From Psammoneis japonica (lineage: Eukaryota), in the NCBI GenBank assembly GCA_008632985.1, contig QPGO01000286.1, positions 1 to 64,000 of the forward strand: a DNA stretch of 64,000 nucleotides. The letters are read 5' to 3'. Both the position numbers and the translations under genes were made by a program. Positions 1 to 64,000 of the stretch are shown here, in pieces. The notes below the pieces were generated by a model. The model searched no databases, had not been told where the DNA came from, and saw only the letters and a program-made list of their open reading frames with translations. Numbering within the stretch: the first letter of the stretch is position 1; every line of letters starts with the position of its first letter.

Positions 1-735
1 CCGCCAAGGCCACCTGGACTGTGCCAAGCGTGTCTGTGGATTCCTCTCCAAGATGCAACATGGTGCCCTCCGAGTGTGCACTGAGGAACCCAACTGTTCG
101 GACCTTCCCAAGCCTGTGTGTGACTGGGCTCAGCCCGCATGTGGGGAGGCAGAAGAACTGCTCCCACAAGATGTGCCTGAGCCACTTGGCAAGTTTGTCA
201 CCACAACTCACTGTGTTGATGCAAACTTGTTCCATTGCATGCTCAGTGGGCTTTCTGTTGCGGGCATCATTCATTTCCTCAACAAGTTTTTGGCTGATTG
301 ATTCTCCAAGAAACAAGCAACTGTCAAGACTGCTGCATGTGGATCTTAATTTGTTGCCACAAGGACATGTGTTGAGCAGATCATTGATCTGCGCATCACT
401 TCACATCACCTTGGCGTCCCCGTCCGTGAAACATGTTACATGTTCGGGGACAACAAGCTGGTTGTGGACAGTGCTGCCATCCTGCACTCCAAGTTACACA
501 AGTGACACACCACCCTCTCATTCCACTGTGTGCCTGAGATGATTGCTTCCGGTTTCCTCAAGTTTCACTTCATTGAAGGTTCCCGCAACCCAGCTGACAT
601 TCTCAGCAAACACCAGGGCTGCTCCCAGGTCTGGAACCTCCTTCATCCCCTGATGTTTTGGAACTTTGATCCGGAAGCTTTCAACCAATCTGACCTCAAA
701 TCCATTGCTGTTGGCCCCTCAAGCAAACTGGGGAG
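1..735 (+). pseudogene. Ty1/copia (CoDi-like) pol 3' end (RT/RNase H), degenerate, ending in the polypurine tract
   Basis: Translation EMIASGFLKFHFIEGSRNPADILSKH..SQVWNLLHPLMFW matches the Copia RNase H C-terminus (NPADILTK motif). GGGGAG (730-735) directly precedes the LTR. Confidence 0.85.
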
Positions 736-981
736 TGACAGGATTTGAGCAAGATTTTGGTTTGTCACACATGATTGTGTGTGCTCTCAGCTTTGTACGT
801 GGTGCATGATGCAGTTTGCTTTCAAGCCACACAGCTCACAAGAACAATGACAGCAGCACCAACATCACAACACCAGTCTTTTGGCTCCTGCAATGGTCTC
901 TGCACGGAGCCTCATCTGCCATTTAGACAGCAGCAAGGAGTCATTGTTTTCTTCCACCCCAGCAATCTTCATTTTCTGTCA
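736..981 (+). mobile_element. Copia 3' LTR, copy 1 (246 bp)
   Basis: TGACAG...CTGTCA termini, follows the PPT, and aligns with the copies at 13638-13897 and 38185-38429. Confidence 0.9.
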
Positions 982-1420
982 CTGCTTGTTCACCCATTGG
1001 CATCTTGAGATGACCAATGCACAGTTCAATGCTCTCTTCCCACAGAACAGTGCAGCCACAAAGAAGACTCCCAAGAACTTGCTGTGCAACATTTGTGGCA
1101 AGCCAGACATTGGGCTTGTGATTGTCCAGACAAGCCCCAGACAGCCAGAGTCTAAAGTTGCTGATGGCAAGACTTGGTGCTGGTGTGGCATGTGCCACCA
1201 TTGGTCCACTCCTCATGGCGCCATTGAGCATGGTTGCAAGGATGGTGCTCCTTCTGCTCTGACACAACAAGCCAACACCCTGTTCCTGGACCCTGGCACA
1301 CAGCACCCAGATTTTGAATTTGAGTTGGGGATCAAGGACATGCTGCTTGAACTGTTTCAGGCGGCACATGCCTTGTTTCATCCTTTTGCCTCCCTTTTTC
1401 TCTTTGCTGCTCTGGGGTGA
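982..1420 (+). pseudogene. Copia gag-region fragment (Cys/His knuckle), degenerate
   Basis: KVADGKTWCWCGMCHHWSTPHGAIEH resembles the W-x-WC..C..W..H motif of diatom Copia gag. TpA-depleted. Confidence 0.55.
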
Positions 1421-3405
1421 TGGTGTTCTCAACTGCCAGCTGGTTGGTGGGGTGTTGGCATTGACACTGTGACACTTGTGCTGTCAAAGTTTGAACACAA
1501 TGCCTGTGCCAAAGCACTGTGTGCTCCTTCTTCTCCTCCACCACCCTGTTGGGCGGTGCAACAAGGCACCAAATTCTACATGAGTTGTCACTGTTGGGGA
1601 TGCTGCAGGGTGCAAGATGTCTTTCCTTCTCACACTGGACAGTGTCATGCTTCTCCAAAGTGGCGTGTTGCTTTGGTGTTGTGTTGTCATCATTCTGTTT
1701 TGTGCTCATCACAGAGGTGCACTGGGCAGTTTTGGACATGTTGGCAGCACAGAAAGGATTGATTTGGAGCGAGGTGACATGACCACAAAGCCAGCTGCAT
1801 GCTGCACACGGATGTCTCATTGTGATCATGCACTGCTGCCAGCATTGCACAAAATGGCAAAGATGGCCAAGCTGGTGCTTGTGTGTGGCAGCCAAAAGCA
1901 ATGCTGACCCGCGTCTCTCTTTGGAGGGAGCACATCTTTTCAGCTGTCTGCGTGTGTTTGTGCATGGGCAGCTCCAGGTTTTGTTCTTTCTCTATAGAGC
2001 GACATTGGGTTGTCATCTCAACTGGCCCCACTCGGGCAAAAAATCGAACCACTCAGTGGTTCGCAACTTGCGCAGCATGAAACTCACAACTTGCACAACA
2101 AAGTGGCACCCTCCCCACACACAACCTTTTGACAGAGTCAAAACGCTGTCATTCTCAATGCACCATGTTGTCAGCAACTGCTCGTGCGTGTGTGGAGCAC
2201 AGTCACCATCAAATCACCGTCATGGTCGTCGGTGGCAATTTTCTCACCCTGCAGAAACCACCGCAGAGCAGCACCAGAAAAGAAGATCGAACCATTGAAT
2301 GGTTCGCTGCGCAGACAAGTGCCAAGAGCCCCGCAGAATTGGCAAACCATGATGTGGTTCGGGGAAAATGCACAGAAATCTACGTCAAATTTGCGCCAGT
2401 GGGAAAATGCCAAAATTTCAAAATTCATCAGAAAAATGAGGCACGACGATGAACAACATGGCAGCAGTGCAGCGACTTTTAAGAATCGAGCAAACTGCTG
2501 AAATGAAGTTGGCATCTTGTCAAATGGACATTGCCTCATCATCTGATGTTGAGTCACCATGGACATCTCATTGTTGTTCACATTTTTTCCCATCATTTGT
2601 GGGGTCGTTTTTGGCTTGCCCCCCCAAACCATGTGATGGTTCGGGGCAAGCTGCGCACGAATTCTTGATTTTGCATGGCAAACCACTGGATGGTTTGTGC
2701 TGGGAGTGGGGCCAGCTGGAACATGAATTCAGCAAACACAAGTGGAGCACTTTCACAAAATGCAACTCAACTGCTGTGACACTTGCAAAGGGAACAGCTT
2801 TGACGCACCTTCGTTGCCATTGCCACCACCAGCCACGACAGGGATCATGATGAGCGCCAACTGCAAGAGTTGATCTTCAGCAGCTGCAGCAGCAGCATGA
2901 TGATCATGTGGTTGCACAGGACCCAGGACACTGTCGATTTGGTTGGGAAAAGCACGATGTCACTGGCACCCACCAACTGCTGGCGGTGGGTTCAGAGCTC
3001 CACCAACTCCTGGAGGTGGGTGCATGGGGGTCCTCCAACTCCAAAATGATTGGTGACAAGGTTGGGCCAGCAAAGCCTCCAGCTGATGCAGATCCTGAAT
3101 TGTTCCATTGGGGTTGGAGACAACACTGCCAGTTGCAATCTTGCTGATGGAGAACTTCACAACTTCAGTGGCTTCACTTTTGCCACAAAAAAATTGAATC
3201 TTGCTCGCAAGGTTGTAAAATTCAGGTGCACTTGCCCCGACAGAAATTCAGCCCATTGGCCATTGCCGGTTAAACATCAGAGTGCGACGGCCTGGGTTCA
3301 ACAGCTCTGGCTGCTCTCCAGCAGAGCAGAGAGCGGTTTCACGGTGAGCAGTTTGAACACACAGGGACACACGGCATTTTGTCGCATTTGGCAACATTTT
3401 CTTAA

Positions 3406-4299
3406 GACGGGTTCCAGTCCTGCTGCAGGTGGGACTCCGTGTGACATTGGGCCCGTAGAATTCTATGTGCGAGCCCCGCAGTGCGAGAATTCAATTGATG
3501 GACACATTTGTCTTCAACATCAAATGAACTGCCAAGTTTGTGGTGCAATTGTGCCTCTTGCCACTCGACGTTTTTGCAAATGCGCCTGCCCTGCGCGATT
3601 CTTAACGTGGTGCGGGTGCAAAAGTGGGCCAGATTCTGTGCACGCAGAGCTTGGCATGTTTTCCACACAAATCGCTAAAGTCGGCTCGCCAACTTGAACC
3701 CTCTCCAGGACGATGGAAACATGGACATTTCACATGACAAAGTGTTTGGACTGCACAACCACACTCTCCTCGACTTGTTTGTGACAAGAAGTTACAAGTT
3801 TCCATGGGTTTCTCGTTTTGCACAGCTCTTTGAAACTCGAGCGTCGCGATTTCGGCACCTTTCTGATTAGATTCATTACACATCATCAGAAACCCATGAA
3901 AACTTGCAACTTCTCATCACAAACAAGTCGAGGAGAGTGTAGTTGTGCAGTCCAAACACTTTGTCATGTGAAATGTCCAAGTTTCCATCGTCCTGGAGAG
4001 GGTTCAAGTTGGCGAGCCAACTTTAGCGATTTGTGTGGAAAACACACTAAGATCTACGTACGTAGAATCTGGCCCACTTTTGCACCCGTGCCACCTCAAG
4101 ACATTGTAGAATCGCGCTGTGACAAAAAATGTCAAAAGTTGTTGGACGGATCGCTCAACAAGTGTGCAGTGCCGTAAAATGACACAAAATGTCGAAAAAA
4201 TCACGTGGAAATCTACGTGCGCGACATACGACGTGATTCAAAAAACTGTCGATGTCACAGTTCAGCAGTGCGAGGTCCCACCTAGACCTGGAACGCGTC
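3406..4299 (+). mobile_element. MITE family A, copy 1 (contains the foldback insertion)
   Basis: TIRs GACG(C/G)GTTCCAG..GGTGGGAC; TSD TTAA at 3402-3405 and 4300-4303. Confidence 0.9.
3606..4095. mobile_element. Foldback element, 208-bp inverted arms, 74-bp spacer, TTAA target (Kolobok-like termini)
   Basis: Arms 3606-3813 and 3888-4095 are reverse complements. Flanks TTAA/TCAA. The empty site GATTCTTAAGAC is present in MITE copy 2 (~5104-5115). Confidence 0.9.
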
Positions 4300-4479
4300 T
4301 TAAATGGGTTGATGATTTGTCACAAAAAGACGCGAATTGCGACAAAATGTCCGGGTTGGCGACAAACGGGACAGAAACATTGTTCAATCAAGCGACAAAA
4401 TGATTGATGTAAAAATGAACCATTGGTTCAGCGGTTCAGCACGGCTGGCTCGGAAAGCAAGACATTTTTACTTAGAAAA

Positions 4480-4680
4480 TGACATGATGACATGGTGAAG
4501 ATGACGTCACATGCAAAAAAACAATGTCCTGGTGTGATGTCATCTTCAATGTCTTGTCTCTAAGTGATGTCAAGCATGTCACATCGCATGACATCATGTC
4601 ACATGGTGTGACACAATGTGACATCACATGATGTGATGTGACATGATGTGACATGAGATGACACAGCAGATGACGACATT
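4480..4680. repeat. Degenerate pentanucleotide microsatellite (GATGT/GACAT-like)
   Basis: Runs such as gatgtgatgtgacatgatgtgacatg. Confidence 0.7.
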
Positions 4681-4917
4681 GCAAACACACCTTTCTTCTT
4701 GTGCCTTTTGGCTTTTCCTTTCACTTGGACATTGAGAGCCTCGGGCAAAAACTCACCAGACATGACAAACAAGGTCGCAATGAAGTCATTCCCAGCCATT
4801 GAAGAGCACTCCATGCTGCAAAGGAAAAGGTCACAGGAAAGAAGAAGCATCGCGTGCACCATGAAAAAGAAAGGATCTGGGACGGCTTTGGAGCTTTGCC
4901 GCGTGCATGACGTTGCA

Positions 4918-5306
4918 GACGCGTTCCAGCCCTGGGTGGGACTCCGTGTGACATTGGGCCCGTAGAATTCTACGTGCGAGCTCCGTAGTGTGAGAATTTA
5001 ATTGATGTGTGCATGTGTCTTCAACATCAAATAAACGGCCAAGTTTGTGGTGCAATTGTGCCTCTTGCCACTCGACGTTTTTGCAAATGCACCTGCCCTG
5101 CGCGATTCTTAAGACATCACAGAATCGCGCTGCAACAAAAAATGTCAAAAGTTTTTGGACGGATCGCTCAACAAGTGCACCGTAAAATGACACAAAATAT
5201 AAAAAAATCACATAGAATTCTGTGTGCGCGACATACGACGAGATTCAAAAAACTGTCGATGTCACAGTTCAGCAGTGCGAGGTCCCACCTGGACCTGGAA
5301 CGCGTC
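4918..5306 (+). mobile_element. MITE family A, copy 2 (389 bp)
   Basis: GACGCGTTCCAG...CTGGAACGCGTC termini; TSD TGCA at 4914-4917 and 5307-5310. Confidence 0.9.
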
Positions 5307-5664
5307 TGCATTCATTGAGATGGACAGGACAGCTGTGCGCGACATTGCATTTGTTGAGACAGGACAAATTGAGCTTTGGTTCAGCACTGGTTCAGCAAAA
5401 ATCAATTGCCCTTTGGATGCTGGCTCAGCAAAAAATGTCTTGGCTCAGCACTTTGTTGCTTGTGGTTTTTGAATCATTGCAATTTTGTTCTTTTGTTGTT
5501 GAGAGATGATGTGATTTACAACCAACCTGCACTTTGGCGATGTCGTTTCAATGAGTGGGGCAATCAACAGAATTTGGCGATCGACGTCATCAACGAAAAT
5601 TCATGCGACAAAATTTGTCGCATCCGACAAATTTTGTCGGACGTCTGACAAAATTTGTTGGCAT

Positions 5665-5750
5665 GCAACACGACAAGACACGACACGACACAACAAGACA
5701 TGACACGTCACAACACAACACATCACGACACGTCACGACATGACGACTCA
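5665..5750. repeat. Pentanucleotide microsatellite (ACACG-like)
   Basis: acacgacacgacacaacaagacatgacacg runs. Confidence 0.7.
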
Positions 5751-6445
5751 CGAACGAAACACCCGCGCCTCCCGTGCCGCACACCGCACCGGACAACATC
5801 GTGCGCTTCTGCACAGTGGAGTGGAGTGCACCGGCGCGCATTGCTGCGCTGTGCCTTTTGTCAGCAGGCAGGCAGCTCTCTTGTGAACGGCAGGCAAATC
5901 TCGTGGAGACAGCACGTCCATACGACTGGGCACTTCTGAATGTTGGGGAGCGTTGTCCGCATGTCGCAAACGTCCGTCTGTCGGCGTTTGTCGGCTCGCT
6001 CTTGTCGGCGTTTGTCGTATGTTGTCGGGGTTTGTCGGATACGACAAAATTTGTCGTACGTCCGACAAAATTTGTCGCATCCGATAAAATTTGTCGAACG
6101 TACGACAAAATCGCCAAAACATTAATAAGAAAGTACAGTCTTCGCAGAAAGTTGAATTCATCATGTGGCACTGTAGTTGATATAACGTTTGTGTTTAGGA
6201 CACGCCATCGCCAATTAAATGATGATTTTGTCTTATTTATCGCCAACGATTGAAATTTGTCTCAAAGGGCGTTTTTCACGACAAATCGTCCAATTCATTT
6301 AAGGGAATGTCGCAATTGGCGACAAAATGCCGTGTGCCCCGCCCAGCAGAGGAGTCATCAAAACTTACATCCGGGTGTTTTTCATTCACCCCAAACCACG
6401 ATCGAAGCACGTCGCTCCAACAAAAATAAACGCCTTGTGTGCACC

Positions 6446-7841
6446 ATGAGCACGGAACCGGAATCTGCCGTGGTCCAGGAGGCCAATGACACGCCTTTGA
6501 TCACTGTGGGACAGGAGTCACACTTTGACACACTTCTGATCCGCTTTGAGAAGGCTTGTCGTGACGTTGCGGCACCCAAGCCCCTAATGCCGACGTCCGA
6601 GTTTCCCAACAGCCCCCCCCTCCCCAAAACCAACAACACCCAACATGGATACAATGTGCTCACCGTAGCTTGTGCCATTGCTCATCACAACAAAGAGAAA
6701 TGTCCCTTTGGGCTGAAGGCAAGAGGCAAACAGGCTCCTGCAGGTGGCGAGCGGATAAAACTGAAAGTCGAGCGCTGCTCTTTCAACTGCATTTGCAGCG
6801 ACAAAGCCAGAAGGGCATACATGACTTGGAAAACAAGACATGAAAAAGAAAAGAACTCTGGCCCGAGGAAGAGGCGTCAGACATACCGTAAGATCTGTTA
6901 TGACCATGCACTTGACAACACCTGTGACCTGCCGACCTGCGATTGCTGCAAGACAGCGGGTTGCGACGGAAAGCAGGCCAACGGGGAACGCACCTGTGTG
7001 ACATGTCAGTCAAAGAAAAAATTGGATGGCATCGACTTCAAGCGAGCTAAAATTTCGACACGAACAATCAAGGAGGACGACTTGGTGCGGTCGCCGCCGT
7101 TTGTATTTTGGAACCCAGGTCAAGATGCAGAGGACACGAAACTGCATGAAAGGTACCAAATGGAAGAATCATTTCGTCACGTTGCAAAGGTGTCGAACCC
7201 CCCCAACCCCAAAACCTCAACAAGACCTAACCTTCAATCAAGCTCAGCATTTAGGGAAAGGGATTGGCGGGATTTGCTAGCGTCTAACAAGGTGTGCTCC
7301 TATTTTCATGCTTTTTGTTTTGTTTCTGGCAAGATGCTTTCATTTCCAACACAGGAAAATTGTCATTTTTGTGTTTTGGTGACAGGCAGCTAACCGGTCT
7401 GTTGAAAATGAAATGATTTCTGAATCTGGTGTGAAGGACAATATCGACTCGTTTGGGTTTGCCGACAACGATGGCTTAGATGTCCCAACGGACAACGATA
7501 ATACTGGTAACGACACCACCTCCAGCAACACCACTACAGCAACTTCGTTGCAATCTTCTCCAGTTCAAAACAGCAGCATTGAAAATGAGGACACTTTGGT
7601 CGGGACCGAGACCAAACAAAACCGAGAACTCTGTGAAGTGGATGGCACTAGAGACGAGGGGGTGGAGAAGGACTCTGACAGTCAGTATCAGGAGAAGAAT
7701 GGGCGCCCGTGTGATGATTCAAAAGACCAGAACAGGCAGAGACTAATGAAGGTTGCCAGGAAGCTCAAGGTGCAGGTAGATTGGGCGACAGACGACGAGG
7801 CCGAAACTGAGGGCTGCGGTTGTCAAACTTTATATTTGTGA
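6446..7841 (+). CDS. Hypothetical protein with Cys-rich central region and acidic C-terminus; exons 6446-7291 and 7386-7841
   Basis: ATG at 6446. A 94-bp GT..AG intron (7292-7385) joins the two ORFs in frame. Tyr codons are present. Confidence 0.6.
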
Positions 7842-9199
7842 TACCGGTGCAACTGCTTGTTGCTTTATCCAATATTGGTGGGTACAGTACCAACTTATAC
7901 TGCATCTATATAGCATTTTCTTTACCGTGTCTCACATAAAACTGTTAGTAGCTAATTGATGCAACGGAACGCTGCAGGAACACTTATGCAAAAGTGGCGG
8001 CCGGCTGTAGTTGTTGGGCTTGAACCCCTGCTCGAGAACAAGTAGTTCAACAGTGCAGTAGGTTCTTCTCTGTCCAAGATATCCCGTATTGAATGAAACA
8101 CGCTGCGAGCAACGCATGGTTTGTGATCTTGTAGCTGCGTAGCCTCTTGCGTTTCGTTTCATCTCCAGTCACATAATCCATAGGATTTGGGTTTCCTTCA
8201 AAATACTGGTGAGTCTGCACCAGAAGTCTTCAAAAAGACTCGGTCTTACCAATCTCATATTTCTTCTTTTCAGGAAGTGTGTCAAGATATGCGGGTGTTT
8301 TCAAAGGCAATTTCGCCCTAGCAAATGTCCTACCGATGTCCGTGGTTTCGTTTATTGTTAGGTCGTCGGTATCTAGGGCCTACCGTAGAGCTGCGAGCCA
8401 AGGCATAAATCACGAAGAGATGGACTCAACTCTAGAGCTTCCACGCGCCGACAAGCGACACTCACTCATCGTCTTCTTGTTGCACGAAACTTCTTTCGAT
8501 ACTTCATCCCTTGTCATATCTTGAGCTTTTCCTTTTCCGCAGCTTGCGCTTCAGGTCTTCCAAATCACAGGATTCTGGATAATCCCCTCCTTCACCTTGT
8601 GTGCCGACCTGGGTAATCGGAATGTTATTGTTGTTATTGTTGGATGAGGCTCTCCCGTAGTATCCGTGCGGGCCATCCTCTTTTTCTCTTTGGCATGGTG
8701 GATGAGAGGGGGTCATGGCTCGTTGAGAAAGGTTGATGAAAAGCTCACCGCCAGTGGAGTGTTACACAATGGTGTTGACAAGAATGAAGAAGATGACGAT
8801 CCGTCCGTTGTGTTTTCAGCCGACGTACTCATGAGCTACTACGAACGATTGTCAAATACGCAAAGTGTGAATATGGAATGAACCATTTTCTCTAACACCT
8901 AGCACGCATCAACATGAAGCTATCCTGTGACTGCTCCACGTCGACACTCAGAAGTCTTTAAGATAAGAAAGCGTCATGGAAACTTTAAAGAAATACACTT
9001 GGGACTTGACTGTGCTTAATAGGGTCGACGCGACCTGGCCGCAAACAGCGTCAGTACGTATTCTGCAACAGTTCGATCCGCCATCGTTGCGGCTTCATTA
9101 GGAGAGTGGACGAAGCCGAGTGAGCTTTGCGGTTCGAGTTGGCACGATAGATTATACGTAGGAGTTTGCTTACAACGGTCGTCACAACTTAGAAGTCGC

Positions 9200-10560
9200 G
9201 ATCTTACTGACACCTACTATGAGCAGAATTCGGATCCGCTCAATCTGCTCCGAAAGGCGCTCTTTGTCTACATAATACAGCTCGACCGATATCAATGACT
9301 TTTGCGCGATTGGGGTCGTCTATACTCGGAACTATTTTCCGAAGTGCAATGTCATTGTGAAGGACCCAGCTTTGCTCAGTGATTCTGCACTACGCACAGC
9401 CGAATGTTTGAGCCCTTCCGACAATTTTCCGAGACCAATGTCGTCAAAGCCGTCCAACTCTCGCTCAATGCAAGTCATTCCGACTCCCAGATGAGTACTG
9501 TAGCCCCGAAAACGAGGAAGCACGCCCTCCAAATCGGACCTGCCTGCAAGCGCTTGGAACATTCTAGCCTCGTTGTCCATTTCTTTGGCGACACGCGACA
9601 TACTTGGATCTCGTTGTACCTTCACGAGAACGGATGGATATTTCGGCGTCGTGAGTAGCTGAATCGTACTCGTCATATCAGAAAGTTCGCAGTCCCAGAC
9701 AAAGAGCGTAGACGCCAGATTTTCTTGTCCTGAACTTGATCCAGTTCCGTCTCCTCGTCCAAAGCCTTTCCCATTGTTTGGGCCGCCGTTGTAGCTCGGA
9801 GGGAGTCTTGGAGGCTTTTTTCGTTGTAAATCATCGCGATTGCTAGATCTCTTTTGTTGCGCTCGAGCCGCCTTTCTTGCAGAACTTGGGTGCACCGGAG
9901 CGTTCACGAGTTCATGGTTTTCAAACCCTGTCATTGTCTTAATGCTTGAAAAACTGAGGGTTCCACATCGGTACTTGCAAAGGGGCGTGAGATTTCTAAC
10001 GCGCCATCTTCCGTTCGCTTACAGAAAAGCCATCGTTCATAAGTATGCATGATACCATAACGTCGCTTCCCGGATAACATCTGCCAGTAGAGCTGGCGAA
10101 CCAAATAATGGAAGATCTTCTTTTTAGGATTCAGCCAGTGCTCCGGAAGAGATTCTTCGTCACACATCTTTTCGCAATCAAAGTTCCGTGGCACCTCCCA
10201 TTGTTCAATAACGTACCGATGACTGTTTTCTTCTTCTTAGAAATCGAATTTCGAAGAGGGTTTAGTTTGGAAACAGGTACAACTATCGACGGCGCCGGCT
10301 GCCACTTTAAACTTTGCGTCGCTGGTCTGCACGCTTCCCTTTGGCCGGTGAAAAGAATTCGGATCGAGGACGACTCCCCCAAACCTCTGGAGCCTCTTTT
10401 TCCTTTTTCAGCAATAAGACCATCGGGGTTGGTGCAAAGATTTCAGCGACAAGTCGAACTTTGTCCATTTCCAACAAAAAGTCTGATTTTGGCAAAAATT
10501 AGCGGTTTGTTGAACACAACAACAACAGCAAATCTGATAATTGGCTTTTGAAGGTTGAAA
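9200..10560 (-). pseudogene. Frameshifted protein kinase-like gene
   Basis: Across frames: VLVK, EMDNEARMF, LPRFRG, then VLHNDIALRKIV (catalytic loop) and KVIDIGR (DFG-like). Frameshifts near 9365 and 9935. Ends are approximate. Confidence 0.7.
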
Positions 10561-10849
10561 AGTGTACTCCAGTTCACAGAGCGAGGTCCAATGGCCCTGA
10601 TGGGGGCTGGACACACTCACTCATGCTCCTGAGTGATTGGGGGTGCTCAGAGGCATCGCAAAATGACACGGGCGAAGTGTCGTGCGAGAAAATTGCAAAA
10701 TCACGAGCTGATTAAAAAAATGCCTCTGCATGTCGACCCATCCTTGACAATTGATCAATCGCCACCTTCGCAGAAATGTGCAGGACATGCACCAAGAACC
10801 TCCAACTTTGCTTTTTGGGTGCTCCATTTAAAGGCAAGTGCGAGGGTGA

Positions 10850-13090
10850 GTGCAGCCAACAACAGCGAAGGATGGTCAATGCAGAGATGGCCGATCACCG
10901 TCCTGCATGAAAAAACTGCAATGTGACAGCATCTGGGTGTGTTCTGTTGCTGGAACCCGGAAGGGATTCCAGAGGGGTCACAATCAAGCCAGCCAAAAAC
11001 ACCCATTTGAGATGCACTCGCAACACAGAAAGGAAAAGACTGTGAAGAGACTGCAGCACAGGACAGGCAGGCAGGCCAGACAGATCCGATCCATGCCGCA
11101 ACCTGTCTGTGGGCTGCTCGTCTGCAGTGCTGGAGCAGATGCAGCTGGGTGGAAGAGGTGCAGCAGACAGGCAAGAGGCTGAAGAAGCAGTCCTTCCCCT
11201 GTCCTTTGAACCTGGGGAGGCCCCCAATGTCAATCAGCGGCAGTGTCGCCATGCAGTTGCACGCTCATGTCTCCTTGAGCAAGGAAGTTAAATCCTTCGA
11301 GTGCTCACTTGCCTTCCATCATGTGCATCCTCTCCTTGGTCAAGAGGGGAAAAGCAGGCCCTGCCAAGGAACCCAAGGGCTCTGGGTTGACAGCCATCAA
11401 GAAGGGGCCCCACATTTGTCGCTGAGGTCAAAACCTTTCAACACCCAAGTGTGTCACACTGCTGGCTCAAATGTCATGCATGGGCTGATGCGCTCTCAGC
11501 TCAACGCGATTTGCTCCTCTCTGGCCACTGCTGAGGCCTGTCTGTCCCATGCCAAGGTCCTGTCCTTGCTTCTCACAGTTGCTGATGCTCTGAAGGTGGC
11601 ATTCACAAGTCCTGCAAAGACAAAAGAAGTGGCTCAGGAGCACACTTTTCCAGCCATTTGGTGCTCAGGAGCCAGCACATCAGTTTCACCTTGCAAGGAT
11701 GACTTTGTTGGACCTCTCAAGAAGCCTGCCATGCTGTTGCACCATTTGCCTCAAAGGCATTGCCAAAGCACTGCATGTGGTGGGTGTTGGATGTGTTGCT
11801 TGGTCTTTTGTGGTCATTGCTGGAGTCCTGAGAACCCTGAAGGTGCCTGCACGCTGTGTCCCAAAGGCCAAGGCTGGACTTTTGAGCATTGCCTGCTTGC
11901 TGCAGATGCACCTGAATAAGACCATTGAGCCAATGGCAGACTGAACCATGTCCTCAGCAAGTCCAAGAACAATGAAGTGCAGCCCAGGCATGGAATTGAG
12001 GCACTGGTTGAGCCCTTGACTAATTTTCTTTTCAGATGGGCCCATGTGAATCAAGTGAGTCAACAAATTTGTCAGGAGTTTCATCTTGCTCTGTTGGCAA
12101 TTGTGGAAAAGAATTGCAATCTCTCACCTGCTGAGAAAGAGTCACTCTGTTGGCATTTTTGCCTTGGACATTTAAGCTTGGGGCATTTTTTGATGTGCGC
12201 GGGCATTCTGTCCCTTTCTGAGGGAACTTGACATCTGCACGTGCATGCTTGTTTCATTGATTGTCCCCCTGTTTGCACCATGTGCTAACATGGCAAACAG
12301 AAATGCCGTCCAAGCCCTGGAAAGGCTTCTCATGTGGCGAGGGATCAAGCAGGAGCTCTCAAAAAGAACAATCTGTTTCCTGTGTTTCACGCATGGCCAT
12401 TTGAAGCATGCCTTTGGAAAAGAAAACACACACAACATCAGTGCTCAGGTGGTGCCATCTTTGTGGACCATGCATCAGGCCACGTTGACAATGTTCAACA
12501 TCAAGCTTGCCTTGGCTCTCATGAGACTCTGAAGGCCAAGCCAATGTTGAGGTTCATTGTTGCAAGTTTGGTGTCATTCCTCTGGAATGTTTGAGCATGA
12601 CAATGGGGAGGTGTTTGCATCAGTCAACTGTCATGTCCACTTGGAAACTTGTGCTCAAGCATCAAAGTGTGCCAATGTTGGAGCTCATTGTCACAATGGA
12701 ATTGCAGAATGTGCTGTGCACACTGTGATGTCAACAGCATGGACCACGATGCTGCACGCTGCAATTCATTGGCTCAATGCTGCTGATGCCACTCTGTGGC
12801 CACTTGCCGTGGATCTCTGTGGATCACACGGTTGTGCTTTGCAATGCCATGCCTGACCCATCTGCGTGTTGAAGTCCCAAGGATGTGTTTGCAAAGATGC
12901 GTGGCATCCCCATGCTTGATTCCAGGATTGTTGTGCTTGGGGTTGCCCTGCTTGCATTCTTGACAAGAAAATTGCTGATGGAAAGAAACTGCCGAAGTGG
13001 AAACCCTGCGCAAGTTGGCATGTCTCTGTGTGGGACTCAGCTCTGAGCACACCTTGTTGTCAGTCCCGCCCACTGGCACTGAGTCTTGAA
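10850..13090 (+). pseudogene. Copia gag-protease-integrase remnant, heavily mutated
   Basis: WCSGASTSVS (protease DSGA-like), NLSPAEKE..WHFCLGH (pre-integrase), GGAIFVDHASG, DNG, GAHCHNGIAE, LWPLAVD (integrase core). Confidence 0.85.
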
Positions 13091-13637
13091 ACAGAAAAAA
13101 CCTGAATTCTGTGTTTAAGGTGCTGTTGCACTTCCACCCCACAACTCTGGCAACAAGCTAACCCACACCCCCAGCACACCTCCGTGCAGCAGGGGTGCAC
13201 AACAATTTGTCAAGATTGATGCCACAAGGCTGTGGTGCCCACCAGGAATGGCTGGCAGAACCAAAAACATGCCACCAGCAAAATGAAGCTTGAGCAGCAA
13301 AGTGCTCGACACTGCAGTTGGGCCTTCTTCTTGGGATCCAAATTGGTGACAAAGGTGAAATGGGCAGTGTGGAAAAGTTTCAACTGGAGGATGAGTGGGG
13401 CACAAATGATTGACCACCAACTCAAATTGAACTGGTCTCAAATTCAGACTTCTGAGAGTGGCAACAACCAAGAATTGTTTGCCACATGGAGCGGAGAACT
13501 TGGGTGGGCAACAGGCAGAAGAGGGGGGTTGTTGACATTGGAGATGCATGGATCAAGAGCAGTCAATGGTTTGGTGAGTCGATCGTCCAAAATGACCTTC
13601 ATGACATGCAGAAAATGCACTGAAACCTGTGTGGACT

Positions 13638-13985
13638 TGTCAGCACACGTGAAGGAAAATGAAGATGACTGGGTGGAAGAAAACAATGACTCCTTGCTGC
13701 TGTCTAAATGGCAGATGAGTCTCCTTGCAGAGACCGTTGCAGGAGCTGAAAGACTGGTGTCGTGACATCTGCGCTGCTGCTGTCACTGTTCTTGTGAGCC
13801 ATGTGGCTTGAAAGCAAACTGCACTGCACAACGCGTGCGGAACTGAGAGCGCACACAATTGTGTGTGACAAACTAAAATCTTGCTCAAATCCTGTCACTC
13901 CCCATTTTGCTTGAGCGGTCAACAGTGACAGATTCGAGGTCAGACACAGGTTGAAAGCCTTGGGATCGAAGCTCCAAAACACATC
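13638..13985 (-). mobile_element. Copia 3' LTR copy 2 (13638-13897) with PPT and pol tail
   Basis: Reverse complement of ~655-981, including GGGGAG|TGACAGG and FWSFDPKAFN. Confidence 0.9.
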
Positions 13986-16900
13986 CCCAGTGTGTGCTTC
14001 CCAGTTGAAGAAAAGTGAAACTGGGATTTGACCTTCTTCTAAATGTTGACAGTCCCGGTCATTCGACACTCCCATTGCCCATCTACGATCAATTGTCTTT
14101 AAATGAATGGGCCTGCAGGTCACAACTCACCAAACAATCAAAAGCTGTCATTGTCGCAGCTTGCCAAAGACCGCCAACAAATGGCACAGAAAATCGCTGA
14201 AAATGCTCCTAGTTGAAGAAAAATGCACCAAGGTCATACGAACAATTACGCACAATTTCTGCCTGCGTCAACATCACCGTAAAATGTTCAGTGCATGCAC
14301 TTGTCGTGCGCAACCATTCGCGCATTTTTTGATGTCCGCGTCCCTCCTGCGTGCGTTTTTTTTTCAGAAAAACACCTCATGAATCGTGATTCTGAGTTGC
14401 ACTTTTGTTCACAGGCTCGTCATGTGCAACTACGAAATGGTCATTTGTGCAACTACAAACCATCACAACAATTGACAAATTAAGACAAAATGGGTCATTT
14501 CAGTCATTGCACAAATGTTTGAAAATTTTGATGAGAAGAAACCAGGCATGAATGTAAGATGAGTCATGTTTGTTTTGCTTGCAGAAACCACCAAAAATGC
14601 TTCACTCACCATGACAACAACAACCGTCACCGCTGAAATCACAAGCACACCTGCCTCCTCCTCACCAAGCACAAACTGTCAATGCATTGCACACGAATGC
14701 CCGGTCTGCATTGGATGTGCTGCAGTCTTCGTTGGTGACCCAAAATCAAACCTTGAATCACTGCAGCCTTTGCACCTCCAGAGCTTTCTTGTTCTTCATT
14801 GTGACCACCTTCCATCCTGCAGAGTCCCTTGGCAAATGTCTCAATGCCATGGTTGCTCTTGGTCTTTGTCACTTCAACACTTTCAAGATCTTGACAATCC
14901 TCCATTTCAATGCGGCTGCGGGCCTGTTTTGGTTTCAACGCAAATGGTTGCAAGTCAGAGTGAGCATTTTGTTTGCAAATCACACAATGAACAGATTCTT
15001 CCCCACTCCTTTCTCGCCTTTTGCCATTGGCTCCACTCTTGTTGAATGTCGTCATGGTGCTGCAGTTGCGGGTTTGCGCTCAACTCGTTCGAAAGTGCGA
15101 GAAATGAGCGAGGGTCCAAGTTTGCTGGCTCTTGTTTTTGAACAAGCTGCATGTCCATCTGACAATTTACAGTTTTGCACAACCACAGCATTGGCATTTC
15201 TGTTCAATGGCCACTTGCCAAATTGCAGTCTGCTTGGATGGTTCAATCGCTCATTTCCTGTGTTCAATCCGGAGGACGGAGAAAGCCAATCTTCCTGAAC
15301 GGACTGGATTCAAAATTTCCCGGGCAATGCAAAACAAAGTGTCGCTGCAAAGCAATTGTTTGAACTGTCAAAAATGTGCTGCAACAATGGTTTCTGTGGG
15401 ATTTGGCTTTGGCAGGAAATTTTGGTTTTGGCGGGAAACTTCCCTCCGACGTGGCCCCGATTCCCTGTCCGCATTGGCCTCACCTTTTAAGCTTCCTTTC
15501 CACAATTCTTTGTTTCTGACCATGTTGCATGGTCTCTTGTTTGCATTTGCACTTGGCTCCTTTTGGCCCCTCATGCCTGATGGTGGGAAGCCGCCCTTGC
15601 CATCTCCTGGCACAAGGATCAAGAAGGTGGCAACCGGGGTGGCTGTCGGTCATGGCTGGGATGCACGCAAGGCTGCCACGGAGCCCAGAGACTTTCTCTC
15701 TCCACAAACCAAGGCTTTCATGGAGAGAGTTGACTTTGTCACAGATGCTGCAGAGCTCATGCCCTCTCCCAAAGCCGAGCAACTCGTTCGATTTTGAGTG
15801 TGATTTGTGTGTCTTTTAGTGCATGTGGCATTTTCAAACAAAACACTTGGACAATTTGACTTTTACAGGCTTCTAGAGTGTGAACATTTAAATGATTTTT
15901 TGAGGGTTGTTCAATTCCTCATGGGATGTGCATCACAAACTTCCTCAGTGGACTCAATGCTGATTGTACCCTGCGTCAGCAGATTTGTGGTGAGATTTCT
16001 TTGCAGGTAGAAAACCCACCAAGTGGCATCGCAGAAAGACACATTTAGGCAATGTCCAAGTGACGGCAACATTTTCGCCGAAAATCATCCGTTGTGTTAC
16101 GAATCTTTTCAATCGTCCAGCCACGCAGGTAGCTCTTCATAAACTGTGCAGGAAATGTGCTGGAACTTGTGTGGAATCCCACAATGACACAATTCCATTT
16201 CTGTGACGACAAGCAGAAATGAACGGTCCAACATGGCACAACATGGCACAAGTTGCACAATGACACGAAAGAGGGAATCCTCTTCATTTCCTTCATTCCA
16301 CTCAAATGATCCCGATTTGGCATGTCGCACTGTAAGAAACGGCCATGCACATTGCACTTTGATGTGTCTCGGCATGGCAAACATCGTGGGGCAGACGCAT
16401 TTTGCATGTGTGATCTCTTTCTGTCGCTGTCATGAAGAGCTTGACACACTGGCTTGGTTTCCTGGGGGGCTTTAGTTGCAACACACGGTGCAAACGGTTG
16501 CGTGCATCGACTCGTGCTTCGATTGCTGCACGCTGCGGGTGACATCTGAATGGTCAACAACGTTGCCGAGGTAAGTTCTTCATGCGTTTTCTCATTTTAT
16601 TTCGTTTTCCTATTTGCCAAAGACCATTGTTGTTTTTTGTTGCTGCATGCAAGGTGGATTGATCGTCTCACATGGTCGATTATGACATCTGTGATGTTGG
16701 CATGTTTTTCAAGTCGTTGGTGCCGCCAAAGCGCATCCGTTTGGGATCTTTGTGCTTCACCCCACTCTACATCCTTTGGTGCACCCATTGTGCATGTTAA
16801 TGTGGACTTGTGGGGCGCTTGATGTCCTTCTTGGGGGCTTGGTCAGCACACAATCACGGCATGTCGTGTTTCTGCCGTCACAATTTTTGGAAAGTGCATG

Positions 16901-18099
16901 CCGTGGGGAACAAAACAATGCAATGGAGCCTGGAGGACACTTGCGATGTTGGCAATTGTCAGACAGTCTTGTCACAGTCCAAAAAAGGTAATCCTGTGAG
17001 TGTGCTCTAATTGTTTGAGCATTGGACTCGTTTTGACGAAACTTGCACACCTCACGAGCCTTTTTTTGTGCGTCTCGTTCATGCGTGCAGGTGCTTGGTC
17101 TATGTCAACCCTTTCTTTCTACTGTGCAATGGAATTGTCTTCACAGTCAAAGACAAGATGTTGTCCACGTTATTTTGGGAGATCTTGGCAGTGTGACGAC
17201 CAGTCCAGGCTTTGCAGTGGGTAAAATGGGGAGGTTGAGGCTTGTGTTGGCGGGCTCATTGCCTCCTCTTGGATGCACGGATGCCACGAACCGCTGGTGG
17301 TGCTTGGGGGTGTAAAAGTTGGTGAGGCGACCCAGCTCTCTCTCTAAAAGGTGCCCTGATGAGCACACTGTGGTGTGTGATCCCAATGGATTGTCACTGC
17401 GTGCGTTGTTCCACTCACATTTTCATTTTGCCTGTCATTTTCCAGTGTGAATGTCTTTGACTGCCAAAGGTTACAATGGCTTCCTGGGCCAATGTTCTGC
17501 ATGACATAAGTCTTTTGATGCCATTTGTTGTTTTGGGGAAATTTGTTTCTGAAACATTCAGTCTACAGAGAGGAAATGGACAGAAAAATGTGGGACCGGC
17601 TGAAGAAAAGTGATGAAATGTTTGGCGAGCATGCTGTTGTGTGTCGACTGTGGAGTTAGTCAGCTGTGGGTGTGAGCTTTTTCTGCATTTCTGTGAGCAA
17701 TAAAGCAGCAGATAATGCATTTGGACAGCTCATGGTGTGTCACTGTTCTTTAGAGTGTTTGCCAGAGCTGCGACTGCGTCAAAAGCGCCAATCGTCTGGG
17801 CATCGTGCGTGAGCGTTGAACGCATTGCAAGCACTGCGAGCGCCTCTCTCTCTTCCTCCTCCTTTTCCTCTTCTTTTTTTTCACAAACTCGGAGCTGCCC
17901 ACGTGACTGGACATGTGCCGAAAAACACAGACAGCACAGTGACAATGACATTGCAACACTCACACGAGTCTTGTCAGTGTTGCAAAACATTTGCATTTGT
18001 ACAAATCTGTGCTTTTGGTGGTGAAAGTTCGATTGCAAGTTGGGGACCGCGCAAAAATTGCGCAAATGTCGTTTTTGTGCACGGTTTGGTTCACATGCG

Positions 18100-20523
18100 G
18101 CTGGAACACATCAGCTGAAGCTGACGATTCTAGCCCTGCTCTTGGTTCGCACCCTGGAGATTTGTTCCCCTCCTTCGCAGCCGCCCAACAATTTCTTGGC
18201 CCAGACGCTAAAGCTGACCACAATGACAACAATTTCAAGAAGAAGAAAGATCCTTCTGTTCCTGCAGTGAGCAAGTTTGGCTGCAAAAAACCGGGTTGTC
18301 GCTTCAAAGCGAACATTGTCGCTGCACCGTTGACTGGCCCCTGCAAGTTGGAAGTGACATGTGGCCATGACGGTCACAATCCCAGAACTTGGCGGGAGCA
18401 CATTCTCGCAAAAGGCTTGAGGGGTCTTCCTCCTGTTGTAAAACTGCATGTGAAGCTCATGATGGAAAGTGACCCGAACGCACTGCCGAAGGACACACAG
18501 AGAAAAACTGTGGACCACTTTTCAAAATCGGAAGATCCATCTGCATCCGAGTTGTTCGAAATGCAGGATCTCCGCGACAAGGTTTCTAACAAAATTTGCC
18601 TCTGCATCACACAGAGATGAAGAGAGGTGGCAACAACGGCACACCCTGCATCCGAAAACTCTCTTGAAGACAGAAAAGCATGCAACACAAAAATGTCACA
18701 CACACAAGCCCTGGTTTCCTGCTGTCAGAAATGGGGTTTGCGGGTTCCAGAGGGTTTCGATGCAGAGCCCATTTCTTTGGAAGTCCACATGAAAGAAAAG
18801 GCAAAATGGCTGCATGCAAGGGGTGTAAAAGGCAAGCGCAACAGCAAAAATGGGGTGCCACACACGGACATGTTCTGCTTGCTCCAGCCGGATGACTTGC
18901 TCAGCAAAGTCAAGCAACGGTTGACCGAACTGCAAGGCAAGTCGGAAGAAAGGTCTCAAAAAAGAAAAGGTCCAAAGGGTCCCTTCCTGGGAGCAAGGAA
19001 CAACACAGTTGTTTTCTCCTCCCCCGGTCTGCTGCAAAACATCTGTGATTGTCACAACCTGGAGTGCCGTGTGGTTGGCACAATAGATGGAACTCATGGA
19101 GTCATCTACAATGACTTTGTTCTCATCGCATTTGGCGTGAACGACTTTTCGAAATGAGAGAAAACAGGAAAGCATTGCTGCTCCAGCACGTTCAAGCCAA
19201 TTTGCTGCTGCTTGACCACCGGAGAGCACGAAGAAGGTGTGGTGTTGATGTTCTGTGCTTTGCAAAAGGTGGCGGCGGACTTGTTCAGGATGAACAACTT
19301 GGAGTTTGCAGGCAGACTTTGCTCAGATCACTCCCGTGCATTCTCCAATGCTTTCAAGCTGTTGTGCCCTGACAATCCCAGAGGAACATGCCATCCTCAC
19401 ATTCTCTGCAAGCTCCGCACAGATTTCATGAGGCAAGGAAACGGACAAATGCCAGAAGTGCGCAAAGGACACAACTTTCCTGTCCAGAGTTGCCATCCAT
19501 GACATGAGGATGCTCCACCGGTGCAAAACTCTAGAGTTGTTCCATGCAATGTCTGGCATGGTGCTCGAGTCATGGAGGAAGGCGGGCGAAACCAAATTTG
19601 CGGATGTGTTTGCAGAACAGTGCATCAATGACTAAAACTTTGCGAGCTGGCACCACACGTCTTTCGGGGAGCCCAGTTTGGTTCCACAGAACAACTCTCA
19701 CAAGAGGCAAGTCTGTTGTTGTTGCCCAGGATTGTTTTGATTCTTCAGGTCCATGCTCACACATGATGGTTCACAGGATGAATCTCAAAATGAAGGGCTT
19801 GCAATCCATCAATGGCTTGATTCCCCTGGGCGTGACCCTCTCCCGTGTGCTGAATGCGCTGCCCTTCCGTCCATGGTCCACACCCACACACCAGAGCGGT
19901 GCACTGTGTCATGGAGGTTTGGGATGTTGGATGAAGACAAAGCGCCAACCAACGATGTGTTGGTTGACATTGGCCGACCAGACTCAAAACGCGACATCGC
20001 GCCATGCAAACGCTGGCATCTCATCAACACTCAAGACTGCGTTGGGGAGACAATTGACAAAGTTTGAATCATGGCCTGCCACAACGTGTTGAAAGGGTTC
20101 CCCCATGGAGAATTGGCTTTGGACCACAAGTCACTGCACAAACTGACCAATGGTTTTTGCAAAGTCACAGTGACAGAGTCGGCCGATGGTACAAAACTCT
20201 TCGTTGGAGACTGCGAGGAGTTCTGCAAAACAATGAAGTGCCCACATGTCACCATCCTTCAACATGCAGATGTCATCCAATCACGGTCAACCAAGCTTCC
20301 CACCAGAAAACATGCCAGACAAGAGAGAATTGACCAAATGAAGATTGACACTGAAGCTCGTGAAGAAGAAGCATGCAAGAAGCGACGCAAGGCTGCACCA
20401 TCGAAGAAGAGCCATGCAGGCCAAACAATTCCAGCAGTGGCACCACCCATCATTTGCCCGACGGGATGGCCCATTGTTCCGTCTGCTCACTCCATTGGCT
20501 CTTTCTTGCCAACTGATTCTTGA
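18100..20523 (+). pseudogene. Mutator-like (MULE) transposase with N-terminal zinc finger and SWIM domain, disrupted
   Basis: FGCKKPGCRFKA..H..H (WRKY/FAR1-like finger), IDGTHG (first D), SDHSRAFSNAF..CHPH (second D plus CxxH), GDCEEFCKTMKCPH (SWIM). Contains stops and frameshifts. Confidence 0.85.
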
Positions 20524-22629
20524 CATGCCAACACTGCTGCTTTCATGCTGGAGATGTTTTCCTTCCGCTTTGTGAGCAGCAACACAAGCACAAATTCCCT
20601 TGTTCACCGGAGATGCTTCCACAACCAAGAATGCCCGTAGCCAAAGTTTGCATTGGACAGCAAGTGCAACAAAAAAGCTGTTGACGCATCACTTTGCTTT
20701 TGTGCAATGCACGGCATTTGCTTTTCAAACCTGCAGGAGGCAAATGATGATGATGAAGAGCACCCATGCCCTCAACAACAATGCTTTGCCAAATGACCTT
20801 GTCATCTGTCGCACAGAGGCAACCACCATCTGTGGTGCACTTGACGTTCATTGCCGTGCACAATTCCTTGTCACTCTTCATTCCCAGGTGATCAACTGCT
20901 GTGAACCTCATGACATTGGGCAATGGAAGATGGTGGTTTTTGTTTGGCAAAGTCTGAGCCACACCAATGGGATCTGATGTGATTTTGTCAGAGTGTAGCT
21001 TTGATTCTTCCAACTTGGTTCATTCCTTGTCAGATGTCTTTGCTTTAACTGTAAACTCCAAGTTCTTCCTCATGGACAACCTTGCAACAAAAGAACAGGA
21101 TTTGGTGGATGCATTGAAGGCAGCACACCATGCTGGATGACAGTCATTGTCGGACTCACCCGGTTGGGCAAAATTTTTCCTTGCATGCTTTTCAACAGGA
21201 GACAAGTCCGCAGGGTGCTGGACGACAATTGGGGCTTTCCCTGGACCACACTTGCGCTCAAACAGATTGCAATTTGCAATGTAACTGTCACTGCCACTCG
21301 CAACAGTGTCGTGACTGTCCTTTGTGAACAAACACACACACTCCTTGCCTTCAAGCCACGCAATGTCCAGCTCTGCCAAAATGGCCACAACCACCTGACA
21401 CAGCTGATCCTTTCATTCAATGTTGATGCCCATCTGTTGGAACTTCTTTGTGGATTGTTTGCTGCCGGGCAAATGCAAATTGACAATTCCCAGATCATGC
21501 TGCTTGTTGTTGCCAACACAGGCGAGGATCAACTTTTGGGTTTTCAACTTGTCACTGGATTGAAATGAATTGGAGACTTCGTTCACCAACTTGTGATGTG
21601 GGCATCCTTTGGCAGGTGGACAATGTGTGGCAGGTGTGATTGTGTGGTGTGGCAATGGCACATTGTTGCAGCGATCAACAATCAAATGGGCAGCCTTGTC
21701 CATCTCCCACATTCAATGGCAGCAGTTTGAGTTGGATCCCTTCCAAAACACAGTCACCGGAAACAACACATTTGTGTGCAACACTTCACAATGGATGTGG
21801 GTCCACACACTCATGATTGGACTCCATTTCTTGCAACCAAAGCCATTGAGGTGATGGAGAAGGCACTCAGGCAGTGTCATGCTTCCATCCAATTTGAGTG
21901 TCAGTGGAACAATCGACATGCCCTCGGCGAATGCATCTTTACAAATTTGTTGGGCAAAATCGTTCAGCCGGTTGGGGTGCAATGATTCATCAATGACTGG
22001 AATCCCAGGGAAAGCGGCTTCCCAGAGGTCCTCAAACAACTGACCCAGCTTGGCCATTGGAGGTGTGTGGCGCTTGGTGCCTTTGTTGAAGGAAGCAGCA
22101 GCAGCATGCCCAGAAATGGCAGGAGCTGCACGTCGGTCACTCCAGCAAGAACAACCATTGTGTCCTGTGGGATTGGTCGCCATCATGGGAGAACCGGCAG
22201 TGGATGGGCCAGCGGATGCCAGGGAAGCAGCAGCATGCCTGGAAATGGTGGGAGCTGCGCATTGGTCACTCCAGTGAGAGCGACAATTGGATGATGCAGA
22301 ATTGCCAGCCATTGCTGGAGAATCATTGGCAGATGGGCCAGCAGAATCAGTGGAACCAGCAGCAGCAGACCCAGCAATTGCCTTGACTTGGTTTGGGTCA
22401 CTCCAACAAGAATGACAACAAAGTGCTGGTGCTTTTGTGTCCATCGAGGGGGTGCCAGCGGCAGACAGGCTTGTGTGGCCAAAAGCAGCAGCAGGACTTG
22501 AAACAAAAGCCGGACCCTGATGTTGGTTCTTTGGCAGTTGGCCCCATCATGAAAGCCACTTAGAGCGATTGGCATGGGTGGGGGCACCACAGTGGTTGCT
22601 CATTGCACTGTGCCAAACGTCAAAGCAGG

Positions 22630-23160
22630 AACAATGCAAAAAACACAAACAGAAAGGAATGGCAGAAATAAGAAAAGAAAGAGAATGGGCAAAGGAGTGA
22701 GCAACAAAAACAAGAAACAAGAGAGAAAACAAAAAGAGAGAGCAAGCAAAAATGCAGGCAGCAAGAAGCAAGAGAAAACAAAGAAGAGAGAGAAAGCAAA
22801 AGCACAGATGGCAAGAAGCAAGAGGAGACAAAGAAGAAAGAGCAAAAAACGACAGGCACAAAGCTGCAGATGGCAAGAAGCATGAGGAAACAAAGAAGAA
22901 AGAGCAAAAAATGACAGGCACAAAGCTGCAATGGCGCCAACCGTGCAAAAGCATTGATGGCGCTGAATGGGAACGAACAGTGAAAAAGAAAGAGAATTGA
23001 CAAAAGAGAAAGGAAAGCAAAAAAGAAAGAAAGGCAACAATGAAAGAGGAGCAGTCCTGTTGACAAAGGACCATTGGATGTGGTGCATCACATCTGAGCA
23101 GACTGAAAGTGAGAAAGAAACAACAAACAACAACAACTGCAACAACAAGAAACGTCAAGT
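22630..23160. repeat. Purine-rich low-complexity tract with a ~60-bp imperfect tandem unit
   Basis: cagatggcaagaagca..gagg..acaaagaagaaagagcaaaaaa.gacaggcacaaagctgca recurs. Confidence 0.7.
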
Positions 23161-26111
23161 TGTGCAGATGCGGTGTGCCGTGTGGATGTGGAGTGATGTT
23201 TTTCGTCTGCAGCAAAACACCACTGGTTCGACCGCAGCAGGAGGTGGTGCATGCTGTCGCCAATGGAAAATCTCCAACAGAAATTGTCAACGGAAACCAG
23301 CACATCCATGAACATTGATTTGGGCGAACAAAAGGGTTGACAACCGTTGTCAAGATGTGTGCAAAATTGTGCAAGAACATGCACCAGGAGAATGATTGAA
23401 GGAAAGAAATGTTCAGCACAACTGCATTTGGGAGACCGGCCGGTCCGGACAGGCCCCGGACCGGACTGGTGACGCAGGGCCCCAAGCAATTTTGTAAAAA
23501 TGATCCAATTGTTTTGCAAGACCTGCACAAACAATTGCAGTCATTTCACCAGGCTCAGCATGTGACGTCAAGATTGCATGCCATGCAGTGCCGGACATCG
23601 GGATTCCATCTCAGGATTCCCTTTCAAGTGGCTTCGCTGCAACCACACGCGAGAAGAACAACCACAACAACAACAACAACAGCACCGCCGTCATTGTTGG
23701 CATTGTCAGCCTGTTCTGCATTGCATCACAATGACCAGTCCAAAATGCCGAGAGACCCTGTTGTCAATTCCACAGCCACTCTTGGGATGGCTGCAATGGG
23801 GGCTTCCAATGAGCTCACCTCTGACGCTTTTGCTCAGCAGTCAAGATTGGTGCGTGACATGCACAATGACCTGGGCGACAAAGACGACAACACAAAGAAA
23901 GCAATGAAAGTGCAAGTTTTGGTCAAACCCTTGTCACACCTGTGTTTTGATGATGTGTTTTGACCAAAGTTTTTGTCTGACCCTCTCCCCTGTTTTAATT
24001 AAATTGTTCTGGCAGACATGAGAGCCAGTTCTGCACAATGTGCGACCACAAGCATGCCTCATTGGGAGACACCAAGCATTTGATTGATGAGCAAACAGCC
24101 TTCATTTGCCTGTTCCATTTTGCCTTTTGCCCACAAAAGAAGAGGGGCAGGGCAAAGAAGGGAGAGACCAGGCCAATCTTTGATGCTGAGCTCTTTGAAA
24201 GGGTGACAGCCAGCAATCCCTTGACTGATGCAGTGGACGTTCCAAACAAGACTGAATTGCTTGACCAGATGGAAGCTGGTGTCAGTGAACCCAACAAGCT
24301 GTGCCAGTGGGATGTTGTCAACCAGGCTTGTGCATCCCTCAGACGACTCTTTGTTCATCAGCTTGAAACATGTGGCAGAGATCCTGCTGTGTTGCTTTGT
24401 TGTGAAAATTCCAGCCGCATCAGACATCTTAAGAGCCTTGTCAAGTCCAGGAAAGCACAAGAGAAATGGAAACGGATGGATGAGAAGGTGAGTCTTAATT
24501 AAAATGTGTTTCACATTTTTGTTTAATTAAAACCGCTGACCTGTGCTGTGTTGTCCACCTCAAACCCGGTCAGGTTTCTGGCGACGTGTCGCCCTGCCTG
24601 GCCCATGAGCATTTCCCAGAGTTGGAGGAGGGTTGCTGGGAACATTCTTCTGGGACATTGCTGAATGGAACAGTTGCTCTGCGCAACCGTTTCTTCATGC
24701 TGCACACAAAGCAAGCCATTTCCTGTGGGGAGTCTCCCCTCAAGGCTGACCTGAGTGATCTTTGCAGCTTCAGTTGTCAGGCAAGGAAGGAGGAACAGGC
24801 CTGCCTGATGCTCATCATGCAGATGTTCACAGGCAAAACCAGTGGTGAAAGCATGCTGTTTGGCCATGTCGTGCGACACAGAGATGTGAGAATGGACTCC
24901 ATTGGTGCATTGGGTCTTTATCTGCTTGGTGCGCATCCAACCATGTCTGATTGTTTTGGCTTTACAAAACGTTTTAATTGAACAAACTGTTGCTGGAATT
25001 CTTTTTGAATGCAGGATGCTTTGAGATCAGCAAGGGATGGGAGAAGATTGATCTCAAACGGAAGGGAACGTGGTGGAACATCAAGCTCCTTGTGGACGTT
25101 CAGAAGGCTGGCACATCCTCTGGAGACAGTGCCGATTCACCCAACACACAGCACATGTCTCCGTCATCTTACACTGCTTGGTTTGGTCATTTGAAAGAAC
25201 GGCTTGACCTGCTCATCAACTGCAGTTTGCACTTTGGACGTGTTGGAGGCACAATTGAGTTAGAGTTGGAGGAGCTGGAGTCTTGTCTCATCAAAGCTCT
25301 TGGAAATTGGGACCCAAGTGTGTTTGATGCTCGCTGCTCCACAAAGCTGCCCTTGAAGGTGAGTCGTTGCACTTGCGGTGTGGCCTGTTTCACTTTTAAT
25401 TAAAACTCACATTTTGTTTTAATTGAACAATTCCAGGCGATGAGGGTTGCAGCTGGCTTCGCAAAGGAGCCTGGAACCTGCTTTGTTTCACGTGCCCTCT
25501 GTCAGCCTTCAGATGAATTGCAGAAGGAGATCTTTCCTTGGCTGGAAGGCATGGCGGAAGGAGTGACTTGCCGGGAGCACCCCGCAGCACATGCCTTTGT
25601 TGGACTCTTGAAACAGTTGCATGTTGTCATCCTCCAAGATGCGGCGGCGTTGATGCTGCTGGGCCACACCCACGCCTTGTTTGAGCTTCCTGTTTTCATG
25701 TCAGCTGGATTTTTGTTGTTTGAGGATCAAATGAAGGTTTGCTTGGAAAAGGCACCCCCTTGCCCTGATGCTGGAGAGATCCATGGGGTGTTGGAGCAGA
25801 TTCAAAACTTGCACCAGGACAACCAACGCAGCCACCAGGAGCTGTTGTCCGCAGTCAATGGGTCCATTGACTGCAACAGAACGATGATGAACAATTTTGC
25901 CTTTGCCATTAGAAATTCGCTGCGTGCAGCTGGAAATGAGTTCAACAATTTGACCCTGGAGCGGTCTCCTCCACTGGCTGGGCAGCCATCACGCCAGCCA
26001 GCAATTGGTGAGTGCTGCATGTCATGCTGTTTTAATCAAACGTCATTTTAAATGTTGTTTTGGTTGAACATTGTTCTGACCAATTTGCGTGTTTAATTGA
26101 AATCATTTGCA

Positions 26112-29100
26112 CAACCAGGGAAGACAACAGCCTGCGCTCAACAATTGCATTTACTGTGCCAACAGGGCCGCAACTCTGTCGACCCCCGCAAAGCCTTCTG
26201 TGCGGACCTGTCGCGTGTGCTCCAAGAGTTTCGTGCGGAGAACAACCGAGAAGTGATCTTGTTCGGTGACTTCAATGCGGGCTTCTCTTTGGATGCAGAC
26301 TCCCTGGCTGCACTTGCCCAATGCTTCAATTTGTCCGACATCCTGTTCCAAATCCTTGGTGTTTCCGAATTTTCCACATGTGCGAGAGGCTCCAAAAGAC
26401 TGGACCATGTTCTGGCATCTCCAGGAGCTTTGTCTGCGGCTCGCCTGGGCGGGTGTGAGGCATTTGGATGCCGTGTCATGTCAGATCATCGGGCACATTT
26501 TTTGGACTTCGACACGATGGAACTGTTCAGGAACCCGACCGTCGATCTACCTGAAGCTTCCTTTCACGACATTCAGGCTTCTTCCAAACCCCAGGTCACC
26601 TCGTGTTTAACCTCCGCTGGACCCATGCTTGACAGCTGTTCTGTCTTGGAACGATCCACCCAGCTGATCGAGTCTGACACTCCGAATCACGAACTGGCAG
26701 AACGCTTGGACCGAGATCTTCTTCAGTTCTCCCTGGCGTCCGCGAAAAAGTGTCGATCCCAGACGCGTTCCAGCTCTAGGTGGGACCTCGTACTGCTGAA
26801 CTGTGACATCGATAGTTTTTTGGATCGCACCGCATGTCGCGCACGTAGAAAGGTGCGTGACTTTTCTGAAATTTTGTGTCATTTTGTGGCACACTTATTT
26901 ATTGAGCGATCCGTCCAACAACTTTTGACATTTTTTTCTTCTACGCCATTTGTAAATGTCTTAAGAATGGCGTAGGGCAGGCGGATTACCGAAAACGTCA
27001 AGCGGCAATGGTCATAATTGTACCACAAACTTGGTCATTTATTTGATGTTGAAGACAAAAATGTCCATTAATTAAATTCTCGTAATACGGAGCTCGTACG
27101 TAGAATTCTACGGGCCAAATGTCACAAAAAGTCCCACCTAGGACTGGAACCCGTCCCCACCGTGAACCCGACTGGTCGGTCAAGTTGGCAGATCTCCGTT
27201 ACAGAGTGTACATCTTCACTCGTGTTCTTTCCATGATGAGGAACCGTCTTGATCATGTCGCCCAGATCCAGCTGGTGCGTTCAAAGCTGATGGGCTCATT
27301 CTCCATTCCAACGACATTTCATGAATGTCAGGTTGCCTTGCGCAAGGCACAGGCTGAATGCAAGGCAGTTGCAAAGGAGAGCATCGAGCAACGTGAACGG
27401 GAACTGGCAGAGAAGATTGCCAAATTGGACCCAGACGGTGCAGCGGCTGCCCGTAAATCGGCAAAAATTATTCGGAACATGCAGAAGTCAGAAGAAACCG
27501 CCCGGTTGTTTTGCAAGATCAACGTGTGCAAGGCAAAACATGACACAGGAGTCAACAGCGCACAGGTCCCTCGCAACCCGGCCACCAATCCTAAAGAGTG
27601 CGAAGATTGGATCACGATCAATGCCCCAGATGACTTTTCAGCAGCATTGTGTTCTCGGAATCAGCGACACTTTGGACAGGCACATGGCGCACCTCCTGCA
27701 GTTCCTCCCCTGTCCGTGGATCTCGGATGCGAAGGTGACACAGTCATGGCTGACTTGATCTTAGATGGAGAACACGACACATCCTCTCTCAACAACGCTG
27801 CTGCTCTCTTCGTTCAACATCTTCAACGACGTTCACCAGTGTCGGTGTCTAACTTCCTGACTGAATCGGATCTCAAAGGGAAACTCAAGGTGTGGAAGGA
27901 AACTGCATCCACTTCTGTGTTCTTGGGCCTTCATTTGGGACACTGGAAAGCAATGCACGCAGCTCATTCTCATTCAGGCTCCACTGCCCCCGAAGGTGAT
28001 CTCACGTCTGAGTGTCAGCATTTGAATGAAGTTCAACAGCGGCTGATTCGGACTCGCTTGAATTTGTTAAACTGTGCTCTACGTTGGGGGCACTCGCTCA
28101 ACAGGTGGAAGGACATTGTCAACATCATGATTTTCAAAGAGCCAGGAAACAACAAGATGCATCGTCTCCGAGTTGTCCACGTCTGTGAGGCAGATTTCCA
28201 ATTGATGTCCAGTGTGAAATGGAGAGTCTTGGCACAGAACATGGAACACCGTCGTCTGTACAATCCAGGCATTTGCGGGACGCGTCCCTTTTTGAATGCT
28301 CACACACCGGTGCACCTTGAGGAACTTGTGCTTGAGATCAGTGGAGCATCCCAGAAAACTGCGATTCACAGTGATGGAGATTGTACCTCATGCCATGATT
28401 GCAACATTCCTGCTTTAACAGCACTCGAAAGCCGCAGCAACGGCATGCCCAAATCAGCAACTCAGACAGCAAACGCCACTTTACATGATGCAAGACACTG
28501 GTCAAAGACAGTTTGTGGCCTCTCAACATCATCTTGCTCCCATTCGGACGAGTTCCCTGTCTACGGCACTGGCCAGGGCAGCGGAAATTCACCCTTTTAC
28601 TGGAATCAAATTTGCAACAGCTTGTTTTGGCCATTTGACAGTCAAGCTCATGGGGCCTGCTTTGAAACTCCCGACAGGACAGTTTCAATGCGGATGCATG
28701 CCAGAGGGTGTGTTGACGATGCTTCGAATCAAGTGAACGCCTTTTGTGCTGATCCCCAACCAGATGCGCTGGACCTTGTCCCTCGAATGTAGCAAGATGA
28801 TCAGCTGTGGTGCGACCTCCTGGACGCGGCAGGACATGAGCTGGAGCTTCCAAAGTGCTCGTTTCATGCTGTTGAATGGCATTTTACTGCTGATGGAGAG
28901 CCACACCTTCGGGCGTACAATGACGAGATTGACATTGAAATCCACTCCGCCGACAGATCCACCAAAAGATCCAGCACCCAACTTTCCGCTTGTTGCTCCT
29001 CCCACAAGACACTGGGCCATTGCAAATCTCCTGCAGGCACTCAGAAGACTCAGTGCAAAGCACTGAAAACAAAAAGTGACGACATTTCTCTGTTTCTCTG

Positions 29101-31956
29101 GTTGTGTCCATTGGACCGTCATGAGGCATGGACTCACTGCGTGCCACCTGGCCTCCACCACGTGCATCCTTCCGAGTGCACATTTTCAACCGAAGGAATC
29201 ACTTGAGATTCAACGCAAGGCCATGCGAACTACATTTGCCAAGTGCGGCCACAACCGCAACACCAAGCGGGATGTTTCATTCGGACCGCATGCCTTGGGA
29301 GGTGGAGGATTCCGTTCTCTTGACGTGGAGCAGGGTGTCGCTCAATGTTTGCAGTTCCTTCGACACTGGTGCGGAAATGGGCAACCTCATGCTTTGTCCC
29401 ACATTGCAGTGGCGTGGACACAGTTCCAGCTTGGAACAGGGTCAAGTTTTCTGCAAGATGTAAACACAAAACTCCCACACTCCGAGCCCAAATGGTTCAT
29501 GTCAATGAGATCCTTTCTTGCCCGCACAGACGCTCACTTCGAACTGGACTTCACTGGCGTCCTTCCCACACAACGAGAGAATGATCAATGCATCATGGAT
29601 GTGGTGCTGGACTCTAATCTTTTCTTGGAAAAAGAGATCAGGTGGGTGAATTGTTGCAGGCTGTTCCTGCGGGCACTTGCTGTTTCAGACGTCACTCTTC
29701 CCGATGGTCGACATTTGGATGAACTCAAGTTGAAAGGGCAAACTTCCCTTGTGAGCAGCATGTCGTCACTCAATCCAGTCGAACAGGCATGCCCGTCTAC
29801 TCGCACCTGGAAACAATGGAACCGGGCGATGGCTCTGTTGTGCAACGAAGGTGCCTCCATCCTCTGAACCCCTTCAGGTCAATGGACCGTTCCTGCCTCC
29901 AAGATGCGCATGCTTCATCCGGCCTGTTACGAGCGCTCCAAAGAGTTTTTGTGTGTCCGCTCTGATGCGGGTTATCAAGTGTTTCCAGTCAAGGATGCGT
30001 GCGCTGAAACACTTCAGCAGTTGGAAACAGTTCCCGATCTATCCCCATTGGCATCACCTGTCATGGTGGACATGACTCTAGACGGCAGATGGCGAGCAAG
30101 ATCCATTGTGTCCCCAGTGAAGATGCCTCCAACAATTCCCGTCCTCGGTGACTTCTGCAAATGGCTGCGGTCTTTGTCATTGTGGGAGTCAACCCTGTTC
30201 AGTGTGCTTCACATGCATGCATCGGCATTTGAAATGGCGGAGTCCCTTGGGCGCTTCCGTGCAGAAGCAGGGAGTGATGGTTCCGTGTTGCATTTTAATG
30301 GCACCTTTGGCTGGATGCTAGCGGCCAACGGAGTGATTCTGGTGGATTGTGCAGGACCGGGCTTTGGATTCCGACTGTCCTCGTGTCGTGCAGAAGCACA
30401 CGGATTTTTGTCAGTTCTCCACTTTCTTGTTCGAGTGATGGACTTTTGCAACTGTTGTTTTTCACACAGTGTGGTTGCCCATTGTGACAATTCCTCTCTG
30501 GTGCGCAACGTTGCCAACTTTCATTCTCCCCCACCACTTCCTTTGGATGCTGATGATTCACAACGACAACAAGATTTTCATTGTCGGAATCACATCGCTG
30601 ACACGTTGGCGCCGGATTGGGACGTTGTCCACGAGATCTTTGCTTCACTAACAAGTTTGGAGGCCCAATGCAACGGCCATCTTGAAAGCAATGTCGTCAA
30701 CATGAAGTGGATTAAAAGTCATCAGGATGACAACACTCCGTTCGAGTCCCTCCCGTTCCCAGCAAAATTGAATGTTAGAGCCGATGGGTTGGCAGGTTTG
30801 TTTCAGGGTCAATGCACTGGAGACACCTCAATGGCTCCCCAAATGCCCCATTGTCATGCACCACTGAATGTCCAGTCGGCGTTGGTGAACTCGAAATTTA
30901 AATCAGTTCTCCGTTGCAAAGCTTCCAGCCCAGCTCTGATCCAACATGTGCAGGAGAAGTGCGGATGGTCTGACCCAGTGTGCGAATCTATCGATTGGAA
31001 AGTTCATTCCAAACTGATGTCTCGCAACATCCGACGAAAGGTGAGCACCATGAAATTGGTTCAGGATCTGCTGCCGACGAACAAGATTGTCCACAGATGC
31101 AATCCCACACGCCCCGACTGCTGCATGCACTGCCAACATCCCTTCGAAGACAGGGATCACATTCTGTGTTGTGCCCACAATGCATCATGGTGGCACACGT
31201 TCCTCCAAGGATTGCGGAAGAAATGTGACGACACACACACTTCCCTGTCTACACAAGACCTGTTGTTGCATGCCTTGGAAGGTTGGTTCAATGAGGAATT
31301 GCCCCATTCTACCCACGTCCATCACAGTGTCACAGAGCTGTTTCAATCTCAAGACGACATTGGTTGGCGCCACATTTTCAGTGGGCGTTTCTCCTGTCTG
31401 TGGAATGAGGCACAAACGTCACACTTGGAGTCTTCCGGCTTGTGTTGCTCTCCATCCGATAAAGACAAAAGATTAGACTGGGCGGCAACTGTTGGCAGAC
31501 ATGTGTGGTCACAATGGTGGGACTTGTGGGACTCCCATGATGATGCAGCACACGGACACAATTCAGAGACGCGAAAGTCTTCGCAACGACAGGACGCAGA
31601 GGCGGAGGTTAAAGAGATCCACTCTGGGGCAGATGAGCACTTGGCCCGGGAACAAGCAGAGTTGTTTACTTTGGCGGATGAACATCTCACCCATTCCACC
31701 CACAGACTCCGAAACTGGCTCGCCATGGCAAAACCAATGTTCAAGTCGAGCATTTGAGAGGCCCGGCGTCTGGCTGTCAGAGGCACGTGCACCATCGCAA
31801 GCTGCTTTGGCGCGGCATCACCAGAGGGTGATGCCGATCTTGACCAATTGTTGTGTGCTCCTGCTGCACCCAGTGCACTGGGAGTGTGGGTTGGCTTGTT
31901 GCTGGAGTTGCAGGGTGGAAGCGCAGCAGCACTTAAAATCAGAATTTGGGTTTTGT
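26112..31956 (+). mobile_element. 5'-truncated non-LTR retrotransposon ORF2 (APE, RT, RNase H, Zn finger; Ambal-like architecture), disrupted
   Basis: GDFN..RLDHVL..SDHRA (APE), GTGQGSGNSP and GCVDD (RT), SDGS..RAE..HCDN..WIKSHQDD..NVRAD (RNase H). 15-bp TSD TT(G/A)AAATCATTTGCA at 26097-26111 and 31957-31971. Confidence 0.9.
26762..27155 (-). mobile_element. MITE family A, copy 3 (394 bp), inside the LINE
   Basis: TSD CCCA at 26758-26761 and 27156-27159. Removing it restores the in-frame LINE sequence KKCRSHREPDW. Confidence 0.95.
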
Positions 31957-32546
31957 TTAAAATCATTTGCAGCCACAGGCATGGTGCCGGCAGCAGGTGC
32001 ACAGTCTCCCAGCACACAGTCTCCCAGTTCCGGTGTGATTGGCTTTCAACCCCCCAAGTCAAAGGACACAGATTTGGTTCAGATGTTTGACTTCTTTGAG
32101 GGAATTGCTCCTCCTTTCACTTCTGGCAATGGAGTCAGGCATTTGGAGGAGGACACATCGTGGCGTTTGGCGTGGGAGGAGAAGGACAAAAGGGCCCTTT
32201 GTCATTGGAAGCAGCTGATGGACATTGTGGACAAAGTGCTGGTTGAGAACTCAGCACACCCTCAAGTTCCAGTCATTGCCAAGTTGAATGCTTTTTGTGT
32301 CAAAGATTGCAACAAGGCATTGACAACTGCTTTGAAGAAGTTCCCTGAACAACAATGGCACTTTGCCACTCCAGCTGGCAACAGCACAAATCAAGGGGAA
32401 CTGGCCAATGTTTAGAAGTCAATGTGTGTGTTGAGATTTTCTTGAGAGGCTGGTGATGGAACGACAGAGTGCATGAAAGATGATCACATTTGCTTTCTAC
32501 GTTGGTGCCTCTTCTTGCACTTTAAACAAAACCCTTTCGCAGCATT

Positions 32547-33778
32547 TTAAATGAAACCATCCACTGAATCAATTGAAACAGCGCCACTCCAATGAACACA
32601 TTTGAACTCGATGCCAGTGCCATTTAGAATGTCCACCACTTTGACACAGATTTTGCCATCTGGCTTGCCTTGCCCATTCCAAATGTTGTCATTGAGAACG
32701 TTGTGTTTGGCATGAGTGAACCATGTGGCACATTGCGAGGCAACACCACCTGCAGAGTTTTTCTTTGCAACGAACAACTTACAGACCTTGTCAAATTTGT
32801 CACGGTCCTCCTGAGGGACTTGGAAACCCTTGGGTGGGGGGTGCTTCTGATGCGCTGCGATGTGCGCAAACAAGCCCCTCACATTCTTTAGAATGTTGGG
32901 CAGTGCATTGCGGTTTTTCTTCACCTTGCCACCTTCCTCCCACGTGGTCTTGGGCCACTCAATGCTGTCCAGCTTTCTGAAACCAGCAATTGGATCTTTC
33001 TTGGGGGGGCATGTTGAAGGTGCTTGCAGCAGCAGTGGTGGCAGCATTTTTGCCGCCCTTGCCCTTGCCAGCCTTGGCACTGCTTGCAGCAGCAGCAGCA
33101 GCAGCGGCGGCATTTTTGCCGCCCTTGCCCTTGCCAGCCTTGGCGCTGCTTGCAGCAGCAGCAGCAGTGGTGGCAGCATTTTTGCCACCCTTGCCCTTGC
33201 CAGCCTTGGCACTGCTTGCAGCAGCAGCAGTGGCAGTGGCAGTGTTTTTGCTGCCCTTGCCCTTGCCAGCAGCCTTGGCACTGCTTGCAGCAGCAGCAGT
33301 GGCAGTGTTTTTGCCGCCCTTGCCCTTGCCAGCCTTGGCACTGCTTGCAGCAGCAGCAGCAGCAGTGGCAGCATTTTTGCCACCCTTGCCCTTGCCAGCC
33401 TTGGCAGCACCCTCCTTGGCCTTGAGGCACGCAGCATTGCTGGCACTCTTCCTTGTGGGCTCAACGGCAGCATTGGCAGGGGCGGCCTTCCTCTGTGCAC
33501 GCAGAGAGAAAAAGGTTTAAATTAAAAAAAAGCTTTGTTTAAAAAAGGTTGCCGGGCATTTTGTTTGGAACAGGTCACCGCGCGTGTGTCACCGCGTGAC
33601 ACAAGCAAGACAGGAAACAGACCGGTCCAATTGAGATGGACACACACACAAACAGACGTGCCTTGCCATCCGACTTGTTGCTGCCATCAGGAGCAGCATC
33701 CGTCATTGTGGAGTCCCTTGGTGCTTCTTCACTGCTCTCTTTTTCTTTTTGACGGGCAGTCGCCATGGCTGATGCCAT
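32547..33778 (-). pseudogene. Two-exon gene convergent with the Crypton YR, encoding Lys/Gly/Ala repeats and an unknown C-terminal domain
   Basis: Exon 33778-33662 joins exon 33492 onward in phase 0 (donor GCACGT, acceptor CAG), giving RKAAP..TRKSA..(AKAGKG)x6. A +1 slip in the G7 run (33003-33009) separates the C-terminal PKKDPIAGF... frame. Confidence 0.6.
33020..33410. repeat. Six imperfect ~60-69-bp tandem units with variable GCA tracts
   Basis: ttttgcc(g/a)cccttgcccttgccagccttggc(a/g)ctgcttgcagcagc repeated. Confidence 0.9.
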
Positions 33779-34779
33779 GGCGTCGCATCGCATGTCCGGT
33801 GTCGGCAGAGGGCGATGACAAGAGAGACGGTGAGAGGGAGGTGATGGTTTTGTGTCTTTGATGGTTTGATTGGTGTGGGCATTGGATGCGCGAGATGGAA
33901 TCTTCAAGTCGTGGTCAGGCGCACGATGACGTCACATGCAACAAAATCCTGTCTGCACGGAGGGGGTGTCATTCAGCCAGACGGGTCAGTCCGGACTGGG
34001 GCGCGCAGCGCCCACATTGGAAGTGCATCGGAATGAACCGGTCCATGCAGTGGGGGGTGACAAAACAACTGACATTGCACTTAAAACAAATTGAACACAT
34101 TTGTTTAAAAGACAAGTTGTGCGTCATGAAAGTTTTCACACAAATTGTAAAAATGCACTGGCGTTCCTCACCAAAATGACCGCAGCCAAATTGGTTTTCG
34201 GGTGTGCAGTCATTTTGTGCATTTTGTGCAACTGCGCCACCCGTGGGTGCACAGAATTGCCAGCAGCTTCACAGAGCATGAAAATGACCGAAATGATGAC
34301 CATGACCCAAAAAATTAGCCCTCTGTTGAAGAAAAGTGTAACCAGACGCACGCTGGGAATGTGGAGTGCCAAAATGCTGGCCGTTGACGGTTTTTAGAAT
34401 TGCTTGGGGCCACCCACACTCGAGCAGTGGGAGTTCAAAAGCAATGATGAAACCAATGATGACGAAAGCCTTGTTGACAATGCCGATGGGGTTTGCTCCC
34501 CAGTCAAGCATTGCCTCGCTGCACCTTCCAAAGTGGCCTCCCGACCCACCACCGCACACTGAGCCCTTTTTTCTGTGGCATCTCTGTCATGTTGTTTCGG
34601 TTTTCACCATTTTCCTCATTGTCTCCAACCCTTGCGCAATTGCCACGACCCCTTTCCTGCCATTTCCCCCACCCTTGAGTTTCATCCCCTCCTCTTTTGC
34701 CGATTCTTCAACCCACCACAAACAACAGCACAGCCCCTCCCTTTGGCTCCTTTCTCAACCAGTCATTCTCAATTAAATT

Positions 34780-36900
34780 GTGCACAACTGCCTCCCTGAC
34801 ACCCTCAACAGCCCCCTTTGGACCTTTCCCTTCCGAACTCTTCCACGCGATTGCTCTCGTGACATCGGTCGTGATTTCCACAATGGCCCTCTCTCTCCAT
34901 CTTTCCCCCATGACTCCTTTTCTGACACCATTTGCAGCCCTCACGATTTTGATTGTGACACCCCTGACAGCCCGTTTTCGGCAACCTTCCTTCAGGTCAC
35001 CACATCATTTGACATCCCCAACTGCCCCTGCCCCACAACATCATCCCATTCCAGCACCCATCCAACTGTGCTCCACAACCCCTTTCCTTCTCCTTCGACA
35101 CACAAAAAATCAACTCAGTGCATCAACACCCCGACTCCAAGCATCAACCAAGACACCGACTTCGATTTTGCCCTCCGTTCCCTCCTGCACTCTGCCATGT
35201 CTTCCCCACAGGACAAATCTAATTGGCCCTCTCTCCAAGAGAGCATTCAGAACTCCCAAAGCTCCCAGGAATCTCAGTCCTTGCTTCCTGCCCCCACTGC
35301 TCTGCGGACTGCTGTGCCTTTATCTCAACCTTCATCCAAACCTTTGCCTGCGCCCCTGCCCAAATCTCTGCCCCAAACCGCACATGCAACCACCTCTCCC
35401 AGATGTGTTCCAGCTCTGGGTGGGACCTTGCACTGCTGAACTGTGACACAATTGTTTTTTGTCATCCATCGCATGTTTCGCGCACACATTTCTGCGTGTT
35501 CTGTTGTAAAAAATTGTTCCACACTGCCTGTTTTGTGAAGCCAAGGGCTTTCTGTCATCTGCGTTTGTGACAATAAAAATGTGCTGGGTGCATTCTTTGG
35601 TGTCTGAAGAACATGCCCGGGCACACTGCAAAGAATGTGCTTCAAGTGTGGAGGAGGAGATGCTTTCGCAAAATTGCCTCTTTTTCTGTTGGCAATCATT
35701 GACATGTGCATTGCTTGATGATTTTACTGCGGAGCTTGCACGCAGAATTCTGCGGGCCCAATGTCACAAAAAGTCCCACCCAGGACTGGAACCCATCCCC
35801 AACCCGCCATCCCTGGGGACTCTTTCTCTGTTTCCGCTGCAACTGCCGCCCCCTCCACCACCAAAATCTCCGACGACTCCGATGTCTGAATGCAAGTCAA
35901 CACCCCTGCCACCCCTGCTGATCCTGCAACATCTTCCGCCACCGTCAAACTCCTCCTCCAATTCCTGCATCCGTCAGACCCTGCCAACAAGCCCGAACCT
36001 GCCATTGACTCCGATGGAGTCCGAGCCATCATTCAAACCACTCTTGCCACACATGCCACCCGTGAACTTCAGCTGTCATTCAAAACTGTCAACATTGCTT
36101 TCTCCGAAACCAAACGCCACTCCCGCCCTCATCACAACAAATGGGCCTCCCATTTTGAGGTCACCTTTGCCCCCATTCCTTCCATCAAGCCCTTTCACTT
36201 TCATCTTTTCCATGACCAAGTGCTTTGTTTTGCCATGCAAAAATGGCACCTTCACCCACCTTTGCAATTCAAGCACTGCTCAGCCACCTCTGCTTGCCCA
36301 GACTTCCTCTCTTCTGATGCCAAAGACACTCCAACGTCACCCAACCCATGGACCCAATGTGCCACCTTCCTCATTCCAGCCTGCAACTCCTTCACCCAAC
36401 AAGCCCGTGGCATCCCAGCCGGAACAAACCCCAAGACCTGCGGCCAATCCCGACGCACCTGCGAATTCTCACTCGAGAAAATCCATGATCATGTCAAATC
36501 TCTCCTCCCTGCCACCTCCTCTGACCCCAATCTTTCTCTCTTCTCCAAACACAACACCTTCATTGACCATGTCAGCATCCAACCATCCTGCTTTCCTGGT
36601 TTCTCTGAACAGACTTCGAAGATCCCCAAATCGGACGTCTTTTTTCTTGCGACCTCTGCACCCAAAATGTGGACTTCCTTTTTGTCCATCATCAACCCTT
36701 CCAACACACTGCCTCTGATCATCCACATCCTTGGCTTGTCCCTGTCTGTCACACCCTTCCCTTCCTTTCAAAACACACTCTCCATTGCTCAATGTTTGCA
36801 AGCCATCAACAAACAACAGGTGGAAAGCTGCGTCATCGTCACCAGCCGCCTTGATGTCTCCGCACCCTCCGACTGCAACGAGCTCCTTGCTGCACACATT
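34780..36900 (+). pseudogene. C-rich, Tyr-free long reading frame, possibly a retroelement ORF1; interrupted by a MITE and cut off by the Copia gag junction
   Basis: Protein-like ORFs 34780-35401 and 35890-36912. No recognisable motif. Confidence 0.35.
35402..35797 (-). mobile_element. MITE family A, copy 4 (396 bp, divergent interior)
   Basis: GATGTGTTCCAG...CTGGAACCCATC termini; TSD CCCA at 35398-35401 and 35798-35801. Confidence 0.85.
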
Positions 36901-37372
36901 TGTCGGACTTGAGAAGCGCAAAGGCAAGTGGGTCATGTTTGATGCCTCGTTTAAAGTCACGCACGGGATCATGTGGTTTGGGTGGCAACAAGCCAGGAGT
37001 GGGAGCAGATGGTGCTGTGCCCATGGAGAGGGACGCTGCATGCTCGGGACTAAGACGACAGTTGTTGAACTCCTCTTGTGTGAACAATTGAGGGTTGTTG
37101 CCAACATCCGTGCCGCCACATGCTTTTGCTGTGCACAGGCTAATCAACGCAGCTGTCTGTGCTTTGCAACCACGTGGCAAAGGCATTTGATTGGTTCTGT
37201 CGTTGTGCACAAGGGCATCCAATTGCATTGGAGTAAAAGTGAAAAGGTCCTGATGCGAGTCGGTTCCATCAATGTTGAGAGCGGAGCGCAATGGACTGTC
37301 GGCAGCTTGATTCAGAACAGCACCCAGAATGTGCTCGAGGCCATCAATTTGTTGTTTCCTGGTGAGAACCAT
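36900..37372 (-). pseudogene. Copia (CoDi-like) gag N-terminus, truncated
   Basis: DPVRDFKRGIKHDPLAFALLKSDK resembles the diatom Copia gag FKRGIKRD motif and lies downstream of LTR copy 3. Confidence 0.8.
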
Positions 37373-38184
37373 GTTGCAACTGGGTGGGTGTCGGAACTGG
37401 CTGGAGTCGGAGGGTGAGCTTGAAATGACTTGAAACTTGACTTGAATCTTGACTTGATGTCATGGACTGTCTTGAGAGTCAGAAGCCACCGGGCTGTGAT
37501 GTCCCATTCGCAGTCAAGTGCCAAGCTTCCCATCCGGTCTGCAGAGTTGTGCCGGCACGTCCGAACCCGCGGCTGGCGATGCTTTGGGTTGCTTGAGAGT
37601 GGAGCAACGGGTTAAAAACCCCTGCTGACAAGCCAGCCAGAGGTGGACAAGACCTCCGGACCGTTCTTGTTTTATGTCAGTTGGATGACCTGATCAGACT
37701 GGCCAAATCTGGTGCTGTGGAGGGACAAACAAACGTGGGAAATGCACCCTCGCCCCAACGCAGGCTGTGATCACAAATTGCTTCCTCTCACAGTTGTCCT
37801 CGTGCACCCTGCAGGACTGTGGAAGACCAGCAATCCGGCGCAGACATGAGATGGTAGACTTGGAGTGCGTGGAGCAGAGCCAGAGTCAGGGATTTATGTC
37901 GTGTGTGCGTGGACGCGTGCAGATGTGTTGGTGGGATCCGCTGTGAGGAATCCGGAATCTCGGATGTCTGAGAATTCAGGAATTCCTGGCCAAACAAATG
38001 TCCGTTGAATGAACACATCCAACGATGGGAGGTGTCGGATAAATCCAAACGCGCAGATTTAATCCAGCACTCAGCAGTGAAGAAGGTAGACACATGCTTC
38101 CACCGCCAACGGTGCGCGTCGTCGAAAATTTCTCGATTACGATGATGAACGCTCAACGGACAATGAAGAGCAAGGCCGCCAATC

Positions 38185-38429
38185 TGTCAGAAAATGAAGA
38201 TGACTGGGTGGAAGAAAACAACAACTCCTCACTGCTGTCTAAATAGCAGATGAGTCTCCGTGCAGAGACCGTTGCAGGAGCCGAAAGACTGGTGTCGTGA
38301 CATCGGCACTACTGTCATTCTTCTTGTGAGCTCTGTGGCTCGAAAGCAAACTACACATCGCGCGACGCGCGGAACTAAGAGCACACACAATCATGTGTGA
38401 TAAACTAAAATCTTGTTCAAATCCTGTCA
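38185..38429 (-). mobile_element. Copia LTR copy 3 (245 bp), in the 5'-LTR position
   Basis: TGACAGG...TTTTCTGACA, followed by a candidate PBS (gatTGGCGGCC), a leader and gag. Confidence 0.9.
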
Positions 38430-38449
38430 CCCCCTTGCTAGCTTGAGGG

Positions 38450-39846
38450 CTGCTCCTTCTCTCTCCCACCTGCTGACACTCCTCCACTCCAAATGCCCAA
38501 GCTCCTGCGTGCTCACCTCTCTTCTGTCCATAAACACCGCAGTGTCCGGACCATCCCTGACTGACTCTTTCTTCGACCTTCATAACCTGCATCCATGCCA
38601 TGACGACATACACTGCCAACGCACCACCAAAATGTGTCTCCGCGATACATGCTTACATACCGGTACCCATGTTTGTAACGCTCATTACCAGCCACGCATG
38701 GTTCTTCCCGACACATTACTTCACCCAACTCGTAATCATGATTCTGTTCTTGTGGAAAACAAGCAAAAGCAGCTTCTTATTAATGTCTTGGGAAGACACA
38801 TTCGGTACGTCCAAGCGATGGACTTGAGGACTGGAAAGCAATGGGCACAAACTACACCTAGTAACGACCCAAAAGGATTCCCATTGAACAACCTTAATCA
38901 CGTATACACTGTTCTTGTCGACAGTTTGAAGGGTGACGGAAAGGATCTATGGTTGCCGTGCGGGTTCAACGGCGATGAAGTCAATGAAGAGAAGAGCATC
39001 CAATATGCTCGCATACTAGATCTCAAGACCCTGAAAATACGATTGGGTCCAAAGCTTCCATATCCTGGCGGAGCCTGTGTCGCTCAAGCTCTTGAAATTA
39101 TACCAAACGAACCGCCCATGATTTGCACCTTTGGAGGCATGGTGGATAGTCACGAGTCAGGGGAATTCATACCCTACTCTACTTGTTACGATCGTGTGCG
39201 TAAGAAATGGTGGTTTCCTTTTGGAAAGTTACCCATGGCTTTTGATCACGGAAGTATTTCCTATGTGCCTTCCAACACCTGTAATCCTGGAGACCCTGCA
39301 AGGCTACTGATTCTCAATTTTCGCACCGAGTCATACGGGAAACAAAGAGGGGAAATAATGGCGTTTGACCTCCCTTCAGAGGGATGGAGTCATGAAGACA
39401 TTGCAGCAAAGAAGAAAGGAGATCCCGGCAACTGGTATATTTACCAAAATGTAACTTACAGTGGTCCAGATGACGTTGTTAATTGCCCTCGAGATGCAAG
39501 TGGAACAGTGACAGCGAATAATGGAAGAAATATTCTCAATTACGGTGGCGTCTACTATCATTGGACCACTGGCGAGCGTGACTGGCAACGCTTTTCGGTT
39601 GTGCGGTCCTTTGATGTTTGTACAAAGCAGTGGTCGGCTGTTGGTGATATAGGTGTACAAACCTTTGCTCTCCAGACAGTGGCCAGCCAAGAGCTGCAAA
39701 TTAGTATAACATGCGGTGGTTTGAGCCATTGGTACGTGAGACGCAACGAGACCGAGAACAGTCCATGGTGCATCGTGAACCGTCTCGGGAAACATGGCAC
39801 TTTTCAGAATCGGCACGGCAAACCAGCTTTTGGAGATTGGTTCTGA
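38450..39846 (+). CDS. Kelch/beta-propeller-like protein; 5' end uncertain and abutting the LTR
   Basis: Long ORF with normal composition and Kelch-like GG..YD..W repeats (TFGG..CYDRVRKKW; NYGG..FDVCTKQW). Possible ATGs at 38632 and 38698. Confidence 0.7.
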
Positions 39847-40356
39847 ACTGAAATTTGCGTTCACTCGATGCCCGTTGATAACCTTGCTTTGGTTTTTGGG
39901 TGTAGTGTGATTGAGAATTGACACTACTAATCATATCCAGTGCACAAATAAAATAGAAAAGATTGAATCTTGGATACGGCCACTAAAGCTGGTCCTCGCG
40001 GGCAATGCGTTCGGTTTGGACTTTGGACCTTGTCCGAATCCAAACCAGAGAGAATTGATGAATCATAGGATTCCGAACATAATTGCTACAGTACAAAAAT
40101 ATCCCAGAAACACGTATCCTGTCTAAAAGGTCGATGAGAACTTGGTCACAAAGCGATTGGCCCTGAGAAATGACGTACTTGATTGTTCAGACTTGATTGT
40201 CAACAAAGCGAGTGCGGAAAGATTGTCTGGTATACTTTTCTTGGCGGACTCATTTTTTACTACCAAATACATGAGGGCCATATAACTCCAACCATGAAAT
40301 TGCTTGACGAGGATCCACCCACCACCCAAAGTGGCGAAGAGACTTGTGCAATAGGT

Positions 40357-41729
40357 TCATTTCGTTCCTAATAGCGACAAGATGGTCACTCCTGCAACGG
40401 CCAATGCGGCGCCAAAGAAGCTTCTGTAACTAGGCCTTTCCTTTTGAATAAGCCATACAAGTGGCAATGCATAAAGCGGCCCAACTGAACCCAGTGTTAA
40501 CGCCAATGCAAGTGCAATTTGAAACAGCGCATAGTTGCTCAGGGCGGGGCATAAAAACGTCACAAACAAAACTCCCAAAGACACCTTCATCCAATTGCGA
40601 CGTTTCATGGTTGGAAGCAAATACCATCTATCACTTTTCTTTTCGCAAGAGTGATTGACGCTTCCACATTCAGTCATTTCCCTGTCTTTATTGTGATTGA
40701 GAGTGTCGTTCTTCTTCCCTTGACAGTAGCTCCTTATTTGAAGGATGGCTGACAAAGATAGCATGGAGGCACCCGCAAATCCAAAACGCTATGTGATTGA
40801 CAAAGGAAAAAGGAGAATTAGCGACACAAAAAGAGAAACAACAAAACTCTCCATCCGAACCCTCGACTGTTTCTCACTATTAAACTGATTTCCCATGTAG
40901 TCATGCCCTGTCCATATTCTTTGGTCAATAGTGAACCAAACGTGTCTAGTAGCACGTTGAGAAAAGCCATGCTATAGCCAAGTCTGTATCGTCGACGACG
41001 TGATTTCTTGTGCCCGTCATCGCCGTCGTTCTGACTTGCATTGCACTGATCCAACTCTCGCGTTTCGTCTATCGACTGGGATACATTTGCAAGAGACGAG
41101 GAACCCGTAACGTCTGTTGTGCCTGTTTCTTTATTCTCAGCAGACGACGCACCATCTTCTGAAACAATTTCAATGCACAAGTCACTGTCATCGGCTCCTT
41201 TTTTCTGTTCCGTTTCACCCTTTGAATTCTCTTGGCGTTCAATCGAGCTACTTCCTTCACTGTTAGATTCTTCCGTTCCTCGTTCTTTCTCCAAACTGAC
41301 AACCAAGACACCAATTACCGTGAGCGCCATGCCTCCAAACGCGGCGGGTGGCAAAGCTTCTCCTAGAATTGTCCAACCAAACAACGCTGCCAGGAATGGT
41401 TTGCAAGTATCGACCACAATCACACGAGTTGCTCCAATCAACCGTAAGCCCTCCAGCCAGGTCCAGTCTCCAATAAGGATACCAATGACACTCGAGAAAA
41501 TGAGGAAACCAACATTTTGCGCCGTAAAAATATCGGAAGGGAACAGAGGCTCATTCCGAACGACTCGTGTCATTATGCTAAACAGCAGAAAACCAAAGGA
41601 TGCCACTGTACACTTGTACATGTTGAGAGCAAATGCGCTGCCTTTCCAGAAGCTATCCCAAATGACAAACCCCAACGTCATGGCAAGAGGTGCAGCGAGG
41701 GCCGCGAGAATGCCCGTGGTTGCCGACAT
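40357..41729 (-). CDS. EamA/DMT-family membrane transporter; exons 41729-40878 and 40788-40357
   Basis: Two hydrophobic halves (PFLAALFGWTILGE; GPLYALPLVWLIQKE) separated by an acidic loop. An 89-bp GT..AG intron joins them in frame (SLI|RFG). Confidence 0.9.
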
Positions 41730-43299
41730 TTTTTCGGCAAATAACAGGGGCGAAACACTCTAGAAGATCTCAATCAGTTTTTGGCTTTCTAACTTCTCGG
41801 TTTCATTGATACTTCTGTCTCACACCGGTATTGAGTATGCATCGCTCTGTCCTTTCATTGCTCATTGCGTTTTGGAGTTCTGAGTCAGAGCTTGCAGGTT
41901 TCAGGTGTCAGGGTCAGAGAGTTTCGCGTGCACGTGCGCGAAATTCGGACAAGTGGACGGACGGAATCGGGCTTCTGTCAATAAATAAATCAAGCAATCC
42001 AAATCATGCATTGTCAGTCGGAGAATTCAATTTCGCGCACCGAAAGCAAGTGTCATTCTCTCGACAACATTGGACGATGTTGACGACGCTGGGTGCGAAG
42101 ATCTACGTCGTGCATCACCGCTTGAGAGGAGCCTGCATCAACACTGTGTTGCTCTGGTGTTGTCAGGAGCAGAGCTCTCAATCAGCCTGAAGCCCCCCCC
42201 CCCCCCCCCCCGAGGCTCCAGGCTTGTTCGTCACTGTGTCTGCCTCACACTTGTGCTGAGCTCAAGTCAGTGAATCATGGTTCTGTTCTCTTGTTTTTTT
42301 TTTTTAAACTTGCCTTGTTGAAATTTGCCATCATGTGGAGTCAACTCTCGTGTTGCTCATTTGAAGGCAACTGGTCAATTGCAAGATGAAAAAAAGAAGG
42401 ATTTTGCATGGGCATCACAACTCTGTGCTCGCATTTGCTGTCAGCCACACAACCCAGTTGTGCCGCACTTTTGTTTCATTGTCTCACTTGTTTTCTTTGA
42501 TGCACCCATCTTCATTGCTCATGTGCAAGGAGGCACTTGAGTTGGCACGAACAACAATGGCTGACAGTTTGGTGTTGGTGTGGGTGCCATTTTGTTGAGA
42601 CCGAATTTCTTCATCATTGCAAAGCAGCACTGTGGCGTGCCCTGCACTTGGTTTGAATCAAACGAGCATCCAAAAATCATGCAAACAACAACTCTGAACA
42701 TGATGGCACACACATCTGTGTTGTCTCTCTGTGGCAAGTGATGCTCTTGTGAATGAGTTGAGCTGATGTGAAGTTGATGCAGCAATCATTGACAATGCTC
42801 TCAATCAACTGACACACAATTTTGCCACAAAATGTTTTTCCCTGTGTTGTGGAGCACACCATGGTTTCACATTTCATTTGTGTGGTCACTCTTGATTTTG
42901 TTTGGTGCATGAATGTCCGGCTCACATTGTGATTTGTGCAGCACTGGACCCTGCTGAATGAAAACAGAGAGAGTTGTTCTGCAGCAAGGCAGAACTCTTG
43001 TTTTTGTTGTGCTGGCAAGGCTGTCAGCTTCACAACTCACACTGGCCCCTGCTGAACAAAAAAAGAGTGCTCAAGTTTTCAACCCATCTTTTGGTCAAGC
43101 AGATTGTGAATCAAAACAAGCACCCAAGAAACCATGCAAGCAACAACACATTGACCGCAGGTTGGTGTTGGCACATGCTGCACACAATCAACTCCAGCCA
43201 GATGAAAGAGAGCACACCATTCAGTGCTCTGGAGAAACACACACATTGTTGGAAGTGCACCTTCCTGCCTTTGGCTTGTCCAAAGAGTGCTGAGATGCA

Positions 43300-43560
43300 A
43301 GGCACTCCATGGCTTTTGCATGTCATCATGTGTGCTTTGGTTGTGAGCGACCAGCTCGAGGCGGTCACGGGAGAATTGCTCGCCTCAGATCCACACACAA
43401 TTGCACTCCAAGAGTGTCCTTCTGCAGATTGGGCCTCACAAGCAGCAGCTTTGGTGGATGACTGTGTTTTGATTGGATTTGCAGCTTTGCATGCGGGTCA
43501 TGTCGCATTGTTGGTCAAGAAGGAGCTCATTTTGGAACAAGAGCGTCGAGTTTGTCACGG
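43300..43560 (+). pseudogene. Possible endonuclease/exonuclease/phosphatase (TDP2-like) fragment
   Basis: DPHTIALQECP resembles the EEP PDIIxLQE motif, followed by HAGHVALLV. Short and TpA-depleted. Confidence 0.4.
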
Positions 43561-44369
43561 TGACGAGGTGATTTTGAACAAGACTATAACCGAAATCAAC
43601 AGTACTTGAGATTCGTCCCATGAGGTTCACATTCATATACATTTTGACAAGGGGTCTGCAGTGGCGGACATTACAAACACGAGTACATTGATGGTGGAGC
43701 CTACCGGTTCTGAATCTTGTCGGCTTATTGGTACCTTTGCGATTGCCTCTTCTTCCATAATGGATCAAGTTATTAGGGTGTTTTGGAATGAAATCAGCAA
43801 AAGGGCTTTTCAAGAAGAACTACAAGATTATGAAAAAGAATCTTTGAAACGATACCAAAAGGAATCATCATCAAGTACTGAATCATCTGGTGGATAGGTT
43901 ACGTACCTCCTATACGTAGATATCAGTTGTCTTTCGTGTAACAATGCTACAGGAGTATCTTACAGAAAGATAGTGCGTAACGGAAACCAACACAGAGGAG
44001 AGAACAATGCTTTCACCGACACGTCTCAGGAGGCAAATAACAAACTACTTGATCTCACATGAGTCCCGAAAGTTGAACCGTCAGCCGTACGGTGTCATTG
44101 GAAAGTATTCATCGTGGAAAACTATCTGCAGTGCAGAAATATTAATGATCAGCCCTTTCTAACTTTCCAATAAGTCATCTGGGTGTTGGCGAGTCCTGCG
44201 CTCTCCCTCGATCCCTGCTAATCACGACATCACGACTTTTTATGTTTGTTGGTCTTATATTACTATCTTACATGTTCTAATCCCCCAGCTTGTCTACTGC
44301 ATCAGCAAAATGGTAGGTATCTGAAGCTTCACAAGTCAAGCACTGCTCGAGCCTACGCTTTGCTGAAGC

Positions 44370-45621
44370 TTACTTGCTATTGGTGCGCATTCTCTTGCCA
44401 CGTGGGGAGACTACATCTGCTTCCTCCTTCGATTGATGGCGCGTGAGACGCCGAGCCTCCTTCATCACTTCACGAGCTCGCTTTCGACTTCCTTGACGTT
44501 CCTCGTGAGCCTGCTTTCGAAGACCGTCGAGGCGTGTAACCAGTGAAGAAAGCGATTCGATTTCCTTCTCGGAGGACTCGCAAAGAGTCCTCCCAAGATC
44601 TTGATTCTGTTCTTTTAGATCGTTCACAAGCTTGGCAAGCTCTTCAATCCGCTCCTTGACCGAATCCGAGAGAGATGCAGTACTTTCTTCATCAGCGGCG
44701 GCTACATCAACGTTGACCTCCATATTGAGAAGCTCTGCCAAATTCTCTGGCGCATTCTCCACCAAACGATCAAGATTCTCCGTGACTGAATCGGATATCG
44801 AAAAAGAATTTTGGTCATCTGAGGAGCTGTTGTCAACATTTCCCGTACTTGAGGATGTTGGCGTACTAGGTGAGCTGATGACGGGAGAGGCTGGTTGATC
44901 AAGACCCTCTGCTTTAAGCCTATTTGCATTGCGTTGCTTTCGACTCGCTTGGAGCTCCTCGTACGCATCATCTCGAACGATGGAAAGGCCATCAATTATG
45001 CCAGCACGGTCCTCGATGTCCTTCTCAAACGCATCGCCAATAAGCGTCTGTAACTCCTGGTTCTTGTCCTCAAGTTCCTGCTTTTGTGCTGCAAGATCCT
45101 GATTTCGTGCTTCAAGTTTATTGTGCTTGTCTCCAAGTTCCTTGTTTCGTGCTTCAAGTTTATGGTTCTTGTCTCCAATTCCCTTGTTTCGTGCTTCAAG
45201 TTTATGGTTCTTGTCTCCAAGTTCCTTTGTTCGTGCTTCAAGCTTATGGTTCTTGTCTTCAAGTTCCTGCTTACGTGCTTCAAGATCCTGCTTCTTGTCT
45301 TCGAGTTCCTGTTTTTTTTTCTCCGAGTTCTTGGCTTTGTGCTCGTAGTTCCCGGTTCTGTGCTCGCTGTTCCAGCAGCTCTTCTTCGAGTTCTTTGATG
45401 TAGACTTTACTGTCGTGGGCTTCTTCCTTGAAGTGATCAGCATCCATCAAACGAAAGCGATGACACATATTGGCTGAGAGTTGATCATGAAATGAAACCT
45501 GTAGCTCTCTAGGGAGACGTGCGAGGAGCGTTTTGCAGCGTTCGACGCACTGAGTGTGCTTCTCGTCATCGCATAAATCGACCTTTTGGAGCTCGGCAAT
45601 CATCTGCGAGGCCTCTGTCAT
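44370..45621 (-). CDS. Coiled-coil protein with 14-aa (42-bp) repeats; one frameshift in a T9 run
   Basis: ORF from 45621 (..QELGEKK) continues in another frame (KQELEDK..HKLEARNK repeats) across the homopolymer 45312-45320. Confidence 0.65.
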
Positions 45622-48600
45622 GATCTTGACGATTGCTGCGTGATTGTAACATCAATTAACAAGAATGGGCGTCAACAATGGTTTACTGGAGATGCGGAAA
45701 GAAAACGACCGATACAAACAACGATGTCCTGACACATACCCATTGCAGCAACAGATCCATCTTTTCCAGACGCCATAATGCTCTTTCTTCGAGACTTGGC
45801 CTTCTTTGCTTTCTGACCCAAAATAGAGATACAAACAACGACGCAATGAAGGAAATGAGAAGAAATGGATTGGACTTGCGTTCTTCTCCGTGAAAACGGC
45901 CGTAACGTAGAATTTGTATCAAAGCCTGCGATCCGAAACGCAGTAACGGCAGCATGGGACCAAGGCAACGGCTAATTGCTAAACTGCAACGGCTGTCTCT
46001 CAAAGCAGTAGGTTGACAAAACCACATCCAGAGCTCATGACGACGACTCGAAAGAAAGAGAATCAGCCCGGATAGGCATCACATCACATCATGGTTCGGT
46101 GTGCAGCGGCTAATACAGCATCCACATTATCTACCCGCAATATACACACAAACACGACAAATATATGCGCACAAAACCCCACGCTGGACTTTTTTTGTTC
46201 AACAAAAAAGACGAAACGCATACTCACAAAGAGCCGCCCTCCACGCTGATTTACAACCACTCACCTTTTTGGCTGCGGCACTCACGTGCGATGTTTTGAC
46301 CGTACGAGCGCTTGAATAGGACGTGACACTGGCATTGTCGTTCGACATGGTATAGATGTCGTAGCAAACAAAATCTCAAGAGATTATTGTGTCGTCTCTG
46401 TCAAGAATGAACAAAGTGCGAGTGAACAAGAGAGAGACGAGCTTGCCACGATCAAATTTCTCAACGAGGTTTGAGAAACGTGTTTCGAGCGTCATTTTCG
46501 GAAGAAAATAAAATATGTTTGGTGCTTGGGCAAACAAGCAAGGTGCGGTGGAAATTCTCTCTAATTCTACAGATGCGTGACATTCCCTCCACCATCAAAG
46601 AAATGTAACAGTGACGGGATAGCATCTTGGTCCATGACGACGGTGAAGACACACGGCAGCAGAGAGAAAGCAGATCGATTTTTGATGCACTGTTCTTTTT
46701 GTACAGGCAACAATAAGGTGCCAAGGCGGGAAATCATGGGATCGCTTGATGCGAAAACTGCACTTGACCGTTGCAAAGGAACCATGAGGTTTGTTACATC
46801 GCGTCCGTCAAAACCAGAATCACCATGGTGCGATATGGACGCTGCGTGGCATTTTTTTACCTGGTGTGGGCAGAAGGTTTTGATTAACTCGACTCGAGCG
46901 AAGCGAGAGTCATCTCGCAAAAGTAACCCGGATGTTAAAGTGGGGAGAACTGACAACTGCACAAGCACCCATCACCCCAAAGGCAGCTGCACTCAAGGAC
47001 AAGGAATGGCATGCAAAGCAAAATGTAACATACAGACAAGGAGCTTGTGCAGAAACAGGGTGTCCAGCCAGCACACCAGCACCAGCAGAGGAGGCTGCAA
47101 GAGGAGGCAGAGCACAGCACAAAGAAGCAAGAAGAGAAGCCACCACAGAAGGGGCAAGAGCCTGCACAGAGGACAGTTGGCATGTGGTGTGCCTTGAAGA
47201 ACCAGGTGGATGGGTGAACAAAATGCCAAAAAAAGGGGAAATTGTGAGACTTCTTTGGGAGCTACAAGCAAGCAGTTGTGTGAGATGCTTTGCAGCACAC
47301 AACCCAACAAAAGCTCATTGCCGCCCCAGCAGGCCAGCCAAGAATCTCTGTGTGTTGTCCATGACCAAGCAGCACCCTGAACAGTGTTTTCAACACCACT
47401 TTGGGGTGTGACCCAGTTGTCATTGAGAGCTGCCTCACCAAAAACTGCTCCAGTGCTTGTTGACGAATGTCCAAAAGTGCGCACGCGAAAGCTCGCCGGA
47501 GCTTGCTGAAGATGTCTCTCTGCTGCTGTGCACTGAAGAAAAGGCAGAAGTTCACAGGCGTGCAGCATCTGAGGTGGCCAGAAATGATTTCCAGCGTGTG
47601 CCAGTGCAAGGCAAGCAGTGGCAAAAGCAGGGTGGGAAAGCAAAGGCTTGCTTTGGTGAGGATGGCATGGGCAAAGTCAAGAAGCCACACAGAGAGAAAC
47701 AAGCCAACTTGGTGCAGTCTTGGCACCAGGTGGTGGCCAAAGAGTGCACACCATTGTGCGCAGCAACTGCTTGTCAGGTGCCAGCCAACAAGAGGCTCAG
47801 CAGCGGCAGCGCTGGCCAGCTCCCAGCTGCCAGAGCTCGGCCAGCCTCTCACATTGCCAACTCAGAACACTTTGTGGCAGAGTTGAAAAGCAAAATGCTT
47901 TGATCACTGTGTGCAGCATGGCGGCAGGAAGGAAGTGGGTGAGACAAGCTTGAGGTGGGCGAGACAAGCTTGCTCTCCTCTCTCGCACTGCAAAAGAAGA
48001 AACAACAACAGAGAGACAGGAAACAAGCAACAGCTGACAACAGCAATTCTTTCTGCTTGGAATGCCGTCACGTTTTCTATGTTCACTGTCCTCATTGCTT
48101 GCGTGAGACTGGCGACATTTGTGCCACAAGATCTGTCTTCTCCGTGCCCGCTGCCGCATGACGGCGTTTTAAAGCTGTGTTTGACTAACTTGATTAAAAT
48201 GGCAAAGGGGCAATGCGTGATGACTCAAAAAATTTACCCCTATAAGTAAGTAACAATTCGCCTTTATGTACGGTACAACCTTGTTACGTCCTCTGAATTG
48301 TGTACGGTACAAAATTTGTGCCGCACATAAGGGGCAATTACTTAAAGGATGACCTTCCACGTCAGCGCTGTCGTTATGTACGGTATCCCACATTGTTTGA
48401 CGACCTGCCCGCTGCGTTACTAGTCTAATATTTCGAAAGCACGGGGTTGTTGAACGGCGGACGGGCGACGAGAAAACCGTTTTTAAAAGCACAAGCGCCT
48501 TTTACCGTAAATCCGAATGTTTTGATTTCAAAAAATGCACCACTGATGATGTCAACGATGTGGGCACCATTACAACTCCACACTATCACATCTGCCACTG

Positions 48601-50474
48601 GAGAGCAGAGGTGCGACAAAAAATCCTTTCGTGTTGCATGAGGATGTTCGGCAAAGGGTGAAGCGCAACAATTCGTCTGTGGGCTTCATGCCGTTGCAAA
48701 AAAATGTTCGGCAGTGACAAGTCTGCAGTTGGTGCTGCATCTGTGCTGCAGGACATGGGAACACAACGGAACTTTGTGTGTCATTCAGAGAAAGCCACGG
48801 ATGCTCTGCGATTGGGACAAAACAGCGCTTCATCGAACCAAGTCCTCGCCTCTTGCTCAACACCAATGTTGATTGTGAGTGATGCCCCCTCAAACATCAG
48901 AGGTGTCCAACCATCTCTAACTCTTCCTTTTTTTCGCAGGGTGTGATGCATCTTCTGAAGACACAGTGCAGCCTTCAACTTCATTGGGGTTTCAAACTTC
49001 AATGGGGTTCAAAGTTTGCACAGACCCTGATGGTGTTGGCATCCCGTCCGCCATTGCTTCAAGACTCCTGCGCAACCTGGAATTTTCGCTAGATCCATCC
49101 TCTGCTGGGCTCCCATTTTGCACAGGATTGCGGCCACTGGGGAGTTCTGCTGTGGATGAATCCTCCTCTCCTTGCTTGCACTGAGCTCGAGCACTTGGTT
49201 CATTTGCTGGCGAGGACGAGGACTTCTCACTGCTTGTTCCTGAAATTTCGTCGTCGTCATTCACAAAAAAATCTTTTCCAACCCAACAACCAGCTGCAGC
49301 ATTCTGATTTTCTGAGCGGCCAGCATGGCTTTGTTCCTTGGAATCTTTGGCCACAGGAATGGAAGCGGGACGCTGGAGCACAGCGTGAGCACCATGCACC
49401 ATGTGTTGAATGCTCATCACCAGAAAGTCCTGATTGTCTTGATCCTGACAACAAATTGGCATTGCATTGTGTTGATGATTTACGAAATCACCAATCAACT
49501 TGCATGGATGCTTGCCGCTCATCTTTGAAGAAATGTTGCTTCTCGGAACGGTCATCGATGAGCTCGTTGTCATCACAGATGCCGCGTCGTCGCAGCCAGA
49601 TGTCATGTCGATTTGTCAAATCCCAGCCAATGCTCCCGTGCCAAGCCTCAAGAACTGACAACATTCATGAAGCAGTCCTGCATCCATCGCATGGCAGTGC
49701 AGCGACTGTTGATGATGGATCAGAGCATCAGAGCAGAGCCTTCATTGTGCATCATTTTGCGTGTTTTGTGTGACTCGGTTCTCGGTGCCTGCGCGCTGTG
49801 ACATGCCAGCCATGTGCGCATTAAGGCGGTTGCAGAACAAAACGGTGAAAACACGACAATTTGATTTTTCAGGATTCCCACTGTACAAGAAACGCGTGGC
49901 GCGCTACGCGCCTCATTGCCAAAAATCGGCGACGTGACGGTGATGTGTTGTCGCAACGACAGCGATGACAGCGACGTGTCCCAGAGTCTTTTGTCATCAT
50001 GGACATTTAGTTTGTTGAGTTTAAGAACGCATTCAGTCATGAAAATCCCCACGAGCAACCTCTGTTCGAAAGCAAAACGTCGTGCCAACAAGGAGCTCTG
50101 TTTTTCGACCATCGTTTTATGCACTCGAATGTCGAACAATTGAGAGTTCATCCGGGGGACTTTCTTTGCACATTGATGTGCCACACAGTGTTGTCGATTA
50201 ATGTGTCAAGTGCCCATTGCAAAGTCGTTCTGTGAGAGTGTCGGAAAAATGTCATCGCCATCGTCGGCGTCGACGGCAATTTGTCACGCAAATTGCAAAA
50301 AAAGCACGACCGTCGTCTGTCCGACATTGCGCTCCTGCGCGCAACTCCTGCGCATGCCTCAAGGGTGGGAAATCCCTTGTGTTTTCGACATGTGTTTGCA
50401 AAAAGCATGAAAAATAACTAATGTTTTAATCATTTGTGATGCAAACATGGAAAAAATGTGCCGTCGCGTTCTGC

Positions 50475-50673
50475 GCTCACCGTGCAAACAACACGACAAT
50501 GGCCAAAATGCCGTTCGTTCTCGAAAACTGACAGGGGCAGCCTCCAACTTTTTTCACAGCATGTTGCATTTGATGTGATCAACAATCTCATGAAGAAAGT
50601 TAGAGGCCGCCACACCCACATTGCGTTCAATGAACGGCATTTCGGCCATTGTCGTGTTGTTTGCACGGTGAGC
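50475..50673. repeat. 42-bp inverted repeat with a 115-bp spacer
   Basis: 50475-50516 and 50632-50673 are reverse complements with one CG/CA mismatch. Confidence 0.85.
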
Positions 50674-51132
50674 TCAGCATTCGCTCTCCAGCCTTTTGAA
50701 CGTTTTTCCACAAATTGCACGCATTTGCGAAAAACACTGTCTCATTTTAGCCGTTTTTCGTTTGAAATTTCTAAAATTCACCCCAAAACAAGGGGGTTCC
50801 CAGCCTCAATGGAATCTCCTGCAGAAGTGCATGACCGAGCATGCGGTGCGTGAGCAGATGATGAGCCTCGGGTGTGAAGAACCCATGTTGAATGGCTTTG
50901 TGTTGATTTTAAGAACATCATTTGTCAAGCGATCGAAACGCAGCAACTTTTTGTGCAACAGTCCTTCCAATCTGATGTGTGGCTTTAATGCGATCATTCA
51001 TGACGTGTTGCCCGCAGGGGTGGACAGGCACATGCACACCGCAGCAACTCGACCATCCCCTGTCTGAAATGTCTCCATCCAACGCAACGCATCGCATGCA
51101 ACAACTGCTCCATCCCCTGTCTCAGAGCCCAA

Positions 51133-51500
51133 GGAACCCCCGCGAGAAAGTTTGTAGCCCCAAGGAATGCAAGCACGAGAAGTTTGTAAAGCGTCGGGAA
51201 ACCCCGCGAGAAAGTTTGCAGCCCCCCAGGAAAGCAAGCGCAAGAAGTTTGTAGAGCGTCAAGAACCCCCACAAGAAAGTTTCTAGCCCCCCAGGAACGC
51301 AAGCGCGAGAAGTTTGTAGAGCGTCAGGAAGCCCCGAGAGAAGTTTGTAGCCCCCCAGGAATGCAAGCGCGACAAGTTTGTAGAGCGTCAGGAACCCCCG
51401 TGAGAAAGTTTGCAGCCCCCCAGGAACGCAAGCGCGAGAAGTTTGTACAGCAGAACGTCAGGAACCCCAGCGAGAAAGTTTGTAACCTCAAAGGACCCCA
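51133..51500. repeat. Minisatellite, ~64-bp unit, about 6 copies
   Basis: ggaaccccgcgagaaagtttgtagcccccaggaatgcaagcgcgagaagtttgtagagcgtca repeated head to tail. Confidence 0.9.
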
Positions 51501-54025
51501 AAGAGAAAGTTGCAATTAGCACTGCAGAGCTGAATGTTGCACATGGGATTCAACGGATGTGACGCAGGTGTGCATGTGTCCTGTTAAAAAATCGATTAAA
51601 AATAGATAAACCGGATCTGAAAATCTTGTGTAAAAACGAGAATGACCCTCACCGAATTTTTAACGCGAAAAACGACACGGCCATGGCGATAAAAGCCGCT
51701 CGCGTTGCTCCCACACTGTTCCATGCTACAAAACCAAGGCATGAATCGACCCGTCTTGTTGATCAGACATTGAAATACAACAACCTGGATCATCCACAAC
51801 AAACTTGGTGCTCAAATCGAGTGCGCACTCTTGACACCAAAAATGACGCCCTGCAGAGACCCACACAAATTCTGCACAAAAATGAAATCACCAATCAACA
51901 ACCCTGTTACAAACGGCAACTGGCAACGCCACACATGCCACCTCAGCAATCCACCAACACATCACGAGGTGTGTCAGACAATGAAGGACATGCCCACATC
52001 AATGAAAGTGCCACACCACACAAATGGCGACAACAGTGAGCGGGTCATTGTCGATGATGCATGTTTGTGCGACTCCGATGGCCACGGATTGAGAATTTCA
52101 CGCTGTGGGGGTAAAAGCGAAGACACACAGGCAGACGAAAAATGCATGACCTTTGGTCATGCATGTCTGCTTCTACTCACACAAACACACATGTGCGTGA
52201 TGAGTCTGGCGGTCCTGACCGTCAACAGAAATCTTGCAGTCTCACTCTCTTTTGCGAGTGACTCTGAAATCTAGCCACTGTCTGGTAGAGCTGCCAGCAG
52301 AGAGCAGTGCAGCTACGACACTTCTGCCTCAAAGCAGCTGGCAGCTTCCACTCTAGAGAGTGGAGAGCAGTGACCATTCTCCACTCTCTGCTCTCTGCTG
52401 GCAAGAGCAGCCAGGGAGCAGAGCTCTGCGCCTCTCCACTGGAGCAGAGAGCCAATCATGTTGGAGAGGCTCCAATGTTCCTTTGCAGGTGACACTTGGA
52501 CTCGGCTCATAAAATTCATTCCACGTGCTTTTTGTCCCACCACAAGAGTGTTTCTGAGTCAAAGTTGACTGTTCCTTTTTTTTCTCAGACCAATTTCTGT
52601 CCTGAGACAAGGTGAGCTTGACTGAAGTTGCTTGATTTGTTGTCAGAGTCAACGAGACACACAACAAAGTGGCACAGCCTGAAATGGAAAGCAAGATGCA
52701 ACTGGCATGTCTAAACAGCATCAAGAGGGTGCAAGTGTGGGGTCATGAGACATGGTGCCTCTGTTCCAAACTCAATTTGTGTTGGCCTCTGGTTCATGTG
52801 TGCTTGCATCATGTGCAAAATGGTGTTTCCCGAGTGCGCATTTTGATCATCCGACCCAAGTGGGCACTTTGGTTGGTGTGCAAATTTGTTGACAAAGTTG
52901 ATTTTGCTTCCAAAAATTTGGCAAAAAACAATGTGGTTGGTCTGCAACAAATTGGTCAACCAAAGTGTTTTGGATTGACCAAAATGCCTGATTTGGTCAA
53001 CCAAAATGCACACTCGGGAAACACCAACAAACCAGGTGTGAAGCCAGCAATGTCTGAGCCTGTGAAGCCACAGCAGTGGCAACACACAGCACACTGAGGG
53101 GGGCCATGTCCAGAGCTGCATGGAACTTCTTCAGATGAAACAGCACGGGGTTTGACCAGCCCACCATTGTGCTGTTGGTCAGTCGTTCAACCCCGCATCC
53201 TTGGAGTGCTGCACATCTGTGTGGGGGTTGGCACCACACAGCACATGTGGAACATGTGCCAACTGCTGCTGCTTGTTCTCTCACAGCACTCACAGCATTT
53301 TTGTGCATTGTCCTCATCATCTTAACTGGGGGTTGTCATTTGAGTTTGGGTGTAAAAACTGATGGTGCAGCTGCACCCCCTGACATGAGCTTGGTTTTTC
53401 CCACATGTGGCACAAACATGCAGCCACTCAGCATCAATGTGAGAGTGCTGTTGTGAAATGAAGAGCAGTTTGTGACTTTGGCTGACACCTGAGACATGAA
53501 ATCTTATGACAACATTGCCAAAATGGCAAAACCTTTGGTCATTTGTGCAAGTGCAGAGGGATGCCCAAATTTGGAGCTGCTCAAATCACATGAACCCGGG
53601 CTTTGGTTTTGAGGATCTGTGATGAACAACATCATGGACAACCTCTGGCTGCAGCAGAAGCAATGTCAATCGGGGTTTTTTGCCAGATTGTGAGTTGATT
53701 CAAACTGGTTGAAAAGGAAAAGGCGGCTCACTGCGCTGTTGAAGCAGCACATGACTGGAAAGAAAGAGATTGCCAAAACATGAGGGGCCCTCAAAACAGA
53801 CTCTTTCAAAGAACGAGCACTTGCACTCACCAAAGCGGAGCTTTGCCTGCTCTTTGAAAGGTTTTCTGATGGCAGCAGGAGCCCTTGGAGGAACGCAAAT
53901 GGCAAAAAAAAAGCTTCGCTGGCTTCAAAACAAACACATGAAGAGTCATGAGCTCAGCACCATGAGCTGCTTTCCAAAAATCACATTCTTGAGCACCTGC
54001 ACACCCCAACTCCACAGTGAAAGGA

Positions 54026-54244
54026 TCGCAGCCAAGACTCTAAGCCAAGCAAGGAGAGGACCTCCTTGACTGGACCGAGAGTCACCGCGCGAATGCAGGA
54101 GCGAAATGGGTTGAAGGACGGACGACGGACGAGACGAGCGGAAACGAGGCCAGCCCAAGGGATCCCCTCATTGTCTGGCAGGATGGGAGACACCATGGCA
54201 CTGTCGGAGGCGTCTCCCAGGAGATGCCAACGATGAAAATCGAA
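54026..54244 (+). repeat. Split direct repeat A1
   Basis: 219 bp, near-identical to 61985-62203. Confidence 0.95.
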
Positions 54245-55170
54245 TGGTTTTTCTCTCTCTCCTGTCAGTCAATGCTGAAAATCCCTTGCGTGGTCTGCTT
54301 GCGCAGCCGGGAGTGTCTCGTGCATTGGTGCTGTTTGTTGCCACGCCATTTCGGCGCTGTCCTGTGGATGCACCTCCCCAATTTTTTTCACCACTGGTGC
54401 TGACTACAGTCACGCCATCTTGGCGCCATGTCACGTGGGCATTGCTCTAAATCCTGACTGGGTCCGCTTGTCAGCGTGGACCGCTTCGGCGGCCGAGGAT
54501 TGCCTCGCACTCTGGCCTGTTTGCCACACCTTTCAACGGTGCTTTCTCACAAGGAGCACATCCTCATGTGGACGGTCTCAGCACCATTAAAAGTCCCGCA
54601 TGGGCAAACAGTGGCATGGCTTTTCAATCCGCCTGCCGCTTTTTCCTGAACGCCCATGTTGGGCCCCTTTTCTTTTGCCGCTCTGCGGTTCATGGTCATT
54701 GCCTTTCCTCTCGGCGTGTCCAATTTTTCCCCTCTCCCAGGGACGTGGTGTGTTTAGACTTGTGCACCAGCACACTGCAGTGTCTGAATTGCCAGCTCTA
54801 TCTGGTCGACATCAATTGTGTGCACATGTGTACACTCCCGTGAGGGTTTAGTCAAAACGAAATTTGCCACCACGTTTCGGGGGTTTTTCGTCTTCTCGCG
54901 AAATGCGCGCCATCACGATGATGAATGGTGATGGAAACTGACCCGTCACATGGGAATGAAACTTGGATTTCTTTCTTATCTCCATTCATTGGACAAGTGT
55001 GGGAATCGTGAAGGGTTGCGTTCGCGGAACCGACACGGTGTCAGCCAACGCTTGTCCTTCTCGAGCAATTTCCACACGCTGGTGTCCTTCACTTTCCGGT
55101 GAGATTGCTCTCACTTTTCCTTTTTGCGATCGGACAAGCCTTTGGTTTTCTGCTGCTCTGTTGTTCCACC

Positions 55171-57449
55171 ATGAACCACGCCCACGCTGCTGCCATCAAC
55201 CGCGGTGAGCTCTCCGCTGCAAAGCGGCACTCCACCGCTTTGCCCTCCTCCACAGGTGCGATCAAGTCTGTCTCAACTGCTGTCCACCGTGACACCCAGA
55301 AGGAGCTGCGAGACCATGTCTTCACGACCTCTGACCTTTTCTACGCGGTCTGCAATCGCAAGATTGCGGTTGTGGCGAAACCTCGCCCCAGGCAGCATGC
55401 TGATGGGAATCTAAAGTGGATCGGGAGCCTCTCGGATACGATCGGCGAGGTCATCCCAATGTTTGGCAGTTGGACTCGTTTCCAAGGCCATGCAACCACT
55501 CTAGTCCCCCAGGGCACTGTGGATGCTCATCACCTGCCCAAGTGCGAACTCAGCCCTGACGAGATTGACGGTCCCGTTGGCAATGACGGCAACAACGTGC
55601 CGGCGTCGATGGGTCGTCTCCATTTTGGGAATCCTTCCGGACCGGCAGAGCGTCCCTCCATCGTCGCGCTCCCGATGTTCCTGCCAATCCCAATGGGTGT
55701 CACCCTTCCTGTTGACTTTGACCCAGCAGATCCCCCAGCATCCCTTGCCACTAACTTTCCGCTCGGAGTGGTTTGGGCTCAGGGTGTGTCCTGGTTGCTT
55801 CAGCACAACGCGTCTGTCTCTGTCACAGAAGGCGGCCCTGTGTTTGAGCAGAACGGTTTTGCCATTGTCGATGAGTTTGCAGGCCTTGAGATCCACAATC
55901 TCGACGACAATGATGCACAGATGCTCCAACCTCTGACGGATTGGTGTGCACCAGTCAAGACCACAATGGACGCCTTTGCAGATGAGACCTGGAGGCAACT
56001 CGGTGGAGAGCCCGCGCAGACACCAGCTCCCGCCGCCCCAGCCCAAGGCACCAACGGACAGGTTCCGAACCACACCATCAACATCCCGCACCAGGACTCG
56101 AAGAAGGAGTCAGACCAGAAGCTGAGGGCGCACGACATTGGCCACCGCTGGTCACTCTGTGCGTTCCGAGCGACTGCTGGCACAGGTCCGGAGGACCCGC
56201 CCATGATCATCGTGGGCGAGCTTACGGACCAAGCGGTCAAGATTCTGCAGGACACGTCGGCTGCCAATGCAAACCGTGACCTTGCGGATCTTGTTAAGAT
56301 GGCTGTTGTTGCATCAGCCCGTGGTGACAGTGGTCTAGACGCTGGGGTCGATTGCAAGTGCACCACAGTCAACAAGGCCACACGGACTGTTTCCGCGGCT
56401 TTAATGTGGTTGCGGAGCCCCCGCAGTGTGGCCAGGCTTCGGACCGTACGAAGCTGTCTGTCTTTCCCTTTCTTCCCCCGAAGACTGCATCATCTTCATT
56501 TGCTGGTCTCAAGGACGAAGGGAGGACACTCCATCGGGCACTTGCCAACGGCTCCGACTGCAAGATCCCCGATGACGCAAAGGCGAGTGACCTTTGCATC
56601 CAAGGAAGGATGGACACTGCCAGCGATCTGTGGTCAGCACTTTGCAACTTTCGCTGTGTCCTTGGATGTTGGATCAAGGACTTCGACAATGCGGAGCTGT
56701 GGAAGTCCCTGGATGCGTGCGCAAAGGTTCTCTGGTCGCACCCGGGCCATGCGTGGCTCAAGAATCTCGAGGACCCGAAACCAGTCGTCGCTGGCATCCT
56801 AGATGATTTCCAGACTGTTGTCAAAGTCTACTTTGAGATCGGAGACTCTCCCTTGTACCGTCAGGCGGTAGAAACCGAGCGTCCGCTGAGCTGCCAGACA
56901 GCAAAGGACGCTCGCACTCTGGTCAAGTCCCTCATTGTGGACCTCAACACCGCGATCACGCGGGGCAAGCCTCTGGCCTTTGCGGAGGCATCTACATTGG
57001 CCCTTGTCCCCCCAGGCAACTCTGTGTTTCCCTCTGCTGCTAGCGGAACGAAGGACAATGCGACCAAGTCTGGTCAACCTCCGAATGAGAAGCCGCGTAC
57101 AGGGGAAACAGATGAGAAAACCGCCGAGCTCTGCAAAGCGATGGGTGTGCTCAATTTTTCGGGCACGAAGCGGCTCCCGACCAGCCCCGTTTTCTACAAG
57201 AAGCGAGGATCAGATCAGGAGGAACGTGTCTGCATGTACTTTTGCACTGAGGGGCACTTCTGCAAGTTCCCCAACTGCCCGAAGCCCCACCCATCGTCTC
57301 TCTCCAAGATTCCGAGTGAAAAGAGGGATGCCTTTTGCCAATTTGTCAAAGACACCCCTGGACTCGATTTTGTCCCTGGCAAGGGCCCAGACGGTGCATC
57401 CCAATCAGGTTCAAAATTTTCTAGTCTATGCACTGTACCCTGTTGCTAA
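55171..57449 (+). pseudogene. gag-like ORF1 of the YR retrotransposon with C-terminal CCCH finger; frameshift near 56355
   Basis: Two overlapping protein-like ORFs; CMYFCTEGHFCKFPNCPKPH. Confidence 0.7.
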
Positions 57450-57529
57450 TGCAGTGTTGTCCAAAACTGTTTTGTTTTTACTCTTGATTAGTCTACGTTA
57501 TCCCGGATAGGTCCGTTCGTCTCATCGCA

Positions 57530-60418
57530 ATGGATGTCGACAACGACAGCGATCAGGAGTTCGAGGTGATCGATGCAGAAAAAGAAGAGACCGGAATGAG
57601 TGTCGATGATGCCATCCCAGCTATTGACGCTGCACTTGCCACGTCGGTGAAAGAGCCGCACCCGAGCCTACGCCGAGGTGCGGTCACGCCGCAGCCTCCC
57701 GTCGACGAGAATGAGCTGATTGAGCTATTCCCTACCTTCTCCATGGTCCATAAGAAGAAAGGGACCGATCTGATTCCTACAATCAATAACGGCTTCAACA
57801 AGAAGGCACGTGAGCACTTTGCCAATGCGGAACTGTCACCGGGCGTGCGTGCTAAACTGGACCAAAAATTCGGTAAGGAAAGCTTGAATCAATGTTTCTT
57901 GTTGGAAGCGTGTTTGCGTCATGTGTTGTCACCGCTGTTGAAATCCGGATACCTTTCGCCACCGGTTGATTGTGTGAGTGACTTGTCTGCCCAAATCGCC
58001 TTTGGGGGCGATTGGGAGAACTTCGGAGCGGCCATCCCGGAAGCAGCCGAGTTCATGAGTCTGGTCCAGGAACATGGCGACATCGACTTTAATCCTCTCC
58101 AAGGCTACCCCAAGGGATGGCAAAAGGAGACAACGGTCAATGCGGATAGAGCCGCGATGACAACTGCCGCGTTGTTGCATTTTGATGGCGACCCAGCAAA
58201 CCTGGTTCGCTGGGTTGGCGGACCGCACGTCAGTGAACACAGATGCACGCAGAAAATGCTCCGCTTTCTACAAGGTCGTGTGCCCGACGAGACAATGGCA
58301 CACGTTCGCCGCATCTTCCAAGACGGGGCGCCAGCGAAATGCAACACTGCTTTCTCTGAAGCAAACTTCCAAGCAGCTCTCAAGTGCGGAAACCACAAGA
58401 CCGTTGACGCTGCACCTGACAAAACATTGGCGGCAGTCGTCAAGGACAATCGCAAGGGTTTCACGCTGCTTTTTGACCAGCGTCTGGTGCCATGCTTGCT
58501 GAACTGCCATCTCACTCCTCAGGGGATGGTGGACCTTGACAAGAAATGCAAGAGTCCGTGCCCCATCTTCGACAGTGCGATGCGAGCGACTCCAGACGGT
58601 GTGGCAATCAACGACACGATGGACCTCAAGCACGAACCGCCGATCACGTTCCCATCAGCGGAAATGGACTTTATGGTGTGGACATGGAACATGAGAATGT
58701 CCTGCCCACATGAGGAGATCTGCCTCGGCGATGATGATGTGAGTGGCGCTTTCCGCAACATGAAGCACCACCCGAACCTCGTCGGGATGCATGCCAGCGT
58801 CCAGTGTGGACCAGGCGTCCCACAGACGGGTTGCACCTTCGGCGACAAGACCAACCCAAGCAACTGGGACGCCATTGCCAACGCAAGACAACATCTTGCT
58901 CAACACTTCTGGCTGGTGCCCAACATGGTGGAGCTCGCCCAGCAGTGTCTCCCATCGACATCATTCGCGGAACCTCCAACAGCTGAAGAGGTGGCGTCAT
59001 TCTGTCCTGCGGAAGCAGACGCTGTCAATCCGGGCGTGTTCCTAGACGGCAACCGTCTCCCACCAACATGCAAGCACCACATCGACGACAACTTCTACGG
59101 AGACACACGTGACTTGATGAAAAGAACAGTCGCTGCGAGCGCCCTGGCCGTGTGCATTGTGTTGGGCTTCCCACGCGATGAAACTCCGGATTTCCCAAGC
59201 AAAGAGAAACTGGACACACTGTGCTCGCATCTCCGACGAGCCCTGGGAAGGCACTTCAACTCAAGAGCACTGTCGGTGGGAATGCTCCCATACAAACGAG
59301 AACAGTTCCTTGAAACTTTGCAAGAATGGTGTGACAAACAACGGCACACACTGTTGGATGCAGCGAACCTGAATGGTCAATGTGAATTCCATGCGCGGTG
59401 TTGTCCATGGGCTCGGCCGAATTTTTTTGCACTCCAGAATTCCGTGCGGCGGGCTGTGGTCGTCCAATGCGCCGTTGTCAAACGAATCATGGAGCGACAA
59501 AATTTCAAATTAAATTTTGAAACTCAACTGCCGAGTCATCTCAGGAATGGGCTGCCGAGCTCACTTGCGCGCACACAAGCCCAGCTCCTCTGTGAGCTGA
59601 AGATCGAGATCCCGATGACATCCGATGTCATTGATGTGATGAAGGATGCAGCACCCTACATCGAATCGACGCCAGACCCATGGACAGCACCGATTGGATG
59701 TGTCATGCCGCGAGTGCCACATTGCCAAGCAATTGGAGACGCCAGTGACGCAGGCGGAGGAGCCCACTGCGCGGAACTCAAATTTTGGTTCGCATTTCTT
59801 TGGGGACCAAAAATGGCGAAAGGGCTCCGGCTGAGGAAGGCCTCCGACCCAGAGTGTGTCCATGTCAACACAGCAGAGTTTGTTGTCATCACACTCAAGC
59901 TGGCAGCTGCAATTGTCCGCATGGAGACTGTGACCCGAGAACGGGCCCATGAGTTCTTCCGGAACGGCGTCGTCCCGCTGCACCTGGTTGTCAGGAGTCG
60001 TTCAGACAACATGGTGTCGGTCAACCGGTCCAACAAAGCAACGTCAAAGTCGCCACAGGGGCAACGATTTGTTTGGGTCTTCTGCAAATTGCTCCGCCGT
60101 GCTCGTGCCAACTTCAACGGTGATCACATCTTTGGCGACGAAAATTTTGTTGCCGACGACATCTCACGACCTTCTGTTTTTGCCTTGATCTTGCATCGCA
60201 CCCATTCTGAACAGCTGTTTCGGAAGTGTCCCTTTCTGAAGACCTGGGACTGTTTCCAGCCGAGTCAAGAGCTGCTGCAGCTCCTCTCCTCACAGCTGTC
60301 TACCAAGCACAGAATGGCACCCCAGATCCCAAGCGACTTGGGACAGCTCGTTCCCGCAGAATCCATTTCCTCTGCTTTTACAAGAGTGCGAAGTGGCACC
60401 TGGGAGATCCGGAAATGA
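57530..60418 (+). CDS. Reverse transcriptase/RNase H (open frame, but YIDD reads HIDD)
   Basis: DDVSGAFR, TFG..NPSNW, HIDD; RNase H GDAS, HVNTAEF, SDN, HIFGDENFVADDISR. Confidence 0.9.
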   Translation: MDVDNDSDQEFEVIDAEKEETGMSVDDAIPAIDAALATSVKEPHPSLRRGAVTPQPPVDENELIELFPTFSMVHKKKGTDLIPTINNGFNKKAREHFANAELSPGVRAKLDQKFGKESLNQCFLLEACLRHVLSPLLKSGYLSPPVDCVSDLSAQIAFGGDWENFGAAIPEAAEFMSLVQEHGDIDFNPLQGYPKGWQKETTVNADRAAMTTAALLHFDGDPANLVRWVGGPHVSEHRCTQKMLRFLQGRVPDETMAHVRRIFQDGAPAKCNTAFSEANFQAALKCGNHKTVDAAPDKTLAAVVKDNRKGFTLLFDQRLVPCLLNCHLTPQGMVDLDKKCKSPCPIFDSAMRATPDGVAINDTMDLKHEPPITFPSAEMDFMVWTWNMRMSCPHEEICLGDDDVSGAFRNMKHHPNLVGMHASVQCGPGVPQTGCTFGDKTNPSNWDAIANARQHLAQHFWLVPNMVELAQQCLPSTSFAEPPTAEEVASFCPAEADAVNPGVFLDGNRLPPTCKHHIDDNFYGDTRDLMKRTVAASALAVCIVLGFPRDETPDFPSKEKLDTLCSHLRRALGRHFNSRALSVGMLPYKREQFLETLQEWCDKQRHTLLDAANLNGQCEFHARCCPWARPNFFALQNSVRRAVVVQCAVVKRIMERQNFKLNFETQLPSHLRNGLPSSLARTQAQLLCELKIEIPMTSDVIDVMKDAAPYIESTPDPWTAPIGCVMPRVPHCQAIGDASDAGGGAHCAELKFWFAFLWGPKMAKGLRLRKASDPECVHVNTAEFVVITLKLAAAIVRMETVTRERAHEFFRNGVVPLHLVVRSRSDNMVSVNRSNKATSKSPQGQRFVWVFCKLLRRARANFNGDHIFGDENFVADDISRPSVFALILHRTHSEQLFRKCPFLKTWDCFQPSQELLQLLSSQLSTKHRMAPQIPSDLGQLVPAESISSAFTRVRSGTWEIRK

Positions 60419-61467
60419 CTGTGATTGGCAAGGACCCAAAGTGCTGCCAACTGGTGCTAGCTGTGCATGCATTGCATCTAGCTAGCGGCTCCACTCTCTA
60501 CTGCAAGAACATCTCCTCAGGTGCCATCAAGGAATGCGTCCACGACGTGTCAACGTTCGTGTCTCTGTTTGGTTCCACGCATCGGGACGTCCGTAAAGAC
60601 AACAGCGTGGACACCAAGATGGGGTGGATCCTCAGGAGAGCATTTGATGAACTCCAACGGTGCGAGAAAGTCCCGGAACGGCGCGAGTCATGCACGTTGC
60701 TGATGCAGCAACGAGCGACGTTGACAGCAGACAGCATGCGAGAAACTGACCCGGACGCGATCGAGGTGGTCCTCGCTGACTGGTTTGAGATTGGGCCAAT
60801 GGCCGGCTTGCGAAGCATCGAATGGGCTCAATCCAATGAGCACTCAGACCTGGAGAACCCAAGGCTGAACATCTTTGAGGAGACCTGCGTGTTCTGCCTC
60901 GACGACGTCCGCTGCGAGACAAAAGACAAGCACCGACACACCGGAGCGGATTGTCTCATCCCCAAGCAAGAGGATGTCGAAAGCATGTGCATCATGTTCC
61001 GAGCTCAGAAGAACATGCACAATGGCGAGGAACGCCAGTTTGCTGTGAATCTCGATGGCAAGCACGACTTGGCAAAGCAGATGCTTCGCGTCATCCGACG
61101 TTTCGTGCAGGTCCGTGGCAAGGACGACAAGATCTGCCCCCTTGCTGTCTACTTCGATCCAAAGGAGGACAAGTGCCGTCTCGTCACGTCCAAGAAAATC
61201 AAGACCCACATGCATGGAATTGCCGCGGAAGTTTGCCACCTCGACCCGGTGAAAGATGAGAAAGCTCTCAGCAAATGGTCGGCTCACTCCCTCCATGTTG
61301 GAGCCTGTAATGTCCTTCACGAGATGAATTTTAGTGGCGAGCAGATTAAATGGCTGCTCAGATGGCGATCTGATGCCTTTGTGGCTTGTCTCCGCAACTG
61401 CCTGGGTCTTTCCCAGGCCCATTGTCGAGCTCTCGACAAGGCGGCACCCATGCCGTTTTTCGATTAA
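60226..61467 (+). CDS. Tyrosine recombinase overlapping the pol 3' end (open frame, catalytic residues altered)
   Basis: GLRSIEW, HSLHVGA (from HSLR), LRWRSDAFVACLRN (expected catalytic Tyr reads Cys). Confidence 0.9.
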   Translation: MSLSEDLGLFPAESRAAAAPLLTAVYQAQNGTPDPKRLGTARSRRIHFLCFYKSAKWHLGDPEMTVIGKDPKCCQLVLAVHALHLASGSTLYCKNISSGAIKECVHDVSTFVSLFGSTHRDVRKDNSVDTKMGWILRRAFDELQRCEKVPERRESCTLLMQQRATLTADSMRETDPDAIEVVLADWFEIGPMAGLRSIEWAQSNEHSDLENPRLNIFEETCVFCLDDVRCETKDKHRHTGADCLIPKQEDVESMCIMFRAQKNMHNGEERQFAVNLDGKHDLAKQMLRVIRRFVQVRGKDDKICPLAVYFDPKEDKCRLVTSKKIKTHMHGIAAEVCHLDPVKDEKALSKWSAHSLHVGACNVLHEMNFSGEQIKWLLRWRSDAFVACLRNCLGLSQAHCRALDKAAPMPFFD

Positions 61468-61734
61468 TCCATTCACACGGATTCAATGTGTCCCCTTTGT
61501 GTGTGTCCTCTCTGCGTGACATAAAATCGCACACTGTCGTCCTGTTGCACCCGAAATTTCAATTTTGAAATTCGAAATTTGATCCCAGCAACGGGATCGT
61601 ACACATGCATTCAGGAGGAACATTCGTCCCTCCATCGTGTCTGAAGAAAACAGATTTTTTTTTCCGGTTGGCTCTGCCTCCGATGACATGGGCGCGTTTG
61701 CAATGCTTTCAGCATTCCGCGTCGGCAGCATGGT

Positions 61735-62475
61735 CTGCACACAGTGAAAAAGGGAACCAATTGCTTGGCACTGGCGATTCCAAGCCCAGTCCCACATCCT
61801 AATTGCTTCACCCACTAGCGACTGTTTTCATCGTGGCAACAACATGAGTCTACACACGGATGTGAGCACTGCGCATGTTGTGGACGACACCAATGTGTTG
61901 CATCAACAGACAAGAGACGCTTCCACTGTGCCATGTCATCGGAGTGCAGACAGCCGAGGCGGAGGCAGGGAATCCGTGGGATTCTCGCAGCCAAGACTCT
62001 AAGCCAAGCAAGGAGAGGACCTCCTTGACTGGACCGAGAGTCACCGCGCGAATGTAGGAGCGAAATGGGTTGAAGGACGGATGACGGACGAGACGAGCGG
62101 AAACGAGGCCAGCCCAAGGGATCCCCTCATTGTCTGGCAGGATGGGAGACACCATGGCACTGTCGGAGGCGTCTCCTGGGAGATGCCAACGATGAAAATC
62201 GAAAACCCACCACTCCCTCCCCTGTGCACAGTGAAAAAGGGAACCAACCAACTGCTTGGCACTGGCGATTCCAAGCCTGGTCCCATGTCCCAATTGCTTC
62301 ACCCACTGGCGACTGTTTTCATCGTGGCAACAACATGAGTCTACACACGGATGTGAGTGCTGCGCATGTCACAGACGACACCAATGTGTTGCATCGATAG
62401 ACAAGAGACGCTTCCACTGTGCCATGTCATCGGAGTGCAGACAGCCGAGGCGGAGGCAGGGAATCCGTGGGATTC
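61735..62475 (+). repeat. Split direct repeats B1-A2-B2
   Basis: B1 (250 bp) and B2 (254 bp) flank A2. Confidence 0.95.
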
Positions 62476-63648
62476 CACCATGATGGCACCACCAACCAAC
62501 CCAGAAACTGCAACCTGAGGGCATTGGGGGTCTTTGGGGGTCCCCAGGTGACACTTTGGGAACTGTGGTTGAGCATTGCAAGGCTGTCCTGGCTTGTGCA
62601 GTTGTCGCCCAGTCACGTCATCTCACAAAGGAAGAGACTTGAATCCCAGCTCAGCAGCAAAAGCAGGTGACACTTTAAGAGCTGTGGGCAAAGAGCATTG
62701 CAAAGTGCCCCTCTTGAACAGCTGCAGCCCTCAGTCACTTTTTCCCGCAAAGGATGAGACTTGAACATCCCAACTCCACAGAGTGAAAGGACACCGTGAT
62801 GGGGCGACCAACCAACTCAACAACTGCAGCCTGAAGGCATTGGGCTGAGCATGAAAAAAGTGAAGTCTGCAGATTTTTGAGAGAAAAGGCTCTCCCAAGA
62901 CAGAGATTCCAGCCACCCCCGCCACTGCACCACACTTTGCACCGATTTGTGTTCCAGTTCCTGTCAATCCATTCTGCTGGACAGCCAGATCTCACACAAA
63001 AATTGTGCCACTGAGCACGGGTGTGATTTCCATCATCTTTCCCAAAACAAACTTGCTGGGAGTGTTGTGGTTCCAGCCTTTGTTCTGTCTTGAGTTGGGA
63101 CCAAGATGGAAGGCGGGAAATGGGGGGCAAGCCGTCCTTTCTTCACGCGACATTGCCGTTTTCTACTTTTACAGCAGCGCAACAAAAAATCCGACCGCCG
63201 TTCACCACAAACAGATCCGACAGCCTCACACAAGAGGTCTGTTGCCCCTGCATACTGACCGCTGTTTAAATGTTTTCGCATCATTTGCTTTTACCGGTAC
63301 ACAATGTCTCACATCTGTTATGAGGCGTTTTGTGCGCGGCCGTCAAGGCTCCGCATCTCAATCTGTTGCGACACGGCATCACGCCCATGAGGCATCTGAA
63401 TGACTCCAGCTCTTGAATTTTTGTTTGAAGACGCGACCAATCGCGCTAATACATCTAATGCTCTATCCGCGATGCTTTCAATCATGGATCGAGCGAACGA
63501 TCGACACTCGACGAGCGGCGAATCAATTCAAGCACGAACGATCCGAGCTGTTGCACAACACGCTTCTCACTCTGAACAAGACACATGCACGAATGAGTGA
63601 CAGCTGAACGTCAGTGCGCTGCTCAATCCTAACAACACCAAAGCAGCC

Positions 63649-64000
63649 ATGAGTCGTTCGAGCAAGACCCACCAGCCGAAAGCGAACAAAGGCAGGCATA
63701 GTGGTAGAACAAGGCAAGAATCAGAAGATCAAAAGCAAGAGGAACAGACGGAAGAAGTAGATATGACGGCCAATCATGGTTCTCTTAGAACGCAGATACG
63801 CCGCAAGCATCATCGCGAACACTGTCGTGCCCAACGTCATCGTCGAGAGCAAGCGCAACAGCAAGAAGAAGAAAGGGAAGTAGAGGGCGAGGATCATCTG
63901 CGAGAACACGGGCAACAGGAAGCTCAACCAGACAATCCAGGAATCGCCCCTGGTGCTTTTCACGTAAACCGAAATGGGCAGGTCCGACGCAGTAGAGGAG
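63649..64000 (+). CDS. 5' part of a host gene (hydrophilic N-terminus with PGAF motif), running off the window
   Basis: Open frame from ATG 63649 (MSRSSKTH...PGIAPGAFHV) to the window end; normal composition. Confidence 0.55.
   Translation, partial: MSRSSKTHQPKANKGRHSGRTRQESEDQKQEEQTEEVDMTANHGSLRTQIRRKHHREHCRAQRHRREQAQQQEEEREVEGEDHLREHGQQEAQPDNPGIAPGAFHVNRNGQVRRSRG

Follow-up and report, generated by a model that had tools for sequence, protein, structure and literature searches.

Hypermutation specific to TpA has been described for integrated viral DNA of Bigelowiella natans, a rhizarian chlorarachniophyte (Mettrop et al., April 2026, bioRxiv 10.64898/2026.01.13.699255). Of the 231 de novo mutations that its mutation-accumulation lines acquired in integrated viral DNA, 230 were A>G or T>C, and every A>G or T>C change lay at TpA, with a rate of about 6e-7 per site per generation and an excess over background of about 1000-fold. 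The affected regions are single-copy NCLDV and virophage insertions with mild depletion (Rho TpA 0.45), and TpA-poor coding sequences show an excess of RT, endonuclease-RT, and DDE domains (bioRxiv 10.64898/2026.01.13.699255). The process considered here, in the stramenopile Psammoneis japonica, resembles this account in consisting almost exclusively of A:T>G:C changes at TpA, giving TpG or CpA depending on the strand, in non-host DNA only. It differs in that de novo events were seen directly in B. natans, whereas those of the diatom are inferred from fixed sequence and involve several classes of transposable element (TE). The diatom sequence is also near saturation: TpA observed/expected (o/e) is at most 0.43 in 55 of the 64 1-kb windows, and 34 of these 64 pass both 5% cut-offs of the preprint, with TG+CA of at least 1.52 as well. 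Because it was reported for B. natans, the signature is not new to science and is already known outside diatoms. Our literature searches found no diatom report of TpA-erasing hypermutation, and the words 'diatom' and 'trinucleotide' are absent from the preprint text (bioRxiv 10.64898/2026.01.13.699255).

Similar to the diatom process, RIP in ascomycetes degrades mobile or duplicated DNA in place through dinucleotide-specific transitions, on both strands and with sharp borders. However, RIP changes C:G to T:A, mostly at CpA, which makes TpA and stop codons and lowers GC, whereas the diatom process runs in reverse, destroying TpA by A:T>G:C without stop codons and raising GC (0.506 vs 0.469). 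APOBEC3 (on cDNA) and ADAR (on dsRNA) likewise wreck the coding sequences of mobile elements in animals by context-biased editing, and ADAR also favours a 5' U. These enzymes act on RNA or nascent cDNA, strand-specifically and in new copies only, in contrast to the diatom process, which hits both strands of integrated DNA after insertion and extends to non-retro elements. Deamination of 5mC also yields TG and CA, and such CpG decay is present in many of the TE blocks (CpG o/e 0.13-0.6), but it has another substrate and direction and is separable from TpA loss.

TpA depletion and the elements of the window

The window, a 64-kb stretch of P. japonica DNA, holds 870 TpA in total (o/e 0.22; TG 1.54, CA 1.47, CG 0.66). 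Blocks were set by hand from a 1-kb scan. The depleted blocks (1-3400, 10550-26000, 27500-37400, 41900-43100, 46700-47400, 48500-50400, 52000-56400, and 58000-62900; 41,857 bp) contain 259 TpA (o/e 0.10; CG 0.54, TG 1.64, CA 1.59, GC 0.506), as opposed to 378 TpA (o/e 0.56; CG 0.96, TG 1.18, CA 1.15) in the host blocks (7500-10200, 38300-41600, 43500-46400, and 63400-64000; 9,504 bp), which provide a baseline of 9.5 kb only; intermediate blocks of 9,895 bp have a TpA o/e of 0.30. The claim that transposon-derived DNA lacks TpA and is rich in TG and CA thus holds (0.10 over 41.9 kb vs 0.56 in the host, with TG/CA at 1.6), and the predicted host segments were placed correctly to within a few hundred bases. 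TA density shifts at block borders within 100 bp or less, TG and CA are equally frequent overall (4204 vs 4229), and ApA shows no depletion (AA/TT o/e 1.25 in TE blocks vs 1.15 in the host). Given that TpA and CpG o/e correlate across depleted windows (r = 0.63), TpA loss may be linked to methylated heterochromatin.

The first depleted block (1..3400; TpA o/e 0.06, CpG 0.32) contains a MITE-like copy at 654-982, and a host-like segment lies at 7500..10200 (TpA o/e 0.63, CpG 1.0). The largest block, 10550..26000 (o/e 0.09, CpG 0.43), carries another MITE-like copy at 13649-13981, and a Crypton-like ORF is found at 25404-26048 (NDC10_II, E 4e-10). A LINE-type non-LTR retroelement on the plus strand (26097..31754) consists of several ORF pieces, with the endonuclease at 26097-26972, the RT at 27104-28789, and RNase H plus a zf-RVT-like part at 29868-31754; its identity follows from an endonuclease Pfam match and 2,644 RT homologs, and depletion is milder in its 5' part (26000-27500; TpA 0.33) than in the rest (about 0.1). 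The block at 27500..37400 (o/e 0.11) includes a 66-bp tandem array (33026-33406) and a TA-free run of 1,227 bp (35725-36952), the longest but one in the window. The host segment at 38300..41600 has ordinary TpA (0.57) and encodes a Kelch-like ORF (38404-39843, plus strand), with best named matches in diatoms, and EamA transporter exons (40360-41759, minus strand). Tyr makes up 3.3% of this Kelch-like ORF vs 0-1% of ORFs in depleted blocks, and the named protein matches support the earlier guess of a diatom host. Adjoining the host gene is a plus-strand MITE-like copy (38185..38449) that keeps 7 TpA. A TA-free island between host genes (42000..43585) has 2 TpA in 1.6 kb and the longest TA-free run (1,280 bp, 42305-43585); its borders are sharp to 100 bp or less, its k-mer depth is that of single-copy DNA, and no TIRs were found in it. 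The host-like segment at 43585..46400 (TpA o/e 0.53) contains a minus-strand ORF with an internal 21/42-bp tandem repeat (44373-45446).

A YR retroelement of the DIRS order, Ngaro/PAT-like in layout, occupies 54026..62475 on the plus strand, with split direct repeats arranged as A1-ORFs-B1-A2-B2. Its TpA o/e is about 0.12, and CpG is not depleted. Two upstream ORFs (55012-56799 and 56328-57446, plus strand) are conserved in related loci, and an open RT/RNase H ORF of 976 aa (57488..60415, plus strand) has 84 homologs at about 44% identity and matched no Pfam family; the downstream ORF of 418 aa (60211..61464, plus strand) has homologs in 42 of 80 related loci. TpA o/e is 0.41-0.92 in 78 of the 80 related metagenome loci of this family, and the ratios of the element to 12 unmutated relatives are 0.13-0.43 for TAN, 1.14-1.35 for CGN, and about 1 for AAN (0.87-1.05) and GAN. 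The domain scan covered 166 of the 184 ORFs of at least 110 aa; the remaining 18 lie at 32.9-33.5, 45.0-45.4, and 57.5-61.3 kb and overlap other ORFs or are antisense to them. No LTR (Copia/Gypsy) or MULE domain was detected among the 166. Of the prediction that all TE classes are affected, the part on YR, LINE, Crypton-like, and MITE-like elements therefore stands, and the part on LTR and MULE elements found no match.

Direction, timing, and sequence context of the changes

Polarisation by outgroups reveals the direction of change at conserved tyrosines. None of the 25 conserved Tyr columns (YR element 10, LINE RT 7, LINE RNase H 8, thus 0/15 for the LINE) is kept; 10 have become Cys (TGY) and 7 His (CAY). 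In the YR element, conserved Tyr is lost in the downstream ORF (4/4; 3 Cys, 1 His) and in the upstream ORFs (2/2; 1 Trp, 1 Cys). When the RT ORF is set against its 84 homologs, 2 of 10 conserved Tyr are kept in the window and conserved Tyr is replaced by Cys or His; as a baseline, 25 of 810 cells show Y>C or Y>H when the homologs serve as pseudo-queries. At control sites, second-position A>G in Asn/Asp/His/Lys/Glu/Gln codons occurs at 1 of 141 columns (Fisher p = 1e-8) and first-position T>C outside TpA at 2 of 106 (p = 1e-4). A>G is thus enriched at TpA over other NpA, and the Tyr to Cys/His polarity bears out a direction opposite to both RIP and 5mC decay.

The split repeats of the YR element inform on timing. 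A1 (54026..54244, plus strand) and A2 (61985-62203) have 4 mismatches in 219 bp, every one in YpR, and 16 CpG are intact in both. B1 (61740..61984, plus strand) and B2 (62227-62475) differ by 15 mismatches, namely five CA/TG doubles, two TA/CA, one TA/TG, one CG/CA, and one other, with 11 CpG intact in both copies. Taken together, 18 of 19 differing positions, including six CA/TG doubles, lie in YpR, and near-saturation at TpA compares with a single non-YpR change in 468 bp. With 27 CpG unchanged between the copies against only 2 that differ, the CA/TG doubles must derive from TpA. Divergence of the repeats after insertion thus took place at hardly any sites other than former TpA, on both strands and with the CpGs kept, which shows a DNA-level, in-place process independent of CpG decay. 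Repeat pairs across the window confirm the original observation that paired copies differ at TpA-derived sites on both strands: 426 of 501 transitions fall in YpR, about 92 adjacent CA/TG double differences among them, although HSPs overlap and these counts are not independent. The MITE-like copies at 654-982 and 13649-13981 have 2 TpA each vs 7 in the gene-adjacent copy, at which k-mer depth is about 68,000 vs about 85 for single-copy DNA. At 4 positions with TA in the gene-adjacent copy, both copies in TE islands carry the same TG; inheritance from a mutated master copy fits this better than independent hits, and part of any copy's depletion may therefore predate its insertion.

The loss of TpA further depends on the 3' neighbour, in the order TAT > TAC > TAG > TAA. 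A per-strand context model (3' neighbour factors: A 0.89, G 0.49, C 0.30, T 0.10) reproduces the 10 NTAN classes with r = 0.99 and a weighted SSE of 4.1 vs 98.6 without context, and the products match the rule, with ACAA formed from ATAA in preference to ATGA, and GCAA from GTAA in preference to GTGA. In 7 of the 8 depleted blocks TAT is lowest, and the order is largely repeated in partly mutated blocks (pooled, and in 4 of 5 singly) as well as in L033 and L036, two unrelated metagenome contigs of other assemblies that also bear the Tyr>Cys/His signature. With a family-specific baseline, TAG (0.43) ranks above TAA (0.34) in the YR element alone, and the firm part of the rule is therefore limited to TAT being most and a 3' purine least depleted. 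The rule is new here and, together with the post-insertion repeat evidence, is what our analysis adds to the B. natans preprint.

Candidate chemistry and competing explanations

We consider it highly probable that the mobile DNA of this diatom genome undergoes DNA-level, context-specific TpA hypermutation after integration. The whole inference for P. japonica is drawn from fixed sequence; this establishes the direction of the changes, their restriction to TpA, their occurrence on both strands and after insertion, their independence of CpG decay, their sharp confinement to inserted elements, and the 3' neighbour order. The predicted mutator turning TpA into TpG or CpA by A:T>G:C, confined to mobile DNA, is upheld by outgroup polarity, terminal-repeat divergence, and sharp borders. 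In this reading, an A preceded by T is changed to G on either strand, with a 3' neighbour preference of T > C > G > A, and TpA ends as TpG, or as CpA if the opposite strand mutated. TAA and TAG are erased and TGA is obtainable from TAA only; therefore, no stop codon is ever created and frames stay open, with Tyr codons turned into Cys or His codons that ruin the proteins. As for the chemistry, our leading but tentative candidate is that adenine is hydrolytically deaminated to hypoxanthine, a base that would pair with C, through a TadA/ADAT2-like enzyme or another nucleic-acid deaminase directed to silenced or foreign DNA, for which repetition, small RNA, or a chromatin mark may be the targeting signal.

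Products and contexts are strand-symmetric, which makes the altered base of the A:T pair ambiguous, and the T of TpA might instead be oxidised or modified (5hmU or 5fU type, TET/JBP-like), mispair with G, and yield T>C. Dinoflagellate 5hmU shows enrichment at TpA and TpC, and oxidised thymines are capable of mispairing with G; oxidised or modified thymine of this kind is not known from diatoms. This route seems unlikely to us. ADAT and TadA naturally target an A with a U on its 5' side (U33-A34 in tRNA). The sole paper on the signature proposes adenine deamination (bioRxiv 10.64898/2026.01.13.699255). Besides adenine deamination and 6mA-linked damage, the original prediction had named Pol eta-type WA>WG error-prone repair at heterochromatin, possibly set off when deaminated 5mC is repaired, a candidate that suits the co-variation of TpA and CpG depletion (r = 0.63) and that we now regard as improbable. 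Although A>G at WA motifs is a known trait of Pol eta, ApA is intact in TE blocks and AAN in the YR element, A>G beyond TpA is confined to 1/141 control sites, TAA is the least affected context in pooled data, and the YR element lost TpA with 27 CpG intact and CGN at 1.14-1.35 of its relatives.

Editing of RNA (A-to-I, ADAR-like) or cDNA at retrotransposition, fixed in new copies, could account for Cys being commoner than His where the YR element once had Tyr codons (6 vs 2), but this excess is explained by the 3' neighbour rule, because TAY places a pyrimidine 3' of the A. Retrotransposition makes the two copies of a split repeat alike, and the differences now seen between them at former TpA run in both directions; TG equals CA overall, depletion extends to the Crypton-like ORF and MITE-like repeats, and ADARs are, to our knowledge, restricted to animals. 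Such editing is therefore very improbable, even if the 5' U preference of ADAR, noted in the Discussion of the preprint, would suit it (bioRxiv 10.64898/2026.01.13.699255). That no mutator exists, and that TpA was lost through selection against UpA/TpA in TE transcripts or through a TpA-poor donor, is hardly credible when invariant, presumably essential Tyr were replaced (0/25 kept), non-coding terminal repeats mutated after insertion, and 78/80 relatives of the same family have ordinary TpA. Many viruses suppress UpA and CpG, but an o/e of 0.02-0.1 is well past known selective suppression. An assembly or base-calling artefact at modified bases is just as far-fetched. The platform of runs X1-X3 is off record and they represent one sample, possibly the assembled one; against this, Logan k-mer contigs of run X1 (depth 31-67) match four TA-free stretches, with 0 differences at 34601-35209, 35768-36947, and 49163-49861 and with 0 substitutions and 1 gap at 42743-43599. 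Furthermore, homologous sites of paired copies differ in direction (TG vs CA), L033 and L036 show the same Tyr>Cys/His changes and context order, and host DNA is normal on the same contig.

The system may serve as a genome defence analogous to RIP. With host genes nearby spared while transposons lose nearly all TA, it represents the mirror image of the fungal process.

Hypermutation of TpA in the mobile DNA of the window

The process recorded in the window is a TpA-specific A:T>G:C mutation confined to mobile DNA, which it hits after integration and on either strand. Over the entire window, the observed/expected (o/e) ratio of TpA is 0.22, with TG at 1.54, CA at 1.47 and CG at 0.66. When block limits are set by hand, guided by a 1-kb scan, eight transposon-derived depleted blocks (41,857 bp) hold 259 TpA, an o/e of 0.10 (CG 0.54, TG 1.64, CA 1.59, GC 0.506), whereas four host-like blocks (9,504 bp) hold 378, an o/e of 0.56 (CG 0.96, TG 1.18, CA 1.15); five intermediate blocks (9,895 bp) stand at 0.30. 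Host DNA is spared and non-host DNA hit, relative to a host baseline of 9.5 kb only, and both the contrast between TpA-poor repeats and ordinary host segments and the host coordinates put forward in the original prediction are borne out. Overall counts of TG and CA are 4204 versus 4229, the frequencies of AA, GA and AT are unchanged in transposable element (TE) DNA, and GC is higher in TE blocks, in line with a process that pushes up local GC.

The two kinds of DNA meet at sharp borders, no wider than 100 bp: inside a single bin of this size, TA density rises from zero to 5-12 per 100 bp, and the longest TA-free runs extend over 1,280 bp (42305-43585) and 1,227 bp (35725-36952). Tyrosine makes up 0-1% of residues in ORFs of depleted DNA versus 3.3% in the host ORF at 38404-39843. 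CpG is low as well in the older depleted blocks (o/e 0.13-0.6), and TpA and CpG o/e are correlated across depleted windows (r = 0.63), which could reflect age or a common chromatin state.

Diatoms supply the best named relatives of the host ORF at 38404-39843, led by Extubocellulus at 60% identity and followed by Cylindrotheca, Nitzschia and Thalassiosira; a protein atlas search returned Kelch-type leads only, with no taxa attached. Exons of an EamA transporter were recognized by Pfam at 40360-41759. Within about 850 bp of host coding sequence (38801-39651), one contig from sequencing run X1 carries 13 differences from the window and run X2 matches exactly; the X1 mismatches would fit a second allele or a close paralogue. 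A 21/42-bp array (45055-45364) lies within the host ORF at 44373-45446.

Among stop-to-stop ORFs of at least 110 aa, 166 of 184 were covered by a Pfam scan, which recovered a LINE endonuclease (26097-26972) and a Crypton-type NDC10_II domain (25404-26048) and no further TE domain; the LTR and MULE calls of the original prediction found no counterpart among these domains. The LINE reverse transcriptase (RT) ORF at 27104-28789 has 2,644 relatives, mostly proteins of 1,900-2,000 aa matching at about residues 400-950, and this homology confirms its assignment to a LINE. It is accompanied by a LINE ORF at 29868-31754, in which motifs resembling RNase H occur together with a weak match to zf-RVT. 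Depletion is uneven along what looks like a single LINE, being far stronger in the RT and RNase H parts (27500-31754; TpA about 0.1, CpG about 0.65) than in the 5' endonuclease part (26000-27500; TpA 0.33, CpG 0.91), and this may reflect a copy mosaic, a younger piece nested within it or a process that acts unevenly over the length of an element. Two homologs of the RT ORF, P0194 and P0251, contain 0.56% and 0.42% tyrosine against a median of 3.5% among the 150 listed representatives and are possibly additional hypermutated copies among public sequences.

Several structural features of the TE DNA were recorded in addition. Summed k-mer depth in X1 reaches 22,000-68,000 at 35337-36003 and 37338-38671, compared to a single-copy word depth of about 70-110, so these segments contain short repeats, including a MITE-like sequence at 38185-38449, in hundreds of copies. 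The TA-free island at 42000-43585 showed neither terminal inverted repeats nor clear TE features. At 3600-4101, 500 bp align to their own reverse complement with 84% identity, forming a large imperfect palindrome flanked by repeats common to 4910-5308 and 26760-27163. The TE DNA also contains two tandem arrays, one of 66 bp x 5.8 (33026-33406) and one of 65 bp x 5.4 (51132-51484); copies of the 66-bp array differ by transitions only, and CA/TG doubles or CG/CA account for many of these. The near-absence of TAA and TAG leaves stop-to-stop ORFs of 200-400 aa on either strand of the depleted DNA, and the 58 ORFs of at least 180 aa in the 64 kb are probably mostly spurious.

Divergence after insertion and loss of conserved tyrosines

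The timing and direction of the changes can be read from a retroelement at 54026-62475 (+) with the layout A1-ORFs-B1-A2-B2, in which A1 (54026-54244) pairs with A2 (61985-62203) and B1 (61740-61984) with B2 (62227-62475). An RT/RNase H ORF (57488-60415 (+), 976 aa) and a further downstream ORF are arranged as in tyrosine recombinase (YR) retroelements of the DIRS order, to which the element putatively belongs on the basis of the split-repeat layout and of motifs known for such elements; the RT motifs were found by eye in the family consensus. The RT/RNase H ORF has at least 84 homologs (about 44% identity, E down to 1e-234), and relatives of the family occur in at least 80 metagenome loci, with the order of the four ORFs kept. 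Pfam scans of 19 family members gave no match, the PDB yielded no sequence match below E = 0.1, and the RT profile matched neither this ORF nor the LINE RT ORF. The putative RT/RNase H is a retroelement polymerase family missed by profile annotation. Ordinary TpA content is the norm of the family, as 78 of 80 related loci have an o/e of 0.41-0.92.

Upon integration of a YR retroelement, both copies of each split repeat have one and the same sequence. B1 and B2 now differ at 15 positions, comprising five CA/TG doubles, two TA/CA, one TA/TG, one CG/CA and one T/C outside YpR, and A1 and A2 at four (one CA/TG double, one TA/CA, one CG/TG). YpR transitions thus make up 18 of the 19 differences. 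Since CpG is preserved in both copies at 27 sites and differs at only 2, the six CA/TG doubles did not arise by CpG decay and are therefore former TpA sites that were resolved in a different direction in each copy; hence, the process hits DNA after insertion and on either strand. Near-saturation at TpA compares with a single change outside YpR over 468 bp of paired repeats, and the TpA process is far faster than this background and also faster than CpG decay. Relative to 12 unmutated relatives, the element retains TAN at 0.13-0.43, with CGN at 1.14-1.35 and AAN and GAN near 1 (AAN 0.87-1.05). The strand composition of the relatives is too different to provide a baseline for sense-strand asymmetry.

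Conserved tyrosine codons (TAY) provide the ancestral state, as given by the relatives. In the YR RT ORF, aligned with 84 homologs, the window has Cys in six, His in one, Trp in one and Tyr in two of ten conserved-Tyr columns; when the homologs themselves served as pseudo-queries, Y>C was found nine times and Y>H 16 times among 810 cells (Fisher p = 8e-9). With tblastn outgroups for all four ORFs of the element, none of ten Tyr columns is kept (Cys 6, His 2, Trp 1, Ala 1). The same holds for seven columns of the LINE RT with 150 homologs (Cys 3, His 3, Trp 1) and for eight of the LINE RNase H ORF, in a thin alignment of five homologs (Cys 1, His 2, others 5). When the three sets are pooled, Tyr is kept in 0 of 25 columns, with Cys (TGY) in ten and His (CAY) in seven. 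Controls drawn from the same alignments gave second-position A>G in Asn, Asp, His, Lys, Glu or Gln codons in 1 of 141 columns (Fisher p = 1e-8) and first-position T>C outside TpA, in Phe, Trp, Cys or Ser codons, in 2 of 106 (Fisher p = 1e-4). Enrichment of A>G at TpA over other contexts had been named beforehand as the deciding test, and its outcome favours the original prediction. By the Tyr columns, the split-repeat differences and the higher GC of TE blocks, the mutations are almost exclusively A:T>G:C transitions.

With respect to artefact and INDEPENDENCE, Logan contigs of X1 reproduce 34601-35209, 35768-36947 and 49163-49861 with 0 differences and 42743-43599 with one gap. These contigs exclude assembler error; given that X1 to X3 are runs of one sample, maybe the assembled one, with their platform off record, the support is partly, not fully, independent of the assembly. 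X3 covers 1 of 30 bins and X2 only the host parts and some TE parts, and missing cover is no evidence. Independent support comes from two metagenome contigs carrying other members of the YR family. Locus L033 has a TpA o/e of 0.16 and Cys at 5 of 5 conserved tyrosines; L036 has an o/e of 0.29 and, in ten conserved-Tyr columns, Cys in five, His in three, Tyr in one and Phe in one. In both, the context order is that of the window and CpG is undepleted; the control loci L001 and L003 keep Tyr in 8 of 10 columns each. The signature indicates that the process also occurs in other elements, possibly in other organisms too.

Sequence context, candidate chemistry and targeting

Survival of TpA, relative to its density in host DNA, depends strongly on the flanking bases, rising from ATAT (0.007) through ATAC/GTAT (0.016), ATAG/CTAT (0.06), ATAA/TTAT (0.09), GTAC (0.10), CTAC/GTAG (0.15), CTAG and GTAA/TTAC (0.24 each) and CTAA/TTAG (0.35) to TTAA (1.06). 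A model that gives the adenine of each strand a survival factor set by the base 3' to it (A 0.89, G 0.49, C 0.30, T 0.10) reproduces these ten classes closely (r = 0.99); its weighted SSE is 4.1, versus 98.6 for a context-free model. Survivors alone are not informative on which flank matters, and the relevant flank was therefore read from the products: ATAA yields an ACAA excess of 1.56 per kb versus -0.09 for ATGA, and GTAA yields 2.84 for GCAA versus 0.53 for GTGA. Overall, TGA is not enriched (1.06), with TGC, TGG and TGT at 1.4-1.8. In the pooled data, survival follows TAT < TAC < TAG < TAA, and TAT is the most depleted class in seven of eight depleted and four of five partly mutated blocks (chi-square p = 3e-14). 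In the YR element, measured against its family-specific baseline, TAG ranks above TAA, and the firm rule is therefore limited to a 3' pyrimidine, above all T, being favoured and a 3' purine disfavoured. This rule explains why Tyr codons mostly became Cys.

The leading candidate chemistry would be deamination of adenine to hypoxanthine by a nucleic-acid deaminase. The natural target of TadA/ADAT2 is the A following U33 in tRNA, and the 5' T context would fit such an enzyme for this reason; Pfam found no deaminase domain among the window ORFs scanned. The reaction may instead occur on the paired thymine, with which the double-stranded outcome is equally compatible. A Pol eta-type polymerase, a candidate in the original prediction, has a WA>WG bias and would produce A>G at both TpA and ApA. 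ApA/TpT is not depleted (o/e 1.25 in depleted versus 1.15 in host blocks), AAN stays close to that of the relatives, and Asn>Ser and Lys>Arg together occur in 1 of 51 columns, which contradicts this candidate. RNA-level or retrotransposition-stage editing of the ADAR/APOBEC type is strand-specific, precedes integration and affects retroelements only. It is contradicted by the split repeats, which diverged after insertion and in both directions, and by the depletion of Crypton-like and MITE-like sequences. Selection against UpA and artefact were also considered, and each is contradicted by specific results.

Three observations bear on how targets may be chosen, the first being the sharp borders. 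The second is a fully depleted island of 1.6 kb with the k-mer depth of single-copy DNA; k-mer depth is blind to diverged copies, which would look single-copy too, and the island is therefore weak evidence on targeting. Third, a MITE-like copy adjoining a host gene keeps 7 TpA versus 2 in each of two TE-island copies, and the latter have TG in common at four sites where the gene-adjacent copy has TpA, which suggests their descent from an already mutated master copy. Given that the process cannot make stop codons, the frames of ruined elements stay long and open, as in the 976 aa of the YR element.

Relation to known systems and significance

TpA hypermutation in the window is real and well supported, and its chemistry was first reported in 2026 from another lineage. 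Mutation-accumulation lines of the chlorarachniophyte Bigelowiella natans, described in a preprint of April 2026, had 302 nuclear point mutations, of which 231 fell in integrated NCLDV and virophage DNA; 230 of the 231 were A>G or T>C, every one of these at TpA (bioRxiv 10.64898/2026.01.13.699255). The rate is given there as about 6e-7 per site per generation versus a background of 3.5e-10, with de novo events about 1000 times background in some lines only, and 324 TpA-poor CDS are described as enriched in RT, endonuclease-RT and DDE domains, with an ADAT2-like protein proposed as candidate enzyme (bioRxiv 10.64898/2026.01.13.699255). The window shares the A:T>G:C direction, the restriction to TpA (giving TpG or CpA by strand) and the restriction to non-host DNA. 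In contrast, it is far more saturated, 34 of its 64 1-kb windows passing both 5% cut-offs of the preprint, and the process is known here from fixed sequence, with TpA saturation as proxy, rather than from de novo events. Fungal RIP has the opposite direction, C:G>T:A, and creates TpA. It is triggered by sequence duplication, before meiosis.

We found no report of TpA hypermutation in a diatom, in a search that covered subscription journals thinly and does not prove absence; the words 'diatom' and 'trinucleotide' are absent from the preprint's text (bioRxiv 10.64898/2026.01.13.699255), and PMC9258296 mentions hypermutation for immunoglobulins only. As far as checked, the new elements are therefore the occurrence in a diatom, near-saturation over several TE classes, the evidence for action after insertion and the 3' neighbour rule.

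The 3' neighbour rule offers a biochemical fingerprint for testing candidate enzymes, and a DNA adenine deaminase acting at TpA, if such an enzyme is involved, would be of interest for base editing. For annotation, hypermutated TEs slip past profile-based methods, and their open frames will lead gene callers to over-predict in depleted blocks, reporting long false 'proteins' with little Tyr and much Cys and His. On a larger scale, we see a real but minority chance that these data reflect an ancient enzymatic DNA-adenine-editing defence common to stramenopiles and rhizarians, and perhaps wider: an adenine-side counterpart of RIP and APOBEC, in which a natural DNA adenine deaminase would act at 5'-T-A-Y in integrated mobile DNA of every class and would have erased about 90% of TE TpA in this diatom. 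Diatoms are major primary producers, with good genetic tools in some species. A second, distant lineage beside B. natans would turn a single-species curiosity into a widespread or convergent system and, if true genome-wide, diatoms would possess a mutational genome defence with a chemistry that is the reverse of RIP.

Follow-up and report, generated by a model that had tools for sequence, protein, structure and literature searches.

Loss of TpA steps to TpG or CpA in the mobile DNA of a diatom, and a candidate post-insertion mutation process

The window is a 64-kb stretch of DNA from the diatom Psammoneis japonica (contig QPGO01000286.1, positions 1 to 64,000). It contains three copies of a long terminal repeat (LTR), the end of a copia-type pol gene, a Ngaro-type element, a nested insert and a block of host genes, together with eight segments poor in the dinucleotide TA.

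2..735, + strand: copia pol end owning LTR1, with polypurine tract; 3 in-frame stops
736..981, + strand: LTR1, apparent 3' LTR of a copia-type element; 2 TA and 2 CG steps remain
13638..13897 (alignable part about 13650-13897), - strand: LTR2, apparent 3' LTR, second copy; 2 TA and 7 CG
26760..27163, - strand: small inverted-repeat element, nested within an eroded non-LTR element's ORF; TA kept
38040..41837: host gene block, kelch-like gene (+ strand) and EamA transporter (- strand); TA observed/expected (o/e) 0.55, unaffected control
38185..38429, - strand: LTR3, least eroded copy; 7 TA and 12 CG
54026..62475, + strand: Ngaro-type tyrosine-recombinase retrotransposon with the layout A1-[ORFs]-B1A2B2; TA erased, most CG retained
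54026..54244, + strand: split repeat A1 (partner A2, 61985-62203); 4/219 bases differ, all in the TA/CG class
57488..61467, + strand: RT/RNase H-like ORF (976 aa) and recombinase-like ORF (418 aa), both open
61740..61984, + strand: split repeat B1 (partner B2, 62227-62475); 15/245 bases differ, 14 in the TA/CG class, no transversions
15-6017, 10313-26776, 27213-38039, 41838-43584: TA-poor segments 1-4 of 8
47045-48169, 48586-51154, 51786-57421, 57884-63163: TA-poor segments 5-8 of 8

The copia label of 2..735 is presumed from motifs; in the match P0148 (copia pol), one cluster member is named reverse transcriptase. The RT/RNase H and recombinase labels of the Ngaro ORFs are likewise presumed from motifs. 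These ORFs have 77 and 33 homologues at about 36-50% identity, and a Pfam search of them returned no family. A search for loci related to the recombinase homologue P0113 gave 24 pattern matches, none of them confirmed.

In transposon copies most TA steps have turned into TG or CA, and the neighboring genes keep theirs. The o/e of TA is 0.11 across 78% of the window, compared with 0.55 in gene-bearing segments. The eight TA-poor segments (49.7 kb) have o/e values of 0.11 for TA, 1.63 for TG, 1.57 for CA and 0.57 for CG; they were cut on TA itself, and what is independent of that choice is how they coincide with mobile DNA. Hits fall on LTR, Ngaro-type, non-LTR and inverted-repeat elements, and on an NDC10_II-bearing element at 24-26 kb that is likely of DNA type. 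The loss of TA extends to each of the three codon phases and to the non-coding LTRs. Losses of TA and CG covary over 46 windows (Spearman 0.60) and can be uncoupled, strong TA loss occurring also where CG is kept. In the low-TA blocks TAA occurs 277 times, TAG 164 times and TGA 2101 times. Since TAA and TAG stops vanish together with TA, the ORFs of these elements die by missense and stay open.

LTR1, LTR2 and LTR3 are the sole copies of their repeat in the 64-kb window, each at the place originally predicted. For LTR2 the predicted end at 13897 stands, and the start at 13638 adds 12 bases ending like LTR3, the alignment running from about 13650. LTR1 lies inside a deeply TA- and CG-poor block (TA o/e of its flanks 0.07 and 0.05), and LTR3 at the border of a TA-poor block, adjoining a host gene. 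LTR1 and LTR3 both start with TGACA. Internal copia sequence followed by a polypurine tract lies upstream of LTR1 and LTR2, and about 20 similar bases from that side are still present at LTR3; no 5' partner LTR for any copy was found in the window. Because each copy is preceded by a stretch resembling a polypurine tract and has no such partner, no two of them form a cognate pair; judged by this arrangement, they look like 3' LTRs from separate copia insertions. The 6-10 transversions per LTR pair thus reflect lineage divergence. A degenerate motif of the LTR had 0 matches in metagenome contigs.

LTR1 and LTR3 differ at 37 bases, 24 of which fall in the TA or CG classes, in agreement with the predicted majority. 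The differences comprise single TA/(TG or CA) changes (6), single CG/(TG or CA) changes (8), TG/CA doubles (4, or 8 bases), one TA/CG double (2 bases), other transitions (5) and transversions (8). The two classes together are all transitions in pyrimidine-purine steps, which cover about half of the sites, so that 50% is expected by chance. The observed shares of transitions are 24/29 for LTR1/LTR3 (P=1.1e-4), 19/26 for LTR1/LTR2 (P=0.01) and 18/23 for LTR2/LTR3 (P=0.002), these P values being approximate since doubles are not independent. In a tandem repeat from a host-like ORF that has kept its TA, the share was 4/22 (P=0.91).

The five TA pairs (six sites) and two reciprocal TG/CA pairs cited in the original prediction all occur in the alignment, although its claim that the copies record the mutation spectrum directly was overstated: separate insertions cannot by themselves give direction. 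LTR1 and LTR3 have 14 single TA or CG differences, and in every one LTR3 is the copy with the TA or CG (binomial 1.2e-4). LTR1 and LTR2 carry an identical TG or CA at 5/6 TA sites. The prediction had named a consensus with TG/CA ancestral as evidence against it, and the majority of the trio indeed points the wrong way at these five sites; we dropped the three-copy majority as a polarity test because it is uninformative. The product is the same at 5/5 sites where LTR1 and LTR2 have both lost TA (a chance of 1 in 32 with both strands equally likely), which shared descent fits as well as flank-biased parallel hits. Reciprocal TG/CA sites had been attributed to an ancestral TA or CG hit on opposite strands. 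Among the seven, the third copy has CG at two and TA at none, and five, including both cited pairs, do not disclose their ancestral step. Under the predicted direction, the three copies would represent three stages of exposure, LTR1 the most exposed, then LTR2, and LTR3 the least.

Cognate repeats are available in the Ngaro-type element, whose layout matches the split direct repeats A1-[ORFs]-B1A2B2 described for Ngaro elements (PMC8547959). The two repeat pairs differ at 19/464 bases, of which 18 are in TA/CG steps and 0 are transversions, and include 6 TG/CA doubles. The fitted chance of a hit is 0.76 per TA (0.57-0.89) and 0.036 per CG (0.006-0.11); at other sites it is 0.002, from one event, and these chances carry no time scale. 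Equal rates for TA and CG are rejected (P=4e-7). TA is thus about 20-fold likelier to be hit than CG, unlike in decay of methylated CpG.

Conserved residues support the predicted direction, TA to TG or CA. Conserved Tyr is kept at 3/14 positions of the Ngaro ORFs, compared with 355/445 for other conserved residues (P=7e-6), and 14 Tyr-dominant columns of the copia pol end now hold 7 Cys, 2 His, 4 Phe and 1 Tyr. In the two elements together Tyr became Cys or His in 13/18 columns, and Cys or His became Tyr in 0/28 (P=8e-8). The kelch host gene keeps 4/4 conserved Tyr. The nested insert at 26760..27163 and its copy at 4910-5308 have 12 and 3 private TA steps, respectively; nesting was called from the interrupted reading frame, and at possible target-site duplications only 3-4 base matches were found. 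The split repeats, the nested insert and one site in independent reads (below) argue the same way; the LTR trio does not. The predicted second class, CG to TG or CA, is supported by evidence other than the trio. Conserved Arg became Cys, His or Gln at 6/43 positions, and His, Gln, Cys or Trp became Arg at 1/53.

The reverse direction, in which TA is made from CA or TG by RIP-like or CpA-methylation decay, has next to no probability in our view. It agrees with the LTR majority, and diatom DNMT4 enzymes are relatives of fungal RID; however, the repeats are TA-poor rather than TA-rich, the Cys/His-to-Tyr count is zero, and about 0.1 TG/CA doubles would be predicted in the Ngaro repeats where 6 are observed. 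As explanations, selection against UpA and a general GC-biased conversion of repeats are highly improbable. TA is also low in host DNA (0.55), and A is slightly depleted in steps starting with GA (ratios 0.87-0.92). Against this, conserved Tyr is destroyed, all codon phases and the non-coding LTRs are affected, the GC content of TA-poor blocks is just 0.48-0.54, and A/G differences outside TA amount to 4%.

We consider it very unlikely that retrotransposon RNA was edited from A to I and that reverse transcription then fixed the change ahead of insertion. ADAR has a preference for 5' U, and the excess of Cys over His among Tyr replacements (8:2 and 7:2 in the two elements) hints at a strand bias, but the flank rule given below also explains this skew, since the Tyr codons are TAT and TAC. 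The 6 reciprocal doubles in cognate repeats require both strands to have been hit, in separate copies, and inverted-repeat elements and the likely DNA-type element are hit too.

The need for a 5' T is strict, and TA is hit on both strands. In 10 repeat pairs, which have copies in common, TA/TG differences occupy 46/80 A-bearing sites, AA/AG differences 12/302 and GA/GG differences 10/249. Relative intensities by 3' flank, with TA-kept DNA rather than ancestral elements as the baseline, are 1.94 for T, 1.28 for C, 0.74 for G and 0.20 for A (SE 0.08-0.15), giving the order TAT>TAC>TAG>>TAA. Among direct events CTAC was hit 12 times and GTAG once, and TTAC 4 times and GTAA never; this asymmetry places the flank effect 3' of the A.

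Two sequencing runs, X1 and X2, were compared with the window over 37900-42100, the TA-poor blocks being barely covered. The LTR3 family is very high-copy in X2 (summed depth up to ~240,000 per bin versus ~30-190 on genes), and loose ends fall at 38188 and 38429; X1 has zero depth on LTR3. Among the 40/364 differences listed, position 38356 is TA in 89% of X2 depth (15 contigs) and CA in LTR3. Also among the differences listed, the repeat beside LTR3 departs from the X2 majority by five T-to-C changes outside TA (3 TG to CG, 2 other), so not every AT-to-GC difference is at TA. X2 contigs on the window span 80-100% likeness: 225 at 99 or more, then 336, 559, and 319 under 90. In the gene block X1 and X2 yielded at least 32 differences (7 in the TA class, 7 in the CG class, 9 further transitions and 9 transversions), which were set aside as evidence because alleles and paralogues are mixed.

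Systematic miscalling of modified TpA in repeats by long reads is very improbable as the source of the pattern. Strand-dependent miscalls could yield random TG, CA or TA with flank effects, and the sequencing platform of the window, X1 and X2 is not on record. However, X2, an independent read set, shows a diverse family, and 14/150 copia homologues from other assemblies carry Cys or His in at least half of the Tyr columns (ENA, JGI and Logan for the 10 looked up).

Our preferred reading, on which our confidence is evenly divided, is a targeted, post-insertion change of TpA to TpG or CpA in mobile DNA, likely by a candidate host deaminase acting on the adenine of TpA. Mobile DNA would insert, and most TpA steps would then be mutated on either strand. 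A candidate host enzyme of the ADAT/TadA type may deaminate this adenine in silenced repeat chromatin, and replication would turn the deaminated A into a fixed G. The timing presumes that the split repeats were identical at insertion, and is suggested also by the younger nested insert, which keeps TA. Targeting of heterochromatin is suggested by the covariation of TA and CG loss, separable though they are. LTR3 is the least hit copy of a very high-copy family, which leans toward targeting by domain rather than copy number. The altered base is presumably A, the sequence alone fitting A or T equally. The loss of CG is probably a process of its own, the ordinary decay of methylated CpG, given the documented CG methylation of diatom transposons, which involves DNMT5 (PMC9998398); such decay covers the CG changes in the LTRs and cannot remove TA.

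A different chemistry on the same post-insertion target, in which TpA carries a modified T or A that a repair or translesion polymerase removes or copies wrongly, inserting an incorrect base, is a lesser but real possibility, and accounts equally for every pattern result. Like ADAT, TadA and ADAR enzymes, the diatom process would change A to G with a 5' pyrimidine preference. The natural substrates of these enzymes are RNA. TadA-derived editors prefer a 5' pyrimidine and accept CA too, yet in the proteins CG decay dominates, which counts against a deaminase; the strict TA need is tighter than this YA preference and favors repair. The covariation of TA with CG is as expected for repair near methylated DNA, but TA loss is strong also where CG is kept. 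Abasic-site bypass usually produces transversions as well, and the 464 cognate bases show none. Polymerase-eta mutagenesis changes A to G at AA as well as TA (WA), but AA steps are not scarce here (AAT ratio 0.99), and AA/AG differences are not more frequent than GA/GG ones.

If the deaminase reading is true, the diatom has a natural adenine base editor that acts stretch by stretch with the fingerprint TAT>TAC>TAG>>TAA, of interest to base-editing work. The flank order provides a fingerprint for candidate enzymes, and CRISPR knock-outs work in diatoms, so the enzyme question is testable. At a practical level, LTR dating is spoiled, dead elements are hidden from Pfam as long open ORFs without a match, and gene callers would mistake the stop-poor ORFs for genes.

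Such a process would be a mirror image of RIP in ascomycetes (RID/DIM-2). Both make dinucleotide-specific transitions on both strands of repeats or mobile DNA and wreck coding capacity, but RIP changes C to T and raises AT-rich words, whereas here A:T becomes G:C. A C:G-to-T:A change raising TpA was not seen in the diatom, where TpA is lowered and no Cys or His has become Tyr.

The TpA-loss pattern itself was found in print for one unrelated alga only, and no report from a diatom was found in the literature listings searched, which hold few subscription journals. According to a preprint on Bigelowiella natans (Mettrop et al., bioRxiv 10.64898/2026.01.13.699255), integrated viral DNA undergoes TpA hypermutation, measured as new mutations called from Illumina reads, which also argues against an artefact here. 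Its rate is some 1000-fold over background, and it is ongoing, vegetative and active in some lines only. Transposase and reverse transcriptase domains are enriched among TpA-poor genes, and an ADAT2-type deaminase is proposed, with a candidate carrying HxE-PCxxC (10.64898/2026.01.13.699255). The two cases share TpA changes to TpG or CpA that affect both strands, foreign or mobile DNA as the target, and spared host genes. They differ in lineage and target, B. natans being a chlorarachniophyte (Rhizaria) with viral inserts and our organism a diatom (Stramenopiles) with several transposon classes; in depth, TpA being 0.45 in the B. natans NCLDV region and 0.11, near saturation, in the diatom repeats; and in the evidence, a measured mutation rate there and a sequence scar here. 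CpG decay accompanies TpA loss in the diatom window, unlike in B. natans, and the 3' flank order seen here is absent from the preprint's main text. Our results extend the process from two viral inserts of a rhizarian (2026 preprint) to the bulk of a diatom's mobile DNA. We tentatively suggest, with more doubt than confidence, that SAR algae have in common a genome defence, a chromatin-guided DNA adenine deaminase, which in diatoms rewrites TpA in silenced mobile DNA of all classes, and TpA hypermutation may be a wide eukaryotic defence.

TA occurs at 0.22 of expectation across the window. A two-state cut on TA itself gave 49.7 kb of TA-poor DNA (TA 0.11, TG 1.63, CA 1.57, CG 0.57) and 14.3 kb of TA-kept DNA (TA 0.55, CG 0.98), with almost the same values for all other dinucleotides in the two states. 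Because the segments were cut on TA, the independent evidence is only their match to annotation: the mobile elements lie in TA-poor segments, and the identified genes lie in TA-kept segments. The process is window-wide, and the TpA steps of this diatom's mobile DNA are mostly lost to TpG or CpA. The mobile elements and repeats are as follows.

736-981 (+), 13638-13897 (-), 38185-38429 (-): LTR1, LTR2 and LTR3, copia-type
3405-5308, 26757-27163, 35397-35803: small inverted-repeat element family
3600-4101: 500-base hairpin element interrupting one small inverted-repeat element
24000-26051: TA-poor block with an NDC10_II domain (Pfam)
26097-31757: long non-LTR element with an Exo_endo_phos endonuclease domain (Pfam) and RT-like and RNase H-like ORFs
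33021-33406: tandem repeat of Ala/Gly/Lys-rich units in one frame, without TA
50471-50677: further hairpin
54026-62475 (+): Ngaro-type element

The non-LTR element is TA-poor with CG kept in part, and we take it to be similar to diatom Ambal elements; NDC10_II points to a likely Crypton-type DNA transposon. Across 28 scanned ORFs, Pfam detected a kelch motif, an EamA transporter and these two domains (endonuclease, 26.1 kb; NDC10_II, 25.4 kb). For the gene at ~38.7-39.8 kb, 35 homologues were found; most of those with a name are diatom proteins (Extubocellulus, Cylindrotheca, Nitzschia, Bacillariaceae), and two are Symbiodinium entries. X2, an independent read set whose contigs were compared with 37900-42100, carries diverged second copies of the kelch gene (38941-39245, 55 other letters) and the EamA gene (40870-41406, 54).

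Comparison of the Ngaro-type ORFs at 57.5-61.5 kb with 77 and 33 homologues showed that conserved Tyr was kept at 3 of 14 positions (the rest being 8 Cys, 2 His and 1 Trp), against 355/445 for other conserved residues and 4/4 conserved Tyr in the host kelch gene. In the copia pol piece owning LTR1, compared with 150 homologues, 14 columns are Tyr-dominant; its residues there are 7 Cys, 2 His, 4 Phe and 1 Tyr. At a 70% conservation cut, Tyr was changed to Cys or His in 13/18 cases, and the opposite change occurred in 0/28. Selection and RNA editing are each very improbable as sources of the pattern. The heavily mutated ORFs, 57488-60418 and 60211-61467, stay open over 976 and 418 codons because TAA and TAG are erased; Pfam found no family in either.

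The Ngaro-type element has the A1-[ORFs]-B1A2B2 layout, as defined for Ngaro (PMC8547959). Its split repeats differ at 19/464 bases, comprising 6 reciprocal TG/CA doubles, 4 TA singles, 2 CG singles, 1 other transition and 0 transversions. A fit presupposing repeats identical at insertion and even strands gave a hit chance of 0.76 per TA (0.57-0.89), 0.036 per CG and 0.002 elsewhere. The opposite direction, that of RIP, predicts ~0.1 doubles where 6 were found, and is highly unlikely. A small element interrupting the eroded non-LTR ORF has kept its TA: 12 TA occur in it alone, versus 3 in its other copy alone. Within the Ngaro-type element, otherwise TA-poor and inserted in one piece, 57422-57883 has kept TA (o/e 0.65), which may reflect stretch-wise patchy hits or later conversion by a fresh copy.

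TA survival varied with both flanks, from 0.01 (ATAT) to 0.80 (TTAA), and an additive fit for the base 3' of A gave T 1.94, C 1.28, G 0.74 and A 0.20. Twelve overlapping repeat pairs yielded 52 single events that could be oriented, in which CTAC versus GTAG was 12:1 and TTAC versus GTAA 4:0. AA and GA steps, checked as targets, were not targeted. TA and CG loss covaried (Spearman 0.60, 46 windows), and 7/46 windows had CG >0.8 despite TA <0.2.

The original prediction held that the three LTR copies directly record this spectrum. The window holds no further copies. Every difference it quoted was found, real and beyond chance, and most differences do fall in its TA and CG classes (24/37 differing bases for LTR1/LTR3). 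These classes comprise all transitions in pyrimidine-purine steps, 50% of sites by chance, so a test against chance was needed: such steps held 24/29 transitions for LTR1/LTR3 (P=1.1e-4), 19/26 for LTR1/LTR2 and 18/23 for LTR2/LTR3, versus 4/22 in a control tandem repeat in a TA-kept ORF. The LTRs illustrate the window-wide process, but do not record its direction, which is fixed by other evidence: the loss of conserved Tyr, the split repeats of the Ngaro-type element, the nested small element and the X2 copies. The majority of the three has TG/CA at 5/6 TA sites, which at face value makes TG/CA ancestral. At seven reciprocal TG/CA sites, read as ancestral TA or CG hit on opposite strands, the third copy has CG at 2, TA at 0, and leaves 5 undecided. 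TA or CG is on the LTR3 side in 14/14 single LTR1/LTR3 differences; LTR3 lies at the edge of a TA-poor block adjoining a gene, and LTR1 and LTR2 lie within TA-poor DNA.

The LTRs are separate insertions. No partner LTR was found within the window for any of them, and each pair differs by 6-10 transversions. Both LTR1 and LTR2 come after a polypurine tract and the internal sequence of a copia element; LTR3 retains ~20 similar bases. LTR1 and LTR2 share the identical product at 5/6 TA sites, which may be inherited by common descent; the flank bias would make same-strand parallel hits likelier than 1 in 32. Directly past LTR1, 851-1420 is a presumably gag-like piece with a Cys/His knuckle. The element of LTR1 is likely nested in another retrotransposon.

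The LTR family is highly abundant in X2, and at 38356, where LTR3 has CA, 89% of X2 depth has TA. A second repeat family adjoins LTR3 (37900-38181; summed X2 depth ~6,000). Its copy in the window shows at least 5 T-to-C differences outside TA from the X2 majority, among 40/364 difference rows, and these count against the direction evidence from X2 copies. A base-calling artefact is very improbable. We regard the TA-to-TG/CA pattern and direction, taken alone, as highly probable.

Cys or His occupied at least half of the Tyr columns in 14/150 copia homologues, which hints at the same process in other genomes, the mutated query itself favouring such homologues. Three homologous proteins from other assemblies (P0112, P0113, P0033; one of them homologous to the host's kelch gene) have very low Tyr (0.9-1.3%), with Cys and His raised in P0112 and P0033, and are possibly mutated copies.

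The data establish the pattern, direction, both strands and specificity. A putative ADAT/TadA-type enzyme would deaminate adenine in chromosomal DNA following insertion, guided by silenced chromatin; we give this full mechanism an even chance. TadA editors prefer YA (10.1101/2024.11.19.623682). The main rival, a modified base handled by a repair or polymerase route, is the less likely account. The CG class is best read as ordinary methylated-CpG decay, since DNMT5 methylates CG in diatom transposons (PMC9998398).

Fungal RIP is C-to-T (PMC12543289) and fails as a match on direction, as TpA in this diatom is lost, not gained. Our literature search, with subscription papers mostly outside its coverage, found no diatom report of TpA loss, and diatoms are absent from the available text of Mettrop et al. 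(bioRxiv 10.64898/2026.01.13.699255). A chromatin-guided DNA adenine editor common to SAR is a tentative idea. In the accessible literature, a process of the same kind was previously described once, in Bigelowiella natans, where TpA to TpG/CpA in viral inserts was measured at ~1000x background and TpA-poor transposon-like genes were also seen (Mettrop et al., 10.64898/2026.01.13.699255).

Follow-up and report, generated by a model that had tools for sequence, protein, structure and literature searches.

Mobile elements and host genes in the window

The window (the whole 64-kb stretch of DNA analysed here) carries several mobile elements on its forward strand. A Crypton-type tyrosine-recombinase transposon remnant at 23999..26048 (NDC10_II, E 4.1e-10) is split over three frames into pieces at 23999-24499, 24499-24978, 24978-25400 and 25404-26048, with a TAA at 25401-25403 that possibly lies inside an intron. 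It resembles the CryptonS/Crypton elements described by Kojima and Jurka (2011, PMC3212892) in its NDC10_II-type domain and its HxGR..GNW..Y motif, and Cryptons were previously known from a diatom (PMC3212892). The window copy differs from those elements in being spread over three frames and in having Cys at both the first Arg and the Tyr of the R-H-R-Y tetrad. A LINE remnant at 26097..28789 consists of an endonuclease ORF (26097-26972, with an Exo_endo_phos domain) and a reverse transcriptase (RT) ORF (27104-28789). These two are in different frames and do not form one continuous ORF; a relative (P0061) has endonuclease and RT within a single protein.

The tyrosine-recombinase retroelement occupies 54026..62475. 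Identity is 98.2% between its direct repeats (54026-54244 and 61985-62203) and 92.4% within a second repeat pair (61740-61984 and 62227-62475). An RT-RNase H ORF (57488..60415, 976 codons, stop-free) is overlapped by a tyrosine-recombinase ORF (60211..61464, 418 codons, stop-free), as in relatives. We liken the element to the DIRS/Ngaro type by this ORF order and by its terminal and internal repeats; what sets its RT family apart is the His of motif C (HxDD), which never varies. Pfam RVT gave no hit in the RT-RNase H ORF, nor in its intact relatives, and a PDB sequence search with the RT profile returned nothing meaningful, again including the intact relatives. The structure model of this protein (mean pLDDT 83.1, pTM 0.82) had 16 Foldseek matches at E <= 0.001, and all those listed at this threshold are reverse transcriptases (best 8r0s_A, 1.6e-06). 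Judged from the model, the protein takes up an RT fold whose motif C forms an xxDD hairpin, in which H531-I-D-D (HIDD, CAC ATC GAC GAC, 59078..59089) is located between strands 529-531 and 534-540.

As a host control and for taxon placement we used an EamA-family transporter exon on the reverse strand (40821..41759), which lies in a patch of ordinary TA and whose named relatives, one bolidophyte apart, are all diatoms. With two conserved Tyr columns only, one kept and one changed to Phe, it is a weak control for Tyr retention. A host-like ORF of 480 codons (38404..39843, forward strand) likewise has ordinary TA, at 3.3 / 3.8 / 5.8 per 100 codons by phase. Among the 116 ORFs of positions 1-23545, the sole Pfam match was a sub-threshold TPX2, and neither Rfam (gathering threshold) nor ARAGORN gave a match.

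Depletion of TpA and its sequence context

Over the whole 64-kb window the observed/expected ratio (o/e) is 0.22 for TA, 1.47 for CA and 1.54 for TG, with TA making up about 1.4% of dinucleotides. TA and CA/TG are negatively correlated in 500-bp bins (-0.77), and the 500-bp profile falls below a TA o/e of 0.3 in 47 of the 64 kb, with sharp edges. Within this one window the depletion is thus regional: TA o/e is 0.02-0.14 in depleted runs and 0.36-0.72 in the patches with host ORFs. The largest depleted domain extends over 10501..26500 (TA o/e 0.09, CG o/e 0.44), and further runs below 0.3 are found at 1-4000, 4501-6000, 27501-38000, 42001-43500, 47001-48000, 48501-51000, 52001-57000 and 58001-63000. 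At 42001..43500 a TA-poor island (TA o/e 0.02) is flanked by ordinary TA on both sides (0.54 over 38001-42000, 0.50 over 43501-47000), and the profile steps from 0.44 to 0.06 at 42000 and from 0.00 to 0.70 at 43500. The ordinary patches are several kb each, longer than the ORFs they contain. Low TA is not the native composition of the element family, since 76 of 79 related metagenome loci are ordinary in this respect (TA o/e 0.44-0.86). Summed contig depth had no monotonic relation to TA depletion (Spearman -0.12, p = 0.52, 30 bins). TA is ordinary in one high-depth bin (48002-48668).

The loss of TA depends on its 3' neighbour, in the order T>C>G>A: o/e in depleted bins is 0.03 for TAT, 0.09 for TAC, 0.10 for TAG and 0.18 for TAA. 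ATAT is at 0.01 in depleted versus 0.46 in ordinary bins, and TTAA at 0.36 versus 0.40. Three TA-depleted relatives on unrelated metagenome contigs (L025, L034 and L042) have the same context order, and they keep conserved Tyr in 0 of 6, 2 of 6 and 1 of 11 cases, respectively, all others being Cys or His. The two strands are affected alike, with TG/CA ratios near 1 (0.99-1.01 in the retroelement, 0.93 in the LINE) and both the Cys and the His outcome present. In the element ORFs, TA is reduced 4-8 fold in all three codon phases, to 0.2-1.4 per 100 codons; the recombinase ORFs of 19 relatives have on average 3.3 / 4.0 / 5.5 per 100 codons by phase. Synonymous (phase 2-3) and between-codon positions have a TA o/e of 0.42-0.69 in host ORFs and 0.08-0.31 in element ORFs. 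That all codon phases are hit argues for a mutational, not a selective, loss of TA.

Repeat copies carry the same change. The 330 differences counted in 11 of the window's 33 detected repeat pairs include 72 exchanges between TA and TG/CA, along with 116 transitions of other kinds and 93 transversions, which means that TA change is not the sole decay process. Over 44000-63999, contigs of run X1 have 1825 transitions among 2435 differing places. Eleven retroelement rows stand among the best-supported 40 of 2457, eight of them with CA/TG in the window versus CG elsewhere and one with TA. Together, the o/e values, the Cys and His outcomes and the repeat-pair differences point, if indirectly, to a conversion of TpA to TpG or CpA by A:T->G:C transitions.

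Reading frames and tyrosine codons

The original prediction held that changing TA to TG or CA would never make a stop codon, and a survey of all pairs of adjacent sense codons indeed gave 0 cases. In the window there are 547 TAA and 391 TAG triplets against about 2000 each in shuffles, making them about four-fold rarer, and 2652 TGA. ORFs of at least 150 aa number 89, against a mean of 4.45 in shuffles. The accompanying idea that the element frames look intact is true of the open retroelement ORFs and fails for the Crypton, which is in three frames, and for the LINE, whose ORFs are in different frames. The hexamer GCACGT at 33656..33661 (reverse strand), proposed earlier as a putative mutated GTA splice donor, is not notable in itself, since it occurs 26 times where 31.1 are expected from shuffles.

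Catalytic or conserved tyrosines had been predicted to be lost at four sites, and the four codons are there (TGC 25335, TGT 28709, CAC 59078, TGT 61387); the loss itself stands for both recombinases, fails for the retroelement RT and probably also for the LINE RT. In the Crypton, TGC (Cys, 25335..25337) occupies the catalytic-Tyr column, the Tyr position of the HxGR..GNW..YS.K.P motif. Tyr is found there in 101 of 107 Crypton homologs, the others being 2 gaps, 2 His, 1 Cys and 1 Phe. The R-H-R-Y tetrad is catalytically important and its Tyr contacts DNA directly (PMC3212892). In the window copy it is not intact: besides the Tyr, the first Arg, in the conserved 'R.ES' motif, has become Cys (TGT, 24724..24726) by a CpG->TpG type change, and the HFGR motif is kept. 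The retroelement recombinase has suffered the same two kinds of damage. Its catalytic-Tyr column (LRWRS.AF..Y) holds TGT (Cys, 61387..61389) where all 23 translated homologs have Tyr, one locus (L052) having been left out of this alignment for a stop in its translation. At the Arg of the HSLRVG motif it has CAT (His, 61294..61296), a CpG->CpA type change in a column that is Arg in 23 of 23 homologs. This protein consequently has neither the HxxR Arg (now His) nor the nucleophile Tyr (now Cys), and tyrosine erasure is not the only hit that catalytic residues have taken, as CpG decay changed Arg to Cys at 24724 and to His at 61294.

The two RT sites turned out differently. Tyr or Phe had been assumed ahead of the DD of motif C in the retroelement RT; neither occurs in any of the 46 aligned sequences, the window's included, and His is found in 45 of 45 homologs, with MHVDD as family consensus. 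Homologs on contigs of ordinary TA all have this His, an observation that the prediction itself had named as counting against it. The His of HIDD is therefore the normal family residue and not a lost Tyr. Much the same applies to TGT (Cys) in motif C 'CVDD' of the LINE (28709..28711), which is probably not a lost Tyr either: the family residue is Phe (17 Phe, 1 Tyr and 9 gaps in 27 homologs), so that here the prediction comes close to being contradicted on its own terms.

The more general claim, that TA to TG/CA erases Tyr as Cys or His, fares better. Over the four element proteins, Tyr survives at only 4 of the 23 columns where it is conserved (the rest hold 12 Cys, 5 His, 1 Trp and 1 Phe), while 417 of the 510 remaining conserved columns are kept (Fisher p = 1.5e-10); ancestral states were taken from homologs at 25-47% identity. 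Cys or His accounts for 17 of the 19 losses, and the four surviving Tyr codons are all TAC. A correlation of Tyr retention with TA o/e across loci (Spearman rho -0.43) was set aside as confounded, distant relatives differing at those columns. The observation behind the prediction is in part confirmed, and its interpretation in part supported.

Origin of the TpA signature

The closest known system is the chlorarachniophyte Bigelowiella natans (Rhizaria). In mutation-accumulation lines of this alga, two integrated viral regions gained 231 mutations, of which 230 were A->G or T->C, all of these at TpA; RT, endonuclease-RT and DDE domains were over-represented among its low-TpA CDS (Mettrop et al., bioRxiv 10.64898/2026.01.13.699255). 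Adenosine deamination of the ADAR/ADAT type is the chemistry proposed there (bioRxiv 10.64898/2026.01.13.699255). B. natans and the window share the change of TpA to TpG/CpA on both strands, the targeting of regions of foreign origin and the coupling of low TpA with high CpA+TpG. They differ in that a rate was measured in B. natans and the window holds the footprint alone; in host, the named relatives of the window's host gene being diatoms and one bolidophyte; and in extent, with 124 clusters in about 95 Mb there and 47 of 64 kb affected here. A term search of the main text of the preprint for tyrosine, stop codons, trinucleotide context and diatoms came up empty. Among the papers that we searched, none deals with TpA hypermutation of diatom DNA or names tyrosine erasure as its coding consequence.

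The explanation that we favour as a whole, with a probability of roughly 0.8, is a regional TpA->TpG/CpA hypermutation of mobile DNA that erased Tyr and left ORFs open. It builds on what is directly observed: the signature with its division into domains, a loss specific to Tyr, and the change of the catalytic Tyr to Cys in each of the two recombinases. The window would be diatom-like stramenopile nuclear DNA, about three quarters of it derived from transposons and repeats, and this mobile fraction would have undergone context-specific transitions from A:T to G:C, with both strands affected. Tyr has no codons other than TAT and TAC, which are also the best target words, so that in reading frames Tyr would give way to Cys (TGY) or His (CAY), and TAA and TAG stops would be removed with none ever created. 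Element ORFs would thereby stay open while their enzymes die, both recombinases having Cys for the Tyr that attacks DNA, and CpG decay would run in parallel and alter catalytic Arg. We infer that the changes were made in place on DNA by an enzyme, most plausibly an adenine deaminase by analogy with that proposed for B. natans, and that the hypermutation would serve genome defence.

Restriction of an ADAR-like or APOBEC-like kind, with the RNA or cDNA edited during retrotransposition and copies dead before insertion, is an unlikely alternative source of the pattern. It would suit the retroelement, whose terminal repeats are both TA-poor and yet differ at only 4 of 219 positions, so that much of the depletion may predate insertion or arise in RNA/cDNA; a recombinase-dead copy is present, and related contigs cover the element at several times the flanking depth. 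Those four differences comprise one TA/CA, one CG/TG and one adjacent CA-versus-TG pair, and at least one TA/CA difference thus postdates the divergence of the repeats. Moreover, depletion is no weaker in the Crypton, a DNA transposon, or in long unclassified domains, strand asymmetry is absent, and B. natans acquires the signature in situ, within integrated DNA that is single-copy. Strand-biased RNA editing as the main cause we reject because TG is about equal to CA. ADAR/ADAT-type deamination does share with the window the A->G change and the preference for T (U) 5' of the edited A, but ADAR acts on RNA and ADAT on tRNA, whereas here a DNA transposon is hit.

Genome-wide avoidance of TpA, whether mutational or selective, with host genes keeping TA through purifying selection only and repeats not targeted at all, seems to us very improbable. 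TpA under-representation is common in eukaryotes, and even the ordinary patches reach a TA o/e of only 0.36-0.72. Avoidance of this kind sits badly with the steps at 42000 and 43500, with ordinary patches that are several kb long and exceed the ORFs within them, and with host ORFs that hold TA at synonymous and between-codon positions. Domestication has hardly any credit either. Host genes derived from Cryptons and devoid of the catalytic Tyr are known, such as the DUF3504 genes (PMC3212892), and the retroelement ORFs are open; functional divergence of recombinases turned host genes would nonetheless have to explain equal TA loss in all codon phases, the loss of further conserved Tyr and Arg columns, a Crypton broken over three frames, and a retroelement that retains its terminal repeats and is covered by divergent related contigs. 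Modified bases can give systematic base-calling errors, and for this reason we considered a sequencing or assembly artefact in which TA within repeats carries a modified base that is read as G or C; we give it next to no weight, as nothing in the window was found to support it, run X1 contigs (possibly from the same sample as the assembly) match the TA-poor stretch 49163-49861 with 0 differences in 699 nt and 52135-54040 with 5 in 1907 nt, and signature and context order recur identically in the three unrelated metagenome contigs.

Hypermutation of TpA also invites comparison with fungal repeat defence. Repeat-induced point mutation (RIP) changes C to T, mostly at CpA, enriching TpA and making many stop codons (cf. 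PMC3318451). It has in common with the window dinucleotide-specific transitions made in place in repeated or mobile DNA, and regional compositional domains. Here the outcome is the reverse, with TpA destroyed, stops erased and GC content up; RIP itself can be discarded, given that TpA is depleted and TAA and TAG are about four-fold under-represented.

The sole measured case of TpA-only hypermutation is that of the 2026 preprint, in one chlorarachniophyte. We consider it possible, though still short of an even chance, that the diatom lineage runs a B. natans-type TpA hypermutation, that a DNA-editing defence, probably through deamination of adenine, is common to the SAR supergroup or recurs within it, and that Tyr to Cys/His changes and stop erasure leave 'zombie' ORFs that are open yet dead. 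Finding a far heavier footprint in a second, unrelated algal lineage would mean that the process is no curiosity, and would name an organism in which to hunt for the enzyme; that the footprint also marks three unrelated metagenome contigs suggests a process common in nature. The context order, with ATAT almost gone and TTAA spared, is a specificity that any candidate deaminase must match. For annotation, ORF length is no sign of function in such genomes, with 89 ORFs of at least 150 aa where about 4 are expected, and gene models poor in Tyr and rich in Cys are best regarded as dead elements.

TA depletion across the window and its sequence context

TA occurs at 0.22 of its expected frequency over the window (observed/expected, o/e), CA at 1.47, TG at 1.54 and CG at 0.66. 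The depletion is domain-like. TA o/e lies below 0.3 in 47 of the 64 kb, with runs at 0.02-0.14 (500-bp bins) that meet patches at 0.36-0.72 along sharp edges; at 42001-43500 it is 0.02, between 0.54 at 38001-42000 and 0.50 at 43501-47000. The host-like ORFs are located in the patches of ordinary TA content, among them an EamA transporter exon whose named relatives (38-62% identity) are all diatoms plus one bolidophyte, which points to a diatom-like stramenopile as the host.

In the element ORFs, TA is reduced 4-8 fold in each codon phase, to 0.2-1.0, 0.5-0.9 and 0.7-1.4 per 100 codons, against means of 3.3, 4.0 and 5.5 in 19 relatives and 3.3, 3.8 and 5.8 in a host ORF. Because every phase is affected, this speaks for mutation, and not selection on proteins, as the source of the loss in these ORFs. 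The sense strand of the tyrosine-recombinase retroelement (54026..62475, forward) has a TG/CA ratio of 0.99-1.01, so both strands are affected. The loss follows the 3' neighbour in the order T>C>G>A: from ordinary to depleted bins, o/e falls from 0.47 to 0.03 for TAT, 0.60 to 0.09 for TAC, 0.43 to 0.10 for TAG and 0.46 to 0.18 for TAA, making the two tyrosine codons the best target words. ATAT drops from 0.46 to 0.01, and TTAA from 0.40 to 0.36.

Three of the 79 metagenome loci related to the retroelement (L025, L034 and L042) are also TA-starved, with contig o/e of 0.16-0.29. They keep the conserved tyrosine at 0 of 6, 2 of 6 and 1 of 11 positions, all other cells being Cys or His, and their context order is that of the window (ATAT absent, TTAA at 0.67). 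Given this matching pattern, the process seems to be at work in further hosts from the environment.

Some stretches stand out locally. Ordinary TA (0.72) and CG (1.16) are found at 48001-48500, a bin flanked by fully TA-depleted ones and situated within a stretch where related contigs reach a very high summed depth (1358); it may represent a repeat that is spared by the process or has not existed long enough to be hit. TA and CG together are most strongly depleted (TA 0.04-0.05, CG about 0.2) at 52671-54004, which has single-copy depth (62-95) and looks like an old repeat decayed past recognition. A tandem array at 33026-33406 (period ~66 nt, 87-94% between units) lies in a bin with a GC of 0.62, zero TA and CA/TG at 2.27 of expectation. 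Finally, a 500-nt palindrome at 3600-4101 (84% match to its own reverse complement) is adjoined by LINE fragments at 3405-5308, which are 81-90% like 26760-27163.

Tyrosine loss in the element proteins

The original prediction held that TA to TG/CA change erases tyrosines as Cys or His, and named four codons, all of which are present in the window: TGC 25335, TGT 28709, CAC 59078 and TGT 61387. Alignment to homologs bears out the general claim. Taking as conserved the columns with the same residue in at least 80% of homologs, tyrosine is kept in 2 of 9 columns of the reverse transcriptase-RNase H (RT-RH) ORF, 0 of 4 of the retroelement recombinase, 1 of 8 of the LINE RT and 1 of 2 of the Crypton piece. 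Pooled, this is 4 of 23, the rest being 12 Cys, 5 His, 1 Trp and 1 Phe, as against 417 of 510 non-tyrosine conserved columns kept (Fisher p = 1.5e-10). All four surviving codons are TAC. The element proteins contain 0.61-0.96% Tyr and 3.3-4.5% Cys, compared to 3.0-4.0% and 1.6-2.0% in relatives. Among 34 close relatives, 55 departures from conserved tyrosine include 26 Cys and 20 His; their conserved arginines mainly became Gln, stop, Trp, Leu and Cys, all but Leu being expected products of CpG decay. CpG-type decay makes stop codons of conserved arginine in 31 cells of the metagenome relatives.

At two of the four named codons, a true catalytic tyrosine has been replaced by Cys. The retroelement recombinase (60211-61464) was compared in an alignment with 23 homologs, obtained by translating related loci; one locus with a stop in its translation was excluded. 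The TGT 61387 column is Tyr in 23/23 homologs, and the Arg of HSLRVG, equally invariant in the homologs, is His in the window (CAT 61294). For the Crypton, a tyrosine-recombinase transposon remnant (23999..26048, forward), the piece 24978-25400 has 107 relatives, of which 101 carry Tyr at the TGC 25335 column within the motif HxGR..GNW..YS.K.P; the conserved Arg of its R.ES motif is now Cys (TGT 24724). The R-H-R-Y tetrad is described as important for catalysis, with the tyrosine binding DNA directly (PMC3212892), and for this reason both recombinases should be inactive. Conserved recombinase arginines have become Cys or His by CpG-type decay at 24724-24726, 24865-24867 and 61294-61296.

Of the other two sites, the LINE codon is probably not a lost tyrosine and the RT-RH codon is not one. 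The LINE remnant (26097..28789, forward) has an ORF at 27104-28789 with 27 relatives, two of them named Fragilaria crotonensis; at the TGT 28709 column Phe occurs 17 times and Tyr once, with 9 gaps. With FVDD as the family motif C, a Tyr to Cys change at this codon is unlikely. For the RT-RH ORF (57488-60415, 976 codons), a protein collection search gave 52 relatives with E <= 0.001; in the alignment with 45 of them, His531 (CAC 59078) and the next two Asp are invariant in 46/46 sequences, and the family consensus is MHVDD. Since 76 of the 79 related loci have ordinary TA (o/e 0.44-0.86), the family carries this His in DNA that is not TA-starved, which is the outcome that the original prediction had named as refuting it, and so counts against it at this site. 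Pfam gave no family match for the window copy and two intact relatives, and the RT family profile gave no meaningful sequence match to solved structures. An alignment-based structure model (pLDDT 83.1, pTM 0.82) has reverse transcriptases as its top structural matches (cauliflower mosaic virus, foamy virus, Ty3 and MMLV; E 1.6e-06 to 1e-04), and places HIDD in a hairpin of strands 529-531 and 534-540. Together, fold and hairpin identify the ORF as a reverse transcriptase with a naturally HxDD motif C. This tyrosine-recombinase retroelement family (57488-60415 and loci L001-L079), with its invariant His, can be recognised as having an RT by fold alone.

Timing of the change and cheap open frames

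Direct repeats of 219 nt, at 54026-54244 and 61985-62203 and with 98.2% identity, delimit the retroelement. They differ at four positions, all of them at the two mutable steps: a TA/CA, a CG/TG and an adjacent CA-vs-TG pair. The two repeats are depleted of TA to the same degree, so according to the main rival explanation much of this loss may be older than the insertion or have taken place in an intermediate. The search found 33 repeat pairs in the window; across 11 of them there are 330 differences, made up of 72 TA<>TG/CA, 49 CG<>TG/CA, 116 other transitions and 93 transversions. Since TA forms ~1.4% of dinucleotides, its share of the changes is far above expectation, yet TA change is not the sole process. 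Public-run contigs cover the retroelement at several times the flanking depth. Contigs of one run (X1) differ from the window by transitions at 1825 of 2435 places, and among the 40 best-supported of 2457 differing places 11 are inside the retroelement, 8 of them with CA/TG in the window vs CG elsewhere. Summed contig depth was not found to track TA depletion.

Enumeration of all sense-codon pairs confirms that TA to TG or CA makes no stop. On both strands, TAA (547) and TAG (391) are scarce against about 2000 each in shuffles, TGA numbers 2652, and there are 89 ORFs of at least 150 aa against a shuffle mean of 4.45; open frames are thus cheap in the window. The 116 ORFs of at least 90 aa in all frames of 1-23545 yielded one Pfam match, below threshold, and most are likely artefacts of the missing TAA/TAG stops. 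The expectation that frames look intact holds for one of three elements: both enzyme ORFs of the retroelement are open, the pieces of the Crypton occupy three frames and a TAA stands at 25401-25403, where there may be an intron, and the LINE has its endonuclease and its RT in separate frames.

Relation to TpA-specific hypermutation

Fungal RIP makes TpA and creates stop codons, the opposite direction to the TpA loss in the window. The same footprint as in the window is found in Bigelowiella natans, where mutation-accumulation lines had 231 mutations in integrated giant-virus and virophage regions, 230 of them A->G or T->C and all of these at TpA, at a rate of about 6e-7 per site per generation (10.64898/2026.01.13.699255). 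In that species, RT, endonuclease-RT and DDE domains are over-represented among low-TpA coding sequences, and the 2026 preprint proposes an ADAT2-like adenosine deaminase as the enzyme (10.64898/2026.01.13.699255). The window comes from a different supergroup lineage, and its footprint is much denser. Its chemistry could likewise be adenine deamination, which would act in place on DNA and might serve defence.

In a term search, neither tyrosine nor stop codons, trinucleotide context or diatoms turned up in the main text of the preprint (10.64898/2026.01.13.699255), and our literature search returned no report of TpA hypermutation in diatoms, nor of tyrosine erasure as its outcome. The original prediction stands in part, for two of its four sites and for some of its interpretation; the phenomenon behind it is genuine and pronounced. 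This phenomenon is best filed under the TpA-specific hypermutation of foreign DNA described recently, as a case with a diatom-like host, and what it adds is the preference for TAY, the replacement of Tyr by Cys or His as a signature, and an inflated number of ORFs.

Follow-up and report, generated by a model that had tools for sequence, protein, structure and literature searches.

Flank-dependent erasure of TA sites from the mobile DNA of a diatom-like genome

The window, that is, the whole 64,000-nucleotide stretch of DNA that was analysed, contains a dead Crypton-like tyrosine-recombinase element with two nested insertions. The Crypton-like element spans positions 23422-34079 on the forward strand and is divided into a left part (23422..26111), which matched NDC10_II (Pfam PF16787, E 4e-10), and a right part (31960..34079, also forward). 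The left part holds 20 TA dinucleotides (observed/expected ratio, o/e, 0.11), 16 of them YTAR and none RTAY, and the right part holds 10 (o/e 0.085), eight of them YTAR. The element had initially been described as TpA-free, which is wrong; it is TA-poor, with o/e values of 0.09-0.11. Between the two parts lies a LINE-type retroelement (26112..31959, forward strand; PF03372/PF14529) flanked by a 12-bp duplication (26100-26111 and 31960-31971), and sister copies of the Crypton join across this site. The LINE showed a TA o/e of 0.135 when the MITE nested inside it was excluded. This 394-bp MITE (26762..27155) has 10-bp terminal inverted repeats and a 4-bp duplication, and it is mostly intact, with 22 TA and an o/e of 0.70. 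The host control gene (38404..39846, forward strand), whose named homologues are chiefly diatom, gave an o/e of 0.63, with 23 RTAY versus 8 YTAR and 16 tyrosines in 480 aa; on the strength of these homologues we call the genome diatom-like. TA o/e tracks the nesting: 0.11/0.085 for the Crypton, 0.135 for the LINE, 0.70 for the MITE, and 0.45-0.63 for gene blocks. Depletion covers about two thirds of the window, while GC is steady at 0.48-0.50. A probable reverse-transcriptase element (54500..61500, forward strand) has near-identical copies that differ chiefly at TA and CG steps. A repeat of about 265 bp beside the host gene (38184-38449) retains TA (o/e 0.46); its copies at 716-981 and 13655-13915 of the window are eroded (o/e 0.11-0.12). 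Over the whole window, loss of TAA and TAG stops has left 88 frames of at least 150 aa on both strands, which is a trap for gene prediction.

Six further copies of the Crypton-like element were found with 81-94% identity. All seven copies are eroded and none is TA-intact; at the edge of one copy, TA drops from 5-9 to 0-3 per 100 bases within about 200 bases. Protein search found no Crypton relatives (171 pattern matches, none confirmed), and ancestral sites were therefore inferred from the element's own copies. Sister copies show TG versus CA in the same columns, which indicates independent loss after insertion. The copies are dead, with frameshifts and lost tyrosine codons, and three exons retain only 2 Tyr in 421 codons. 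At 25335..25337 (forward strand), apparently an erased Tyr codon, the element has TGC (Cys), and two of its sister copies have CAC (His); by its position this would be the catalytic tyrosine of the recombinase. No GCR1_C match was detected in the decayed 3' frames, and comparison of the ends for 4-6 bp terminal direct repeats did not resolve such repeats. Both ends (23435-23470 and 33985-34050) carry GC-rich GGACCGGTCC-type short repeats with CpG partly retained, possible recombinase binding sites. On the minus strand of the right part, a long frame with a 66-bp tandem repeat (32547-33521) was without a Pfam match.

The surviving TA sites cluster at 23990..26110 of the forward strand. Direct count gave 19 TA within 2121 bases: 14 TTAA, 2 TTAG, 2 TTAC, and 1 TTAT, so that 16 of the 19 are YTAR and none is RTAY. 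Introns, inferred from GT..AG ends and reading frames, contain 14 of the 19 TA, including 13 of the 14 TTAA. In 2000 dinucleotide-preserving shuffles of this interval, TTAA averaged 2.0 (maximum 7; observed 14), YTAR averaged 6.4 (maximum 15; observed 16), and RTAY averaged 3.3, with the observed zero reached in 3.1% of shuffles. The same shift was visible over the window, where tiles with TA o/e<0.2 (232 TA) held 113 YTAR and 15 RTAY, and tiles with TA o/e of at least 0.4 (457 TA) held 78 YTAR and 136 RTAY. The initial annotation had reported TTAA-dominated, mostly intronic survivors and rare RTAY, and these counts bear out both statements (14/19 TTAA and 14/19 intronic; RTAY 0/19 in the interval and 15/232 in the low-TA tiles). 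Its list of survivors elsewhere was partly right: TTAA belongs on it, CTAG does not (only 9/232), and GTAA/TTAC, which it omitted, is the third commonest context (39). TCTAC and GTAGA, listed separately, are one duplex context, in which the next base is most often G (23/65); the slowing of loss beside CpG, given below, explains part of its survival.

Retention of the NTAN tetramers was calculated from 1232 de-duplicated 500-base tiles drawn from the window and other loci of the same genome, by comparing 543 TG/CA-rich tiles with 294 normal ones, a selection blind to TA counts. In this sample, which is enriched for repeats, 797 of the 1232 tiles had TA o/e<0.2. Retention was highest for TTAA (0.57) and CTAA (0.32), followed by CTAG (0.17), GTAA (0.17), ATAA (0.10), and CTAC (0.10), and it was lowest for GTAC (0.058), ATAG (0.044), ATAC (0.023), and ATAT (0.019). 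Without the Crypton loci, the order was unchanged at both extremes (TTAA 0.42 versus ATAT 0.003). Uniform NTAN depletion, which would have spoken against any context preference, is rejected by the spread from 0.57 to 0.019.

The direction of mutation could be polarised because other families include intact copies. The first set comprised 46 intact/eroded pairs with <3.5% transversions, picked for TA loss. Its 784 TA sites were found as TG (311), CA (293), TA kept (146), CG (8), and other (26), i.e., 604 of the 638 changed sites had become TG or CA; the choice of pairs inflates the amount of loss and not its context. The second, held-out set consisted of MITE copies recognised by a terminal-repeat pattern, which missed one subfamily. 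From the first 63 of the 188 matches, less 3 already in use, 60 copies were taken. These were bimodal: 53 copies had 1-14 TA, seven had 29-34, and none had 15-28. A recent transposition burst would give the same picture as a switched process. The intact copies are located in TA-depleted flanks, and in one subfamily intact and eroded copies showed similar transversion depth; the intact ones may be young offspring of diverged sources, and a similar depth need not mean a similar age. For fitting, we used those eroded copies that lay within 12 transversions of an intact copy (32 of the 53) and left out the other 21. Comparison of 23 eroded copies with their intact sister gave 813 transitions and 23 transversions. 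No strand coordination was observed within copies (chi2 41.8/38 in the first set and 26.5/26 in the held-out copies); each copy was therefore hit across many rounds, and a single-burst, strand-coordinated model is rejected. The MITE family is of very high copy number and has several subfamilies; a first look gave 1414 candidates and the strict pattern 188 matches, and the 4-bp duplication is exact in 51 of the 60 copies. Two MITE pairs (L038/L073 and L039/L074) share common flanks, as haplotypes or segmental duplicates, yet differ at TA and CG, so mutation followed the duplication.

The context dependence was ascertained by a competing-risk fit that sets the two strands against each other at each TA site; the bootstrap was taken over 225 distinct contexts because sites recur across copies. 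In the first set, −lnL was 745 for the uniform model, 740 with 5' R/Y, 672 with 3' R/Y, and 672 with both, so that adding the 5' base shifted lnL by 0.2. The TAY/TAR rate ratio was 3.2 (context bootstrap 2.8-5.0), and among asymmetric contexts the TAY strand took most of the hits in 71 and the TAR strand in 24, with 17 ties. The 32 held-out copies gave a ratio of 3.0 (2.1-5.5) and a 5' Y factor of 0.82; TA was retained at 14/336 RTAY, 133/520 mixed, and 52/153 YTAR sites, and mixed sites took 294 hits on the TAY strand versus 93 on the TAR strand. A 5' pyrimidine as the protective base is ruled out by the fits in both sets, and a 5' A raised loss about 1.5-2-fold, with an interval that touches 1 in the second set. 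YTAR outlasts other sites because both of its strands read TAR. The initial proposal of YTAR as a resistant context holds in that YTAR is the slowest class; it does not hold as a recognised resistant motif, since YTAR still erodes, i.e., it is slowed and not immune. We regard both the flank rule and its replication as nearly certain.

An adjacent CpG or A-tract slowed loss by a further 2-4-fold. In the first and second sets, respectively, the rate factors were 0.42 and 0.52 for TACG, 0.19 and 0.28 for CGTA, 0.57 and 0.24 for TAAA, and 0.59 and 0.30 for TTTA; the A-tract intervals of the first set touch 1, and every held-out interval for the four contexts is <1. Present-day depleted DNA agrees: a C directly after TA lies in CpG at 209/756 sites versus 2249/16021 at offsets 3-20, and this enrichment is flat in normal DNA. 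The A-to-G spectrum was taken from the 23 MITE copies, using the columns in which five intact sisters all agree. The rate was 0.485 at TAY and 0.236 at TAR, and elsewhere it was 0.034 (CAY), 0.009 (CAR), 0.019 (AAY), 0 (AAR), 0.030 (GAY), and 0.004 (GAR); reverse-change controls were 0-0.005, except AGY (0.019). CA is about 14-fold below TA, and AA about 40-fold (AA-to-AG 10/1219 versus TA-to-TG 409/1127). The 3' order extended weakly to non-TA adenines in three other families (RAY 71/1053 versus RAR 37/1254). By duplex symmetry, A-to-G in TAY is indistinguishable from T-to-C in RTA. Tandem TAA-to-TGG changes were enriched in the first set (8/77 versus 1/94) and in the Crypton (14/72 versus 1/150, or 6/56 versus 1/128, depending on the site definition); the held-out copies showed 4 versus 0, and the cleanest subfamily 1/345. 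As this enrichment is inconsistent between sets, it is only suggestive of processive tandem editing.

CpG was lost alongside TA. Eroded MITE copies had lost 64/387 CpG and intact copies 0/84, and TA and CpG loss were correlated per copy (rho 0.58, n=41), with loss fractions of 602/746 for TA and 211/813 for CpG. The TA-loss rate was reduced near CpG (0.48 within 10 bases of one and 0.36 adjacent to it). The simple form of a CpG-triggered repair patch predicts faster loss near CpG and is rejected, as the rate was lower. Local AT content had no effect on TA loss. A 3' rule common to CpG decay was also discarded; one set showed it (CGY 0.108 versus CGR 0.051) and two others did not. Diatom transposons are described as CpG-methylated by DNMT5a, and a RID-related DNMT4 is documented as well (PMC9998398).

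The introns carry the motif TTTAATTAAA (23994..24003), which differs between Crypton copies; further copies, intact or eroded, were found at 23918, 23959, 24522, 24973, 25395, 25418, 26031, 26059, and 26092, and the TTTTAATTAAA motif occurs about 10 times in the introns of the Crypton family. That selection, through splicing or protein binding, keeps the intron TTAA in place of slow mutation would fit this recurrence, the intronic position of 13 of the 14 TTAA, and the retention over seven Crypton copies, which is 55/92 site-copies in introns versus 5/21 in exons. Yet 37 of the 92 intron site-copies have mutated, the copies are dead (frameshifts, lost Tyr codons), TTAA is the top survivor even without the Crypton loci (0.42 versus 0.003 for ATAT), and A-tract slowing is also present in the non-coding MITE; selection is largely refuted and we hold it very improbable. 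The cluster reflects ancestral abundance of TTTTAATTAAA multiplied by the slowest context, and neither immunity nor selection. General GC-biased drift, gene conversion, or an assembly artefact is less probable still, practically negligible. The net TA change does raise GC, but GC remains 0.48-0.50, 0-3% of non-TA adenines change compared with 24-49% of those in TA, TA falls from 5-9 to 0-3 per 100 bases over about 200 bases at the edge of an element, an intact MITE lies embedded in eroded DNA, and the dependence on context and strand refutes drift. Against an artefact, contigs from a sequencing run, possibly of the source sample, exactly match three pieces. The initial annotation had preferred an enzyme to drift on account of flanking bases. 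Its rejection of drift stands, as does a context-reading, repeat-targeted process, and the identity of an enzyme does not follow; flank preference by itself is no proof that the base is the direct target of an enzyme.

Two further explanations concern the agent itself. A base modification on repeat TpA (of A, or of T in RTA) might miscode or convert, as 5-methylcytosine decays at CpG. The per-copy coupling of TA and CpG loss (rho 0.58; 64/387 versus 0/84), the independent hits on the two strands, as from a standing mark, and the many cytosine methyltransferase genes (27 matches among the best candidates) are consistent with it; passive decay would require TA loss about three times CpG loss (602/746 versus 211/813), and Tet_JBP was unmatched among the best-scored candidates. 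We consider this reading unlikely, and rather more unlikely an error-prone Y-family polymerase (iota- or eta-like) that puts G opposite T while silenced repeats are replicated or patch-repaired. The genome does hold a Pol iota-like gene and two eta-like genes, and Pol iota prefers G opposite T (PMC3031609) and is linked with tandem mutations (PMC6423074). Few transversions were seen (23 versus 813 transitions), strand tracts were not seen in the first set or the held-out copies, and loss near CpG, which CpG-triggered patches should speed up, proceeded at 0.48 within 10 bases and 0.36 adjacent. Pol eta yields WA hotspots (PMC6423074), so hits at AA are expected, yet AA gave 10/1219 versus 409/1127 at TA; at about 40-fold below TA, the WA rule fails. 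The comparison with enzyme spectra that the initial annotation proposed thus turned out against Pol eta, and a TadA-like spectrum agrees with the 3' order.

The direction of change, its TA specificity, the 3' rule, the slowing by CpG and A-tracts, the sparing of genes, the independent hits, the bimodality, and the CpG loss are established. Our main reading, with a probability of about 0.52, is that a DNA adenine deaminase of TadA/ADAT or ADAR fold acts on silenced repeats under a rule in which TAY is hit about three times as fast as TAR. As the agent, a DNA adenine deaminase is about an even call and the likeliest candidate, ahead of a miscoding modification and, further behind, an error-prone polymerase. 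Adenine would be converted to inosine and read as G at replication, and hits would build up on both strands over many rounds after a copy is marked, probably by the same mark that methylates CpG. Access to the base may be impeded by stiff A-tracts and by CpG that is methylated or bound by protein, and the TTTTAATTAAA motif would unite TAR on both strands with A-tracts. A wider reading is more tentative: a natural adenine base editor of diatoms serving as genome defence, the mirror image of RIP. This editor would be switched copy by copy with CpG methylation, would read 5'-TAY-3', would be shielded by a neighbouring methyl-CpG or A-tract, and would be shared with distant Rhizaria.

Gene searches covered the 91 Mb genome, with only the best candidates scored. 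The deaminase genes found were TadA-like and ADAT2-like, plus dCMP, guanine-type, and RibD-type genes (the last three labels read from sequence), and two A_deamin genes, one from a family widespread in diatoms. This second A_deamin gene (L153/L154, C79) is additional to the expected ADAT1; its family is conserved in centric and pennate diatoms, and for its homologues Pfam lists A_deamin only. The deaminases look like an ordinary tRNA-editing set with one diatom-wide A_deamin gene, and neither they nor the polymerases and methyltransferases given next are tied to TA loss. A deaminase-like frame bordering TA-depleted DNA (L149:1315-1773, C151) looks like a decayed duplicate and resembles the L138 deaminase, which carries a fused 2OG-Fe(II)-type domain. 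Five Y-family polymerases were found: Rev1, a kappa-like, two eta-like (read from sequence), and one iota-like (L158, C22), whose best matches are Pol iota (E 2e-26). Among the cytosine methyltransferase matches, one DNMT domain (L171, C34) has a chromodomain upstream, as in some diatom DNMT4 proteins. TA-erased methyltransferase copies (L168, C301; L169/L170, C297; L177, C28) carry a motif like that of the intact host DNMT (L164) and are possibly transposon-borne or duplicated DNMTs struck by the mutator.

The strand-resolved fingerprint (TAY about threefold over TAR, TA hit far more than CA or AA, slowing by CpG and A-tracts) allows candidate enzymes to be tested for specificity and already excludes the Pol eta WA rule, and the intact and eroded MITE copies are a natural reporter of when the process acts. 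The fingerprint likely points to a DNA-editing enzyme that disables mobile DNA. If so, a natural DNA adenine deaminase would be directly relevant to base editing, and mutational genome defence would extend to diatoms, with more than half of the sampled, repeat-enriched DNA rewritten.

Among known systems, RIP of filamentous fungi shares the repeat-targeted dinucleotide transitions, the killing of transposons, the sparing of genes, and the all-or-none look between copies. RIP changes C to T and creates TpA, with a one-strand bias within a mutated copy. Its polarity (C-to-T at CpA, TpA gain) is opposite to that observed here, where TpA is destroyed, and no one-strand bias was seen (chi2 41.8/38 and 26.5/26). 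TACG is the tRNA motif of bacterial TadA; here TACG is slowed (factor 0.42-0.52). Engineered TadA (ABE3.1, ABE8e-YA; PMC12528748) is described as converting A to G in DNA after a 5' pyrimidine with YAY>YAR, an order that both sets reproduce. Those editors are engineered, work on a single-stranded substrate, and accept CA, whereas TA here is about 14-fold over CA, and strand coordination, expected if single-stranded DNA were traversed only once, was absent. A-to-G at TA is also common to Pol eta somatic hypermutation (PMC6423074), but its WA includes AA, which is about 40-fold lower here.

The element resembles CryptonF (Kojima and Jurka 2011, PMC3212892) in its NDC10_II-like recombinase region, its introns, and the absence of visible long terminal repeats, and differs in that GCR1_C was not detected in the decayed 3' frames; for the single diatom that it covers, that survey names CryptonS only.

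The closest precedent is Bigelowiella natans, the sole report of TpA hypermutation that we located, with none found for a diatom. In it, Mettrop et al. (bioRxiv 10.64898/2026.01.13.699255) describe TpA-only A:T to G:C hypermutation of integrated viral DNA, propose an ADAT2-type deaminase as the agent without demonstrating it, and give a de novo TpA mutation rate raised about 1000-fold. Both processes turn TpA into TG or CA, act locally, are directed at foreign DNA, and leave TA-depleted transposon domains. In the present genome, A:T to G:C change falls almost only at TpA (604/638; other adenines 0-3%), with CpG decay alongside, and mobile DNA is targeted while genes are spared (o/e 0.09-0.14 for the Crypton and LINE versus 0.45-0.63 for gene blocks). 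The B. natans process is described as not always on, and here the copies are bimodal (53 with 1-14 TA versus 7 with 29-34), a pattern that a recent transposition burst would produce as well. The systems differ in that ours is a diatom-like stramenopile in which multi-copy DNA and retrotransposons are struck, the loss is near-saturating, and CpG decays in the same copies; the rate was measured de novo in B. natans and is inferred from copies here. The main text of Mettrop et al. contains no flank rule and no diatom, and its supplements may hold flank data; here TAY>TAR and the CpG-adjacent and A-tract rule were measured. On the part of the literature covered, TpA hypermutation itself is known from B. 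natans, and what is new here is a flank-resolved rule of TA erasure in a diatom-like genome.
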